Assembly: GCA_950097015.1 (NCBI GenBank)
Contig: CATNEN010000029.1
Coordinates: 5,580,001 to 5,644,000, forward strand
Source of the DNA: Macrostomum hystrix
Lineage: Eukaryota > Animalia > Platyhelminthes
Length of the DNA: 64,000 nt
Direction of reading: 5' to 3'
Positions 1 to 64,000 of the stretch are shown piece by piece. The notes under the pieces were generated by a model. The model made no database searches. It was not told the origin of the DNA and saw nothing but the letters and a program-made list of their open reading frames with translations. A program made the position numbers and the translations under genes. Numbering within the stretch: position 1 is the stretch's first letter; each line of letters starts with the position of its first letter.

Positions 1-372
1 TGAGTAAAGGCGTTTCTCTGCTCAGCATCTGACGCGAGTAAAATGAATTCATTAGCGGCCGAATAACTATTTTCACCACCCAGCGGATTGTCAAACCTTA
101 AAAAACGTATAAAGAAGCCTTATGAGAGATTTGGGATTCTTCCTTGTCACTCTGGTGGGAATATCGGGCCGGGCACTGGGATAGGAGGTCCGAAATGAGA
201 TTACAATTGCTCTTGCTACTGCTCGGTAACCGCACACACAGAGAGTGAATGAGGGAAGACGCATGAGCCAATAGCAGCAGCTGGTGCCGGATCCGGCCAT
301 ATAAACTCCCAAGAGTCGCTGATACAAGCGCACAGCCGGAGCAAGCACAGTGATTACTATAGCCCAGACTGC

Positions 373-747
373 ATGGCTTTGAATGCGTTCAAGCAGCCTC
401 TGCCGCTGCTGAGCAACCAGACCCTCTCGGACATTGGCCAAGAGGATTCGTTTCACATGTTCAAGAAGTACTTCATGTCCTGGTTCATGCCCATGCTGCT
501 AGGCATTGGCTTCTGTGGCACCTCAATTAACCTGTACATCATAGTGAAGTGTCGGGTGTTTCAGAAGACCACCTCGATTCTGTTCTCTGCACTGGCTATA
601 GCTGACATCGTCAACCTTGTGTTCGCAGCCACATACCTGTACGTGTCCGTGTACTGGGATTACGATCCCATGCGCTACTCCGCCGCCGGTTGCTACCTGG
701 TGCCTTACCTGGAGGCCATCGGCTACTGGCTATCGCCATGGATTCAG
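373..747 (+). CDS. Class A (rhodopsin-like, peptide-receptor-type) GPCR, exon 1 (N-terminus, TM1-TM3)
   Basis: MALNAF...FMPMLLGIGFCGTSINLYII...ALAIADIVNLV...GCYLVPYL...SPWIQ. TM1 GN-like motif, TM2 LAxAD, Cys at top of TM3. Donor CAG|GTAGCA at 748, phase 0. Confidence 0.85.
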
Positions 748-789
748 GTAGCACTTTGGCTGCGGGACTGAAGCCTGAGAGATTCTTCT

Positions 790-1250
790 CTGTACAGCTT
801 GTTGACATGGGGTGTACAGCTTGTTGAAATTGGGGTGTACAGCTTTTTGACATGGGTTGTACAACTAGTTGAAATAGGGTGTACAGCTAGTTGACATATG
901 GTGTACAGTTTGTTGAAATACGGTGTACAGCTTGTTGACATGGGGTGTTCAACTAGTTGAAATGGGGTGTACAGCTGGTTGAAATACGGTGTACAGCTTG
1001 TTGACATGGGGTGTACAACTAGTTGAAATGGGGTGTACAGCTAGTTGACATATGGTGTACAGCTTGTTGAAATGGGGTGTACAGCTTGTTGACATGGGGT
1101 GTACAGTTTGTTGACATGGGGTGTACAGCTTGTTGACATGGGGTGTACAGCTTGTTGACATGGGGTGTACAGCTTGTTGACATGGGGTGTACAGCTTGTT
1201 GACATGGGGTGTACAGCTTGTTGACATGGGGTGTACAGCTTGTTGACATA
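790..1250. repeat. 22-bp minisatellite (GTACAGCTTGTTGACATGGGGT)n
   Basis: Tandem copies visible directly, starting about 40 nt after the GPCR exon 1 donor. Confidence 0.95.
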
Positions 1251-2154
1251 GGGTTTAAACGGTTTCTAAACTGGGTTTACATGCAGTTACTATAAAGGGT
1301 GTACACTATACTGTCTCTTTGTGCTTCCACTAGCTGTATAGTTTTGTATAGATTTTGTTTTAGATATTCTGCTGTGTATGCCAGACTATGACTATGTTAG
1401 CTTTGCCACAATATCCTCTCGGATATGTCTCCAGTGTTAATTTTCTAGCTTAAGATTCTCAGTCACGATCGCAGTTTCGAAAGTGAAATCTGTGCATGCG
1501 GCTATCGCAGCTCAGAAGTCTCAGATAATGAGCGATAGTGTGCTCATTCTATTCAGCCAGTAACACCTGGAAAGAACTCTAACGGTCTGGGGCGCCCGGT
1601 TTCTGAAGGTCTTGCCGTGCAAACGTAGAACAGAATGTTTGAATGCAGACGGAATGCAGACTGGGTAAAGATAACGCTGTTATCTTTGACACTTGAAAAC
1701 TCAAGTTTATTTACCTTGAAGAAGGTTAATAAAATAGTTTATTAGGCTAGTTGAAAGTCGGTTGGACTGGCTCAAGGTCACACCATGAGATGTAGATAAG
1801 TTAAGATAGGACTCAGAAAATATTAACAAGAGCGTTTAGCAGCAGACCATTTCAAATACGCACATTTTTCCTGCATCGCCCAAAGTATTCAACCAAACGT
1901 CATAAAAATCCAGATTCACGAAAATCTGTGTTGTTTCTCCCAGGGGAAAAAGCGAGGTCTTCCTCCTGTTTAGAATATTTTGTTGGTAAGTCAAATGGAG
2001 ATAATGTTGCTGTGATGGGGGCTGTGAGAACTGGCATATTCGGTTGACTCCTGAGCACACGCGCACGCACAGATACCGTACAGCCGCGGATTCGAGCTCA
2101 CGAACTTTGGTGCTAGTGGCAAACCACTCTGCGATATTTTTGCATCGTATATAA

Positions 2155-2448
2155 GAATAATTAATTACACCTGCCCCATTGGGCCAGATGTGCAGCCGAC
2201 AGAACAGCCGCAGCTATTGCGCGGCGCATCTGAAGGCTGCGTACGGCTGTTCAGTCCATGGACTGGGGGGACGCCACACCCACCTTCAATTATCCCAGCT
2301 AATGCTGGTATCCCATTTAACAGCTGGGTGAACTGAAGCAATGCAGAGTTAAGTGTCTTGCTAAAAGACACAAATTGTTTCCAGTGGAGTCGGGAATCGA
2401 ACCCCCGACCTTCAAGTCGTGAGTCCGACGCTCTGACCACTAGGCTAC
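2155..2448 (-). mobile_element. tRNA-derived SINE with CORE-like central domain
   Basis: Minus strand: A-box TAGCCTAGTGG, B-box GGTTCGATTCC. Then TGTGTCTTTTAGCAAGACACTTAACTCTGCATTGCTTCAGTTCACCCAGCTGTTAAATGGGATA, which resembles the MIR/CORE consensus as I recall it (TGTGTGACCTTGGGCAAGTCACTTAAC...TCAGTTTCCTCATCTGTAAAATGGGGATA). AT-rich tail. Confidence 0.8.
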
Positions 2449-2779
2449 AACTTCAGCGTATAACACTTTTACGCTGAATTCTATAATCAATGCATCCACA
2501 CTTAACCGATTCCGACGCCATTAACGTCTGTAAGAAGTGTCCTTACTCGTAGTAGTGGCTACATAATCATTTCAGCCGTGAAACAATCATTCAGGCCATT
2601 TATAGTACACTCGAATGCATTAATCTAGTTAGCAACTATACATCTGGGTCACTGTCCATCACTGTCCCTAGTCCCTTACACTGCCGGCGCCTCTTCTCAG
2701 CTCGGTCATTCGTGCTCGAGGCTGCAAATTTGCATTTGGAATATAAAAATATCACTGCGGAACTGTAGACCCCATGTCA

Positions 2780-5700
2780 CTATCTGTTTGTTTCAGAATC
2801 TGTTTATCTCAATGTATGTTTATCGCAGTATCTGTTTATCTCAGTATCTTTTTATCTCAGTATCTGTTTATCTCAATATCTGTTTATCTCAGTATCTTTT
2901 ATCTAAGTATCAGTTATCTCATATCTGTTAAATCAGTATCTGTTTATCTCAGTACCTGTTTATCCCTATGTCTGATTTAATAGTATCTGTTTATCTCAGT
3001 ATGTTTTATCTCAGTATCTGTTTATCTCAGTATCTATTGATCTCAGTATCTTTTATCTAAGTATCAGTTATCTCATATCTGTTTATCTCAGTATCTGTTT
3101 ATCTCAGTATCTGTTTATCTCAGTACCTGTTTATCTCAATGTCTGCTTTCAAATTATCTGTTTATCTCAGTATCTGTTTATCTCAGTGCCTGTTTATCTC
3201 AATGTCTGTTTATCGCAGTATCTGTTTATCTCAGTACCTGTTTATCTCAATGTCTGCTTTCATAGTATCTGTTTATCTCAGTATCTGTTTATCTCAGTGC
3301 CTGTTTATCTCAATGTCTGTTTATCGCAGTATCTGTTTATCTCAGTATCAATTTATCTCAGTATCTGTTTATCTCAGTATCTGTTTATCTCAGTATCTGT
3401 TTATCTCAGTATCTGTTTATCTCAGTATCTGTTTATCTCTGTATCTGTTTATCTCAGTACCTGTTTATCTCAGTATCTGTTTATCTCAGTATCTGTTTAT
3501 CTCAGTATCTGTTTATCTCTGTATCTGTTTATCTCAGTATCTGTTTATCTCAGTATATTTTATCTCAGTATCTGTTTATCTCTGTATCTGTTTATCTCAG
3601 TATCTGTTTATCTCAGTATCTGTTTATCTCAGTATCTGTTTATCTCAGTATCTGTTTATCTCTGTATCTGTTTATCTCAGTATCTGTTTATCTCAGTATA
3701 TTTTATCTCAGTATCTGTTTATCTCAGTATCTGTTTATCTCAGTATCTGTTTATCTCAGTATCTGTTTATCTCAGTACCTGTTTATCTCAATGTCTGCTT
3801 TCAAATTATCTGTTTATCTCAGTATCTGTTTATCTCAGTGCCTGTTTATCTCAATGTCTGTTTATCGCAGTATCTGTTTATCTCAGTATCAATTTATCTC
3901 AGTATCTGTTTATCTCAGTATCTGTTTATCTCAGTATCTGTTTATCTCAGTACCTGTTTATCTCAATGTCTGCTTTCATAGTATCTGTTTATCTCAGTAT
4001 CTGTTTATCTCAGTATCTGTTTATCTCAGTATCTGTTTATCTCAGTATCTGTTTATCTCAGTATCTGTTTATATCTGTATCTGTTTATCTCAGTACCTGT
4101 TTATCTCAGTATCTGTTTATCTCAGTATCTGTTTATCTCAGTATCTGTTTATCTCTGTATCTGTTTATCTCAGTATCTGTTTATCTCAGTATATTTTATC
4201 TCAGTATCTGTTTATCTCTGTATCTGTTTATCTCAGTATCTGTTTATCTCAGTATCTGTTTATCTCAGTATCTGTTTATCTCAGTATCTGTTTATCTCTG
4301 TATCTGTTTATCTCAGTATCTGTTTATCTCAGTATATTTTATCTCAGTATCTGTTTATCTCTGAATCTGTTTATCTCAGTATCTGTTTATCTCAGTATCT
4401 GTTTATCTCAGTATCTGTTTATCTCAGTATCTGTTTATCTCTGTATCTGTTTATCTCAGTATCTGTTTATCTCAGTATATTTTATCTCAGTATCTGTTTA
4501 TCTCAGTATCTGTTTATCTCAGTATATTTTATCTCAGTATCTGTTTATCTCAGTACCTGTTTATCTCAATGTCTGCTTTCATAGTATCTGTTTATCTCAT
4601 TATCTGTTTATCTCAGTGCCTGTTTATCTCAATGTCTGTTTATCGCAGTATCTGTTTATCTCAGTATCAATTTATCTCAGTATCTGTTTATCTCAGTACC
4701 TGTTTATCTCAATGTCTGCTTTCATAGTATCTGTTTATCTCATTATCTGTTTATCTCAGTGCCTGTTTATCTCAATGTCTGTTTATCGCAGTATCTGTTT
4801 ATCTCAGTATCAATTTATCTCAGTATCTGTTTATCTCAGTATCTGTTTATCTCAGTATCTGTTTATCTCAGTATCTGTTTATCTCAGTATCTGTTTATCT
4901 CAGTATCTGTTTATCTCAGCATATTTTATCTCAGTATCTGTTTATCTCAGTATCTGTTTATCTCAGTATCTGTTTATCTCAGTATCTGTTTATCTCAGTA
5001 TCTGTTTATCTCAGTATCTGTTTATCTCTGTATCTGTTTATCTCAGTATCTGTTTATCGCAGTATATTTTATCTCAGTATCTGTTTATCTCTGTATCTGT
5101 TTATCTCAGTATCTGTTTATCTCAGTATCTGTTTATCTCTGTATCTGTTTATCTCAGTATCTGTTTATCTCAGTATCTGTTTATCTCAGTGTCTGTTATC
5201 TCAGTATCTGTTTATCTCAGTGTCTGTTATCTCAATGTCTGTTTATCTCAGTATCTGTTATCTCAGTGTCTGTTATCTCAGTGTCTGTTTATCTCTGTAT
5301 CTGTTTATCTCAGTATCTGTTTATCTCAGTATATTTTATCTCAGTATCTGTTTATCTCAGTGTCTGTTATCTCAGTGCCTGTTATCTCAGTGTCTGTTTA
5401 TCTCAGTGTCTGTTATCTCAATGTCTGTTTATCTCAGTGTCTGTTATCTCAATGTCTGTTTATCTCAGTGTCTGTTATCTCAGTGTCTGTTATCTCAGTG
5501 CCTGTTATCTCAGTGTCTGTTATCTCAGTATCTGTTATCTCAGTGTCTGTTATCTCAGTGTTTGTTATCTCAGTGTCTGTTTATCTCAGTATCTGTTTAT
5601 CTCTGTTTCTGTTTATCTCAGTATCTGTTTATCTCAGTATCTGTTTATCTCAGTGTCTGTTATCTCAGTATCTGTTTATCTCAGTGTCTGTTATCTCAAT

Positions 5701-6000
5701 GTCTGCTTATCTCAGTATCTGTTTATCTCTGTATCTGTTTATCTCAGTATCTGTTTATCTCAGTATCTGTTTATCTCTGTATCTGTTTATCTCAGTATCT
5801 GTTTATCTCAGTATCTGTTTATCTCAGTGTCTGTTATCTCAGTGTCTGTTATCTCAGTGCCTGTTATCTCAGTGCCTGTTATCTCAGTGTCTGTTTATCT
5901 CAGTGTCTGTTTATCTCAGTGTCTGTTATCTCAGTGTCTGTTATCTCAGTGTCTGTTATCTCAGTGTCTGTTATCTCAGTGTCTGTTATCTCAGTATCTG
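2780..6000. repeat. 16-bp minisatellite (ATCTCAGTATCTGTTT)n, about 3.2 kb
   Basis: Visible tandem array in GPCR intron 1. It produces the spurious SVSVYLSICLSQYLFI ORFs. Confidence 0.97.
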
Positions 6001-7124
6001 TCAATCTTACTTTTGTTCTTTGTCCAATATTGGCCTGGATACAGTGCTCACTGCCTGTGTGTGCTCAAGAGCCGCTCATGAAGCTGGATTGTTGGAATAA
6101 AACTTTTTTTGCTTACATTCCGATTCGCGCGCTAATTAATGCTGGAAGTGGAAAAAAGCTAGTGATCGAAGCGAAAATTGCGGAAGGCAGTTATCCGCAA
6201 TCAATCAGTTTTGACGTGTACTTTTCTTCCATTCACCTCGGCTAATCTCCGGCGGCATTCCTGTGGCAATAGAAATGTTAGTACGGACTATAATACGACT
6301 GTAATGATTCGGTGATCTTTGATTCTGATTATTCCGTTCATTCTTGAGTAAACAAGCCCTCTAATGCCGTAATTCTTTAATTATCATACAGTACACACTC
6401 ATTGTGCCTTATGCCTGCAATTGCGCGACAAGGCATTCTCAAAGCGGCTGCGTCACGAAAAAAATGTAGAACTCGCGACCTTTGGCGTGTGTTTATTCCA
6501 AATTACACCAGTTGAATAAATAATTTTCACCCTTTCGTCGTACTTAAAATACCCACCCCCCGAGGTCATTCTACTGACAACAATGAGTCATTGAGAGTCC
6601 AATGTACAGTCAAGAGCCATCTAGAGTATTTGGTAGCTATCGGATCTCTCTATTTTTCAGGATTCTCCAGATTAGAAAGCAAATGGTAGATGCGAATCTT
6701 CTAATAGCAACATTCAGTTTGCCTAGTGGATTAAGACAGGGGACTATGACACACTTTCCCGCATTCTGCCAGTCTTCACAAGCTATTTACAAAGAACTCA
6801 TTCTTGTCCCAAGCAGTGGGGCTAGCTGATTTACAGACCTCGCCAGAGCCTCTGACAATGAAATCTGTGCTGACAGCTCGCAATTTGATTGCTGACAGCT
6901 CTGGCTTCTCCTCCGCTGAAGCAATAATTGGGGTAGAGTAGAGCAGCTTAAGGGGCCAAATGGTCTCAACGTCTGATTGAATTTGCTTTGCAATTTTTGA
7001 GCAGCTAGTTCTCAATGCCATTTTTAGCGTATATTTTGTACTACTTGAATCACTGCCCATTGTTGCAGATTTCGAAGCAATTCATCAGCGCATTTCGTCA
7101 TTATAAAATGGGAATTTTAAATCT

Positions 7125-7675
7125 ATGGGGATTTCGTGGTACTATGGGGATTTCGTGGTACTCTGGGGATTTCGTAGTTCAACTATGGAATTTCGTAGTT
7201 CAACTATAAGGATTTCGTAGTTCAACTATGGAATTTCGTAGTTCAACTATAAGGATTTCGTAGTTTAACTATGGGGATTTCGTGGTACTATGGGGATTTC
7301 GTAGTTCAACTATGGAATTTCGTAATTCAACTATAGGGATTTCGTAGTTCAACTATGGAATTTCGTAGTTCAACTATAAGGATTTCGTAGTTTAACTATG
7401 GGGATTTCGTGGTACTATGGGGATTTCGTAGTTCAACTATGGAATTTCGTAATTCAACTATAGGGATTTCGTAGTTCAACTATGGGGATTTCGTAGTTAA
7501 ACTACTGGATTTCGTAGTTAAACAATGTTTATTTCTTAGATAAGTTATGGGGATTTCTTAGATAAGCTAAGGGAACTTTTTAGTTAGATTATGGGGATTT
7601 CGTGGTTAAACTGTGGGAAATTGTAGTTAAGCAATTGGGATTTCGTGGTTAAACTTTGGGGATTTCGTATTTAAA
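7125..7675. repeat. ~22-bp minisatellite (GGGATTTCGTAGTTCAACTAT-like)
   Basis: Tandem copies degenerating towards the GPCR exon 2 acceptor. Confidence 0.9.
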
Positions 7676-7737
7676 CTAGAATGATTCTTTTTTATTTAAA
7701 ATCTCCCCCGCTCTCCCACCACGCCCATGGATCCCAG

Positions 7738-8679
7738 GCGGTGATATCATTCCACCGCATGCTGGCTATCCGGTTCCCTTTGCGCATTCGTCAGTGGCTG
7801 ACAGCCAAGCGGACTCGCTACCTGCTGTGTGGCCTGTCAGTCCTGGTGGTTGTCTACGCTCTCATTGTGCCCGCCTGTCATCGATGGACCAAGCAGCCAC
7901 CGCCTGACATTGTCAACAACGCAAGCGTCGATCCAGAGGCAAAGCCATCGACAGTAGCGGCGGCTGGCGTCTGCGACAAGCGCGGCCGAGAATTCGTCAT
8001 TTACTACTCTCACGGCCTATTTGGCTCAATCGTGCCCTTCTTCATAATGATTCTCTGCACCTGCCTCATTGTCTACTTTGTCTGCCAAAGTCGCAGTCAC
8101 GTGCTGCGCACCTTCCGTCGGATGAGCGTCCGTCAGGCCCGGCTGCTGAGGTCCCAGCTGACCGCTGGCGGCAACAACGGGGCGGCCGGCAGTCAGCGGC
8201 GCCTCCTCTCGACCACGTCTGCTGCGCCAGACGGCGGCATCGTCGAGCTCCGGGGCTTCGTCGGTTGCCGTAGCAACCGGATCCAGCACGGAGAGACGCA
8301 TCACCCAGATGCTGATCCTCATGAACGTGACCTACTTTGTCACTAACGGATTCGCCGGCCTGTTTCTTATCTCGAAGGTGCACCTCACCACCGGCAGCGG
8401 CTCCGAGTTCGCCCGAGTCTGGACCATGCTCCACAGATTCTTTGACGTCTGCGCCTGCGTCAACAACAGCACCAACTGGATCTTCTACCTGGTGTCTGGC
8501 AGGAAGTTCAGGGAGAAATTTCTCAGCCTGCTGCTGGGCTGCTGCAGAAGAGGCGGCGGCGATATCGGCGGGGCGGGCGGAGAGGCTCGGCTGAGGCATT
8601 TTCGTCTGCAGGCAGCAGCGGCCTCCACTTTGCAGCAACAGCAGCAGCAGCAGGTGTTTTCGCAGCAGCCAATGTCAAC
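7738..8679 (+). CDS. GPCR exon 2 (end of TM3 to TM7 and proximal tail), with one frameshift in the third intracellular loop
   Basis: Acceptor CCCAG|GCG at 7737 joins WIQ|AVISFHRMLAIRFP (DRY-equivalent HRM). TM4/TM5 lie in the 7681 frame. ERRITQMLILMNVTYFV (TM6) and NNSTNWIFYLVSGRKFR (TM7/helix 8) lie in the 8309 frame, which is open from 8162. Donor AAC|GTAAGT at 8680. Confidence 0.85.
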
Positions 8680-8749
8680 GTAAGTGCAATTGTGTCCCTT
8701 GCATTTGTAAACAATTCATCATTTGACGTTCGCAAAGATATAAAAAAAC

Positions 8750-9560
8750 ATTAGATTCGGAAGGTTACCCATTCGATTCAGAAGGTTTCCCATTAGATTC
8801 AGAAGGTTGCCCATTAGATTCAGAAGGTTGCCCATTAGATTCAGAAGGTTGCCCATTAGATTCAGAAGGTTGCCCATTAGATTCATAGGGTTGCCCATAA
8901 GATTCATAGGGCTGCCCATTAGATTCATAGGGTTGCCCATTAGATTCAGAAGGTTGCCCATTAGATTCATAGGGTTGCCCATTAGATTCAGAAGGTTGCC
9001 CATTCGATTCAGAAGGTTGCCCATTAGATTCAGAAGGTTGCCCATTAGATTCAGAAGGTTGCCCATTAGATTCAGAAGGTTGCCCATTAGATTCATAGGG
9101 TTGCCCATAAGATTCATAGGGCTGCTCATTAGATTCATAGGGTTGCCCATTAGATTCAGAAGGTTGCCCATTAGATTCAGAAGGTTGCCCATTAGATTCA
9201 GAAGGTTGCCCATTAGATTCAGAAGGTTGCCCATTAGATTCATAGGGTTGCCCATAAGATTCATAGGGCTGCCCATTAGATTCATAGGGTTGCCCATTAG
9301 ATTCAGAAGGTTGCCCATTAGATTCATAGGGTTGCCCATTAGATTCAGAAGGTTGCCCATTAGATTCGGAAGGTTGCCCAATTAGATTCAGAAGGTTGCC
9401 CATTAGATTCAGAAGGTTGCCCATTAGATTCAGAAGGTTTCCCATTAGATTCAGAAGGTTGCCCATTAGATTCAGAAGGTTGCCCATTAGATTCATAGGG
9501 TTGCCCATTAGATTCAGAAGGTTGCCCATTAGATTCGGAAGGTTGCCCATTAGATTTCCA
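8750..9560. repeat. 21-bp minisatellite (ATTAGATTCAGAAGGTTGCCC)n
   Basis: Visible array filling most of predicted GPCR intron 2 (8680-9710). Confidence 0.95.
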
Positions 9561-9629
9561 AGATTCCCTTCTTTTTAAGGTCTCTTTGGATTTTGAGGGT
9601 TCCTTTATGGACCAGGCAGCTAATGAGAT

Positions 9630-9647
9630 TTTATTATTATTATTATT

Positions 9648-9678
<31 letters not shown>

Positions 9679-9680
9679 AT
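9630..9680. repeat. (TTA)n(TTG)n microsatellite
   Basis: Directly visible, about 30 nt upstream of the exon 3 acceptor. Confidence 0.9.
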
Positions 9681-9710
9681 GTTTCATGCACGCCTGTCTT
9701 ATTGGGACAG

Positions 9711-10095
9711 GTCTCCTAGTCTGTCCAAGCAGCTGCCGCAGTCGATACAGAAGTACCATCAGCAGCAGCAGCTGCAATCAACAGCGACTGGTCATCGAAA
9801 TCAAAGCAAATTTCAAAACGAAAGCAACAGCAGCAGCAGCAGCAGCGGCGAAGAGTTAAGATCCAATTTTGAAGCATCCAATGGAAACAGCCTAGTCGTA
9901 GCCAGGAGGCCACGCCGCCGATGCCGCAATAGCCGTGGTCATGAAGAAGAACGAAGGCCGCTTGTTGTCGTTGAGGCGGCGCCGGCGGCAGCGGCGACGG
10001 AGGCGGAGGCGGAGGCGGAGGCGAAGGCAGGCTTGAAGCTGCGGCAAGTCAATCGTGGCGTTGAAATCACAATCGACTGCACATCGTCTGTCTAG
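9711..10095 (+). CDS. GPCR exon 3 (C-terminal tail ending ...IDCTSSV*)
   Basis: Acceptor GGACAG|G at 9710. Phase 2 matches the 8680 donor (AC+G = Thr). The frame is open with low-complexity Gln/Ser/Ala/Glu sequence to TAG at 10095. Confidence 0.65.
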
Positions 10096-10319
10096 GCTAT
10101 AATTGGCTATTTTTCTTTTAAAATAGTGCTTGTATCTAGAAAAGCATTTCCATTTATGGACCTTTGGCAATCAGTAAATTGTAGGATTTCCTTGTGAAAA
10201 TACAACATAAGCGTGACATTTGTACTTATTTAGCAGCAATGTAAAATTCTTTAATATTGCGTTATTTTTTTACTAAATAATCGCCTAAAAATTCTTTGTG
10301 CGTTTGTACATTAGGCTTT

Positions 10320-10594
10320 TGCTGCTCAAACTGCAGCACAGACAGAGAGAGAGAGAGAGAGGGAGAGTTCGGCTGCTCAAACTGCAGCTCAAACAGAGAG
10401 AGAGAGAGAGGGAGAGTTCGGCTGCTCAAACTGCAGCTCAAACAGAGAGAGAGAGAGAGAGGGGGAGAGTTCGGTTGCTCAAACTGCAGCTCAGACAGAG
10501 AGAGAGAGAGAGGGAGAGGGAGAGTTCGGCTGCTCAAACTGCAGCTCAGACAGAGAGAGAGGGAGAGTTCGGCTGCTCAAACTGCAGCTCAAAC

Positions 10595-10627
<33 letters not shown>

Positions 10628-11070
10628 TCGGCTGCTCAAACTGCAGCTCAGACAGAGAGAGAGGGAGAGTTCGGCTGCTCAAACTGCAGCTCAGACAGAG
10701 AGAGAGAGGGGGGAGAGTTCGGCTGCTCAAACTGCAGCTCAGACAGAGAGAGAGGGAGAGTTCGGCTGCTCAAACTGCAGCTCAGACAGAGAGAGAGGGA
10801 GAGTTCGGCTGCTCAAACTGCAGCTCAGACAGAGAGAGAGAGGGGGGAGAGTTCGGCTGCTCAAACTGCAGCTCAGACAGAGAGAGAGAGGGGGGAGAGT
10901 TCGGCTGCTCAAACTGCAGCTCAGACAGAGAGAGAGAGGGAGAGTTCGGCTGCTCAAACTGCAGCTCAGACAGAGAGAGAGGGGGGAGAGTTCGGCTGCT
11001 CAAACTGCAGCTCAGACAGAGTAAGAGAGAGAGAGAGAGTTTGGTTGCTCAAACAGCAGCTCAGACAGAC
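10320..11070. repeat. ~45-50-bp minisatellite with variable (GA)n spacer (GGAGAGTTCGGCTGCTCAAACTGCAGCTCAGACA(GA)n)
   Basis: Visible tandem copies. Confidence 0.95.
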
Positions 11071-11701
11071 CGTTTGGCTGCTCAACGTGCCTTTTAGCTC
11101 TACTCTGTCAAATGCTTCTTAGGCGTGTTTTAACATTATTATTTGTTTAAAACATGTACCTAAAAATCATAGCAGTGATATCTAGTGATATTTCGAGATA
11201 TTGCGAGGCAAAAAATAACCTTAAACATTTTCAAACGAGACAGATTTATTTAATGAGGAAAATGAAAATGGATTGATATTTTTATTAAGTTGCTCTGTTT
11301 AATTAGTTATTCACTGGGACAATCAATCACTTCCTGGTGTCTAAGCATAATGCGATTTCTATTGGTTTGACTAGCTCAATGTACTTGAATCAGAAATCAA
11401 ACCCCAGCAGAGCCTTTCTTACATTCCTTACCGCGTGTTCTGCACCCACCCCACTCCGCTCTATTCTCATTGGTTTAGCGCGCAAGTGCCAATAGAAGAC
11501 AAGTACAATTTGAAAACCTCAGCAAATCAGGTTGTACACGCGCGCGCTGCAAGCTGGACTATTTTCAAAGTAAAAATCGAAGGACTTACTGGAGAACAAA
11601 ATAAATAACTAGCACATGCCACCGCCAGAAAGACAGACGGGCTGGGTACACAGGCACACAGGCAGCGATTCTGTTTTCAATAGCAATACCCATTAGACGC
11701 C

Positions 11702-12001
11702 ATGCAGGGGAGAGACAGCACCTACGGTCCAAACAACAACAATGACAACGCAATGCAGAAGGTAGAGTCTCAGCCCTGCCTGTTGGCCGAGGCCGAGTCT
11801 AGTCCGGATCAGATGCTGCCCCCTGACTGCAAGCGCCAAGACGATCAGCTGAAGTGCAAGTCCCAGCAGCGGTCCTGGTCGAAACGCCTCGGGCCGGCGG
11901 CGCTCACCATAGCCGGCGACAAGGTGCGCTTCGAAAAGTGCCAAGTTGTCGATCTGGACATTGTATCTAGGGATCCGGATGGCCTCAACAGTCATTGCAG
12001 G
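11702..12001 (+). CDS. cav: Caveolin, long alternative first coding exon (1A)
   Basis: Ends ...DLDIVSRDPDGLNSHCR, the conserved caveolin DLxxRDP motif. Donor AGG|GTGAGA at 12002, phase 0, in frame with the FEDIIAEP exon. Confidence 0.75.
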
Positions 12002-12019
12002 GTGAGACCTTTTGAAACT

Positions 12020-12565
12020 CTTGAGTAGCTGTCTGAGTAGCTTATGGGATCTTGAGTAGCTCAATGGGATCTTGAGTAGCTCAATGGGATCTTGGGTAGC
12101 TCAATGGGATCATAAGTAGCTCAATGGGATCATAAGTAGCTCAATGGGATCTTGGGTAGCTCAATGGGATCATAAGTAGCTCAATGGGATCATAAGTAGC
12201 TCAATGGGATCATAAGTAGCTCAATGGGATCATAAGTAGCTCAATGGGATCATAAGTAGCTCAATGGGATCATAAGTAGCTCAATGGGATCATAAGTAGC
12301 TCAATGGGATCATAAGTAGCTCAATGGGATCATAAGTAGCTCAATGGGTTCATAAGTAGCTCAATGGGATCATAAGTAGCTCAATGGGATCATAAGTAGC
12401 TCAATGGGATCATAAGTAGCTCAATGGGATCATAAGTAGCTCAATGGGATCATAAGTAGCTCAATGGGGTCATAAGTAGCTCAATGGGGTCATAAGTAGC
12501 TCAATGGGATCATAAGTAGCTCAATGAGATCTTGAGTAGCTGTCTGAGTAGCTCAATAGGATCTT
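12020..12565. repeat. 20-bp minisatellite (AGTAGCTCAATGGGATCATA)n
   Basis: Visible array starting 18 nt after the exon 1A donor. Bracketed by a 22-bp direct repeat TTGAGTAGCTGTCTGAGTAGCT (12021-12042, 12532-12553). Confidence 0.95.
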
Positions 12566-12593
12566 AAGGGATGGGATGGGATCTCCCAATTGA

Positions 12594-12659
12594 AAAGTGC
12601 GCTTTGAAAAGTGCCAAGTCATCGATCTGGACATTGTGTCCAGGGATCCGGATGGCCTC
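12594..12659 (+). pseudogene. Duplicated 66-nt fragment of caveolin exon 1A
   Basis: Matches 11921-11986 with 6 substitutions (KVRFEKCQVIDLDIVSRDPDGL). No obvious downstream donor before an in-frame stop. Confidence 0.75.
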
Positions 12660-13547
12660 CGGATAGCTATTCCGCAGCGTCCGCAGCCTAATCAAACGTC
12701 CGTTCTAACCACTTGACTAAAGCCTATCCTGGTGATTATTTCTATCGAATCGCTTGGATAGTAATTAATTTGGCAACAAGACTACTAACAGTAATATATT
12801 CAGGAATTCATTAAAAACTTTTCATGCATTTTTAATGGTTAAATCAATATTAATTTTTTATTTTAACTAGATTTAATGCTTTGCTTCATTAAAGTGTCAA
12901 TCAAAATTCGTTCACATCGGTATCTGTGTATTTTTACTTTAAAGGAATGTGGATTCCGTCTTTCAAACTCCTTAGTCCGGTTCGTCAAGTTCACTTGAGT
13001 CTAATTGTCTTATTGAGTCTCCATGCTGTCCATACAGCTGCTTCCAGTGCTGTTTGTACTGAAACAGGTGTCTAAATATTGAAAACTACTGCAACAAAAA
13101 TGCCATTTGCTCGGAACTATAAGCGAAATTTTAATTTTAATATATCCTTTGCGTCAGGCTGGGGTCCTATTGCACAATAATTGGACAGTAAAAAATAACT
13201 CAAGCCTCTTGTTCCTCTGCTTCTAGCTTTGTTAGTGCAGCAAAAGTACATTTGATGCACTTTGTTTGTCCCCCCCCCCTCGCCCGCGCCTGCCGTCACT
13301 GACGATGCCGAGAAATGGAAAGTAATTTGTGATCCACCTTGAGCGAACAGAGAAATGAAACATTGGGGATCGATAATTTCACGGTACACGCCTTTTCCCA
13401 AATGTTACCCCCCCCATGTTCTGTTGTCCCTCAGAGCTCTTGCAACTAAACGTTAAGCATTTTGAACTCCCGTCTAGCTTTGCTACAGAAGAAACGAAAC
13501 AAAAATGACACTTCTTCTATCTGAACTGAAAGTCAACGCCGCCGCTG

Positions 13548-13548
<1 letters not shown>

Positions 13549-13594
<46 letters not shown>
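13549..13594. repeat. (CTG)~15 microsatellite
   Basis: Directly visible. Confidence 0.95.
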
Positions 13595-14091
13595 AGGAAT
13601 GTGTTCTGTCCCCAACCCAACTCCCATTTCGCATGGCAGGTGCAGTGTTTTGCTGCTAACCCAAAACCTTTTTGGCCCGAGAGAAGGAGAGAGAGGATCG
13701 GAGGGGGTTGTACCTCGTGCTCAAGACTCAAGGCGAGGCCATTGCAGTGTTAGGCGTGATCAGGGCACCCCACCTCCCCTAGCCTACTAGGCCGGGAACG
13801 GCCCAAACTTTGACTTCTCCATTCCATTCCCCAATCCGCATTCTTCCCCTGTGCGAATCTGCTCTCCCAAAGTCCACGACCCACCCCCAGCCGGGCAAAT
13901 TTATACCTGTGCGGACAGAGTGACCTGTTTAGCCTGTTTTACTTTCTCTTTTTTAAAACAATATACAATATAATAGGTGACACGATCTGAGCTCTTTGTC
14001 AATCTATTGAGAAGCTCAATTGCGAAATAGTTTAGTTTTCGAAACAGCCCGAACTCCCGAAAAAGCTGAGTTCAAGCTAGCTTTGCTGAGC

Positions 14092-14193
14092 ATGGCTGCA
14101 GCGGTTGGGGGCGAGCAGGTGGAAGTCAAGCTGGAGAGTAGCGAAATCAGTGTGACGAATCGCGATCCCAAAGAGATTAATCAGCACCTGAAG
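14092..14193 (+). CDS. cav: Caveolin, short alternative first coding exon (1B)
   Basis: MAAAVGGEQVEVKLESSEISVTNRDPKEINQHLK with NRDP motif. Donor AAG|GTACAA at 14194, phase 0. Confidence 0.8.
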
Positions 14194-14275
14194 GTACAAG
14201 CCGACTTTTAGCATTGTTGTGTCTTTGTTGTGATATAAGAAATGAGATCTAGTGGCATTACTTGCACTTTTCCAG

Positions 14276-14353
14276 GTGCAATTTGAGGACATCATAGCCG
14301 AGCCTGATCCGACGGTGTTCAGCTTCGATGGCGTTTGGGTTCTGAGCTACAAG
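14276..14353 (+). CDS. cav: Caveolin exon 2 (signature motif)
   Basis: TTTTCCAG|GTG acceptor. Encodes VQFEDIIAEPDPTVFSFDGVWVLSYK (caveolin signature FEDVIAEP). Donor AAG|GTAATT. Confidence 0.92.
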
Positions 14354-14429
14354 GTAATTAATAACTTCCGAACCTTATAGTGTGGGCTTTGAGCATATTT
14401 TGAGCAGTCTAAGGTAATCAAATAGCAAT

Positions 14430-15460
14430 GGACAGTTCGAGTTTATCCCGGTGAACAGCTTGAGTTTATCCCGGTGAACAGCTTGAGTTTATCCCGGTGA
14501 ACAGCTTGAGTTTGTTCCATCAAACAGCTCGAGTTTATCCAATCAAACAGCTCGAGTTTATCCAATCAAACAGCCCGAGTTTATCCCATCAAACAGCTCG
14601 AGTTTATCCAATCAAACAGCTCGAGTTTATCCAATCAAACAGCTCGAGTTTATCCAATCAAACAGCTCGAGTTTATCCAATCAAACAGCTCGAGTTTATC
14701 CAATCAAACAGCTCGAGTTTATCCAATCAAACAGCTTGAGTTTATCCAATCAAACAGCTCGAGTTTATCCAATCAAACAGCTCGAGTTTATCCAATCAAA
14801 CAGCTCGAGTTTATCCCATCAAACAGCTCGAGTTTATCCAATCAAACAGCTCGAGTTTATCCCATCAAACAGCTCGTGTTTATCCAATCAAACAGCTCGA
14901 GTTTATCCCATCAAACAGCTCGAGTTTATCCCATCAAACAGCTCGAGTTTATCCCATCAAACAGCTCGAGTTTATCCAATCAAACAGCTCGAGTTTATCC
15001 AATCAAACAGCTCGAGTTTATCCAATCAAACAGCTCGAGTTTATCCCATCAAACAGCTCGAGTTTATCCAATCAAACAGCCCGAGTTTATCCCATCAAAC
15101 AGCTCGAGTTTATCCAATCAAACAGCTCGAGTTTATCCAATCAAACAGCTCGAGTTTATCCAATCAAACAGCTCGAGTTTATCCAATCAAACAGCTCGAG
15201 TTTATCCAATCAAACAGCTCGAGTTTATCCCATCAAACAGCTCGAGTTTATCCAATCAAACAGCTCGAATTTATCCAATCAAACAGCTCGAGTTTATCCA
15301 ATCAAACAGCCCGAGTTTATCCAATCAAACAGCTCGAGTTTATCCCATCAAACAGCTCGAGTTTATCCCATCAAACAGCTCGAGTTTATCCCATCAAACA
15401 GCTCGAGTTTATCCCATCAAACAGCTCGAGTTTATCCCATCAAACAGCTCGAGTTTATCC
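14430..15460. repeat. 23-bp minisatellite (TTTATCCAATCAAACAGCTCGAG)n
   Basis: Visible array filling nearly all of the caveolin intron 14354-15472. Confidence 0.95.
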
Positions 15461-15472
15461 CCTCCCATGCAG

Positions 15473-15739
15473 ATATTCACGTCCACAAAGCTGTGGTGCT
15501 ATCGCATCACCTCCCTGATCTGCGCAGTCCCGGCCGCCATCTGCTGGGGCATCGAGTTCGCCTGCCTTTCCTTCTGCACCATCTGGTGCTGGCAGCCCAG
15601 CGTCAAGGCCTTCCAGATCTCGCTGTGGTACCCAAGGCGCATCTTCGAAATCATGCTGGCCGTATTCGTGGAGCCGTGCTTCCATGCCATAGGCAAGTGC
15701 CTCAGCCACATCGTTGTCAGCATCAAGCGAGAGGGCTAA
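15473..15739 (+). CDS. cav: Caveolin last exon (scaffolding/intramembrane and C-terminal region)
   Basis: Acceptor ATGCAG|ATA. IFTSTKLWCYRITSLICAVPAAICWGIEFACLSFCTIWCWQP...EPCFHAIGKCLS resembles caveolin FTVTKYWFYR...WGIYFAILSFLHIW..P...DPLFEAVGK. Confidence 0.92.
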   Translation: MFTSTKLWCYRITSLICAVPAAICWGIEFACLSFCTIWCWQPSVKAFQISLWYPRRIFEIMLAVFVEPCFHAIGKCLSHIVVSIKREG

Positions 15740-16696
15740 AACACGTGGCTGCACTCGCTTCTCTAAATTCAGTCTACACAGCTTTGCTTCGTTTAATGAA
15801 AATGTCAACTATCCTACTTATGGCCTGCCAGTAGTGCAACAAGTAGCACAGATTATTAATTCGGTCTAAGCTTCTGACTATTTGAAGAAAACTATTTCTG
15901 CCTGTTACCAGCTTGTAGAATTCAATAGAGACCATTGTATAGTGTTGGTTTTTTTCAATTGTGATTCTCTTAAACACATATTCGTTTATATATGGTAATT
16001 ATTGAGTAAGTTAATTTGTTAATTCGTTTCAAAATAATTTTAACCCCATGAGAAAAGTTTCGTTTTTATCTCTTTTGAAACATTATTATAAACTTGTTAC
16101 TTTTAAAAAATTCCATTTGACCGTATTAAAGCTACTGATTAATAACAATTTTTGTTTAAAATTGTGCGCTTTTTGTTTCAAAAAATTAAGTCCCAGACGG
16201 TGCAGCCGCCGATAAAGTTGCAAATAAACGCAGAGTTTAAAGGCACAAGTCTGTCTTCCCTGCAGATAATTGTTAATCGTAAACATTGGTCGGCTAACAG
16301 TTCTATTTTGATGTTTTTGTCCTACTTGCTGCTTTGGAAGAGAATATCGCTTTTGTGACTATCTAAATGGGAATTTCGAATAATCAAAACTTTATAACTC
16401 TCCCCCTCCCTCGCCTGTTTGTTTCCCTTTACCCCATGAAAGTTGAGGCTGTTGTTTAGGCTGGCCTCATTAATTACTTCTCGTTAGAATAATATAACAG
16501 CCGACATGGTTACACCCGACGATAATCGTTGAATATCTGTACGATGCCCATGTTATATGATTCTGGAAGTTGTTTCATCGGATAGAGCAGAAAAGTTTTG
16601 CCCGTGTTCTGGAATGTCATTGCGATCGGTTGAATATTTTTGGTGATACAGAAAAAAACAAAAATGTGGGCATTTGAAATAGCCTCGTTGAAATAA

Positions 16697-17920
16697 TCTC
16701 TCCCCTGTCTTATCTCTCCCCTGTCTTATCTCTCCCCTGTCTTATCTCTCCCCTGTCTTATCTCTCCCGCGTCTCATCTCTCCCGTGTCTAATCTCTCCC
16801 GTGTCTCATCTCTCCCGTGTCTAATCTCTCCCGTGTCTCATCTCTCCCGTGTCTCATCTCTCCCGTGTCTCATCTCTCCCGTGTCTCATCTCTCTCGTGT
16901 CCCATCTTTCCTGTGTCTCATCTCTCCCGTGTCTAATCTCTCCCGTGTCTAATCTCTCCCGTGTCTCATCTCCTCCGTGTCTAATCTCTCCCGTGTCTAA
17001 TCTCTCCCCTGTCTTATCTCTCCCGTGTCTAATCTCTCTCGTGTCCTATCTTTCCTGTGTCTCATCTCTCCCGTGTCTAATCTCTCCCGTGTCTCATCTC
17101 CCCCGTGTCTAATCTCTCCCGTGTCTAATCTCTCCCGTGTCTAATCTCTCTCGTGTCCTATCTTTCCTGTGTCTCATCTCTCCCGTGTCTCATCTCTCCC
17201 GTGTCTAATCTCTCCCGTGTCTAATCTCTCCCGTGTCTCATCTCTCCCGTGTCTTATCTCTCCCGTGTCTCATCTCTCTCGTGTCCCATCTTTCCTGTGT
17301 CTCATCTCTCCCTTGTCTCATCTCTCCCGTGTCTAATCTCTCCCGTGTCTCATCTCTCCCGTGTCTCATCTCTCCCGTGTCTAATCTCTCCCCTGTCTTA
17401 TCTCTCTCGTGTCCCATCTTTCCTGTGTCTCATCTCTCCCGTGTCTAATCTCTCCCGTGTCTAATCTCTCCCGTGTCTCATCTCCCCCGTGTCTAATCTC
17501 TCCCGTGTCTAATCTCTCCCCTGTCTTATCTCTCCCGTGTCTAATCTCTCTCGTGTCCCATCTTTCCTGTGTCTCATCTCTCCCGTGTCTCATCTCTCCC
17601 GTGTCTAATCTCTCCCGTGTCTCATCTCTCCCGTGTCTCATCTCTCCCGTGTCTCATCTCTCCCGTGTCTCATCTCTCTCGTGTCCCATCTTTCCTGTGT
17701 CTCATCTCTCCCGTGTCTAATCTCTCCCGTGTCTAATCTCTCCCGTGTCTCATCTCCCCCGTGTCTAATCTCTCCCGTGTCTAATCTCTCCCGTGTCTTA
17801 TCTCTCCCGTGTCTAATCTCTCTCGTGTCCTATCTTTCCTGTGTCTCATCTCTCCCGTGTCTCATCTCTCCCGTGTCTCATCTCTCCCGTGTCTCATCTC
17901 TCCCGTGTCTCATCTCTCCC
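16697..17920. repeat. 16-bp pyrimidine-rich minisatellite (TCTCTCCCGTGTCTCA)n
   Basis: Visible array ending just before the mariner left TIR. Confidence 0.95.
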
Positions 17921-17934
17921 CTATTTCATATTTA

Positions 17935-19294
17935 CTACGGGTGTGTCATAAGTAATGTCACTGTGGTTGTTGTGCGGGAACCCAAAGCAATAATCATCCA
18001 AATATATTATATTCTGAAAGTACATTTATTGAGAAGTTGCCACCACACCTGAGCAGCAATTTTAATGTCTATGGCCAAAACTGTCGCAAGAATTTGTTAA
18101 TCAGATTTAGCAAGCGCAACGCGATGAAATCTTCTTTTTGCAACGAGCAAAACTCAACATGAATCACGACAAGACGCACATCCAGTTCTACGCTTTCATT
18201 CGCTTCAAGCTTGGAAAATCTGCACTTGAAGTAGAGGAGGATCTCCGGAACACACTGCCAGACAACTGCCCAACTCGCAGGACAATTTACAGGTGGTTTC
18301 AGAACTTTACTGATCCTGGGTTCGAATTGGGAGATGCCGCCAGATCTGGACGACCATGTTCAACCAGGACAATAGAGAACATCGAAGTCATCAGCGACCT
18401 GGTCAAGGAAGACCCGCGGCAGTCTGTCAGGGAGCTAGCGGACTGCTTGGAGATTGATTTCAAGACAGTCCATCGCATCTTGACAGAGGATCTCCATCTC
18501 CGAAACGTCTGCTCGGTCTGGGTGCCCCATGACCTCACTGCGGACCAACGTCAGGCCCGTGTGAACTGCGCCAATCAGATCCGCAAGGTGTTCAGCAGCC
18601 GGGGCTTGGATGACATCCTAAACTGCCTGGTTGTTGAGGATGAGACCTGGCTCCACCTGGATGGCAAAAGCAGCAAGGCAGACAATCGCTGCTGGCTGGG
18701 AGCTGGGTACTCCAGGCTGACTGTGACCAGGAGGTCCATCTCAGACAAGAAGACCATGCTGCTGGTGGCATTCACGCCAAACAAACGAGTCTCCATCTGT
18801 ACAACTCCGCCAAACACCAAGGTCGATGGCCAGTACTTCATCGACTTTGTCCGACACACTGGGAACCTCTGGCGCACGCTCCGGTCAAACCCGATTCACC
18901 TGAACGAAGTTCTGTGGCAGATGGACAACGCACGGACCCACACCTGTCAGGCTGTTTCGGATTTTCTGGCTGGACGGCGAGTAAATCTGCTCTGGCAGAG
19001 TCCCTACAGCCCAGACTTCAACTTGTGCGACAGGTTTCTCTTTAAATGGCTGAAGGCAGACTTTTCCCAGAGAAGTTTCGCAAACCATGATGAGGTCAAA
19101 GAAGCCGCGTTGCACTGGTTCCGACAGCTGGAGGAAAAACACCTGCAGGCTGAGGTAGAGAAGCTGTACGAGCACTGCCAGAGGGTGATTGATATTGGGG
19201 GACACTATGTTGTTGATTGATACAGTTTCGTTCATTTGCGATTGTTAGTTGGTCTGTTTTACCCTCAGTGACATTACTTATGACACACCCGAAG
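17935..19294 (+). mobile_element. Mariner DNA transposon, full length (~1.36 kb)
   Basis: 29-bp TIRs: CTACGGGTGTGTCATAAGTAATGTCACTG (17935-17963) and its reverse complement at 19266-19294, with 1 mismatch. Each is flanked by TA. Confidence 0.95.
18159..19220 (+). CDS. Mariner transposase (DD34D)
   Basis: Uninterrupted ORF from ATG 18159 with an HTH region, WVPHDL, EDETW, DNARTH and YSPDFNLCD. I count 34 residues between the second and third Asp. Confidence 0.95.
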   Translation: MNHDKTHIQFYAFIRFKLGKSALEVEEDLRNTLPDNCPTRRTIYRWFQNFTDPGFELGDAARSGRPCSTRTIENIEVISDLVKEDPRQSVRELADCLEIDFKTVHRILTEDLHLRNVCSVWVPHDLTADQRQARVNCANQIRKVFSSRGLDDILNCLVVEDETWLHLDGKSSKADNRCWLGAGYSRLTVTRRSISDKKTMLLVAFTPNKRVSICTTPPNTKVDGQYFIDFVRHTGNLWRTLRSNPIHLNEVLWQMDNARTHTCQAVSDFLAGRRVNLLWQSPYSPDFNLCDRFLFKWLKADFSQRSFANHDEVKEAALHWFRQLEEKHLQAEVEKLYEHCQRVIDIGGHYVVD

Positions 19295-19304
19295 TATATA
19301 GTCA

Positions 19305-19371
19305 ATGCGGCCCGTTGTCGTCTTTTAGGTTCTCTCTTTGGCCCGCCAGCAAATAAGTTTGCCTACCCCTG
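19305..19371. mobile_element. Possible hAT/Charlie-like MITE terminus remnant
   Basis: GCGGCCCG...GGCCCGCC...AAGTTTGCCTACCCCTG resembles a CAGGGGT(A/C)GGCAAAC-type TIR. No matching second end found. Confidence 0.3.
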
Positions 19372-20424
19372 ACCTATAGACATGAACACTCTATGGTCAC
19401 CTATTGGTGGAAAGCATTAATTACAATTTTCGACGCTACTAAATTCGTGTTGCATTTAAAGTTCTTTTTGATCTTCTGTAATTAAGTACGTATTTCTAAG
19501 GAAATGTGAAAAGTCAATTTTTTCTAAGGCATTTAACAGACGATTAATACAAAAATTCATGCTTTACTGTGTTTCACTTTTACCGCATATTCACATTTGC
19601 CTTTGTAGCAGCAATCAATAAAGCTGAGCAGTTGTGTCTGCTGAGCACAAAATAATGATCATAATTAATGGGGCCAGCTGTTATTCTGCCTGTATTCTCT
19701 TGCTGGGGAGTCCGAGAACACTGGGCTGGCTACAAAATCGTTGACTGCACCCTAGCCTCATCCATATGGGGCACCTGATTAACATCGTGAGTCGATCTGC
19801 CTGCTTCTCTGCCTCCAGTGAAACTCTTCCGCACCTTCAGTCGCTGGGTTGGGCCGGCCTAACATTATTGATTGCTCACACAAAATAGTTTTCGATTTCC
19901 GACTGCTCAAGCAATGTAAATACGCGCAGCTTGGGGTGGTCTTTGATGGGTTGGTTTGAAGATGTGCTGTTGCATCGATTTTCCGCTACCTTTGAACGAA
20001 GACAAATAAAATAATAATAGTAATAGTTCAAAGACCTCATTAAATATTATTTCATATGTATTGGTATTATAAGGGGTGAGTGACAGACCGGTCAAACGCG
20101 TTTGCCTCTCGCACCAAGGCTCCTGAGCTCGATTCTGCGGCGAGGCCACATTCATTTGGGGCGCAGCCGCGGAGAGAAGGCTTGGGGGTTTGTCGTGCAA
20201 TTTACGCCATTGAGGGCCAACCTCCAAGGCCCAGTGAGAGTGTACACTGCCTGATAATGAGAACGTCAGGGCAGATGTACCTGCGTACGGTATCAGTGTG
20301 CGTGTGTGCTCATGAGTCAGCGAAATGGGCAGAATTGCCTCCTCGCTGGCTGTGGGTCTAGTGTCACCAAATGAATGTGCAATTGACCACAGCTCTCCTT
20401 AAAACATTATAATTAGTATTAACA

Positions 20425-23400
20425 CTAGCAAGTTTTGCCCCCCTTCGGGGAGCAGAAATATTTTTAACTCGTCCAGTATATACTTTTTAGCAGCTGTATT
20501 GTCAGCCTTTTTTGCGCTACAATGATCAGTTGACAATGATCCCCCAGTTGAGAATGATCCCCCAGTTGACAATGATCCCCCAGTTAATAATGATCCCCCA
20601 GTTGACAATGATCCCCCAGTTGACAATGATCCCCCAGTTGACAATGATCCCCCAGTTGATAATGATCACCCAGTTGACAATGATCCCCCAGTTGACAATG
20701 ATCCCCCAGTTGACAATGATCCCCCAGTTGACAATGATCTCCCAGTTGACAATGATCCACCAGTTGACAATGATCCCCCAGTTGACAATGATCCCACAGT
20801 TGACAATGATCCCCCAGTTGATAATGATCACCCAGTTGACATTGATCCTCCAGTTGACAATGATCCCCCAGTTGACAATGATCCCCCAGTTGACAATGAT
20901 CTCCCAGTTGACAATGATCCACCAGTTGACAATGATCCCCCAGTTCACAATGATCCCCAGTTGGCCATGATCCCCTAGTTGACAATGATCCCACAGTTGA
21001 CAATGATCCCCCAGTTTACAATGATCCCCCAGTTGATGATGATTCCCCAGTTTACAATGATCTCCCAGTTGACAATGATCCCCCAGTTGACAATGTTCCC
21101 CCAGTTGACAATGATCCCCCAGTTCACAATGATCCCCAGTTGGCCATGATCCCCTAGTTGACAATGATCCCACAGTTGACAATGATCCCCCAGTTTACAA
21201 TGATCCCCCAGTTGATGATGATTCCCCAGTTTACAATGATCTCCCAGTTGACAATGATCCCCCAGTTGACAATGTTCCCCCAGTTGACAATGATCCCCCA
21301 GTTCACAATGATCCCCAGTTGGCCATGATCCCCTAGTTGACAATGATCCCACAGTTGACAATGATCCCCCAGTTTACAATGATCCCCCAGTTGATGATGA
21401 TTCCCCAGTTAACAATGATCTCCCAGTTGAAAATGATCCCCCAGTTTACAATGATCCCCCAGTTGACAATGATCCCCCAGTTGACAATGATCCCCCAGTT
21501 GACAATGATCCCCCAGTTGACAATGATTACCCAGTTGACAATGATTACCCAGTTGACAATCATTCCCCAGTGGACAATGATCCCCCAGTTTACAATGATA
21601 CCCCAGTTGACAATGATCACCCAGTTGAAGATGATCCCCCGGTTGACAATGATCACCCAGTTCACAATGATCCCCAGTTGGCCATGATCCCCTAGTTGAC
21701 AATGATCCCACAGTTGACAATGATCCCCCAGTTGATGATGATCCCCCAGTTTACAATGATCTCCCAGTTGACAATGATCCCCCAGTTGAAGATGATCCCC
21801 CAGTTGACAATGATCACCCAGTTCACAATGATCCCCAGTTGGCCATGATCCCCTAGTTGACAATGATCCTACAGTTGACAATGATCCCCCAGTTGACAAT
21901 GATCCCCCAGTTGATGATGATCCCCCAGTTTACAGTGATCTCCCAGTTGACAATGATCCCCCAGTTGAAGATGATCCCCCAGTTGACAATGATCACCCAG
22001 TTCACAATGATCCCCAGTTGGCCATGATCCCCTAGTTGACAATGATCCTACAGTTGACAATGATCCCCCAGTTGACAATGATCCCCCAGTTGATGATGAT
22101 CCCCCAGTTTACAGTGATCTCCCAGTTGACAATGATCCCCCAGTTGAAGATGATCCCCCAGTTGACAATGATCACCCAGTTCACAATGATCCCCAGTTGG
22201 CCATGATCCCCTAGTTGACAATGATCCTACAGTTGACAATGATCCCCCAGTTGACAATGATCCCCCAGTTGACATGATTACCCAGTTGACAATCATTCCC
22301 CAGTGGACAATGATCCCCTAGTTGACAATGATCCCCCAGTTGAAAATGATACCCCAGTTGACAATGATCCCCCAGTTGACGATGATCCCCCAGTTGACAA
22401 TGATCCCCCAATTGACAATGATCCCCCAGTTGACAATGATCCCCCAGTTGACAATGATCCCCCAGTTGACAATTATCCCCCAGTTTACCATGATCCCCCA
22501 GTTGACGATTATCCCCCAGTTCACCATGATCCCCATTTTGATGATGACTCCCCAGTTGACGTTGATTTTTCAAACACTGGGTTAGCCAAGATTCAAACTC
22601 AGGTTTCGCCATGTTTTAAACCCTGGTGGGCTATGATTCAAACTCTCGTTTTGCCATGATTCAGACTCTGGTTGGCTATGATTCAAACTCTGGTTTAGCC
22701 AAGATTCAAACTCTGGTTTAGCCATGTTTTAAACCCTGGTGGGCTATGATTCAAACTCTCGTTTTGCCATGATTCAGACTCTAGTTTAGCCATGATTCAG
22801 ACTCTGGTTTTGCCATGATTCAAGCTCTGGTTTAGCCATGTTTCAAACTCTGGTTTAGCCATGATTCAAACTCTGGTTTAGCCATGATTCAGACTCTGGT
22901 TTAGCCATGATTCAGACTCTGGTTTAGCCATGATTCAGACGCTGGTTTAGCCATGGTTCAGACTCTGGTTTAGCCATGATTCAAACTCTGGTTTAGCCAT
23001 GATTCAGACGCTGGTTTAGCCATGATTCAGACGCTGGTTTAGCCATGATTGAAACTCTGGTTTAGCCATGATTCAGACTCTGGTTTAGCCATGATTTAAA
23101 CTCTGGTTTAGCCATGATTCAGACTCTGGTTTAGCCATGGTTCAAACTCTGGTTTAGCCATGATTCAGACGCTGGTTTAGCCATGATTCAGACTCTGGTT
23201 TAGCCATGATTCAAACTCTGGTTAAGCCATGATTCAGACTCTGGTTTCGCCATGTTTTAAACCCTGGTGGGCTATGATTCAAACTCTCGTTTTGCCATGA
23301 TTCAGACTCTGGTTTAGCCATGATTCAGACTCTGGTTTTGCCATGATTCAAGCTCTGGTTTAGCCATGTTTCAAACTCTGGTTTAGCCATGATTCAAACT

Positions 23401-25340
23401 CTGGTTTAGCCATGATTCAGACTCTGGTTTAGCCATGATTCAGACTCTGGTTTAGCCATGATTCAGACGCTGGTTTAGCCATGATTCAGACTCTGGTTTA
23501 GCCATGATTCAAACTCTGGTTTAGCCATGATTCAGACGCTGGTTTAGCCATGATTCAGACGCTGGTTTAGCCATGATTGAAACTCTGGTTTAGCCATGAT
23601 TCAGACTCTGGTTTAGCCATGGTTCAAACTCTGGTTTAGCCATGATTCAGACGCTGGTTTAGCCATGATTCAGACTCTGGTTTAGCCATGAATCAAACTC
23701 TGGTTAAGCCATGATTCAGACTCTGGTTTCGCCATGTTTTAAACCCTGGTGGGCTATGATTCAAACTCTCGTTTTGCCATGATTCAGACTCTGGTTGGCT
23801 ATGATTCAAACTCAGGTTTCGCCATGTTTTAAACCCTGGTGGGCTATGATTCAAACTCTCGTTTTGCCATGATTCAGACTCTGGTTGGCTATGATTCAAA
23901 CTCTGGTTTAGCCAAGATTCAAACTCTGGTTTAGCCATGTTTTAAACCCTGGTGGGCTATGATTCAAACTCTCGTTTTGCCATGATTCAGACTCTGGTTT
24001 AGCCATGATTCAGACTCTGGTTTTGCCATGATTCAAGCTCTGGTTTAGCCATGTTTCAAACTCTGGTTTAGCCATGATTCAAACTCTGGTTTAGCCATGA
24101 TTCAGACTCTGGTTTAGCCATGATTCAGACTCTGGTTTAGCCATGATTCAGACGCTGGTTTAGCCATGATTCAGACTCTGGTTTAGCCATGATTCAAACT
24201 CTGGTTTAGCCATGATTCAGACGCTGGTTTAGCCATGATTGAAACTCTGGTTTAGCCATGATTCAGACTCTGGTTTAGCCATGATTTAAACTCTGGTTTA
24301 GCCATGATTCAGACTCTGGTTTAGCCATGGTTCAAACTCTGGTTTAGCCATGATTCAGACGCTGGTTTAGCCATGATTCAAACTCTGGTTTAGCCATGAT
24401 TCAGACTCTGGTTTAGCCATGATTCAGACTCTGGTTTAGCCATGATTGAGACGCTGGTTTAGCCATGATTCAGACTCTGGTTTAGCCATGATTCAAACTC
24501 TGGTTTAGCCATGAATTAGACGCTGGTTTAGCCATGATTCAGACGCTGGTTTAGCCATGATTGAAACTCTGGTTTAGCCATGATTCAGACTCTGGTTTAG
24601 CCATGATTTAAACTCTGGTTTAGCCATGATTCAGACTCTGGTTTAGCCATGATTCAAACTCTGGTTTAGCCATGATTCAGACGCTGGTTTAGCCATGATT
24701 CAAACTCTGGTTTAGCCATGATTCAAACTCAGATTTGCTATGATTTATGATATTTTATTTACGAAATATAAAAAATAATATAAAATAATCTTCAATCACT
24801 ACTGGCTGAAAATTAGTCTAAATGATTTGACCCAGTGCAGAATCGAACCCTAGCCTAGCCTAACCTATTCCTAGTGCCTACACATCGGCTATTCCGACTG
24901 TTGGTTAGTGGGTGCAAAAATCTGCCTTATAAAATGAATTCTCAAAGTTCTGGCTTTGTACAATGAAGTAAGAAAATAGAGTACACTCAGTCTCGCAGTT
25001 GGTTGTGTACATTTATTTCAAATTTGTCTCCAGAGTGCAGGCTTCAAATTCAATCAGCTAGGGGTTGTTGCGCAATTTGACGATGCAATTCTAATTCAGT
25101 GGCTGTCAGTGAAATTCTCAATAGGCCAAGATGGTTTGACCTTTAAAAAATCATGTTTTTCGAATATTTAATCCCCTTAGCAATAAAGTTAAGCTTAATA
25201 AAAATACGTGTATAATTCTCCCCATATTTAGCATCTTTTGGTGAAGAAATTGTGAAAATCGGTTGAGCTGTTCGGGAGAAAATCAATTACAACCAACCAA
25301 CCAACCAAGCAAGCAAGCATTTCATTTTTAGTATAGTGGA
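20425..25340 (-). mobile_element. Non-autonomous Helitron unit NA1 (4.9 kb, satellite-filled)
   Basis: Minus strand: 5' TCCACTATAC start. 3' hairpin TGCTCCCC-GAA-GGGGGGCA, 7 nt, then CTAG followed by target T. Interior has an 18-bp array (~20522-22560) and a 23-bp array (~22580-24735). Confidence 0.9.
20522..22560. repeat. 18-bp satellite (AGTTGACAATGATCCCCC)n; further arrays at ~25436-25975 and ~30720-33270
   Basis: Visible tandem arrays. Source of the MIPQLT/VDNDPP/GDHCQL pseudo-ORFs. Confidence 0.97.
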
Positions 25341-28300
25341 CTAGCAAGTTTTGCCCCCCTTCGGGGAGCAGAAATATTTTTAATTCGTCCAGTATACACT
25401 TTTTAGCAGCTGCATTTTCAGCCTTTTTACGCTACAATGATCAGTTGACAATGATCCCCCAGTTGATAAAGATCCCCCAGTTGACAATGATCCCCCAGTT
25501 GACAATGATCCCCCAGTTGATAAAGATCCCCCAGTTGACAATGATCCCCCAGTTGACAATGATCCCCCAGTTGATAAAGATCCCCCAGTTGACAATGATC
25601 CCCCAGTTGACAATGATCCCCCAGTTGACAATGATCCCACAGTTGACAAAGATCCCCCAGTTCACAATGATCCCCCAGTTGATGATGATCCCCCAGTTGA
25701 TGATGATCCCCAGTTGATGATGATCACCGAGTTGACAATGATCCCCAAGTTGACCATGATCCCCCATTTGATGATGATTCCCCAGTTGACCATTACCCCC
25801 TAGTTGACAATGATCCCTCAGTTCACAATGATCCCCCAGTTGACAATGATCCCCCAGTTGACAATGATCCCCCAGTTGACAATTATCCCCCCAGTTTACC
25901 AAGATCCTCCAGTTGATGATTATCCCCCAGTTTACCTTGATCCCCATTTTGAGGATGACTCCACAGTTGACGTTGATTTTTCAAACGCTGGTTTTGCCAT
26001 GATTCAGACTCTGGTGTAGCAATGATTCAAACTCTGGTTTAGCCATGATTCAGACTCTGGTTTAGCCATGATTCAAACTCTGGTTTAGCCATGATTCAAA
26101 CTCTGGTTTAGCCATGATTCAAACGCTGGTTTAACCATGATTCAAACTCTGGTTTAGCCATGATTCAAACGCTGGTTTAACCATGATTCAAACTCTGTTT
26201 TAGCCATGATTTAAACTCTGGTGTAGCCATGATTCAGACGCTGGTTTAGCCATGATTCAAACTCTGGTTAGCTATGATTCAAACTCTGGTTTCGCCTTGA
26301 TTCAAATTTAGCCATGATTCAGACTCTGGTGTAGCCATGATTCAGACTCTGGTGTAGCAATGATTCAGACTCTGTTTTAGCCATGATTCAGACTCTGGTT
26401 TAGCTATGATTCAAACTCTGGTTTAGCCATGATTCAGACTCTGGTGTAGCCATGATTCAGACTCTGGTTTAGCCATGATTCAGACTCTAGTTTAGCCATG
26501 ATTCAGACTCTGGTTTAGCCATGATCCAGACTCTGGTGTAGCAATGATTCAGACTCTGGTTTAGCCATGATTCAGACTCTGGTTTAGCCATGATTCAGAC
26601 TCTGGTTTAGCCATGATTCAAACTCTGGTTTAGCCATGATTCAGACTCTAGTTTAGCCATGATTCAGACTCTGGTTTAGCCATGATCCAGACTCTGGTGT
26701 AGCAATGATTCAGACTCTGGTTTAGCCATGATTCAGACTCTGGTTTAGCCATGATTCAGACTCTGGTTTAGCCATGATTCAAACTCTGGTTTAGCCATGA
26801 TTCAAGCGCTGGTTTAACCATGATTCAAAATCTGGTTTAGTCATGATTAAAACTCTGATTTTGCCATGATTCAAACTCTGGTTTAGCCATGATTCAAACT
26901 CTGGTTGGCCATGATTCAAACTCTGGTTTAGCCATGATTCAAACGCTGGTTTAACCATGATTCAAAATCTGGTTTAGTCATGATTAAAACTCTGATTTTG
27001 CCATGATTCAAACTCTGGTTTAGCCATGATTCAAACTCTGGTTGGCCATGATTCAAACTCTGGTTTAGCCATGATTCAAACGCTGGTTTAACCATGATTC
27101 AAACTCTGTTTTAGCCATGATTTAAACTCTGGTGTAGCCATGATTCAGACGCTGGTTTAGCCATGATTCAAACTCTGGTTAGCTATGATTCAAACTCTGG
27201 TTTCGCCTTGATTCAAATTTAGCCATGATTCAGACTCTGGTGTAGCCATGATTCAGACTCTGGTGTAGCAATGATTCAGACTCTGTTTTAGCCATGATTC
27301 AAACTCTGGTTTAGCTATGATTCAAACTCTGGTTTAGCCATGATTCAGACTCTGGTGTAGCCATGATTCAGACTCTGGTGTAGCCATGATTCAGACTCTA
27401 GTTTAGCCATGATTCAGACTCTGGTTTAGCCATGATCCAGACTCTGGTGTAGCAATGATTCAGACTCTGGTTTAGCCATGATTCAGACTCTGGTTTAGCT
27501 ATGATTCAAACTCTGGTTTAGCCATGATTCAGACTCTGGTTTAGCCATGATTCAGACTCTGGTTTAGCCATGATTCAAACTCTGGTTTAGCCATGATTCA
27601 GACTCTGGTTTAGCCATGATTCAAACTCTGGTTTAGCCATGATTCAAACTCTGGTTTAGCCATGATTCAAACGCTGGTTTAACCATGATTCAAAATCTGG
27701 TTTAGTCATGATTAAAACTCTGATTTTGCCATGATTCAAACTCTGGTTTAGCCATGATTCAAACTCTGGTTGGCCATGATTCAAACTCTGGTTTAGCCAT
27801 GATTCAAACGCTGGTTTAACCATGATTCAAACTCTGTTTTAGCCATGATTTAAACTCTGGTGTAGCCATGATTCAGACGCTGGTTTAGCCATGATTCAAA
27901 CTCTGGTTAGCTATGATTCAAACTCTGGTTTCGCCTTGATTCAAATTTAGCCATGATTCAGACTCTGGTGTAGCCATGATTCAGACTCTGGTGTAGCAAT
28001 GATTCAGACTCTGTTTTAGCCATGATTCAGACTCTGGTTTAGCTATGATTCAAACTCTGGTTTAGCCATGATTCAGACTCTGGTGTAGCCATGATTCAGA
28101 CTCTGGTTTAGCCATGATTCAGACTCTAGTTTAGCCATGATTCAGACTCTGGTTTAGCCATGATCCAGACTCTGGTGTAGCAATGATTCAGACTCTGGTT
28201 TAGCCATGATTCAGACTCTGGTTTAGCCATGATTCAGACTCTGGTTTAGCCATGATTCAAACTCTGGTTTAGCCATGATTCAAACGCTGGTTTAACCATG

Positions 28301-30624
28301 ATTCAAAATCTGGTTTAGTCATGATTAAAACTCTGATTTTGCCATGATTCAAACTCTGGTTTAGCCATGATTCAAACTCTGGTTGGCCATGATTCAAACT
28401 CTGGTTTAGCCATGATTCAAACGCTGGTTTAACCATGATTCAAAATCTGGTTTAGTCATGATTAAAACTCTGATTTTGCCATGATTCAAACTCTGGTTTA
28501 GCCATGATTCAAACTCTGGTTGGCCATGATTCAAACTCTGGTTTAGCCATGATTCAAACGCTGGTTTAACCATGATTCAAACTCTGTTTTAGCCATGATT
28601 TAAACTCTGGTGTAGCCATGATTCAGACGCTGGTTTAGCCATGATTCAAACTCTGGTTAGCTATGATTCAAACTCTGGTTTCGCCTTGATTCAAATTTAG
28701 CCATGATTCAGACTCTGGTGTAGCCATGATTCAGACTCTGGTGTAGCAATGATTCAGACTCTGTTTTAGCCATGATTCAAACTCTGGTTTAGCTATGATT
28801 CAAACTCTGGTTTAGCCATGATTCAGACTCTGGTTTAGCCATGATTCAGACTCTGGTTTAGCCATGATTCAAACTCTGGTTGGCCATGATTCAAACTCTG
28901 GTTTAGCCATGATTCAAACGCTGGTTTAACCATGATTCAAAATCTGGTTTAGTCATGATTAAAACTCTGATTTTGCCATGATTCAAACTCTGGTTTAGCC
29001 ATGATTCAAACTCTGGTTGGCCATGATTCAAACTCTGGTTTAGCCATGATTCAAACGCTGGTTTAACCATGATTCAAAATCTGGTTTAGCCATGATTCAA
29101 ACTCTGGTTTAGCCATGATTCAAACTCTGGTTTAGCCATGATTCAGACTCTGGTTTAGCCATGATTCAAACTCTGGTTTAGCCATGATTCAAACGCTGGT
29201 TTAACCATGATTCAAAATCTGGTTTAGTCATGATTAAAACTCTGATTTTGCCATGATTCAAACTCTGGTTTAGCCATGATTCAAACTCTGGTTGGCCATG
29301 ATTCAAACTCTGGTTTAGCCATGATTCAAACGCTGGTTTAACCATGATTCAAACTCTGTTTTAGCCATGATTTAAACTCTGGTGTAGCCATGATTCAGAC
29401 GCTGGTTTAGCCATGATTCAAACTCTGGTTAGCTATGATTCAAACTCTGGTTTCGCCTTGATTCAAATTTAGCCATGATTCAGACTCTGGTGTAGCCATG
29501 ATTCAGACTCTGGTTTAGCCATGATTCAAACTCTGGTTTAGCCATGCTTCAAGCTCTGGCTGAGCCATGATTCAATCGCTGGTTTTTCCATGATTCAGAC
29601 GCTGGTTTAGCCATGATTCAGACACTGGTTTAGCCATAATTTAGACTCTGGTTTAGCCATGATTCAGACGCTGGTTTAGCCATGATTCAGACTCTGGTTT
29701 AGCCATGATTCAAACTCTGGTTTAGCCATGATTCAAACTCTGGTTTAGCCACGATTCAAGCTCTGGTTTAGCCATGATTCAACCTCTGGTTTAGCCATGA
29801 TTCAAACTCTGGTTTAGCCATGATTGAAACTCTGGATTTGCCATGATTCAAACTCTGGTTTAGCCATGATTCAAACTCTGGTTTAGCCATGATTGAAACT
29901 CTGGATTTGCCATGATTCAAACTCTGGTTTAGCCATGATTGAAACTCTGGTTTAGCCACGATTCAAACTCTGGTTTAGCCATGATTCAGACTCTGGTTTA
30001 GACATGATTTAAACTCTATTTTTGCAATGATTCAAACTCAGGTTTGCTATAATTTATGATTTTTATTTATAAAATGAAAAAAATAAATTAAAATAATCTT
30101 CAATCACTACTGGCTGACAATTATTCTAATTGATTTGTCGCAGTGCAGAATCGAACCCTAGCCTGGCCTAACCTATTCCTAGTGCCTACACATAGGCTAT
30201 TCCGACTGTTGGTTAGTGGGTGCAAAAATCTGCCTTATAAAATGAATTCTCAAAGTTCTGGCTTTGTACAATGAAGTGAGAAAATAGAGTACACTCAGTC
30301 TCGCGGTTGGTTGTGTACATTTATTTCAAATTTGTCTCCAGAGTGCAGGCGTCAAATTAAATCAGCTAGGGGTTGTTGCGCAATTTGACGATGCAATTTT
30401 AATTCAGTGGCAGTGAGTGAAATTCTCAATAGGTTTGACCTTTGAAAAACTCATGTTTTTCGAATATTTAATCCCCTTAGCAATAAAGTTAAGCTTAATA
30501 AAAATGCGTGTATAATTGTCCCCATATTTAGCATCTTTTGGTGAAGAAATGGTGAAAATCGGTTGAGCCGTTCGGGAGAAAATCAATTACAACCAACCAA
30601 CCATTTCATTTTTAGTATAGTGGA
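25341..30624 (-). mobile_element. Non-autonomous Helitron unit NA2 (5.3 kb)
   Basis: Same termini, CTAG|TC junctions. 18-bp array ~25436-25975, 23-bp array ~25990-30045. Confidence 0.9.
25990..30045. repeat. 23-bp satellite (ATGATTCAAACTCTGGTTTAGCC)n; further arrays at ~22580-24735, ~33285-35105, ~48300-48720 and inverted at ~44635-44740
   Basis: Visible tandem arrays with recurring variant blocks. Confidence 0.97.
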
Positions 30625-33600
30625 CTAGCAAGATTTGCCCCCCTTCGGGGAGCAGAAATACTTTTAATTCGTCTAGTATAGACTTTTTAGAAGCTGAATT
30701 TACAGCTTTTTAAAGCTACTATGAACCCCCAGTTGACAATGATCCCCCAGTTGACAATGATCCCCCAGTTGACAATGAACCCCCAGTTGACAATGAACCC
30801 CCAGTTGACAATGATCCCCCAGTTGACAAAGATCCCCCAGTTCACAATGATCCCCCAGTTGATGATGATCCCCCAGTTGATGATGATCCCCCAGTTGAGA
30901 ATGATCCCCCAGTTGACAATGATCCCCCAGTTGAGAATGATCCCCCAGTTAACAATGATCCCCCAGTTAACAAAGATCCCCCAATTCACAATGATCCCCC
31001 AGTTGATGAAGTCTCCCTATTGATGATGATCCCCAGTTAACAATGTTCCTCCAGTTGACAATGTTCCCCCAGTTATCAATGATCCCCCAGTTGATGATGA
31101 TCACCCAGTTCACAATGATCCCCCAGTTGACAATGATCCCCCAGTTGACAATGATCCCCCAGTTGACAATGATCCCCCAGTTGATGATGATCCCCCAGTT
31201 GAAAATGATCCCCCAGTTGAGAATGATCCCCCAGTTGACAATGATCCCCCAGTTAACAAAGATCCCCCAGTTCACAATGATCCCCCAGTTGATGAAGTCT
31301 CCCCATTGATGATGATCCCTAGTTAACAATGTTCCTCCAGTTGACAATGTTCCCCCAAATGACAATGATCCCCCAGTTGATGATGATCACCCAGTTGACA
31401 ATGATCCCCCAGTTGACAATGATCCCCCAGTTGACAATGATCCCGCCGGTTGACAATGATCCCACAGTTGACAATGAACCCCCAGTTGACAATGATCCCC
31501 CAGTTGACAATGATCCCACAGTTGACAATGATCCCCCAGTTGACAAAGAACCCCCAGTTCACAATGATCCCCCAGTTGACAATGATCCCCCAGTTGACAA
31601 TGATCCCCCAGTTGATGATGATCCCCCAGTTGAAAATGATCCCCCAGTTGAGAATGATCCCCCAGTTGACAATGATCCCCCAGTTAACAAAGATCCCCCA
31701 GTTCACAATGATCCCCCAGTTGATGAAGTCTCCCCATTGATGATGATCCCTAGTTAACAATGTTCCTCCAGTTGACAATGTTCCCCCAAATGACAATGAT
31801 CCCCCAGTTGATGATGATCACCCAGTTGACAATGATCCCCCAGTTGACAATGATCCCCCAGTTGACAATGATCCCGCCGGTTGACAATGATCCCACAGTT
31901 GACAATGAACCCCCAGTTGACAATGATCCCCCAGTTCACAATGATCACCCAGTTGATGATGATCCCCCAGTTGATGATGATCCCCCAGTTGAAAATGATC
32001 CCCCAGTTGACAATGATCCCCCAGTTGACAATGATCCCACAGTTGACAATGATCCCCCAGTTGACAAAGAACCCCCAGTTCACAATGATCACCCAGTTGA
32101 TGATGATCCCCCAGTTGATGATGATCCCCCAGTTGAAAATGATCCCCCAGTTGACAATGATCCCCCAGTTGACAATGATCCCCCAGTTGACAATGATCCC
32201 CCAGTTAACAAAGATCCCCCAGTTCACAATGATCCCCCAGTTGATGAAGTCTCCCCATTGATGATGATCCCCAGTTAACAATGTTCCTCCATTTGACAAT
32301 GTTCCCCCAGTTGACAATGATCCCCCAGTTGATGATGATCACCCAGTTGACAATGATCCCCCAGTTGACAATGATCCCCCAGTTGACAATGATCCCCCAG
32401 TTGACAATGATCCCCCAGTTGATGATGATTCCCCAGTTGAAAATGATCCCCCAGTTGACAATGATCCCCCAGTTGAGAATGATCCCCCAGTTGACAATGA
32501 TCCCCCAGTTGAGAATGATCCCCGAGTTGACAATGATCCCCCAGTTAACAAAGATCCCCCAGTTCACAATGATCCCCCAGTTGATGAAGTCTCCCCATTG
32601 ATGATGATCCCTAGTTAACAATGTTCCTCCAGTTGACAATGTTCCCCCAGTTGACAATGATCCCCCAGTTGATGATGATCACCCAGTTGACAATGATCCC
32701 CCAGTTGACAATGATCCCCCAGTTGACAATGATCCCGCCGGTTGACAATGATCCCACAGTTGATGATGATCCCCCAGTTGACAATGATCCCCCAGTTGAT
32801 GATGATCCCCCAGTTGACAATGATCCCCCAGTTGACAATGATCGCCCAGTTGACAATGAACCCCCAGTTGACAACGATCCCCCAGTTGACAATGATCCCC
32901 CAGTTGACAATGATCCCCCAGTTGACAATGATCCCACAGTATACAATGATCCCCCAGTTGACAAAGATCCCCCAGTTCACAATGATCCCCCATTTGACAA
33001 TGATCCCCCAGTTCTCAATGATCCCCCAGTTGATGATGCTCCCCAGTTGATGATGATTCCCCAGTTGACAATTATCCCCCAGTTGACCATTACCCCCCAG
33101 TTGACAATGATCTCTCAGTTCACAATGACCCCCCAGTTGACAATGATCCCCCAGTTGACAATGATCCCCCAGTTGACAATGATCCCCCAGTTGACAATGA
33201 TTCCCAGTTTACCATGATCCCCCAGTTCACCATGATCCCCATTTTGATGATGACTCCCCAGTTGACGTTGATTTTTCAAACGCTGGGTTAGCCAAGATTC
33301 AAACTCAGGTTTCGCCATGTTTTAAACCCTGGTGGGCTATGATTCAAACTCTCGTTTTGCCATGATTCAGACTCTGGTTGGCTATGATTCAAACTCTGGT
33401 TTAGCCAAGATTCAAACTCTGGTTTAGCCATGATTCAAACGCTGGGTTAGCCATGATTGAAACTCGGTTTTTGCCATGATTCAAACTCTGGTTTAGCCAT
33501 GATTCAAACGCTGGGTTAGCCATGATTGAAACTCTGGTTTAGCCAAGATTCAAACTCTGGTTGGCTATGATTCAAAGTCTGGTTTAGCCATGATTCAAAC

Positions 33601-35699
33601 TCTGGTTTAGCCATGATTCAGACTCTGGTTTAGCCTTGATTCAAACTCTGGTGTAGCCATTATTCAAACTCTAGTTTAGCCATGCTGATGATGATGGTTT
33701 AGCCACGATTTAGTCTCTGGTTTAGCCATGATTTAGTCTCTGGTTTAGCCATGATTCAAACTCTGGTGTAGCCAATATTCAAACTCTGGTTTAGCCATGA
33801 TTCAGACGCTGGTTTAGCCATGATTCAGACTCTGGTTTAGCCATGATTGAAACTCTGGTTTAGCCATGATTCAGACGCTGGTTTAGCCATGATTGAAACT
33901 CTGGTTTAGCCATGATTGAAACTCTGGTTTAGCCATGATTCAGACGCTGGTTTAGCCATGATTTAAACTCTGGTTTAGCCATGATTCAAACTCTGGTTTT
34001 GCCATGATTCAGACTCTGGTTTAGCCATGATTCAAACTCTGGTTTAGCCATGGTTCAAACTCTGGTTTAGCCATGATTCAGACGCTGGTTTAGCCATGAC
34101 TGAAACTCTGGTTTAGCCATGATTCAGACGCTGGTTTAGCCATGATTCAAACTCTGGTTTAGCCATGATTCAAGATCTGGTTTAGCCATGATTCAAACTC
34201 TGGTTTAGCCATGATTCAAACTCTGGTTTAGCCATGATTCAAACTCTGGTTTAGCCATGATTCAGACGCTGGTTTAGCCATGATTCAGACGCTGGTTTAG
34301 CCATGATTGAAACTCTGGTTTAGCCATGATTCAAACTCTGGTTTAGCCATGATTGAAACTCTGGTTTAGCCATGATTCAGACGCTGGTTTAGCCATGATT
34401 AAACTCTGGTTTAGCCATGATTCAAACTCTGGTTTAGCCATGATTCAGACGCTGGTTTAGCCATGATTGAAACTCTGGTTTAGCCATGATTGAAACTCTG
34501 GTTTAGCCATGATTCAGACGCTGGTTTAGCCATGATTTAAACTCTGGTTTAGCCATGATTCAAACTCTGGTTTTGCCATGATTCAGACTCTGGTTTAGCC
34601 ATGATTCAAACTCTGGTTTAGCCATGGTTCAAACTCTGGTTTAGCCATGATTCAGACGCTGGTTTAGCCATGACTGAAACTCTGGTTTAGCCATGATTGA
34701 AACTCTGGTTTAGCCATGATTCAGACGCTTGTTTAGCCATGATTAAAACTCGGCTTTTGCCATGATTCAAACTCTGGTTTAGCCATGATTCAAACGCTGG
34801 GTTAGCCATGATTGAAACTCTGGTTTAGCCAAGATTCAAACTCTGGTTGGCTATGATTCAAACTCTGGTTTAGCCATGATTCAAACTCTGGTTTAGCCAT
34901 GATTCAGACGCTGGTTTAGCCATGATTCAGACGCTGGTTTAGCCATGCTGATGATGATGGTTTAGCCATGATTCAGACTCTGGTTTAGCCATGATTCAAA
35001 CTCTGGTTTAGCCTTGATTTAAACTCTGGTTTAGCCATGATTCAGACTCTGGTTTAGCCATGATTCAAACTGTATTGTTGCACTGATTCAAACTCTGGTT
35101 TGCTATGATTTATGATATTTTATTTACGAAATGAAAAAAATAAACTAAAATAATCTTCAATCACTACTGGCTAAAAATTCGTCTAAATGATTTGACGCAG
35201 TGCAGAATCGAACCCTAGCCTAGCCTAACTTATTCCCATGCAGTGCCTACACATCGGCTATTCCGACTGTTGGTTAGTGGGTGAAAAATCAGCCTTATAA
35301 AATGAATTTTCAAAGTTCTGGCTTTGTACAATGAAGTGAGAAAATAGAGTACACTTAGTCTCGCGGTTGGTTGTGTACATTTATTTCCAATTTGTCTCCA
35401 GAGTGCAGGCTTCAAATTCAATCAGCTAGGGGTTGTTGCGCAATTTGACGATGCAATTCTAATTCAGTGGCAGTGAGTAAAATTCTCAAGAGGCCAAGAT
35501 TATTTGACCTTTAAAAAATCATGTTTTCGAATATTTAATCCCCTTAGCAATAAAGTTAAGCTTAATAAAAATACGTGTATAATTGTCCCCATATTTGGCA
35601 TCTTTTGGTGAAGAAATGGTGAAAATCGGTTGAGCCGTTCGGGAGAAAATCAATTACAAGCAACCAAGCAACCAACCATTTCATTTTTAGTATAGTGGA
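30625..35699 (-). mobile_element. Non-autonomous Helitron unit NA3 (5.1 kb)
   Basis: Same termini, CTAG|TC junctions. 18-bp array ~30720-33270, 23-bp array ~33285-35105. Confidence 0.9.
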
Positions 35700-37344
35700 C
35701 TAGCAAGTTTTGCCCCCCTTCGGGGAGCAGAAATAATTAATATTCGTCTAATATATACCTTTTAGCAGGAGTACATTAAGTGTCTTTCTTAAGCTTAAGG
35801 TTAAAATATGAATTTTTGGAGATCGTTAATAACGCATTTTAGGTAAAACAAAACTATAAACTTTTTACAGTTTTATAGTTTAGAGCTCTGTATATGTCAA
35901 CGTGTTTGATAAAAATATCTTATTTATTTTATTCATAAATCTGTTAAGAGCACTTTTTTACTTAAAATACTTAAAATAAATTAAATGTTATTCCAAGAAT
36001 TTGCGACTTTCCGAGAAATGACTTGCTTTATTCCGATTTTCTTGTTGCTTGTATTGCTCATGTGTACTACAGTTTTATACACATCCCGAGAAATTTTTTA
36101 CTTTCTTCATTTGTAAGTGAATTTCTTAGCCCTGCTCATCGTACTAACTGCGACTGCAATGTTCCGAACAATAAGTAGCTCAGCATTGCAACTATTGCCC
36201 TTGATTGAGGCAATAAATGACTTAAAGAGTCAGTTCAATGCAGCTATCTCATTGTGAATGGACTTTGCAAAAGCAACTGGAGCTACATCCTTCGACCTTT
36301 GGTTTGACACTTTAAATAAAGCTAACATAGGCTATATATAGGCATGATATATGATATATATTATCATGCTAAATTCCCCCTTTCTTTTCTAGTCGCACTC
36401 CTCAGCAGACTTCTCTTTTCTTATATGCCTCATACACATTGTCAAATCTTATTTTTAATCAAATCCTATATGACATAAAAGTCTATTTCAAATTAGATCC
36501 CGTTTTGATAGTTCAAAATGGTTAGCTAATATCAATGGCTAATCTCCTTTCTTTTTCTTAATGATTCCAGTTCTGATCAGATCCTATTTCTTATCTGACC
36601 TCTTTTCTTAGTAATCCATTTTGTATCATTCTTCATTATAAATGCATGCCTGACAATTTATCTTTTAAAATAGAATAAGGCAGGTACCAGGTGTGCAGAT
36701 TCATGAATCATGGGACTGGTCTTTGTCCACTGAAACATTTTTTGTATTTCTTCAATTGCAAAACACATTGAAAACAACAAAACAACAACAATTGAGTGAG
36801 CATCTGACAAATTTATTATTATACAAATACATATCATTATGACGTTATAAGAAAACAAACTCCAAATGTAGAGAATTCAGTTCAATGAAAAAAGAAAAAA
36901 TTGCATTGCACCTAAAAATATTACCCACAAACAGTAAACATGATGAACTTGCAGAAGGCTCCGCCAACAAGACAGTATCATTGCACAGTTCATTGCATTT
37001 GACTGCAAGAATAATGGTGTCAATCCTACTGCTTGTTGGCTTGCTTTACTCTGCACTGCTGGTCAGAGGCATTCACTGGGGCAAGTTAAGTTCACGCACT
37101 CAACGTCACACAAAAAGCTTAGCTATCACAAGAGTCTCTAGGTTTGCTGAAGCTGCTTCAAACCTCTCATGGCTGCATACCCTCAGTTTTAGAGTGGAAG
37201 AACCTCTGAATCGTGAAAAAGCAGCGAACACGTTATTTCAACCACAATCTCAAGGCCCATTGATATGCAGCCAACCTGCTATATATTCACCTAATATTTA
37301 CCTACATTAATTTCACTATTACTTATTAACTTTCATGGCACAAC

Positions 37345-38010
37345 TAAATTGGGATCCGATTGTATCCGATCCTATTCTGGTTTGCCTTGATCCCAATCTA
37401 GTTATGCAATGATCTCAATCTAGTTATGTGAGGATCTCAATTTAGTTATGCAATAATCCCATTTTAGTTACGCCAAAAGATCCCAATTTAGCTAAGCAAT
37501 GATCTCAGTTCTATTATGCAATGAACCCAATTTAGCTAAGCAATGATCTCAGTTCTGTTACGCCACAAACAAAATTTAGCTAAGCAATGATCTCAGTTCT
37601 GTTATGCTATGAACCCAATTTAGCTATTGGGTTGGGAACCCAATTGGCTATTGGGAACCCAATCCGATCCTATTCTGGTTTGCCTTGATCCCAACTCGTA
37701 GCAGAAAATTTTCATTACCTTACGGACGCCCCTCTTACTAATCATAATTCTGGTAAACAATGAATCCAATTTTCCATTCTTCAATGATCCCATTCGTATC
37801 ATGCCATGAGCCCAATTTCATTATGCGATAATTCCAATTCTGGTTTGCTATGATCCCAATTTAGTATGCAAGGATCCCAACTTAGTTATGCCAAATGATC
37901 CCAATTACGCTAAGCAATGATCTCACTTCTGTTATGCCACAAACACAATTTAGCTAAGCAATGATCTCACTTCTGTTATGCCACAAACACAATTTAGCTA
38001 AGCAATGATT
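37345..38010. repeat. Degenerate ~22-bp repeats (GATCCCAATTTAGTTATGCAAT-like)
   Basis: Recurring GATCCCAAT/TTAGCTAAGCAATGATCTCA motifs. Confidence 0.75.
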
Positions 38011-38029
38011 TAGGATTGATATATAAGAT

Positions 38030-41003
38030 TCTGTGCATTTAGGATTGGGATCTAAGAGATTCTATGAATTCAGGATTGGGATCTAAGAGATTCTATGAAT
38101 TTAGGATTGGGATCTAAGAGATTCTGTGAATTTAGGATTGGGATTCAAGAGATTCTATGAATTTATGATTGGGATCTAAGAGATTCTATGAATTTAGGAT
38201 TGGGATCTAAGAGATTCTGTGAATTTAGGATTGGGATACAAGAGATTCTATGAATTTATGATTGGGATCTCAGAGATTCTATGAATTTAGGATTGGGATC
38301 TAAGAGATTCTGTGAATTTAGGATTGGGATCTAAGAGATTCTGTGAATTTAGGATTGGGATCTAAGAGATCTCATGAATTTAGGATTGGGATCTAAGAGA
38401 TTCTATGAATTTAGGATTGGGATATAAGAGATTCTATGAATTTAGGATTGGGATATAAGAGATTCTATGAATTTAGGATTGGGATCTAAAAGATTCTGTG
38501 AATTTAGGATTGGGATTCAAGAGATTCTATGAACTTAGGATTGGAATCTAAGAGATTCTGTGAATTTAGCATTGGGATCTAAGAGATTCTGTGAATTTAG
38601 GATTGGGATCTAAGAGATTCTGTGAATTTAGGATTGGGATCTAAGAGATTCTGTGAATTTAGGACTGGGATCTAAGAGATTCTGTGAATTTAGGATTGGG
38701 ATTCAAGAGATTCTATGAACTTAGGATTGGAATCTAAGAGATTCTGTGAATTTAGCATTGGGATCTAAGAGATTCTGTGAATTTAGGATTGGGATCTAAG
38801 AGATTCTGTGAATTTAGGATTGGGATCTAAGAGATTCTGTGAATTTAGGACTGGGATCTAAGAGATTCTGTGAATTTAGGATTGGGATCTAAGAGATTCT
38901 ATGAATTTAGGATTGGGATCTAAGAGATTCTATGAATTTAGGATTGGGATCTAAGAGATTCTGTGAATTTAGGATTGGGATCTAAGAGATTCTATGAATT
39001 TAGGATTGGGATATAAGAGATTCTATGAATTTAGCATTGGGATCTAAGAGATTCTGTGAATTTAGGATTGGGATCTAAGAGATTCTGTGAATTTAGGATT
39101 GGGATCTAAGAGATTCTATGAATTTAGGATTGGGATCTAAGAGATTCAATGAATTTAGGATTGGGATCTAAGAGATTCTGTGAATTTAGGATTGGGATCT
39201 AAGAGATTCAATGAATTTAGGATTGGGATCTAAGAGATTCTATGAGATTAGGATTGGGATCTCAGAGATTCAATGAATTTAGGATTGGGATATAAGAGAT
39301 TCTATGAATTCAGGATTGGGATATAAGAGATTCAATGAATTTAGGATTGGGATCTAAGAGATTCTGTGAATTTAGGATTGGGATCTAAGAGATTCTATGA
39401 ATTTAGCATTGGGATCTAAGAGATTCTGTGAATTTAGGATTGGGATCTAAGAGATTCTATGAATTCAGGATTGGGATATAAGAGATTCAATGAATTTAGG
39501 ATTGGGATCTAAGAGATTCTGTGAATTTAGGATTGGGATCTAAGAGATTCTGTGAATTTAGGATTGGGATCTAAGAGATTCTATGAATTTAGGATTGGGA
39601 TATAAGAGATTCTATGAATTTAGGATTGGGATCTAAAAGATTCTATGAATTTAGGATTGGGATCTAAGAGATTCTGTGAATTTAGGATTGGGATCTAAGA
39701 GATTTTGTGAATTTAGGATTGGGATATAAGAGATTCTATGAATTTAGGATTGGGATATAAGAGATTCTATGAATTTAGGATTGGGATCTAAGAGATTCTA
39801 TGAATTTGGGATTGGGATCTAAGAGATTCTATGAATTTAGGATTGGGATATAAGAGATTCTATGAATTTAGGATTGGGATATAAGAGATTCTATGAATTT
39901 AGGATTGGGATATATCTCTTATATCTCTTGTGAATTTAGAATTGGGATCTAAGAGATTCTGTGAATTTAGGATTGGGATATAAGAGATTCTATGAATTTA
40001 GGATTGGGATCTAAGAGATTCTATGAATTTAGAATTGGGATCTAAGAGATTCTGTGAATTTAGAATTGGGATCTAAGAGATTCTGTGAATTTAGGATTGG
40101 GATATAAGAGATTCTATGAATTTAGGATTGGGATCTAAGAGATTCTATGAATTTAGGATTGGGATATAAGAGATTCTATGAATTTAGCATTGGGATCTAA
40201 GAGATTCTATGAATTTAGGATTGGGATATAAGAGATTCTATGAATTTAGGATTGGGATCTAAGAGATTCTATGAATTTAGCATTGGGATCTAAGAGATTC
40301 TATGAATTTAGGATTGGGATATAAGAGATTCTATGAATTTTGGATTGGGATCTAAGAGATTCTATGAATTTAGGATTGGGATCTAAGATATTCTATGAAT
40401 TTAGCATTGGGATCTAAGAGATTCTATGAATTTAGGATTGGGATATAAGAGATTCTATGAATTTAGGATTGTGATCTAAGAGATTCTGTGAATTTAGGAT
40501 TGGGATCTAAGAGATTCTATGAATTTAGCATTGGGATCTAAGAGATTCTATGAATTTAGGATTGGGATATAAGAGATTCTATGAATTTAGGATTGGGATC
40601 TAAGAGATTCTGTGAATTTAGGATTGGGATCTAAGAGATTCTATGAATTTAGGATCGGGATCTAAGAGATTCTGTGAATTTAGGATTGGGATCTAAGAGA
40701 TTCTGTGAATTTAGGATTGGGATCTAAGAGATTCTATGAATTTAGGATCGGGATCTAAGAGATTCTATGAATTTAGGATTGGGATCTAAGAGATTCTGTG
40801 AATTTAGGATTGGGATCTAAGAGATTCTATGAATTTAGGATCGGGATCTAAGAGATTCTATGAATTTAGGATTGGGATCTAAGAGATTCTGTGAATTTAG
40901 GATTGGGATCTAAGAGATTTTGTGAATTTAGGATTGGGATCTAAGAGATTCTGTGAATTTAGGATTGGGATCTAAGAGATTCTGTGAATTTAGGATTGGG
41001 ATC
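38030..41003. repeat. 31-bp satellite (GAATTTAGGATTGGGATCTAAGAGATTCTAT)n, about 3 kb, inside the autonomous Helitron
   Basis: Visible array. Period counted as 31 (38881 to 38912). Confidence 0.97.
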
Positions 41004-41265
41004 TGTTATGCTCAGTTCTGTTATGCCACAAACACAATTTAGCTAATCATTTTGCCTAGGTAATCCCTTATCTCAATTCCATTATGATCCCATCTAATTT
41101 GAATTTATTAGGTGAATAAAGCAGGATTTGCCTGATATGTCTCAGCGGGCCATTTACATATCAGGATAAACTACTTGTGATCACTATTAAACACAGATAC
41201 CAATGCGACACTCACAGACAAAAATGACACAAGTAATACTCACTTCAATGACGCCTGGAAATCGC

Positions 41266-44200
41266 CTAATCTCCAGTGAGCACTTCTGGATACACCACGT
41301 TCCTGGTCTTGGTTCCGGAAACCCGGACGCGGACATTGGCCGCGTTCTTCGCTCGTGACAGCGCCGTGTACAGCTGACCATGAGTGAAGCAACCGACAGC
41401 CAGGTCAACGCCAACGGTCTCCAGAGACTGGCCTTGTGCTTTGTGTATTGTAAGGCAGAAGCTCGACTTCACAGGAAACTGCAGCCGCTTGAAACTCACT
41501 GGTAGATCCGCATTGTTTGGAATCAGCGGAATTCGCGGCAGCAGGATCTCGTCTCCAGTGAACTGACCGGCGGCAATCTTGCAGCGCAGCACATTATCGC
41601 CCATCGTGAGAACGATGAGCCGTGTACCGTTGCACAGCCGCGGCGGGTTGATGTTCCGAAGAAGCACCAGCGGCATGCCCACCTTGATCCTGAGCAGATA
41701 AGTTGGAAAATTCGGGGCATCCAGCTGGTTTAGCAACTCCGTCGGGAAATGCGTAGCGGCCTCCTCATCAGCCAGGCTGTCTACAGAGCGATACTCTCGC
41801 AGGCAACCCGGGAAAATGCCCAGACACGTCTCGTTGATGGCATCAACAGAGTCGTTGTACGGCGCCAGTATCGCTCGACTTGCAAAATAGTCGTCCCGCT
41901 CCGCTGATTCTTCAAACGACGGGTACACGAACTTGATCAGGTCATTCAGCGGAGCCTCTGCAGAAATCACCATCTCAGCGGGAAGGGACACCTTCTCCTC
42001 AGCATCCTGCTCGATTGTCCCGGTTCCGATCTGTGAAAAGAAAAGCAATAAAAACATGAAACATGATATTCGCAATGATTCGCGAGATTCGAATGATTTT
42101 TACACCCCATTCTCACCTGCATGAGTAGCTCCGTGAACTTCTGGTACATCGCTGGCTCGGAGCTGCACAGCAGACGAATGTTTCTCGTCAAGCGATGTCG
42201 CTTGAAAAGTTTCCACAGCGAAGATCTGCAGACACACGCCATGACGCTGTTGGCGCGGGTTCCATTCACTACGACAGGCAGGAGCTGGCGGAAGTCACCG
42301 GAACACACCAGAGTGACTCCTCCAAATGGCTTGTCCTGCTTCCGAACGTCTCGCAGACACCTGTCCACGGATTCCAGATCCTTTCGATTGGTCATGGAGA
42401 TCTCGTCCCAGACAATCAGCCGAACTCTACGAAACACTTCCGCTTGCTTGGACTGCGCGCCAACAGCGCAGACATCCTTGTTGGATCGGAGCAGCCGGAC
42501 TGGGATCTTGAACCTAGAGTGAAGTTGTCATAGGTAGAATCGATTAGAAACGCGACTCTATAAAATTCAGAAGCATTCCCCTAATCTAAAAAACTTACGT
42601 GGAATGCGCAGTCTGTCCGCCTGGCAGCAGAGTCGCTGCGATTCCAGACGCCGCAACTGCCAGGGCGAGTTCACCGCGGCTGCGCACAAAGGCCAGCAAA
42701 ACCTCCAGCAGGAAGGTCTTGCCAGTGCCAGCGGGCGCGTCCAGGAAGTGCAAACCGCCCGAGCCGGCCACAAGATCCGCAGTCACCGACTCGTACACCG
42801 CAATCTGCTCCTCCGTCAGCATTGACAGTCTCGCTTCCCGGATCTCGGCCTGTTCAACCGGGTCGAACTGCATCGGTCCGACTTGAGGCGGCACGGAGGC
42901 CGCAGGCAAGCCGTACTCGGGCAGGCTGTGACCGCCCATGGAGGTCAGCATGCTCTGCAGCTCGCGCAGCGCCAGGTCGGTGATTTCCTCAGCGCTCAGA
43001 TCTCGGTGGTGAAACCGCAGGTCCTCGCACAGATCCTCGGCGAATGTGCACCACAGATCGCTGCCATCCTCAGGGTTGCCCCAAATCAGAATGACAGCCA
43101 GCAGGTGCCTGAGAGCTCTCGGCATTCGCGACTGGACTGCCTCGGCTAGGCAGCGCCGCCAGTGGTCGTCTCGTTGCAGCAGACCCAGGGCCGTGCAAGC
43201 AGCCTTGGCGCTGGGACACAGCACTCCGTCCACAGTGTGCAGCGCCTCGAAGCTGGTTGGCCCTCTAACCTGCAGGAGGAGCATTCGCATATAAAACAGA
43301 TCCCCTGCTCTCGGACTCACCGTGTACATTCGGGCAATGTTCGTGTTGTGCACAACACCAGGGTGGCCCTCAACTCTCGAACCCTTCTTGGCGCGGCGCC
43401 ACTCCCTCTCGCTGTGGTGCCACACGAAGTAGGACGGCACCTCGGTGTACACCAGGCCTCTAGCGAATTCATCAGTGCGGCACAGCTTGAAGAAAGCCGT
43501 CAGCGTCGAATCTCTGGGCGCCCTGGCCTTTGTGCTCGCATTTTGCTCGTTGAAATACACGAGCTGCTCGTTAGACTTGTGCACGCACAATCGGATCACA
43601 GCCGGAAATCTGTTGTGCACCTGTTGTGTTTTAGTTTAAAAACCATATCATTATTTTCCCATTCTTTGCTCCTAGCACTGCCTTGCAAACATCTATGACT
43701 TACTTCAAAGCCCAAGATGGTATTCACGGCTTCCATTGGGCCTATGTAGCGCGCCAGCAGATACTCCTTGATCTCATTTCGCCCCTCCTTCTTGGCTTGA
43801 GTCGGAGCCTTGCTAGCTGAACCTTCCTGTCGTTCGCCATCCGCAGCCTGCTCTCCTGGCCCGCTCGGCTTCTTGTTTGCCTCGAACTTGAACGACGCCA
43901 TGTCGCCGCCTTTTAGCAAGTACTTGATCACGTACTTGACCGACTTGACGGTGGCACAAACTTCAAAGTTCATGTGGCATTCGAAAAGGAGCAACAGGCC
44001 CGGGTTGTATGGTACAACCCACCTTTATTTGTGCCAGGAAAAGAATTGCTAGTTAATGATTCATGTATTCTAGCAATGGTAAATTAACCTTAAAGTAAAT
44101 AAACAATTTAGTAACTAAACTAAACACAAGCCTAAACTAAGTGCTTTGCTTTCATATTAAAGAATCAACCTTTCAATCAAGTCTGAAAAAACACCAACAC

Positions 44201-47200
44201 CTCCTCACTCACCTGTTGTCCATGCGAATGCTGCGGCCTTTGAATAGTTTGTCCACCGTAAATCCGCCCATCTCAGGGGACAGCCTGCGATACAATGGGT
44301 AGCCAGTATCGCTGGTTAGAGTCGCCTGCTGGAACTCCTTCGGGAAGCCCTTGCTGCACTGGCCGTCCACCATGCACGGGCAGGCTGGATTTACCACGCC
44401 GCAGGGGCCATGGATCATGTGAGTCTTCACCAGCTCGTGCAGCCTCGGCTGCTGCTGTGGGTCCGGAATCTCGGCGGACACAATTTTGTCGTAGCGGTCC
44501 GGAGTCACTCTCTGTCCACTGACCAGCCAGAGCAGAAAGTGCACATGGGGGAGACCTGCGGAAGACATAAATAAATAAGTGATTCAAAGCGACGTATGAG
44601 TGATCCCAATTTAGTCATGTATTAATTAAAATTCTAAACCAGAGTTTGAATCATGGCTAAACCAGAGTTTGAATCATGGCTAAACCAGAGTTTGAATCAT
44701 GGCTAAACCAGAGTTTGAATCATGGCTAAACCAGAGCTTAATTCCAGTTTGCAATGACCCCTTGCATTAAAATATGGATTGCTAAACCCGGAATGCAATT
44801 ACAGAATGAAAATTGAAAGCGCAAATTGCTAACTTACCGCGCTTCTGATATTCCAGAGAGCAAACATGCGCGGCCTCCTTTCCAAAGCGCTTCCTCAGCT
44901 CGGTAAGCAGAGCTTTCTTCTTCAGCTCGAAAACGCGCGTGACAATATCCGGCCGGTCCTCAGGTCGCTGTCCAGGCAGCAGCTGTGCGCTGATTTCCGG
45001 CCACTTAGGGTTGCACGTCGCCGTGACAAACAGGTCCGGCTTGCCAAACTTTTGTACATAGGTCATGGCGTCTTGCAGCCTCTCCATCAGGTACCTTGGC
45101 CCGCCAACGAAGCTGGAGGACAGGAACACGTGCGCAGGCTTGCCAATATCAGTCGGATTTGTGTCGGTCGACCTGCCATCAGCAGCGAATAGAGCGTCTC
45201 GCAGACCGCTGTACGTCTCACTGCGCAGATCGCTCTGATGGGTCCGCAGATAGAGCAGCCTCTCTGACTCAATCTTGGCGCACATGTCCACCAGGTACTG
45301 CTGGAACAGCCTCCGTCCGTGGTGCAGCAAGCTGCTCTGGCCCGCTCGCACCATGATTTCGCTGGCATAGTACTTCATCGGCGTCAGCTTGCGGCCATTG
45401 CTCATGCGCAGCTCCGGGTGCCAGCCGTCCTCGCCATAGGGGAACAGCAACACGTACTCCAGTGCATCATACGATCGGTGTGTTTTGCTAATCCTCTTGT
45501 AGCCGCCACCCCGCAGTTGAATGACAACATCTCGGCTAGTTGCTGGCTCATCACCGTCTTCAGGGGCCTCAGTGTCCTCAGTGTCCTTAACAATGAGGAT
45601 GCCGACCTCGTTTGCCGTGGGCAAATTGTAGCGCCTGATTTTGAACGGTAGTAACAAATGCTTTTAACAAAACTCTTTACAACGGTAAACATTTCTGTGT
45701 ACACAGGCACAAAGCTTTAAAAGACAGGTTTTTAAATGTGTTTCAATCCCTTTTCAGTTATTCTTAGCTCACCGAATGTGTTCCCCAGAAGGTCTTCGGT
45801 CCGGGTGAATCACGATTCGCGCATCCACAAGCTCCGGATCCTCCATGATCCGCTGTGCTGCAGCCTTCAGGCTCCGAACGTAAAGGTTGCACTCGTGAAG
45901 CAACGTCTGTAGCAGCTCCTGTAGCTCTGGCTTCACCCTATCGCTCAGACTCTGCTGGCTTTCGAGTTCGCGGTCAGTGAAGTACACCTGCCAGCCGCGA
46001 GGAACAGCAGACGCTTCAGCAAACAGCGGCATAGCAGTGTGGTGCAGCTGACCGCTGATGATGTAGCTGGGATTCCAGCCTGGCACCAACCGCGGCTTGG
46101 CACTCAGCGAGGTCAGGTGCAGCACAGAGTTATAGCTCCGGATGTTGGTCAGGAACTCTGAGCTCATGCTGTGCCGGCCAATGTACAGGTCAGCCAGCAG
46201 CTGTGGCACAGTCCGGGTGGGCAGCTTCACCTTGCCTCCAGCACAGCAGAAATTGCCTGTCTCCATGCGGAACAGCTTGGCACCGCAATGGTTGCATGCC
46301 CAGTCCATTGGCCCGCAGTCATGGGCTGGAGCTTCTGGCCTCGCCATCGTCTCAGGCCTGATAATAAAAATGGAATGTATCTCTTAGTAACTGTTAAATG
46401 TAAATGTAACTGTTAATTATGTGTCACTTTACCTTGCAGTAGCGGGTCCGTCTTCAGCGCGGCCCGCAGTCTCATGTTCCGCCGGCATCGCGCTGGGGCC
46501 CTTGGCTTTCTTGGCCCTCTTGGCAGGAGTTCTGCTTGCTGCCAGGCTCGGGAACTCAGCATCTGTAAAGGCTTGCAAAGGCTCTCGAAGTCTCAGTGAC
46601 TCGTAATGTTCATGGCGCAAAAGCACACGCACAATGGCATTAGGAGGGCGCAAATTAGCCCTGAAATATTGCATCACACTACCATTGGCCTGGTAAATGA
46701 CCAGATCCACATCAAAGCAGCGGCTCAACAAAGAGGCAACTTCATCTGAAACATAAATTCCTGCTTGAAAAGAGGAATTCACGATCTCATCAGCACTCTC
46801 AGGTGCAATGAGGCCATCTGCAATCAGCTGTGGCATGAGTTCTGCAACACGGCAAGACAAGTCCTGCCGCAGGGAGGCTGCGTCAGTTTCCAGCGGGGTT
46901 CCACGCAGCTGATCACACACAGCATAAAAAAAGCAATTGCCATCACCAACAATGGGGATTACCTGCAACTGCTTAAAGGGTACAATAGTTTCTGTACCTT
47001 GCTGCTGGGTGTCCGACCTAAGGGGCAATGGGTGAACGTAAGCACAGCAGCCTTAATTGGCTTTTTAAGACAATTCATTCCTCAAAAATCGTTATCCGCT
47101 TAATTTATACAGAATAAAATAGATACTACAAATTATCCCCTTCAAGGCAATTCAGAAAAAAACAAAAATAAAGACTTGTTATAAAAAGTTACTATACAAC

Positions 47201-47752
47201 TCACCTAGAAACCACAGCTCCACGGCGACGAATCCGATCGGCTTCCAGTCGGGCAGCCCACTCTGCCTCAGTCTCAGCCTCTCTGCGCTGAGCGTCCCGC
47301 TGCCGCTGTTCTTCCAGTCGGGCAGCCCACTCTGCCTCAGTCTCAGCATGTCTGCACTGAGCATTCCGCTGCCGCTGTTCTTCCAGTCGGGCAGCCCGCT
47401 CTGCCTCAGTCTCAGCATGTCTGCACTGAGCATTCCGCTGCCGCTGTTCTTCCAGTCGGGCAGCCCGCTCTGCCTCAGTCTCAGCATGTCTGCACTGAGC
47501 ATTCCGCTGCCGCTGTTCTTCCAGTCGGGCAGCCCGCTCTGCCTCAGTCTCAGCATGTCTGCACTGAGCATTCCGCTGCCGCTGTTCTTCCAGTCGGGCA
47601 GCCCGCTCAGCCTCAGTCTCAGCATGTCTGCGCTGAGCATCCCGCTGCCGCTGTTCTTCCAGTCGGGCAGCCCGCTCTTCCTCGGATTCTGCCTGTCGCC
47701 GTCGCTTGGCATCGCGGCTCTTCTTTAAACTGCTGGCGCCGCGTCGAACCAT
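41266..47752 (-). CDS. Helitron RepHel transposase (STPR-like repeats, OTU protease, Zn finger, HUH Rep, PIF1-type SF1 helicase); 9 exons, 1786 aa
   Basis: Exons 47752-47205, 47017-46433, 46357-45773, 45634-44838, 44555-44213, 44022-43704, 43620-42599, 42513-42117, 42030-41266. All introns are GT-AG and in phase, total 5361 nt. Motifs: GDGNCFF...HYESL; CNHCGA...CCAGG; GEHIRRYNLPTANEV; DLFVTATCNP; EYQKRGLPHVH; KYVIKYLLKG; APAGTGKT; TAHSTFKIP; WDEISM; GDFRQLLPV; TIHKAQGQS; GQLYTALSR. Confidence 0.93.
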
Positions 47753-49316
47753 GATTGAGAAATGAGAAGCGAAATGAAATAGTTGAGAAAGAATGATATG
47801 GTTTGAAAGATGAAAGTTTGTGAATTTGGATGTCTGAAGAATCAGATAAGGCGCCCTTTAGCCGAACTAATTTGCAGGCTATTTATCATCCAGTGGGTTG
47901 AATTGGAGCTTATCTTAAGACGCAGGGTAAAAACTGAAAAATCGATAAAGAAATAGGGGTCTAAATCTAAAAAACCTATGATTTGGGGCTCTCCAGGCCC
48001 GTGCGTCCACATTCCGGGGCAGAGGGCTCACAGTGTACACTGGTCTGCGCCAGCCAATGAGAAAAGTTGTGATGTAATCTATTTATAAATTCGCACAGAC
48101 TGTCTCGCCAGTGGGGTTGACACAGTTATGTACATTTGACACACTGAAATTCTTATCAGTGTTATAACCAGTATCACTGATTGACACACTGAAATTCTTA
48201 TCAGTGTTATAACCAGTATCACTGATATCAGTGATATCATCAATGTCAGTGATAATCAGTCTCACTTTTAACAAAATTGGCTTTGGAAAACTGGTTTTGC
48301 CATTATTCAAACTCTGGTTTAGCCTTGATTCAAATTCAAACTCTGGTTTAGCCTTGATTCAAACTCCGGTTTAGCCTTGATTCAAACTCGGGTTTAGCCA
48401 TGATTCAAACTCTGGTTTAGCCATAATTCAAACGCTGGAATAGCCATGATTGAAACTCGGGTTTAGCCATGATTCAAGCTCTGGTTTAGCCATGATTCAG
48501 ACTCTGGTTTAGGCATGATTCAAACTCTGGTTTAGCCATGATTCAGACTCCAGTTTTGCCATGATTCAGACTCTGGTTTAGCCATGATTCAGACTCTGGT
48601 TTAGCCATGATTCAGACTCTGGTTTAGCCATGATTCAAACTCTGGTTTAGCCATGATTCAGACTATGGTTTAGCCATGATTCAAACTCAGGTTTGCTATG
48701 ACAAACTCAGGTTTGCTATGATTTATGATATTTTATTTACGAAATGAAAAAATAAATTAAAATAATCTTCAATCACTACTGGCTGAAAATTAGTCTAAAT
48801 GATTTGACGCAGTGCAGAATCGAACCCTAGCCTAGCCTATAACCTATTCCTAGTGCCTACACATCGGCTATTCCGACTGTTGGTTAGTGGGTGCAAAAAT
48901 CAGCCTTATAAAATGAATTCTCAAAGTTCTGGCTTTGTACAATGAAGTAAGAAAATAGAGTGCACTCAGTCTCGCGGTTGGTTGTGTACATTTATTTCCA
49001 ATTTGTCTCCAGAGTGCAGGCTTCAAATTCAATCAGCTAGGGGTTGTTGCGCAATTTGACGACGCAATTCTAATTCAGTGGCTGTCAGTGAAATTCTCAA
49101 TAGGCCAAGATGGTTTGACCTTTGAAAAAATCATGTTTTTCGAATATTTAATCCCTTTAGCAATAAAGTTAAGCTTAATAAAAATACGTGTATAATTGTC
49201 CCCATATTTAGCATCTTTTGTTGAAGAAATGGTGAAAATCGGTTGAGCCGTTCGGGAGAAAATCAATTACAAGCAACCAACCAACCAACCAAGCATTTCA
49301 TTTTTAGTATAGTGGA

Positions 49317-51039
49317 CTAGCTGCCTTCGCTACCCTCTGGGTAGCCTCCCTGTGAGTTCTTATCAGTACGCGCGTGCGTTATCAAAACTGGCTCTGATGC
49401 AATCATTAAATTTGGCACTGGAGGCCTCACTGTGCACAAGCTGAAAACAAGAATGCATTAGAAAAGCCTATTTAAAACAGTTTTTCGAATATTTAATCCC
49501 CTTGCCAATGGAATTAAGCTTAATAAAATTACGTGTACCGATTCCGGCCCATTTGTGATCTTTTGGCGAAGGAATTGCGAAAATCGGTTGAGCCGTTCGG
49601 GAGCTAGTCGATTGCAAACATACAAACATACAAACAAGATTTTCATTTTTAGTATATTACTAGCTGCCTTCGCTACCCTCTGGGTAGCCTCCCTGTGAGT
49701 TCTTATCAGTACGCGCGTGCGTTATCAAAACTGGCTCTGATGCAATCATTAAAATTGGCACTGGAGGCCTCACTGTGCACAAGCTGAAAACAAGAATGCA
49801 TTTGAAAAGCCTATTTAAAACTGTTTTTCGAATATTTAATCCCCTTGGCAATGGAATTAAGCTTAATAAAAATACGTGTACCGATTCCGGCCCATTTGTG
49901 ATCTTTTGGCGAAGGAATTGCGAAAATCGGTTGAGCCGTTCGGGAGCTAGTCGATTGCAAACATACAAGCAAGCAAGATTTTCATTTTTAGTATATTAGA
50001 CTAGCTGCCTTCGCTACCCTCTGGGTAGCCTCACTGGAGTTCTTATCAGTTCGTTATCAAAACTGGCTCTGATGCAATCATTAAAATTGGCACTGGAGCC
50101 TCACTGCGCACAAGCTGAAAACAAGAATGCATTAGAAAAGCCTATTTGAAACAGTTTTTCGAATATTTAATCCCCTTGGCAATGGAATTAAGCTTAATAA
50201 AAATACGTGTACCGATTCCGGCCTATTTGTGATCTTTTGGTGAAGGAATTGTGAAAATCGGTTGAGCCGTTCGGGAGCTAGTCGATTGCAAACATACAAG
50301 CAAGCAAGCAAGATTTTCATTTTTAGTATATTAGAAGATAGACTAGCTGCCTTCGCTACCCTCTGGGTAGCCTCACTGGAGTTCTTATCAGTTCGTTATC
50401 AAAACTGGCTCTGATGCAATCATAAAAATTGGCACTGGAGCCTCACTGTGCACAAGCTGAAAACAAGAATGCATTAGAAAAGCCTATTTAAAACTGTTTT
50501 TCGAATATTTAATCCCCTTGGCAATGGAATTAAGCTTAATAAAAATACGTGTATAGTTGTCCCCATATTTGGCATCTTTTGGTGAAGAAATGGTGAAAAT
50601 TGGTTGAGCCGTTCGGGAGAAAATCAATTACGAACAAGCAAGCAAGATTTTCATTTTTAGTATATTAGACTAGCTGCCTTCGCTACCCTCTGGGTAGCCT
50701 CACTGGAGTTCTTATCAGTTCGTTATCAAAACTGGCTCTGATGCAATCATTAAAGTTGGCACTAGAGGCCTCACTGTGCACAAGCTGAAAACAAGAATGC
50801 ATTAGAAAAGCCTATTTAAAACTGTTTTTCGAATATTTAATCCCCTTGGCAATGGAATTAAGCTTAATAAAAATACGTGTACCGATTCCGGCCTATTTGT
50901 GATCTTTTGGCGAAGGAATTGTGAAAATCGGTTGAGCCGTTCGGGAGCTAGTCGATTGCAAACATACAAGCAAGCAAGCAAGCAAGATTTTCATTTTTAG
51001 TATATTAGACAAGATTTTCATTTTTAGTATATTAGAAGA
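49317..51039 (-). mobile_element. Five tandem mini-Helitrons (49317-49659, 49660-50000, 50001-50342, 50343-50669, 50670-51039)
   Basis: Each has a 3' hairpin GCTACCC-AGA-GGGTAGC, 8 nt, then CTAG. The 5' half is homologous to the large family (CTCCCGAACGGCTCAACCGATTTT, TTAAGCTTAA). The array ends at target A|TC (51040). Confidence 0.88.
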
Positions 51040-51447
51040 TTATAGTATAAGTAACAATATTTCATATGGCTGTGCAGCTGTTTGAAACTTAGAAGAATTG
51101 GTTGGGTTAGAAATCATGTTGGGTGTCCATGGACTGATTAGCTGTACACAGCCTTTGTTTTTGTTTTGGCTAGACACAGATTGTTTTCAAATCTGTTACT
51201 GCCAATGAGTCGCAGGCGCATGGATTATCTGAGTGCCCAGCTTCATAGTTGGGCCTGAAGCACAAACCAGAAAGCAAATCTTCTCTGAACCTCTGCCCCC
51301 CCTGCATCGACTTTCCATCCAATCAGTGAAGCTCTAGGCGTTCAGAACCTCTAACGGAGCGAGGGAATGAGGCGACTTCGGAAGCAGAAAACCGCGGGGA
51401 CAGGCAATAAAATTGACAAAGATCAATTTGAATACCCAGGCATTGCC

Positions 51448-52470
51448 ATGCAGTCAGTCATTCTCGCAGTTCTTGTAGCGGCATCGCTGCCCAACGCTCT
51501 GCTTTCGCACAACACAACCAACAGCAGCAGCTTGGAGGCCGCAGTCGGCCAGTTGATGGAAAATCTTTCATCGACAATCGTTGAACAGGTGGATAATACG
51601 GATTCCAATTTCCGATCGTCAGGCGGTGGTCGCCGAATGTACACCGCCAGCAGTAGCGCGGGCCAATCAGCGGCGGCCGCCTTTGCCGCAGCTGCCGGCG
51701 CTGCCGCGGTGGCCGTCGTCGGAGCGGTCGCCTGCGCTGCCGCTCTGGCCGGACTCAGGTGGCGACTGCGGCGGCTGCTGACGTGGCATCGGAGGCGAAA
51801 TCGGCGACGTCGACGATTTCAGAGTCACGACTCGACGGAGGCTGACAAAGCCGACAACGATGACGATGAGAGCAGCGAGTACGAATTTGAGGAGGACGAT
51901 GGCGATGCTGAAGCTCGGGGCGCGGAGGAGGAGCCGTTGCTGATGTTGCAGCAGCACCAGACAACTCCAGGAACTTCGCCACCGCAAAATTCCTTATCAG
52001 ACGCCGACTGTCGACAGTGGCCAATGACTGTCGACAACGATGCTGACGTCATTGCCATCCAGAACGTCGATAACTTGCACCAGAACTCGGTGATTCGCAG
52101 AAACGACGGAGCCGTGGTCTGCATCGGCTGCGGTGCCGCTGTGGAGCTCAGCGACACGGACGACGAAGATTCCGCCTCGACTGCGCAGCCTTCAACGCGG
52201 CTGCGTCGCCGGGAGCAGCCGCAGGCGTGGACGCTCTTCGATGCTGGCTGGCGAGTGCCGAAGAAGCGGCAATGCACCTGCGCGCAGATTCCCACCGTGT
52301 CGCTGACTGCTTCCCTGGCAGCTCCGACTGGACCGGTCGGCGACCGCCGCTACTCAGCCACCGCGGCAGCTGTTGCGAATGCCTCCCCTGCGGCGGTGAC
52401 AGTCGACTCCGCGTTTGTTGAGAATTTAAGACTTCACGACAAGCTATCTGAAGCTATTTCATTTTTCTAA
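51448..52470 (+). CDS. Unknown single-pass membrane protein (signal peptide, short N-glycosylated ectodomain, Ala-rich TM, basic then acidic cytoplasmic tail)
   Basis: Long GC-rich ORF (track 51367-52470). The likely start MQSVILAVLVAASL follows an acceptor-like CCCAG. NTT/NSS/NLS sequons, a hydrophobic AAVAVVGAVACAAALAGL stretch followed by an Arg run. Confidence 0.6.
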   Translation: MQSVILAVLVAASLPNALLSHNTTNSSSLEAAVGQLMENLSSTIVEQVDNTDSNFRSSGGGRRMYTASSSAGQSAAAAFAAAAGAAAVAVVGAVACAAALAGLRWRLRRLLTWHRRRNRRRRRFQSHDSTEADKADNDDDESSEYEFEEDDGDAEARGAEEEPLLMLQQHQTTPGTSPPQNSLSDADCRQWPMTVDNDADVIAIQNVDNLHQNSVIRRNDGAVVCIGCGAAVELSDTDDEDSASTAQPSTRLRRREQPQAWTLFDAGWRVPKKRQCTCAQIPTVSLTASLAAPTGPVGDRRYSATAAAVANASPAAVTVDSAFVENLRLHDKLSEAISFF

Positions 52471-52499
52471 CTTTATTAGACCGATGTTGCTCAATGGAA

Positions 52500-52940
52500 T
52501 CATGAGTAGCTTAATAGAATATTGAGCATAGCAATATGATCTTGAATAGAGCAATGGGATCTTGAGTATAGCAATGGGATTTTTAGTATAGCAATGGGAT
52601 CTTGAGTATAGCAATGGGATCTTGAGTAGAGCAATGGGTACTTAAGTAGAGCAATGGGATCTTGAGTATAGCAATGGGATCTTGAGTAAGTAGAGCAATG
52701 GGTACTTAAGTAGAGCAATGGGTACTTAAGTAGAGCAATGGGATCCAGAGTAGAGCAATGGGATCCAGAGTAGAGCAATAGGTACTTAAGTAGAGCAATG
52801 GGATCTTAAGTAGAGCAATGAGATCTTGAGTAGAGTAATGGGATCTTGAGTAGAGCAATGGGATCTTAAGTAGAGCAATGGGATCTTGAGTAGAGCAATG
52901 GGATCTTAAGTAGAGCAATGGGATCTTGAGAGGATCAATG
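52500..52940. repeat. 20-bp minisatellite (AGTAGAGCAATGGGATCTTG)n
   Basis: Visible array about 30 nt after the stop codon. Related to the 12-kb array. Confidence 0.93.
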
Positions 52941-53799
52941 GGATTTCAAGTATATATTGTAATCTAGAGCTTGAAAAATAGTTCTGTGTTTTCCCATTCT
53001 ATTGTTTCCCAATGTTGATATGTTTCAAACCATCAGTTTGCCTCACATTCCATCTGATGGTTGGTCTATAAGCTCTATATTTTTGTCGGCCAACAAGAAA
53101 TAAAGGGCAGTCTGAGACCAGCTCTTCAGTGACAACGGCACTCAGATTTTCGAGATTAATTAATTCATTAATCAACCAGGCGCAGAACACGGCATTAAGC
53201 TAATCCCAGCTAGTAAAGATATCGGATTAGTAAAGATCCCAGACCTATTTCAGCAACCCTAGAAGAACCTTGCTAAACACGTTAGCAACCAAAGAGACGA
53301 AACCGTACAAGCACGACAATGGGATTGAATGTCCGCCTTGAGAATGTTCAGTTCAGTTTTTTCTTAATTTGGAGGGATCGATTCGCCACGAGCGATAGAG
53401 GGAAATAGAAAAAAATGGAAAGAAAAACCGCAGGGCTACAGTCGCGGCGGAGATCGCATTGCAGTTTTTTTTCCGTATATTTCCTTGTTTTCACTTGAAC
53501 CCTGTGCCGCGCTACGAGTGGAAGGCGGGCTGGGGGTGGTGGGTGGGGTTGCTGAGTCCGAGGTCCCCGCGAGTTTGTTTGGCCTTGGCACTCGGCGACG
53601 GAACGAAGCTCAGGGCTTAGAGACTGAGCAGGATAAGGAGTAGAGCGACTCCCCGGCTCACTGAGGCGTGCACTGGGGGGGGGGACATTCTCCTCTCGAA
53701 TTTCCCATTTCCTATTACTCAGTCTAAAGCCTCTGGTCTGACCCCCAGAACCAACTGTGAGGCTGCTGGGCGATCTTCGCTTCATAGGCCTGCCCTGTT

Positions 53800-54510
53800 T
53801 GTCTGTTTGTCTGTCTATCTGTGGATTTAGGCATCCAGTAGATCCATTTATCTATTTGTTGATCTAGCATCTATCTGTAGATCCTTCGGTTTATCTGTCC
53901 AGCAATCTGTAGATTTATCTGCCTGTAGATGTATCTATCTATCTGTAGATCCATCGGTTTATCTGCCCAGCAATCTGTAGATTTATCTGCCTGTAGATGT
54001 ATCTATCTATCTGTAGATGTATCTATCTATCTGTACATGTATCTATCTATCTGTAGATGTATCTATCCATCAGATGTATCTATCTATCTACCTGTAGATA
54101 TATCTATCTATCAGATGTATTTATATATCAATCTGTAGATGTTTGTATCTATCTATCTGTAGATATATATATATATATATGTAGATGTATCTATCTATCT
54201 CTCTATAGATGTATCTAACTTATCTGTAGATGTATCTAACTTATCTGTAGATGTATCTAACTTATCTGTAGATGTATCTATCTATCTGTAGATGTATCTA
54301 TCCATCTGTAGATCTATCTATCCATCTGTAGACTTATTTATCCATCTGTTGATGTATCTATTCATCTGTAGAAATGTCCAATTGTAAATATATTTACCTG
54401 CAGATCTATGAAGTCTTAAAAAAACATCGAAATAATTGAACTCTGTAGATTTATCTATCCAAATCTAGATCTGTCAGTCTATAGATGCATCTGTGCATCT
54501 GTACATCTAT
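53800..54510. repeat. Compound (ATCT)n/ATCTGTAGAT low-complexity repeat
   Basis: Visible. Confidence 0.85.
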
Positions 54511-55254
54511 CTATCAATCTGGAGATCTCTCCCATTGATCTGCAGGTCCATCTGTCCATCCTAAGGCCAATCTGTCCCTGCTGTGGCCCAAACAGCAGGG
54601 ACAGGCCCTGCAGCTTGCAGAGAACTGAATTCGTGACAAATCCGCGTGTAAGGGACACTCCACCATGACCCTTAGCCTCACAATGAAACCATTGGGCCGC
54701 AAGTCCGGCTGTCCTACTCTCCCCCTACCCCACTAAGCAAGAAAACTCGCCCCAGCAACTCAATGAGAATCGAGAAGACCCTCTTCATCATCATCTTCGT
54801 CTCCAATGGCATCGATTCAAACTTGCTAGAGAAGAATAGACTGACTTATGAGCGAGAGTGGGGCTGCGTGAGAAATTCTTCATTTTGTCACTGTCCATCC
54901 TGCGCTTCTCGCTGTATATAGTAAGGCATCTCATTAGGCTTCTCACGGCGAGACACGGCCCAGATCTAGAGAAAAATAAACTGCAACTCACGCCAAGTTG
55001 AAAAAAACGGTGACCATGTATTGAATACACAGGCTCGGGTGCTAAGCCTGGTCTCCTCTAGGAGAGGAGGTTATGCTTTTTCATGACCAGTTTTCACATT
55101 GCAACCTGCTTTCCGTTTCCGTTTCAAAGAGGGGGCATGCTTTGTCTTATTCTTCTGACTCCACCACCTCGGGCCGATATTTAATTTTCAAAATCCAATT
55201 TTCCCACACTAAAAGTACTTTTCTGAGCAGCCACTCGTCATTCAGTGAGACAGT

Positions 55255-55285
<31 letters not shown>

Positions 55286-55595
55286 TCAATTTCGCCGCCG
55301 GAACAATCTCCCAACCTCGATTTCTTGGGCTCCCAATTATGCGACAAGCCTCAAGAGACAGTCACGCTTGGCCAAAGAAAGTGGAGCAGAGAATTCTGAA
55401 AATCACTCGCAATTATCAATCCAGCCAATGGATTTTGTTTCCCTTTTATGCGACCATTGCCGATTGATCGCAATTGAAAGCTTTGGCGTGTGAATAGCTA
55501 TCGGATCACGCAGAGATAGATAGAGTTCGAGAGTTCTTGGCTTAGGAACTCTCAGTTTTTCTGCAACGATTTAACTGCAGAATTCAATTCAGTAC

Positions 55596-56783
55596 ATGCA
55601 AAGCAAGGTGAGTCAACCGCACCAAGCTTGCGTTTATCAAATATGGATCGTTAGCGAATATACATTCCCTTCACGTACAGTTGCTTTGGGCTTAGAAATA
55701 GATAAAGAACTGGTTCTCTTATCAGCTGGTGGTCTTAAAAATTTTTGGCCATAGACACTAAATTGCTTGCTTTGGGCCAGACTGGAATTGGTGTGTCTAC
55801 GTGGTGAGCAGTGCATGCCAGTTTCAGAGGTTAAAAGTCTGCGCAAAACACATTAGTTGGTTTTTAACGCAGGTCTACAGTCGGCTATAGTCAGCCGCTA
55901 AACTAAACTAAACTCTAATTTCAGCGCGTTTCTTGATCGACCATCGATGTCTTGGGGAGTGAGTTTAACATTTGTATTTGATTATTCTATTTTAGATTCT
56001 AGATTTATATTTTCATAAAAGTTATAAAACAGGCAGGTAAATAATAGAAGAATAGTTAGAAACCATTAAACTAAACCCAGCTGGGCCAGGTGAAGTTTCT
56101 CATTTATCATTATTTCCTCATTTTTTATCTCGAATCACTACGTCACGCAATTCTATGCTACTCACTGGACTAAGTAGTATTATGCGATTGTTTTCATTAA
56201 ATTCAACTCGCAGGGTCACCAAAATCATCACCATCATCACGGCGGTGGACATCTGCCGCCGCCGCCGCCTCCGCTAGGCCACGGAGGCCATCACCAGCAT
56301 CATCAGCACGGCCCCTTTCCGGTTCCCGACCCATTTCCGCACCACCACCACAACCACCCGCCACCAATCTGCGGCCCGATGCCGCCGCCTCCAAACTGCG
56401 GCCCGCTGCCGCCGCCTCCGAACTGCGGTCCGCTGCCGCCGCCTCCAAACTGCGGCCCGCTGCCGCCGCCTCCAAACTGCGGCCCGCTGCCGCCGCCTCC
56501 AAACTGCGGCCCGCTGCCGCCGCCTCCAAACTGCGGCCCGCTGCCGCCGCCTCCAAACTGCGGTCCGCTGCCGCCGCCTCCAAACTGCGGTCCGCTGCCG
56601 CCGCCTCCAAACTGCGGTCCGCTGCCGCCGCCTCCAAACTGCGGCCCGCTGCCGCCGCCGCCAGGGCCCTACAATCCAGGAGTCGGTGGCGGCAACCCCA
56701 TCGGCGCCTGCCCGCCGCCGCCTCCGCCAATCGGATGTCCGCAGCCGCCGTATCCATCTGCTTCGGGCACAACGCCCTGGTGA
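55596..56783 (+). CDS. His/Pro/Cys-rich repeat protein (predicted exons 55596-55607 and 56214-56783)
   Basis: ATG CAA AGC AAG|GTGAGT joins acceptor CTCGCAG|GGT in phase 0. Gives MQSK|GHQNHHHHHGGGHLPPPPPP...(PPPPNCGPL)x10...GTTPW*. The terminal exon is well supported; the first exon is less certain. Confidence 0.6.
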
Positions 56784-57015
56784 AGCCGCTTTACTGCAGT
56801 GAGATATATGCAGCAGATTTTACACTGACAAGTTAAACAGAGCTGGGGACTTAATAATTTTGGGAACTTACTAAAAACTCTCTTTGGTTTTTACTTTTCA
56901 AGAAAGAAAATTATTTGTTTATTTGTTTATTTGTTTATTGTTATTTATATTGCTTAATTATTGCGCCGACGAATAGTCTTGTACAATATAATTCTTAAAT
57001 TGTATTTTTAAAGAT

Positions 57016-59137
57016 CTTGGATGAGCAATTGTGGAACGCCGTGTTCTTTGAGCAGCCATGCAATGGCCGGCCTGCTGATGGAATCAAACGCTTTGCGGAA
57101 GTCGACGAAAACGATGGATGCCGACATCTGTCGCGTCCTGCAGGCTTCGACCACGCAGCGGATGGCAGCCACCTGCTCAGAGGTCGAGCGGCCAGGGCGG
57201 AAACCACTCTGGAGGTGAAGAAGCCGCTGATTGATAGTGGGCAGCAGGCGGTTGCGCAGGACGATGTTCAGGACTTTAACCAGCGTGCACTCGAGGGCAA
57301 TGCCGCGGAGGTTGTCGAGGCTGCTGGAGCTTCCTTTCTTGGGTATGGCGATGATCTTGGATATCCTCCAAAGAGCCGGAGCTCGGGCTGTGGGATCACC
57401 TCCCAAGGGGCAGGAGCGGTTGAGAATACCCGTGAGAACAGGCAGCAGCTCGGGAAGCTTGAGGACGCGCGGCGGGATTTCGTCAACTCCTGCGGCGGTA
57501 TCGGATCTCATTGTCTGCAGGGCTTTCTTCACCTCTGCAGAGCGGATAGGAGCGCAGTCGAAGGTGCCGTCGGGAATGGGCAAGAGGCCTTCAAGAGGCG
57601 GGAGCAGGGGGTCGGGCGCGTCGGCGTTGAGGACGCCTTCGAAATGGTCAGCCATCATCTGCTTGCGCTCTTCTTGGGAGTTGGCAGGGATGATAGCCTT
57701 CGGTGTGGCGCGACGGCCCGTCAGACGGTTGATGGCCCGCCAGGCGGCCGCAGGGCGACAGTTGTCCGTGGCCGCCTGGATCTCGGTGAGCGCCTCTTGG
57801 GTTGCGAGCTCGGCAGCGATGCGGTGAGCGTCTCTCAGGGTGTCGGTCGCCGCTGTTGCCTGCTCACTACCGGCGCCGTGTCTGGCAACCGTTGCTTGGA
57901 CGAGGCTGCGGGCTCGAGTGACGCTGGGGTCGGAGGTCCAGCGGGCGCTTGATTGGCGAGACTGGCGTTTGGGCAGCGATGCAGTGGCAGCAGAGGCTAC
58001 TGCCGTCGCAAGCTCGTTGAAGCTGCTGTTTAGAGTGAGCCCGGCGGCAAACAGTTGGTTAAGGAAGGCTGCTTTAGTCTCAGTCCGGGCCAGGGCAGCC
58101 CAGTAGGGTGGTGCCGTGGGGCGACGGAACCTCTGCCACCGATGATCGAAGTGGCAGCAGACGAGGGCATGGTCGGAGGGGACGCAGTGCAGCACGATAC
58201 TCTGAGCAGCGCGGAGTCGGGAGCGGGAGGCGGCTGGACACAGGATCCAGTCTAGCCTCGTCGTACGGCTGTTTGGACCCCGGAAAGTCGGAAGAGCGTT
58301 GAGGCGCTGGCGGAAATAGCCGTTTGCAGCGAGCAAATTGCGAGAAGCCATGAAAGTTGACAGGTGTGGAGTGTTGGCATTTGGAGTGCCGCACCTGTTT
58401 CTCACCAATTGGCCGTCCACCGGGAGAGGCGCGTTGAAGTAGCCGGCGATGAAGTAGAGGTCCCTGGAGGCGAGGTGGTCTAGCTGGTGGCCCAGTTGAT
58501 CGTAGAATTGAAGGGTGGTGGTGGCATCCACGGTGGTAGCCGGGGCAGTGGGGGCGTAGACACAGAGGACATGAAGCCGGCGATCTGAGATGGCAAACGA
58601 TGCATGACCGATGCGATCAGAGATAAAGCTGAGGCTTAACAGAGAGCGGTTTGCCAGCGGCGAGAGCAGGAAACCGATTCCGCCGATGGCCTGGTCAGAA
58701 GCTGCAGCTGATTTGAAGAACCAGCCATTGCCAAGGTCGATGTCCAGGTTGGCAGTCCTGCGGTGTTCTTGAATAGCTACGATGGAGACAGAGAGATCGA
58801 TTGCTGCTTTAGCAAGCTCAAGGAGCCTCCATTGGTTAGAGAGAGTGCGTGCATTGAATGTGGCAATGGACAGAGAGTTTAGCAGTTTCCGACCCTGAGG
58901 CTGCTGTCTGGGGTTGTTGGCGCTGGCGTTGGTGTCAATATCAGGCAGGTGTGTAGTGCGGGGTGCTGGCGGTGGAGTTGCCAGCACTCGAGGCTCCGGC
59001 TGGGCAAGCCGCGAGTCCTTGTGGCGGTCTACGTGGCGGAGGCGGGCGAGAGCCCGCAGCTCTTTGCGTCGAGCATTGAACCGCTGCTGGCGACGTTCAG
59101 CAGCAGCAGCGCTCCGCCTTCCGCGGTGGGTGGCCAT
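57016..59137 (-). CDS. LINE ORF, N-terminal part: APE endonuclease and RT subdomains to DFRKAFDS
   Basis: ATFNARTL, IAIQEHR, VYAPT, GYFNA (GDFN variant), LDWIL, SDHALV, KKG...LRGIAL, QSGFRPGRST, FVDFRKAFDSI. Truncated at PQLLIQ. Confidence 0.92.
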
Positions 59138-60340
59138 CTTAGTAGCCGCACGCTCCAGAGGAGGGCGACTCCGTTAGCCCGTGGCCCGCGCCGGTGCCGG
59201 ACGGTGGCCTCCTTACTTTTACTCCAGCGGAGTGAAAAATAAGGTGCTGCAGCGAAAAATAAGGTGCTAACTGAAAAATAAGGTGCTAACTGAAAAATAA
59301 GGTGCTAACGAGGTTTCCACAATTGCTCATCCAAGCAGTGATGGACCTTTACACCGACTCCAGTGCTTTTATTCAGACTGCAGACGGGCCCACGACCGAG
59401 TTCGCTACCACCTCTGGTGTTCTTCAAGGAGACACCCTTTCTCCTTTTCTTTTCGTGATGGTCATGGACTTCGTTCTCAGGCGCGTCCTACGCGACGACG
59501 ATGGCTTCATGGTCACCCGCAGGCGTAGTGCCCGGCTCCCCTGCGTCCGCCTGACCTGCCTCGCCTATGCCGACGACGTCGCCCTGACCTGCTGCGACCC
59601 TGACGCAGCCCTGAGAGCGGTCTGTCGCCTGGCCGAGGAAGGCAGGAGAGTCGGGCTTCACATTAACTACAACAAGACGGAGGTCCTGCACATGGGCACA
59701 GCAACCGCCCCACCACTCCAACTTCCAGACGGCAATGTCATCAACACCTGCCAGGACTTTAAGTACTGCAAAGGTGTGCAAATTTTGGACGCCAACGCCA
59801 TCATCGAATACCGCAAGCAACAGGCCTGGCGCGCCCTCCACCTTCTGCGTACCATCTTTGACTCTACTGCCTCCGACGTCCTGAAGATCGGCCTCTTCCG
59901 CTCAGCTGTCGAATCCGTCCTTGCATATGGCCTCGAAGCAGTGCCGATGACGCCTACCCGTGAGGCTGCCCTGGAGGCGTCTCACCGACACCTGCTGAGG
60001 TCGGCGCTTGGCATCCGCTACCCTGAGACTGCGAGCAACGCCGAGCTGACCGCGAGAGCCCGTGTGCCCTCCTTCGCTCGTTCCCTGCAAAGGCGTCGGC
60101 AAATGCTGGCCGGCCACTGCCTGCGGGCTCATGCGAGGGGTGCGGGCCCGCAGCTCGCGACCCTTCTGCTCAACCCGCCCAGTGAAGGCCTTCGGCGTGG
60201 ACAGGGCCGTCGCGTGACTCTACTTGATTGCCTTTTAACTGACTTGCAGAGTCTTGGCTTCTCCCCTCAGGCTGCTGCCAGGGCTGACTCCCGCGTTTTT
60301 CGGCAGCGTGTGTTCGCTGCAGCGTCCGTTATTATTATTA
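57019..60340. mobile_element. RTE-like non-LTR retrotransposon with inverted 5' two-thirds
   Basis: TSD TTAAAGATCTT at 57008-57018 and 60341-60351. (ATT)n tail. The 5' part lies on the minus strand and the 3' part on the plus strand. Confidence 0.9.
59315..60330 (+). CDS. LINE ORF, C-terminal part: remainder of RT
   Basis: Resumes at PQLLIQAVMDLY. Contains GVLQGDTLSPFLF, LAYADDVAL, GLHINYNKTE and KYCKG (YLG-equivalent). Confidence 0.92.
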
Positions 60341-60547
60341 TTAAAGATCTTATTCAGAGAAAACTACAGCAGAATCAGTAAAATAAGCACTTTCTAAATA
60401 CACCAATGTATCCTCATATTAAGCATGAAAAAAGCAGTTTTAGCTTCTAATTTGTAGGAACAGATGTATACATTACGAATTACAATACGAGCTAATATAT
60501 TACAAAATATTTTTCTTCTAGGTAGCTCCCTGTATAATCATTAAAAC

Positions 60548-61190
60548 TGTCTCCCTGTCCCATCCTCTGTCTCCCTGTCCCATCCTCTGTCTCCCTGTTA
60601 CCGTCCTCTGTCTCCCTGTCCCATCCTCTGTCTCCCTGTTACCATCCTCTGTCTCCTTGTTACCATCCTCTGTCTCCCTGTTACCGTCCTCTGTCTCCCT
60701 GTCCTATCCTCTGTCTCCCTGTCCCATCCTCTGTCTCCTTGTTACCATCCTCTGTCTCCCTGTTACCGTCCTCTGTCTCCCTGTTACCGTCCTCTGTCTC
60801 CCTGTCCTATCCTCTGTCTCCCTGTCCCATCCTCTGTCTCCTTGTTACCATCCTCTGTCTCCCTGTTACCGTCCTCTGTCTCCCTGTTACCGTCCTCAGT
60901 CTCCCTGTTACCGTCCTCTGTCTCCTTGTTACCGTCCTCTGTCTCCTTGTTACCGTCCTCTGTCTCCTTGTTACCGTCCTCTGTCTCCTTGTTACCGTCC
61001 TCTGTCTACCTGTTACCGTCCTCTGTCTTCCTGTCCCATCCTCTGTCTTCCTGTCCCATCCTCTGTCTCCCTGTTACCATCCTCTGTCTCCCTGTTTCCG
61101 TCCTCTGTCTCCCTGTCCCATTCTCTGTCTCCCTGTCCCATTCTCTGTCTTCCTGTTCCATCCTCTGTCTCCCTTCCCCATCCTCTGTCT
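60548..61190. repeat. 20/21-bp pyrimidine-rich minisatellite (CTGTCTCCCTGTTACCGTCCT)n
   Basis: Visible array. Confidence 0.93.
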
Positions 61191-61729
61191 TGTATGCACC
61201 CATTTTTAATTAAGTTTTTTTTTCTCCCGCGCTCCTCAAACTCTGCCACGCCGAGCTGCCACACTAATCTCTAGTCTGTGGCAGCCCAAATCCCCCTGCC
61301 AATTCCAATGCGCAACTATTGGTTGCTGCGCAGTATCTGTAACAGGTGTGTCTCCAATCTCAGCTTTCCGCCGGCAAATGCAAAGCCGCACAGCGGAACG
61401 AACCCGCACTGGGCTGGATTTCTGAAACCTCTGTCAGCTATAATTAAGAGGCCTCGATAAACAGAATCTGGTGGCGCCCCATTTATTCTCTCGTCAAGCT
61501 GTCGGGCGTTTCTCCCCGAACGGCTTCCACCGATAAGCCTTCGAGGCGGGTCCTTCGCAAATGAAAACTGCCGGGTTGGTCAAGCGAGGCGAACTCGGGC
61601 TTTGGTTGGCCCGTTGCGAACCCGAAGCTGGGTGCAAACACTGCCACGGAGCTGGTGACAAAAATAATTATTTTTCTGATGTTTCCGAACGTACTCTCTC
61701 CCTTTCTCCTCCTTCTTTCTGCTTCTCTC

Positions 61730-62950
61730 TCTTAATGTCTCTCCATCAATCTCTCTCCAATGTCTCCTTATCAATCCCTCTCCAATGTCTCCCTATCAAT
61801 CTCTCTCCAATGTCTCCCTATCAATACCTCTCCAATGTCTCCCTATCAATCTCTCTCCAATGTCTCCCTATCAATCTCTCTCCAATGTCTCCTAATCAAT
61901 CTCTCTCCAATGTCTCCCTACCAATCTCTCTCCAATGTCTCCCTATCAATCTCTCTCCAATGTCTCCTTATCAATCTCTCTCCAATGTCTCCTAATCAAT
62001 CTCTCTCCAATGTCTCCCTACCAATCTCTCTCCAATGTCTTCTTATCAATCTCTCTCCAATGTCTCCCTACCAATCTCTCTCCAATGTCTCCCTATCAAT
62101 CTCTCTCCAATGTCTCCCTATCAATCTCTCTCCAATGTCTCCCTATCAATCTCTCTCCAATGTCTCCCTATCAATTTCTCTCCAATGTCTCCCTATCAAT
62201 TTCTCTCCAATGTCTCCCTATCAATCTCTCTCCAATGTCTCCCTATCAATTTCTCTCCAATGTCTCTCTATCAATTTCTCTCCAATGTCTCCTTATCAAT
62301 TTCTCTCCAATGTCTCCCTATCAATTTCTCTCCAATGTCTCCCTATCAATCTCTCTCCAATGTCTCCTAATCAATCTCTCTCCAATGTCCCCCTATCAAT
62401 ATCTCTCCAATGTCTCCCTATCAATCCCTCTCCAATGTCCCCCTATCAATATCTCTCCAATGTCTCCCTATCAATTTCTCTCCAATGTCTCCCTATCAAT
62501 CTCTCTCCAATGTCTCCTTATCAATCCCTCTCCAATGTCTCCCTATCAATTTCTCTCCAATGTCTCCCTATCAATCTCTCTCCAATGTCTCCCTATCAAT
62601 TTCTCTCCAATGTCTCCCTATCAATCTCTCTCCAATGTCTCCCTATCAATCTCTCTCCAATGTCTCCTAATCAATCTCTCTCCAATGTCTCCTTATCAAT
62701 CTCTCTCCAATGTCTCCTAATCAATCTCTCTCCAATGTCTCCTAATCAATCTCTCTCCAATGTCTCCCTATCAATTTCTCTCCAATGTCTCCCTATCAAT
62801 TTCTCTCCAATGTCTCTCTATCAATTTCTCTCCAATGTCTCCTTATCAATCTCTCTCCAATGTCTTATTATCAATCTCTCTCCAATGTCTCCTTATCAAT
62901 CTCTCCAATGTCTCCCTATCAATCTCTCTCCAATGTCTCCCTATCAATCA
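61730..62950. repeat. 25-bp minisatellite (TCTCCAATGTCTCCCTATCAATCTC)n
   Basis: Visible array, period counted as 25. Confidence 0.95.
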
Positions 62951-63712
62951 ATCCCCACATGAAATATTGAGTAGGCAAATACTTTCAGGTCATCAGTGTA
63001 CTCCAATCATTGGAGCATGTCCAACAAAGGAGACATGATTCTCCAAAGTTCTTCGCAACTTCATGAGTCGCTCGGCGCCCGCCAGCGATGAAGATCTACA
63101 AGTGTGGCGGCGGGGCTATGGCCAGAGCAGATTACAGATCTGTCAGCGCCAATCAGTGCTGCATGGGCCGAAAAACTCACGGCCCAATGCGCAGTTGCAC
63201 TTGATTAGGCTGGACATTGGGAGGGAGAGATTGCCGGCCACTTTCACATTCTCCCCCCCTCTCTCTCCCTCTCTCGGCCATCGACGCGACAAAAATTGAA
63301 TCGCGGGGCGACGGCCAGATCTTCTCTTGACGACTCGCGCCCCCCAGTTCCGCATTCTTTGCTGCTTCTCTTCAGGGGCGGGGGGGCCAGGAGGGGGTGG
63401 GGCGCCTTTCCCCGGCTAAGCCTCCCTAGAAGCGGTTTATCCCGCAGAGCAAATCCACTTACGCCTCCTCGAACGCCAGCTCCCCTCTACCCGCCCTCGA
63501 GCGGGCCGACCTCGCCTTCCCCACCCCGCCAGGTCCCGGCCGGCTCAGCCGACTGCATGGCTTCATGGCAGCCAGCAATTGGCCAGCTGGGATAAGCTGC
63601 AGTTTTTTATCTGGCTGGATTTAGGCTCGGCATTGGCAGAGAGGGCGGCAACTCCAGCTGGCAACTAAAAAGAAAAAATACAACACTGGCTGGCAACCTT
63701 TGTGTGGAAAGT

Positions 63713-64000
63713 ATGTCGCGGGCAGCATTGATTATTGTTGCTATAGCAACAGTGGCCAGCTCGCAGCAACTGCAAATGCCGTCAGCAAAGCTACGCGGTC
63801 TGCGGGTGATCTTGGGTGCCATGCCGTGGTCAGAGGCGGCACAGCTATGCGCCAAAGAGGGTCTGACATTGGCGCCCGCCGCAGCCGTGGCTGGAGGCGC
63901 CGCCATCGCTGGCAGCCGGCTGGCCGAGGAGCGGGTCGATCGGCGGCTCTGGATCGACGGCACTCGCGATCGGCGTCGGTGCAGCTGCCGTTGGGAGCTG
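63713..64000 (+). CDS. 5' part of a secreted, possibly C-type-lectin-like protein (runs off the window)
   Basis: MSRAALIIVAIATVASSQQ (signal-peptide-like)...LRVILGAMPWSEAAQLCAKEGLTLA...RLWIDG resembles the CTLD W-x-x-A-x-x-x-C...LA...WIG pattern. No stop before 64000, so it is absent from the ORF track. Confidence 0.55.
   Translation, partial: MSRAALIIVAIATVASSQQLQMPSAKLRGLRVILGAMPWSEAAQLCAKEGLTLAPAAAVAGGAAIAGSRLAEERVDRRLWIDGTRDRRRCSCRWEL

Follow-up and report, generated by a model that had tools for sequence, protein, structure and literature searches.

Introduction

Helitrons of the Helitron1 group (HLE1) are defined by their termini together with the domains of their transposase (PMC11417382), and both tandem Helitrons and 5' self-insertion have already been published in other organisms. 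The tandem Helitrons of bats, of maize and rice centromeres, of Drosophila and of Xenopus are cited as rolling-circle products (PMC5876387, PMC12001565, PMC11934779). In the case of the Fusarium FoHeli elements, the occurrence of several short 5' termini has been put down to near-5' self-insertion followed by mobilization from the outer tip (PMC5148889). Helraiser cleaves its own LTS and the RTS-LTS junction precisely in vitro (PMC4778049; PMC5876387), favors AT-rich DNA 3' of its insertion and can end at CTTG, an alternative terminator (PMC4778049). In addition, copies of its own origin serve the HUH relaxase TrwC as integration sites (PMC3264647). Taken together, Helraiser cleavage and the TrwC precedent make it chemically plausible that the tip of a resident element could supply the nick for integration. 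We found no paper on LTS- or origin-targeted integration by a Helitron transposase, and none on Helitron trains in Macrostomum, whose genome consists to 15% of simple and tandem repeats (PMC5730564).

Results

Nine Helitron units occupy a single insertion site

The DNA that we analyzed is a 64-kb stretch (hereafter the window) in which an earlier note had described nine Helitrons joined head to tail. Minus-strand reading of the ten borders recovered every one of them, and also the target A (51040) and T (20424) said to enclose the block, with no target duplication of 1-15 nt at the outer flanks. The train and its units are as follows.

20425-51039, minus strand: full extent of the nine-unit Helitron1 train within one A^T site, delimited by border reading, flanks and joint pattern
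50670-51039, minus strand: U1, family B mini, 370 bp, with extra 5' stubs
50343-50669, minus strand: U2, family B mini, 327 bp, mosaic
50001-50342, minus strand: U3, family B mini, 342 bp, with TCTA+TCT preceding the normal tip at 50335
49660-50000, minus strand: U4, family B mini, 341 bp, sister of U5 by a common 8-bp insertion
49317-49659, minus strand: U5, family B mini, 343 bp, without the initial TC
35700-49316, minus strand: U6, autonomous family A Helitron, 13,617 bp
30625-35699, minus strand: U7, non-autonomous, family A
25341-30624, minus strand: U8, non-autonomous, family A
20425-25340, minus strand: U9, non-autonomous, family A

Orientation is identical for all nine units. Their composition is as had been described, with five minis in family B and, in family A, one autonomous RepHel element plus three derivatives filled with satellite (4.9-5.3 kb in length). 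The proposed three size classes are better given as two terminator families, A and B, that come in three architectures (mini, autonomous and satellite-filled), which also indicates that the train is not the concatemer of one donor. All nine units end in a hairpin with a 7-8-bp GC stem followed by CTAG (fold z -1.8 to -2.9), and 8 of the 9 begin with 5'-TC, the exception being U5. The first 170 bp are common to all units at ~80% identity between families, while a head of ~590 bp is common to U6 and U7-U9 at 91-96% identity, these four all carrying terminator A. A motif count across the window gave 10 heads, 4 A-terminators and 5 B-terminators, all within the block, so that this head and terminator scan of 64 kb revealed no solo copies of families A or B outside of it. 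The head motif was likewise absent from the metagenome contigs in which it was sought, and the NCBI comparison locus contained a distant Helitron family with no copy of the family A or B ends.

Regarding the joints, six of the eight are exact CTAG|TC-head junctions, a pattern that shuffled sequence produced 0 times in 100, and the remaining two (50342/3 and 49659/60) are scarred. At 50342/3, 7 extra nt (TCTA+TCT) precede the head. The joint at 49659/60 lacks TC as had been noticed, and reads CTAG|TAAT. Using termini and domains as the basis of assignment, we place the units in HLE1. Features of Helentron/HLE2 elements were not observed, as the longest inverted match between the ends is 4-7 nt, which leaves no subterminal inverted repeats, and the insertion site is A^T and not T^T.

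Several other features are present in the window. An intact-looking Tc1/mariner-type transposase ORF (DDE_3, HTH; 18138-19220, plus strand) lies 1.2 kb from the 3' border of the train. A 367-aa intronless ORF with hydrophobic stretches and cysteine pairs (51367-52470, plus strand), for which Pfam gave no match and two large protein searches gave no homologue, lies 330 bp from its 5' border. Further away are a last exon that is rich in His and Pro and based on a 27-bp repeat (PPPPNCGPL; 56214-56783, plus strand), for which a protein search gave no homologue, and reverse transcriptase domain halves on opposite strands (57008-59137, minus; 59302-60381, plus), as in an inverted LINE. There is also a GPCR-like (7tm_1/Srw) coding sequence at 7681-8683 (plus strand) that occupies two frames and is split near 8300 by a small intron, a frameshift or an assembly error.

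The autonomous unit U6 and its RepHel gene

The features of U6 are given below.

41266-47752, minus strand: RepHel gene, 9 exons, 5,361 nt, 1,786 codons plus stop
47752-47205, 47017-46433, 46357-45773, 45634-44838 and 44555-44213, minus strand: RepHel exons 1-5
44022-43704, 43620-42599, 42513-42117 and 42030-41266, minus strand: RepHel exons 6-9
48291-48723, minus strand: 23-bp minisatellite in the 5' region, ~19 copies, with the monomer found in U7-U9
37388-41004, minus strand: 22/44-bp and 31-bp minisatellite arrays in the 3' region

An exon-by-exon check of the RepHel reading showed that all 8 introns are GT-AG with consistent phases and that there are zero internal stops. The predicted product contains a charged repeat, an OTU-like domain with a weak match (E 0.13), a Cys-rich motif, Helitron_like_N, HUH (PHVH) and YxxxY motifs that are read in exons 5 and 6, and a Pif1 helicase. 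Domain searches, in which the exons were queried singly, returned Pfam matches to PF14214 (Helitron_like_N, E 2e-46), PF05970 (PIF1, E 7e-33) and PF21530 (Pif1_2B), and no match in any RepHel exon to an AP endonuclease domain, which is optional among Helentron/HLE2 elements. One helicase exon matches two Macrostomum lignano UniRef entries at 100% identity over 224 aa, and on this basis M. lignano is the most probable host. Judged solely by the tip that they have in common, the RepHel of U6 would mobilize the family B minis as well.

Comparison with a relative that bears an RPA gene detected no RPA domain in U6. That related element, from Logan runs and with 82% protein identity, has an RPA-like OB gene 3' of the helicase (L002 6293-6835), an A-type terminator at the 3' end of L002 with no recognizable head after it, and a B-type head segment (L003 100-225). 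Note also that RepHel intron 4 holds 4.5 perfect copies of the 23-bp satellite (44634-44736), inverted relative to the arrays of the element's 5' region.

Minisatellites fill the non-autonomous family A units

Short-period satellite accounts for ~57% of the block, and each of the three long non-autonomous units is arranged (minus strand) as a head, two arrays and a terminator.

30625-35699, minus strand: U7, 590-bp head, 80 copies of a 23-mer (33275-35110), 142 copies of an 18-mer (30721-33266), terminator A
25341-30624, minus strand: U8, head, ~177 copies of the 23-mer (25978-30045), 28 copies of the 18-mer (25442-25945), terminator A
20425-25340, minus strand: U9, head, ~95 copies of the 23-mer (22569-24745), 113 copies of the 18-mer (20527-22560), terminator A

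The 23-mers of U8 form a distinct sub-lineage. When compared by eye, a core like GGATCATTG..AAC is common to the 23-, 22- and 18-bp monomers, and because of this common core the three monomers probably descend from one unit. Outside of the train there are two related 20-bp arrays (12034-12584 and 52486-52952) with a common ATGGGATC core that is reminiscent of the Helitron arrays. No Helitron heads of families A or B were present near these two arrays.

Scars at the 5' tips

U1 has extra bases at its 5' end.

51010-51039, minus strand: U1 stubs, consisting of TCT followed by 27 nt that duplicate the tip exactly, with a TC start and a CTTG end

All extra 5' bases of the stubs are prefixes of the element tip, and neither the TCT nor the 27-nt stub has a remnant element of its own at this locus, a point against the explanation that we favor below. 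The U3 stub (TCTA) and the start of U5 (TAAT) are complementary pieces with a 2-nt overlap (TA), as if U3-U4 had inserted inside the tip of U5. Overall, the scars are consistent with landing at, or slightly inside, resident 5' tips, and the outer-tip mobilization model from Fusarium matches the stubs of this train. For the stubs of U1 and U3, re-initiation in place by Rep is also compatible.

Relationships among the units

We compared the units with each other along their heads, arrays and tails. The A heads differ by 14-26 substitutions in ~545 nt between units and contain incompatible splits, with U6 and U9 being closest in the head while U8 and U9 share a tail. The distal 23-mers of U7 and U9 have 10 variants in common relative to 3-4 with U8. 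U2 is a mosaic.

50537-50631, minus strand: A-family tract of 95 nt within U2

This tract has 2-6 differences to the A heads as opposed to 18-22 to the other minis. The A-family tract of U2 and the conflicting affinities of heads, middles and tails thus show that homologous exchange has acted to reshape the units.

Nearest relatives are twice parted by another sub-type. Specifically, U1 and U3 have a TCT-extended tip in common and differ at 6 of 331 nt, yet U2 lies between them, and U7 and U9 are separated by U8. U4 and U5 are adjacent sisters, and U2 and U3 partly conform to such a neighbor pattern in that they have a 1-nt deletion in common. The U4/U5 adjacency and the U2/U3 deletion are what local duplication or conversion predicts, which counts against the explanation that we favor below. 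Some minis may therefore be local duplicates, and nine separate insertions are not required. The unit order is nonetheless not a simple expansion of one pair. Crossover of one ancestral pair, named in the earlier note as one outcome that would overturn its reading, is hard to reconcile with a B|A joint that lacks a chimeric tip and with sisters interrupted by other subfamilies. The same note expected younger units towards 51 kb. The private substitution rate does rise from U1 to U9 (rho 0.86), on 1-14 private changes per unit and in what is mainly a contrast of minis with long units, so that the trend is confounded by family and the age gradient is weak evidence for the order of addition.

Proposed insertion at resident tips

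An A|TC border had been proposed to act as an A^T landing pad, but A^T by itself is insufficient. The block offers 5,629 A^T site-orientations, and for 349 of these the DNA downstream is AT-rich, of the kind that Helraiser favors (PMC4778049). None of the 5,629 has been used inside units, and no unit interrupts the body of another. Given that AT is palindromic and abundant, A^T alone cannot explain the precision and the uniform orientation of the joints, and the unused sites together with the single orientation indicate that the end itself must be recognized sequence-specifically. We considered a 3' flank that mimics the element's own tip and rejected it, as an equally good score was reached by 34 of the 317 A^T sites that are AT-rich.

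At U5|U6 a B tail meets an A tip, and tip type agrees with body type on both sides. Homologous integration of a circle between families would leave a unit whose tip and body disagree. The absence of such a mismatch indicates that U5|U6 was not made by homologous recombination in the common head, and homologous circle integration is ruled out for this B|A joint. Thus, at least one joint needs a non-homologous, transposase-type end-to-end strand transfer at a resident end, with U5|U6 being the only one that strictly requires a non-homologous event. In precision the heterologous joints match the homologous ones. Serial self-targeted insertion, as envisaged in the earlier note, gains from U5|U6 and from the scars. 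Units need not have been added strictly at the outer 5' border, and internal G^TC joints may also be usable as targets.

On balance we favor, by a modest degree of belief, transposase-guided insertion at resident tips followed by later homologous reshuffling as the origin of the train at this one locus. The RepHel transposase would bind and nick the 5' tip of a resident element, which is its own replication origin, and this nick would serve as the integration target. The incoming 5'-TC would be joined to the upstream 3'-OH and the incoming CTAG to the resident's T, and such strand joining would yield an exact CTAG|TC joint in the same orientation while regenerating the target. Where the nick falls a few bases into the tip, TC-less joints and 5' stubs would result. 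Within an existing train, conversion and unequal crossover would mix, and probably duplicate, some units, and the internal minisatellites would expand.

A less likely account, to which we would give about one chance in several, is that most joints arose by rolling-circle or in-place Rep duplication and by homologous integration of double-stranded circles through the common head, with trans-targeted insertion being rare. If Rep duplicated an element in place, it would join the newly made strand to the 5'-TC that had been displaced. This account draws on the fact that U1's 27-nt stub with its CTTG end reproduces the beginning of the adjacent tip exactly, that U2 shows recombination between A and B heads, and that U6|U7, U7|U8 and U8|U9 are flanked by the common 590-bp heads at 91-96%; Helraiser circles with exact CTAG|TC joints also exist (PMC5876387; PMC4778049). 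However, it would need a tip/body mismatch at U5|U6 that is not seen, it leaves the TC-less joint unexplained, and neighbors are often not closest relatives.

We think it rather improbable that the train began with a few chance double insertions at a strongly preferred AT-rich site and grew through unequal crossover, as McGurk and Barbash documented for other transposons in Drosophila (10.1101/158386). The insertion site and the tips are indeed AT-rich (15-18 of 20 nt), the units lie in family blocks (BBBBB AAAA) and U4/U5 are adjacent sisters. On the other hand, ~4 independent founding joints would be needed, all base-precise and in the same orientation in the face of 349 equally AT-rich site-orientations, the order U7-U8-U9 is not the product of one crossover of a pair, and scars would not arise by crossover, which leaves joints as they are.

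Still harder to credit is that the train, or much of it, was built elsewhere and moved here as one composite from the first TC to the last CTAG by terminator bypass. Such a composite would be expected to have canonical outer ends in one A^T site, as the train does, and bats provide a precedent for end bypass (PMC4224331), but eight intact terminators would have to be bypassed over 30.6 kb and the origin of the joints would merely be shifted to another place. Finally, an assembly artefact that joined dispersed copies is very unlikely, as the region, although repeat-rich, has zero gaps, its units differ by 2-5%, and its joints coincide exactly with biological termini and do not lie within common repeats.

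Discussion

Tandem Helitrons are usually read as rolling-circle concatemers, and a train that is both mixed and base-precise calls for a different route, which would be targeting of resident ends by the transposase. A broader proposal, which we offer tentatively and hold to be somewhat short of probable, is that the Macrostomum Helitron transposase is a self-homing integrase with resident 5' tips, those of related families included, as its preferred target. If so, polar cassette-like arrays would record the order of insertion, and a considerable part of the minisatellite DNA of the genome would be accounted for. Such a system would also be a case of origin-directed HUH integration in a eukaryote. 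It would offer a transposon a safe haven, and it would lead directly from transposons to satellite blocks of large size. The mechanism can be tested, as the flatworm is ready for transgenesis and carries an intact RepHel, and a targetable Helitron would be of use in genome engineering.

In comparison to known systems, the units of this train resemble HLE1 elements of the Helibat1/Helraiser type in having 5'-TC, a hairpin plus CTAG-3', an A^T site without target site duplication, no subterminal inverted repeats, and a RepHel with HUH/Y2 and Pif1. An OTU domain upstream of RepHel has been reported in HLE1 (PMC11417382), to which the OTU-like match observed here is a weak counterpart. They differ from HLE1 in that all nine copies are in one train, that the gene has 8 introns, and that RPA was not detected in U6. 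As in the arrays of bats, maize, rice, Drosophila and Xenopus, to the extent that the cited papers describe them, whole elements are arranged head to tail. Those arrays are cited there as copies of one donor, whereas here two terminator families and three architectures are mixed with equal precision. The Fusarium oxysporum FoHeli elements show insertion 2 bp from the 5' end of another copy, multiple short 5' termini and a self-insertion model (PMC5148889); they differ in being non-canonical (HLE2-type) and in forming isolated cases with no long mixed trains. Oyster Helentrons/HINEs and Drosophila DINE-TR1 are likewise non-autonomous rolling-circle elements whose internal arrays feed satellite DNA (PMC12692304), but they are mostly HLE2-type and dispersed, while the HLE1 units of this train form a 30-kb stack. 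A functional parallel for the proposed mechanism is TrwC and oriT, where an HUH enzyme integrates the incoming DNA at its own nick site, of which a copy is already resident (PMC3264647), an activity shown experimentally in bacterial conjugation and suggested here, by analogy, from the sequence of the train.
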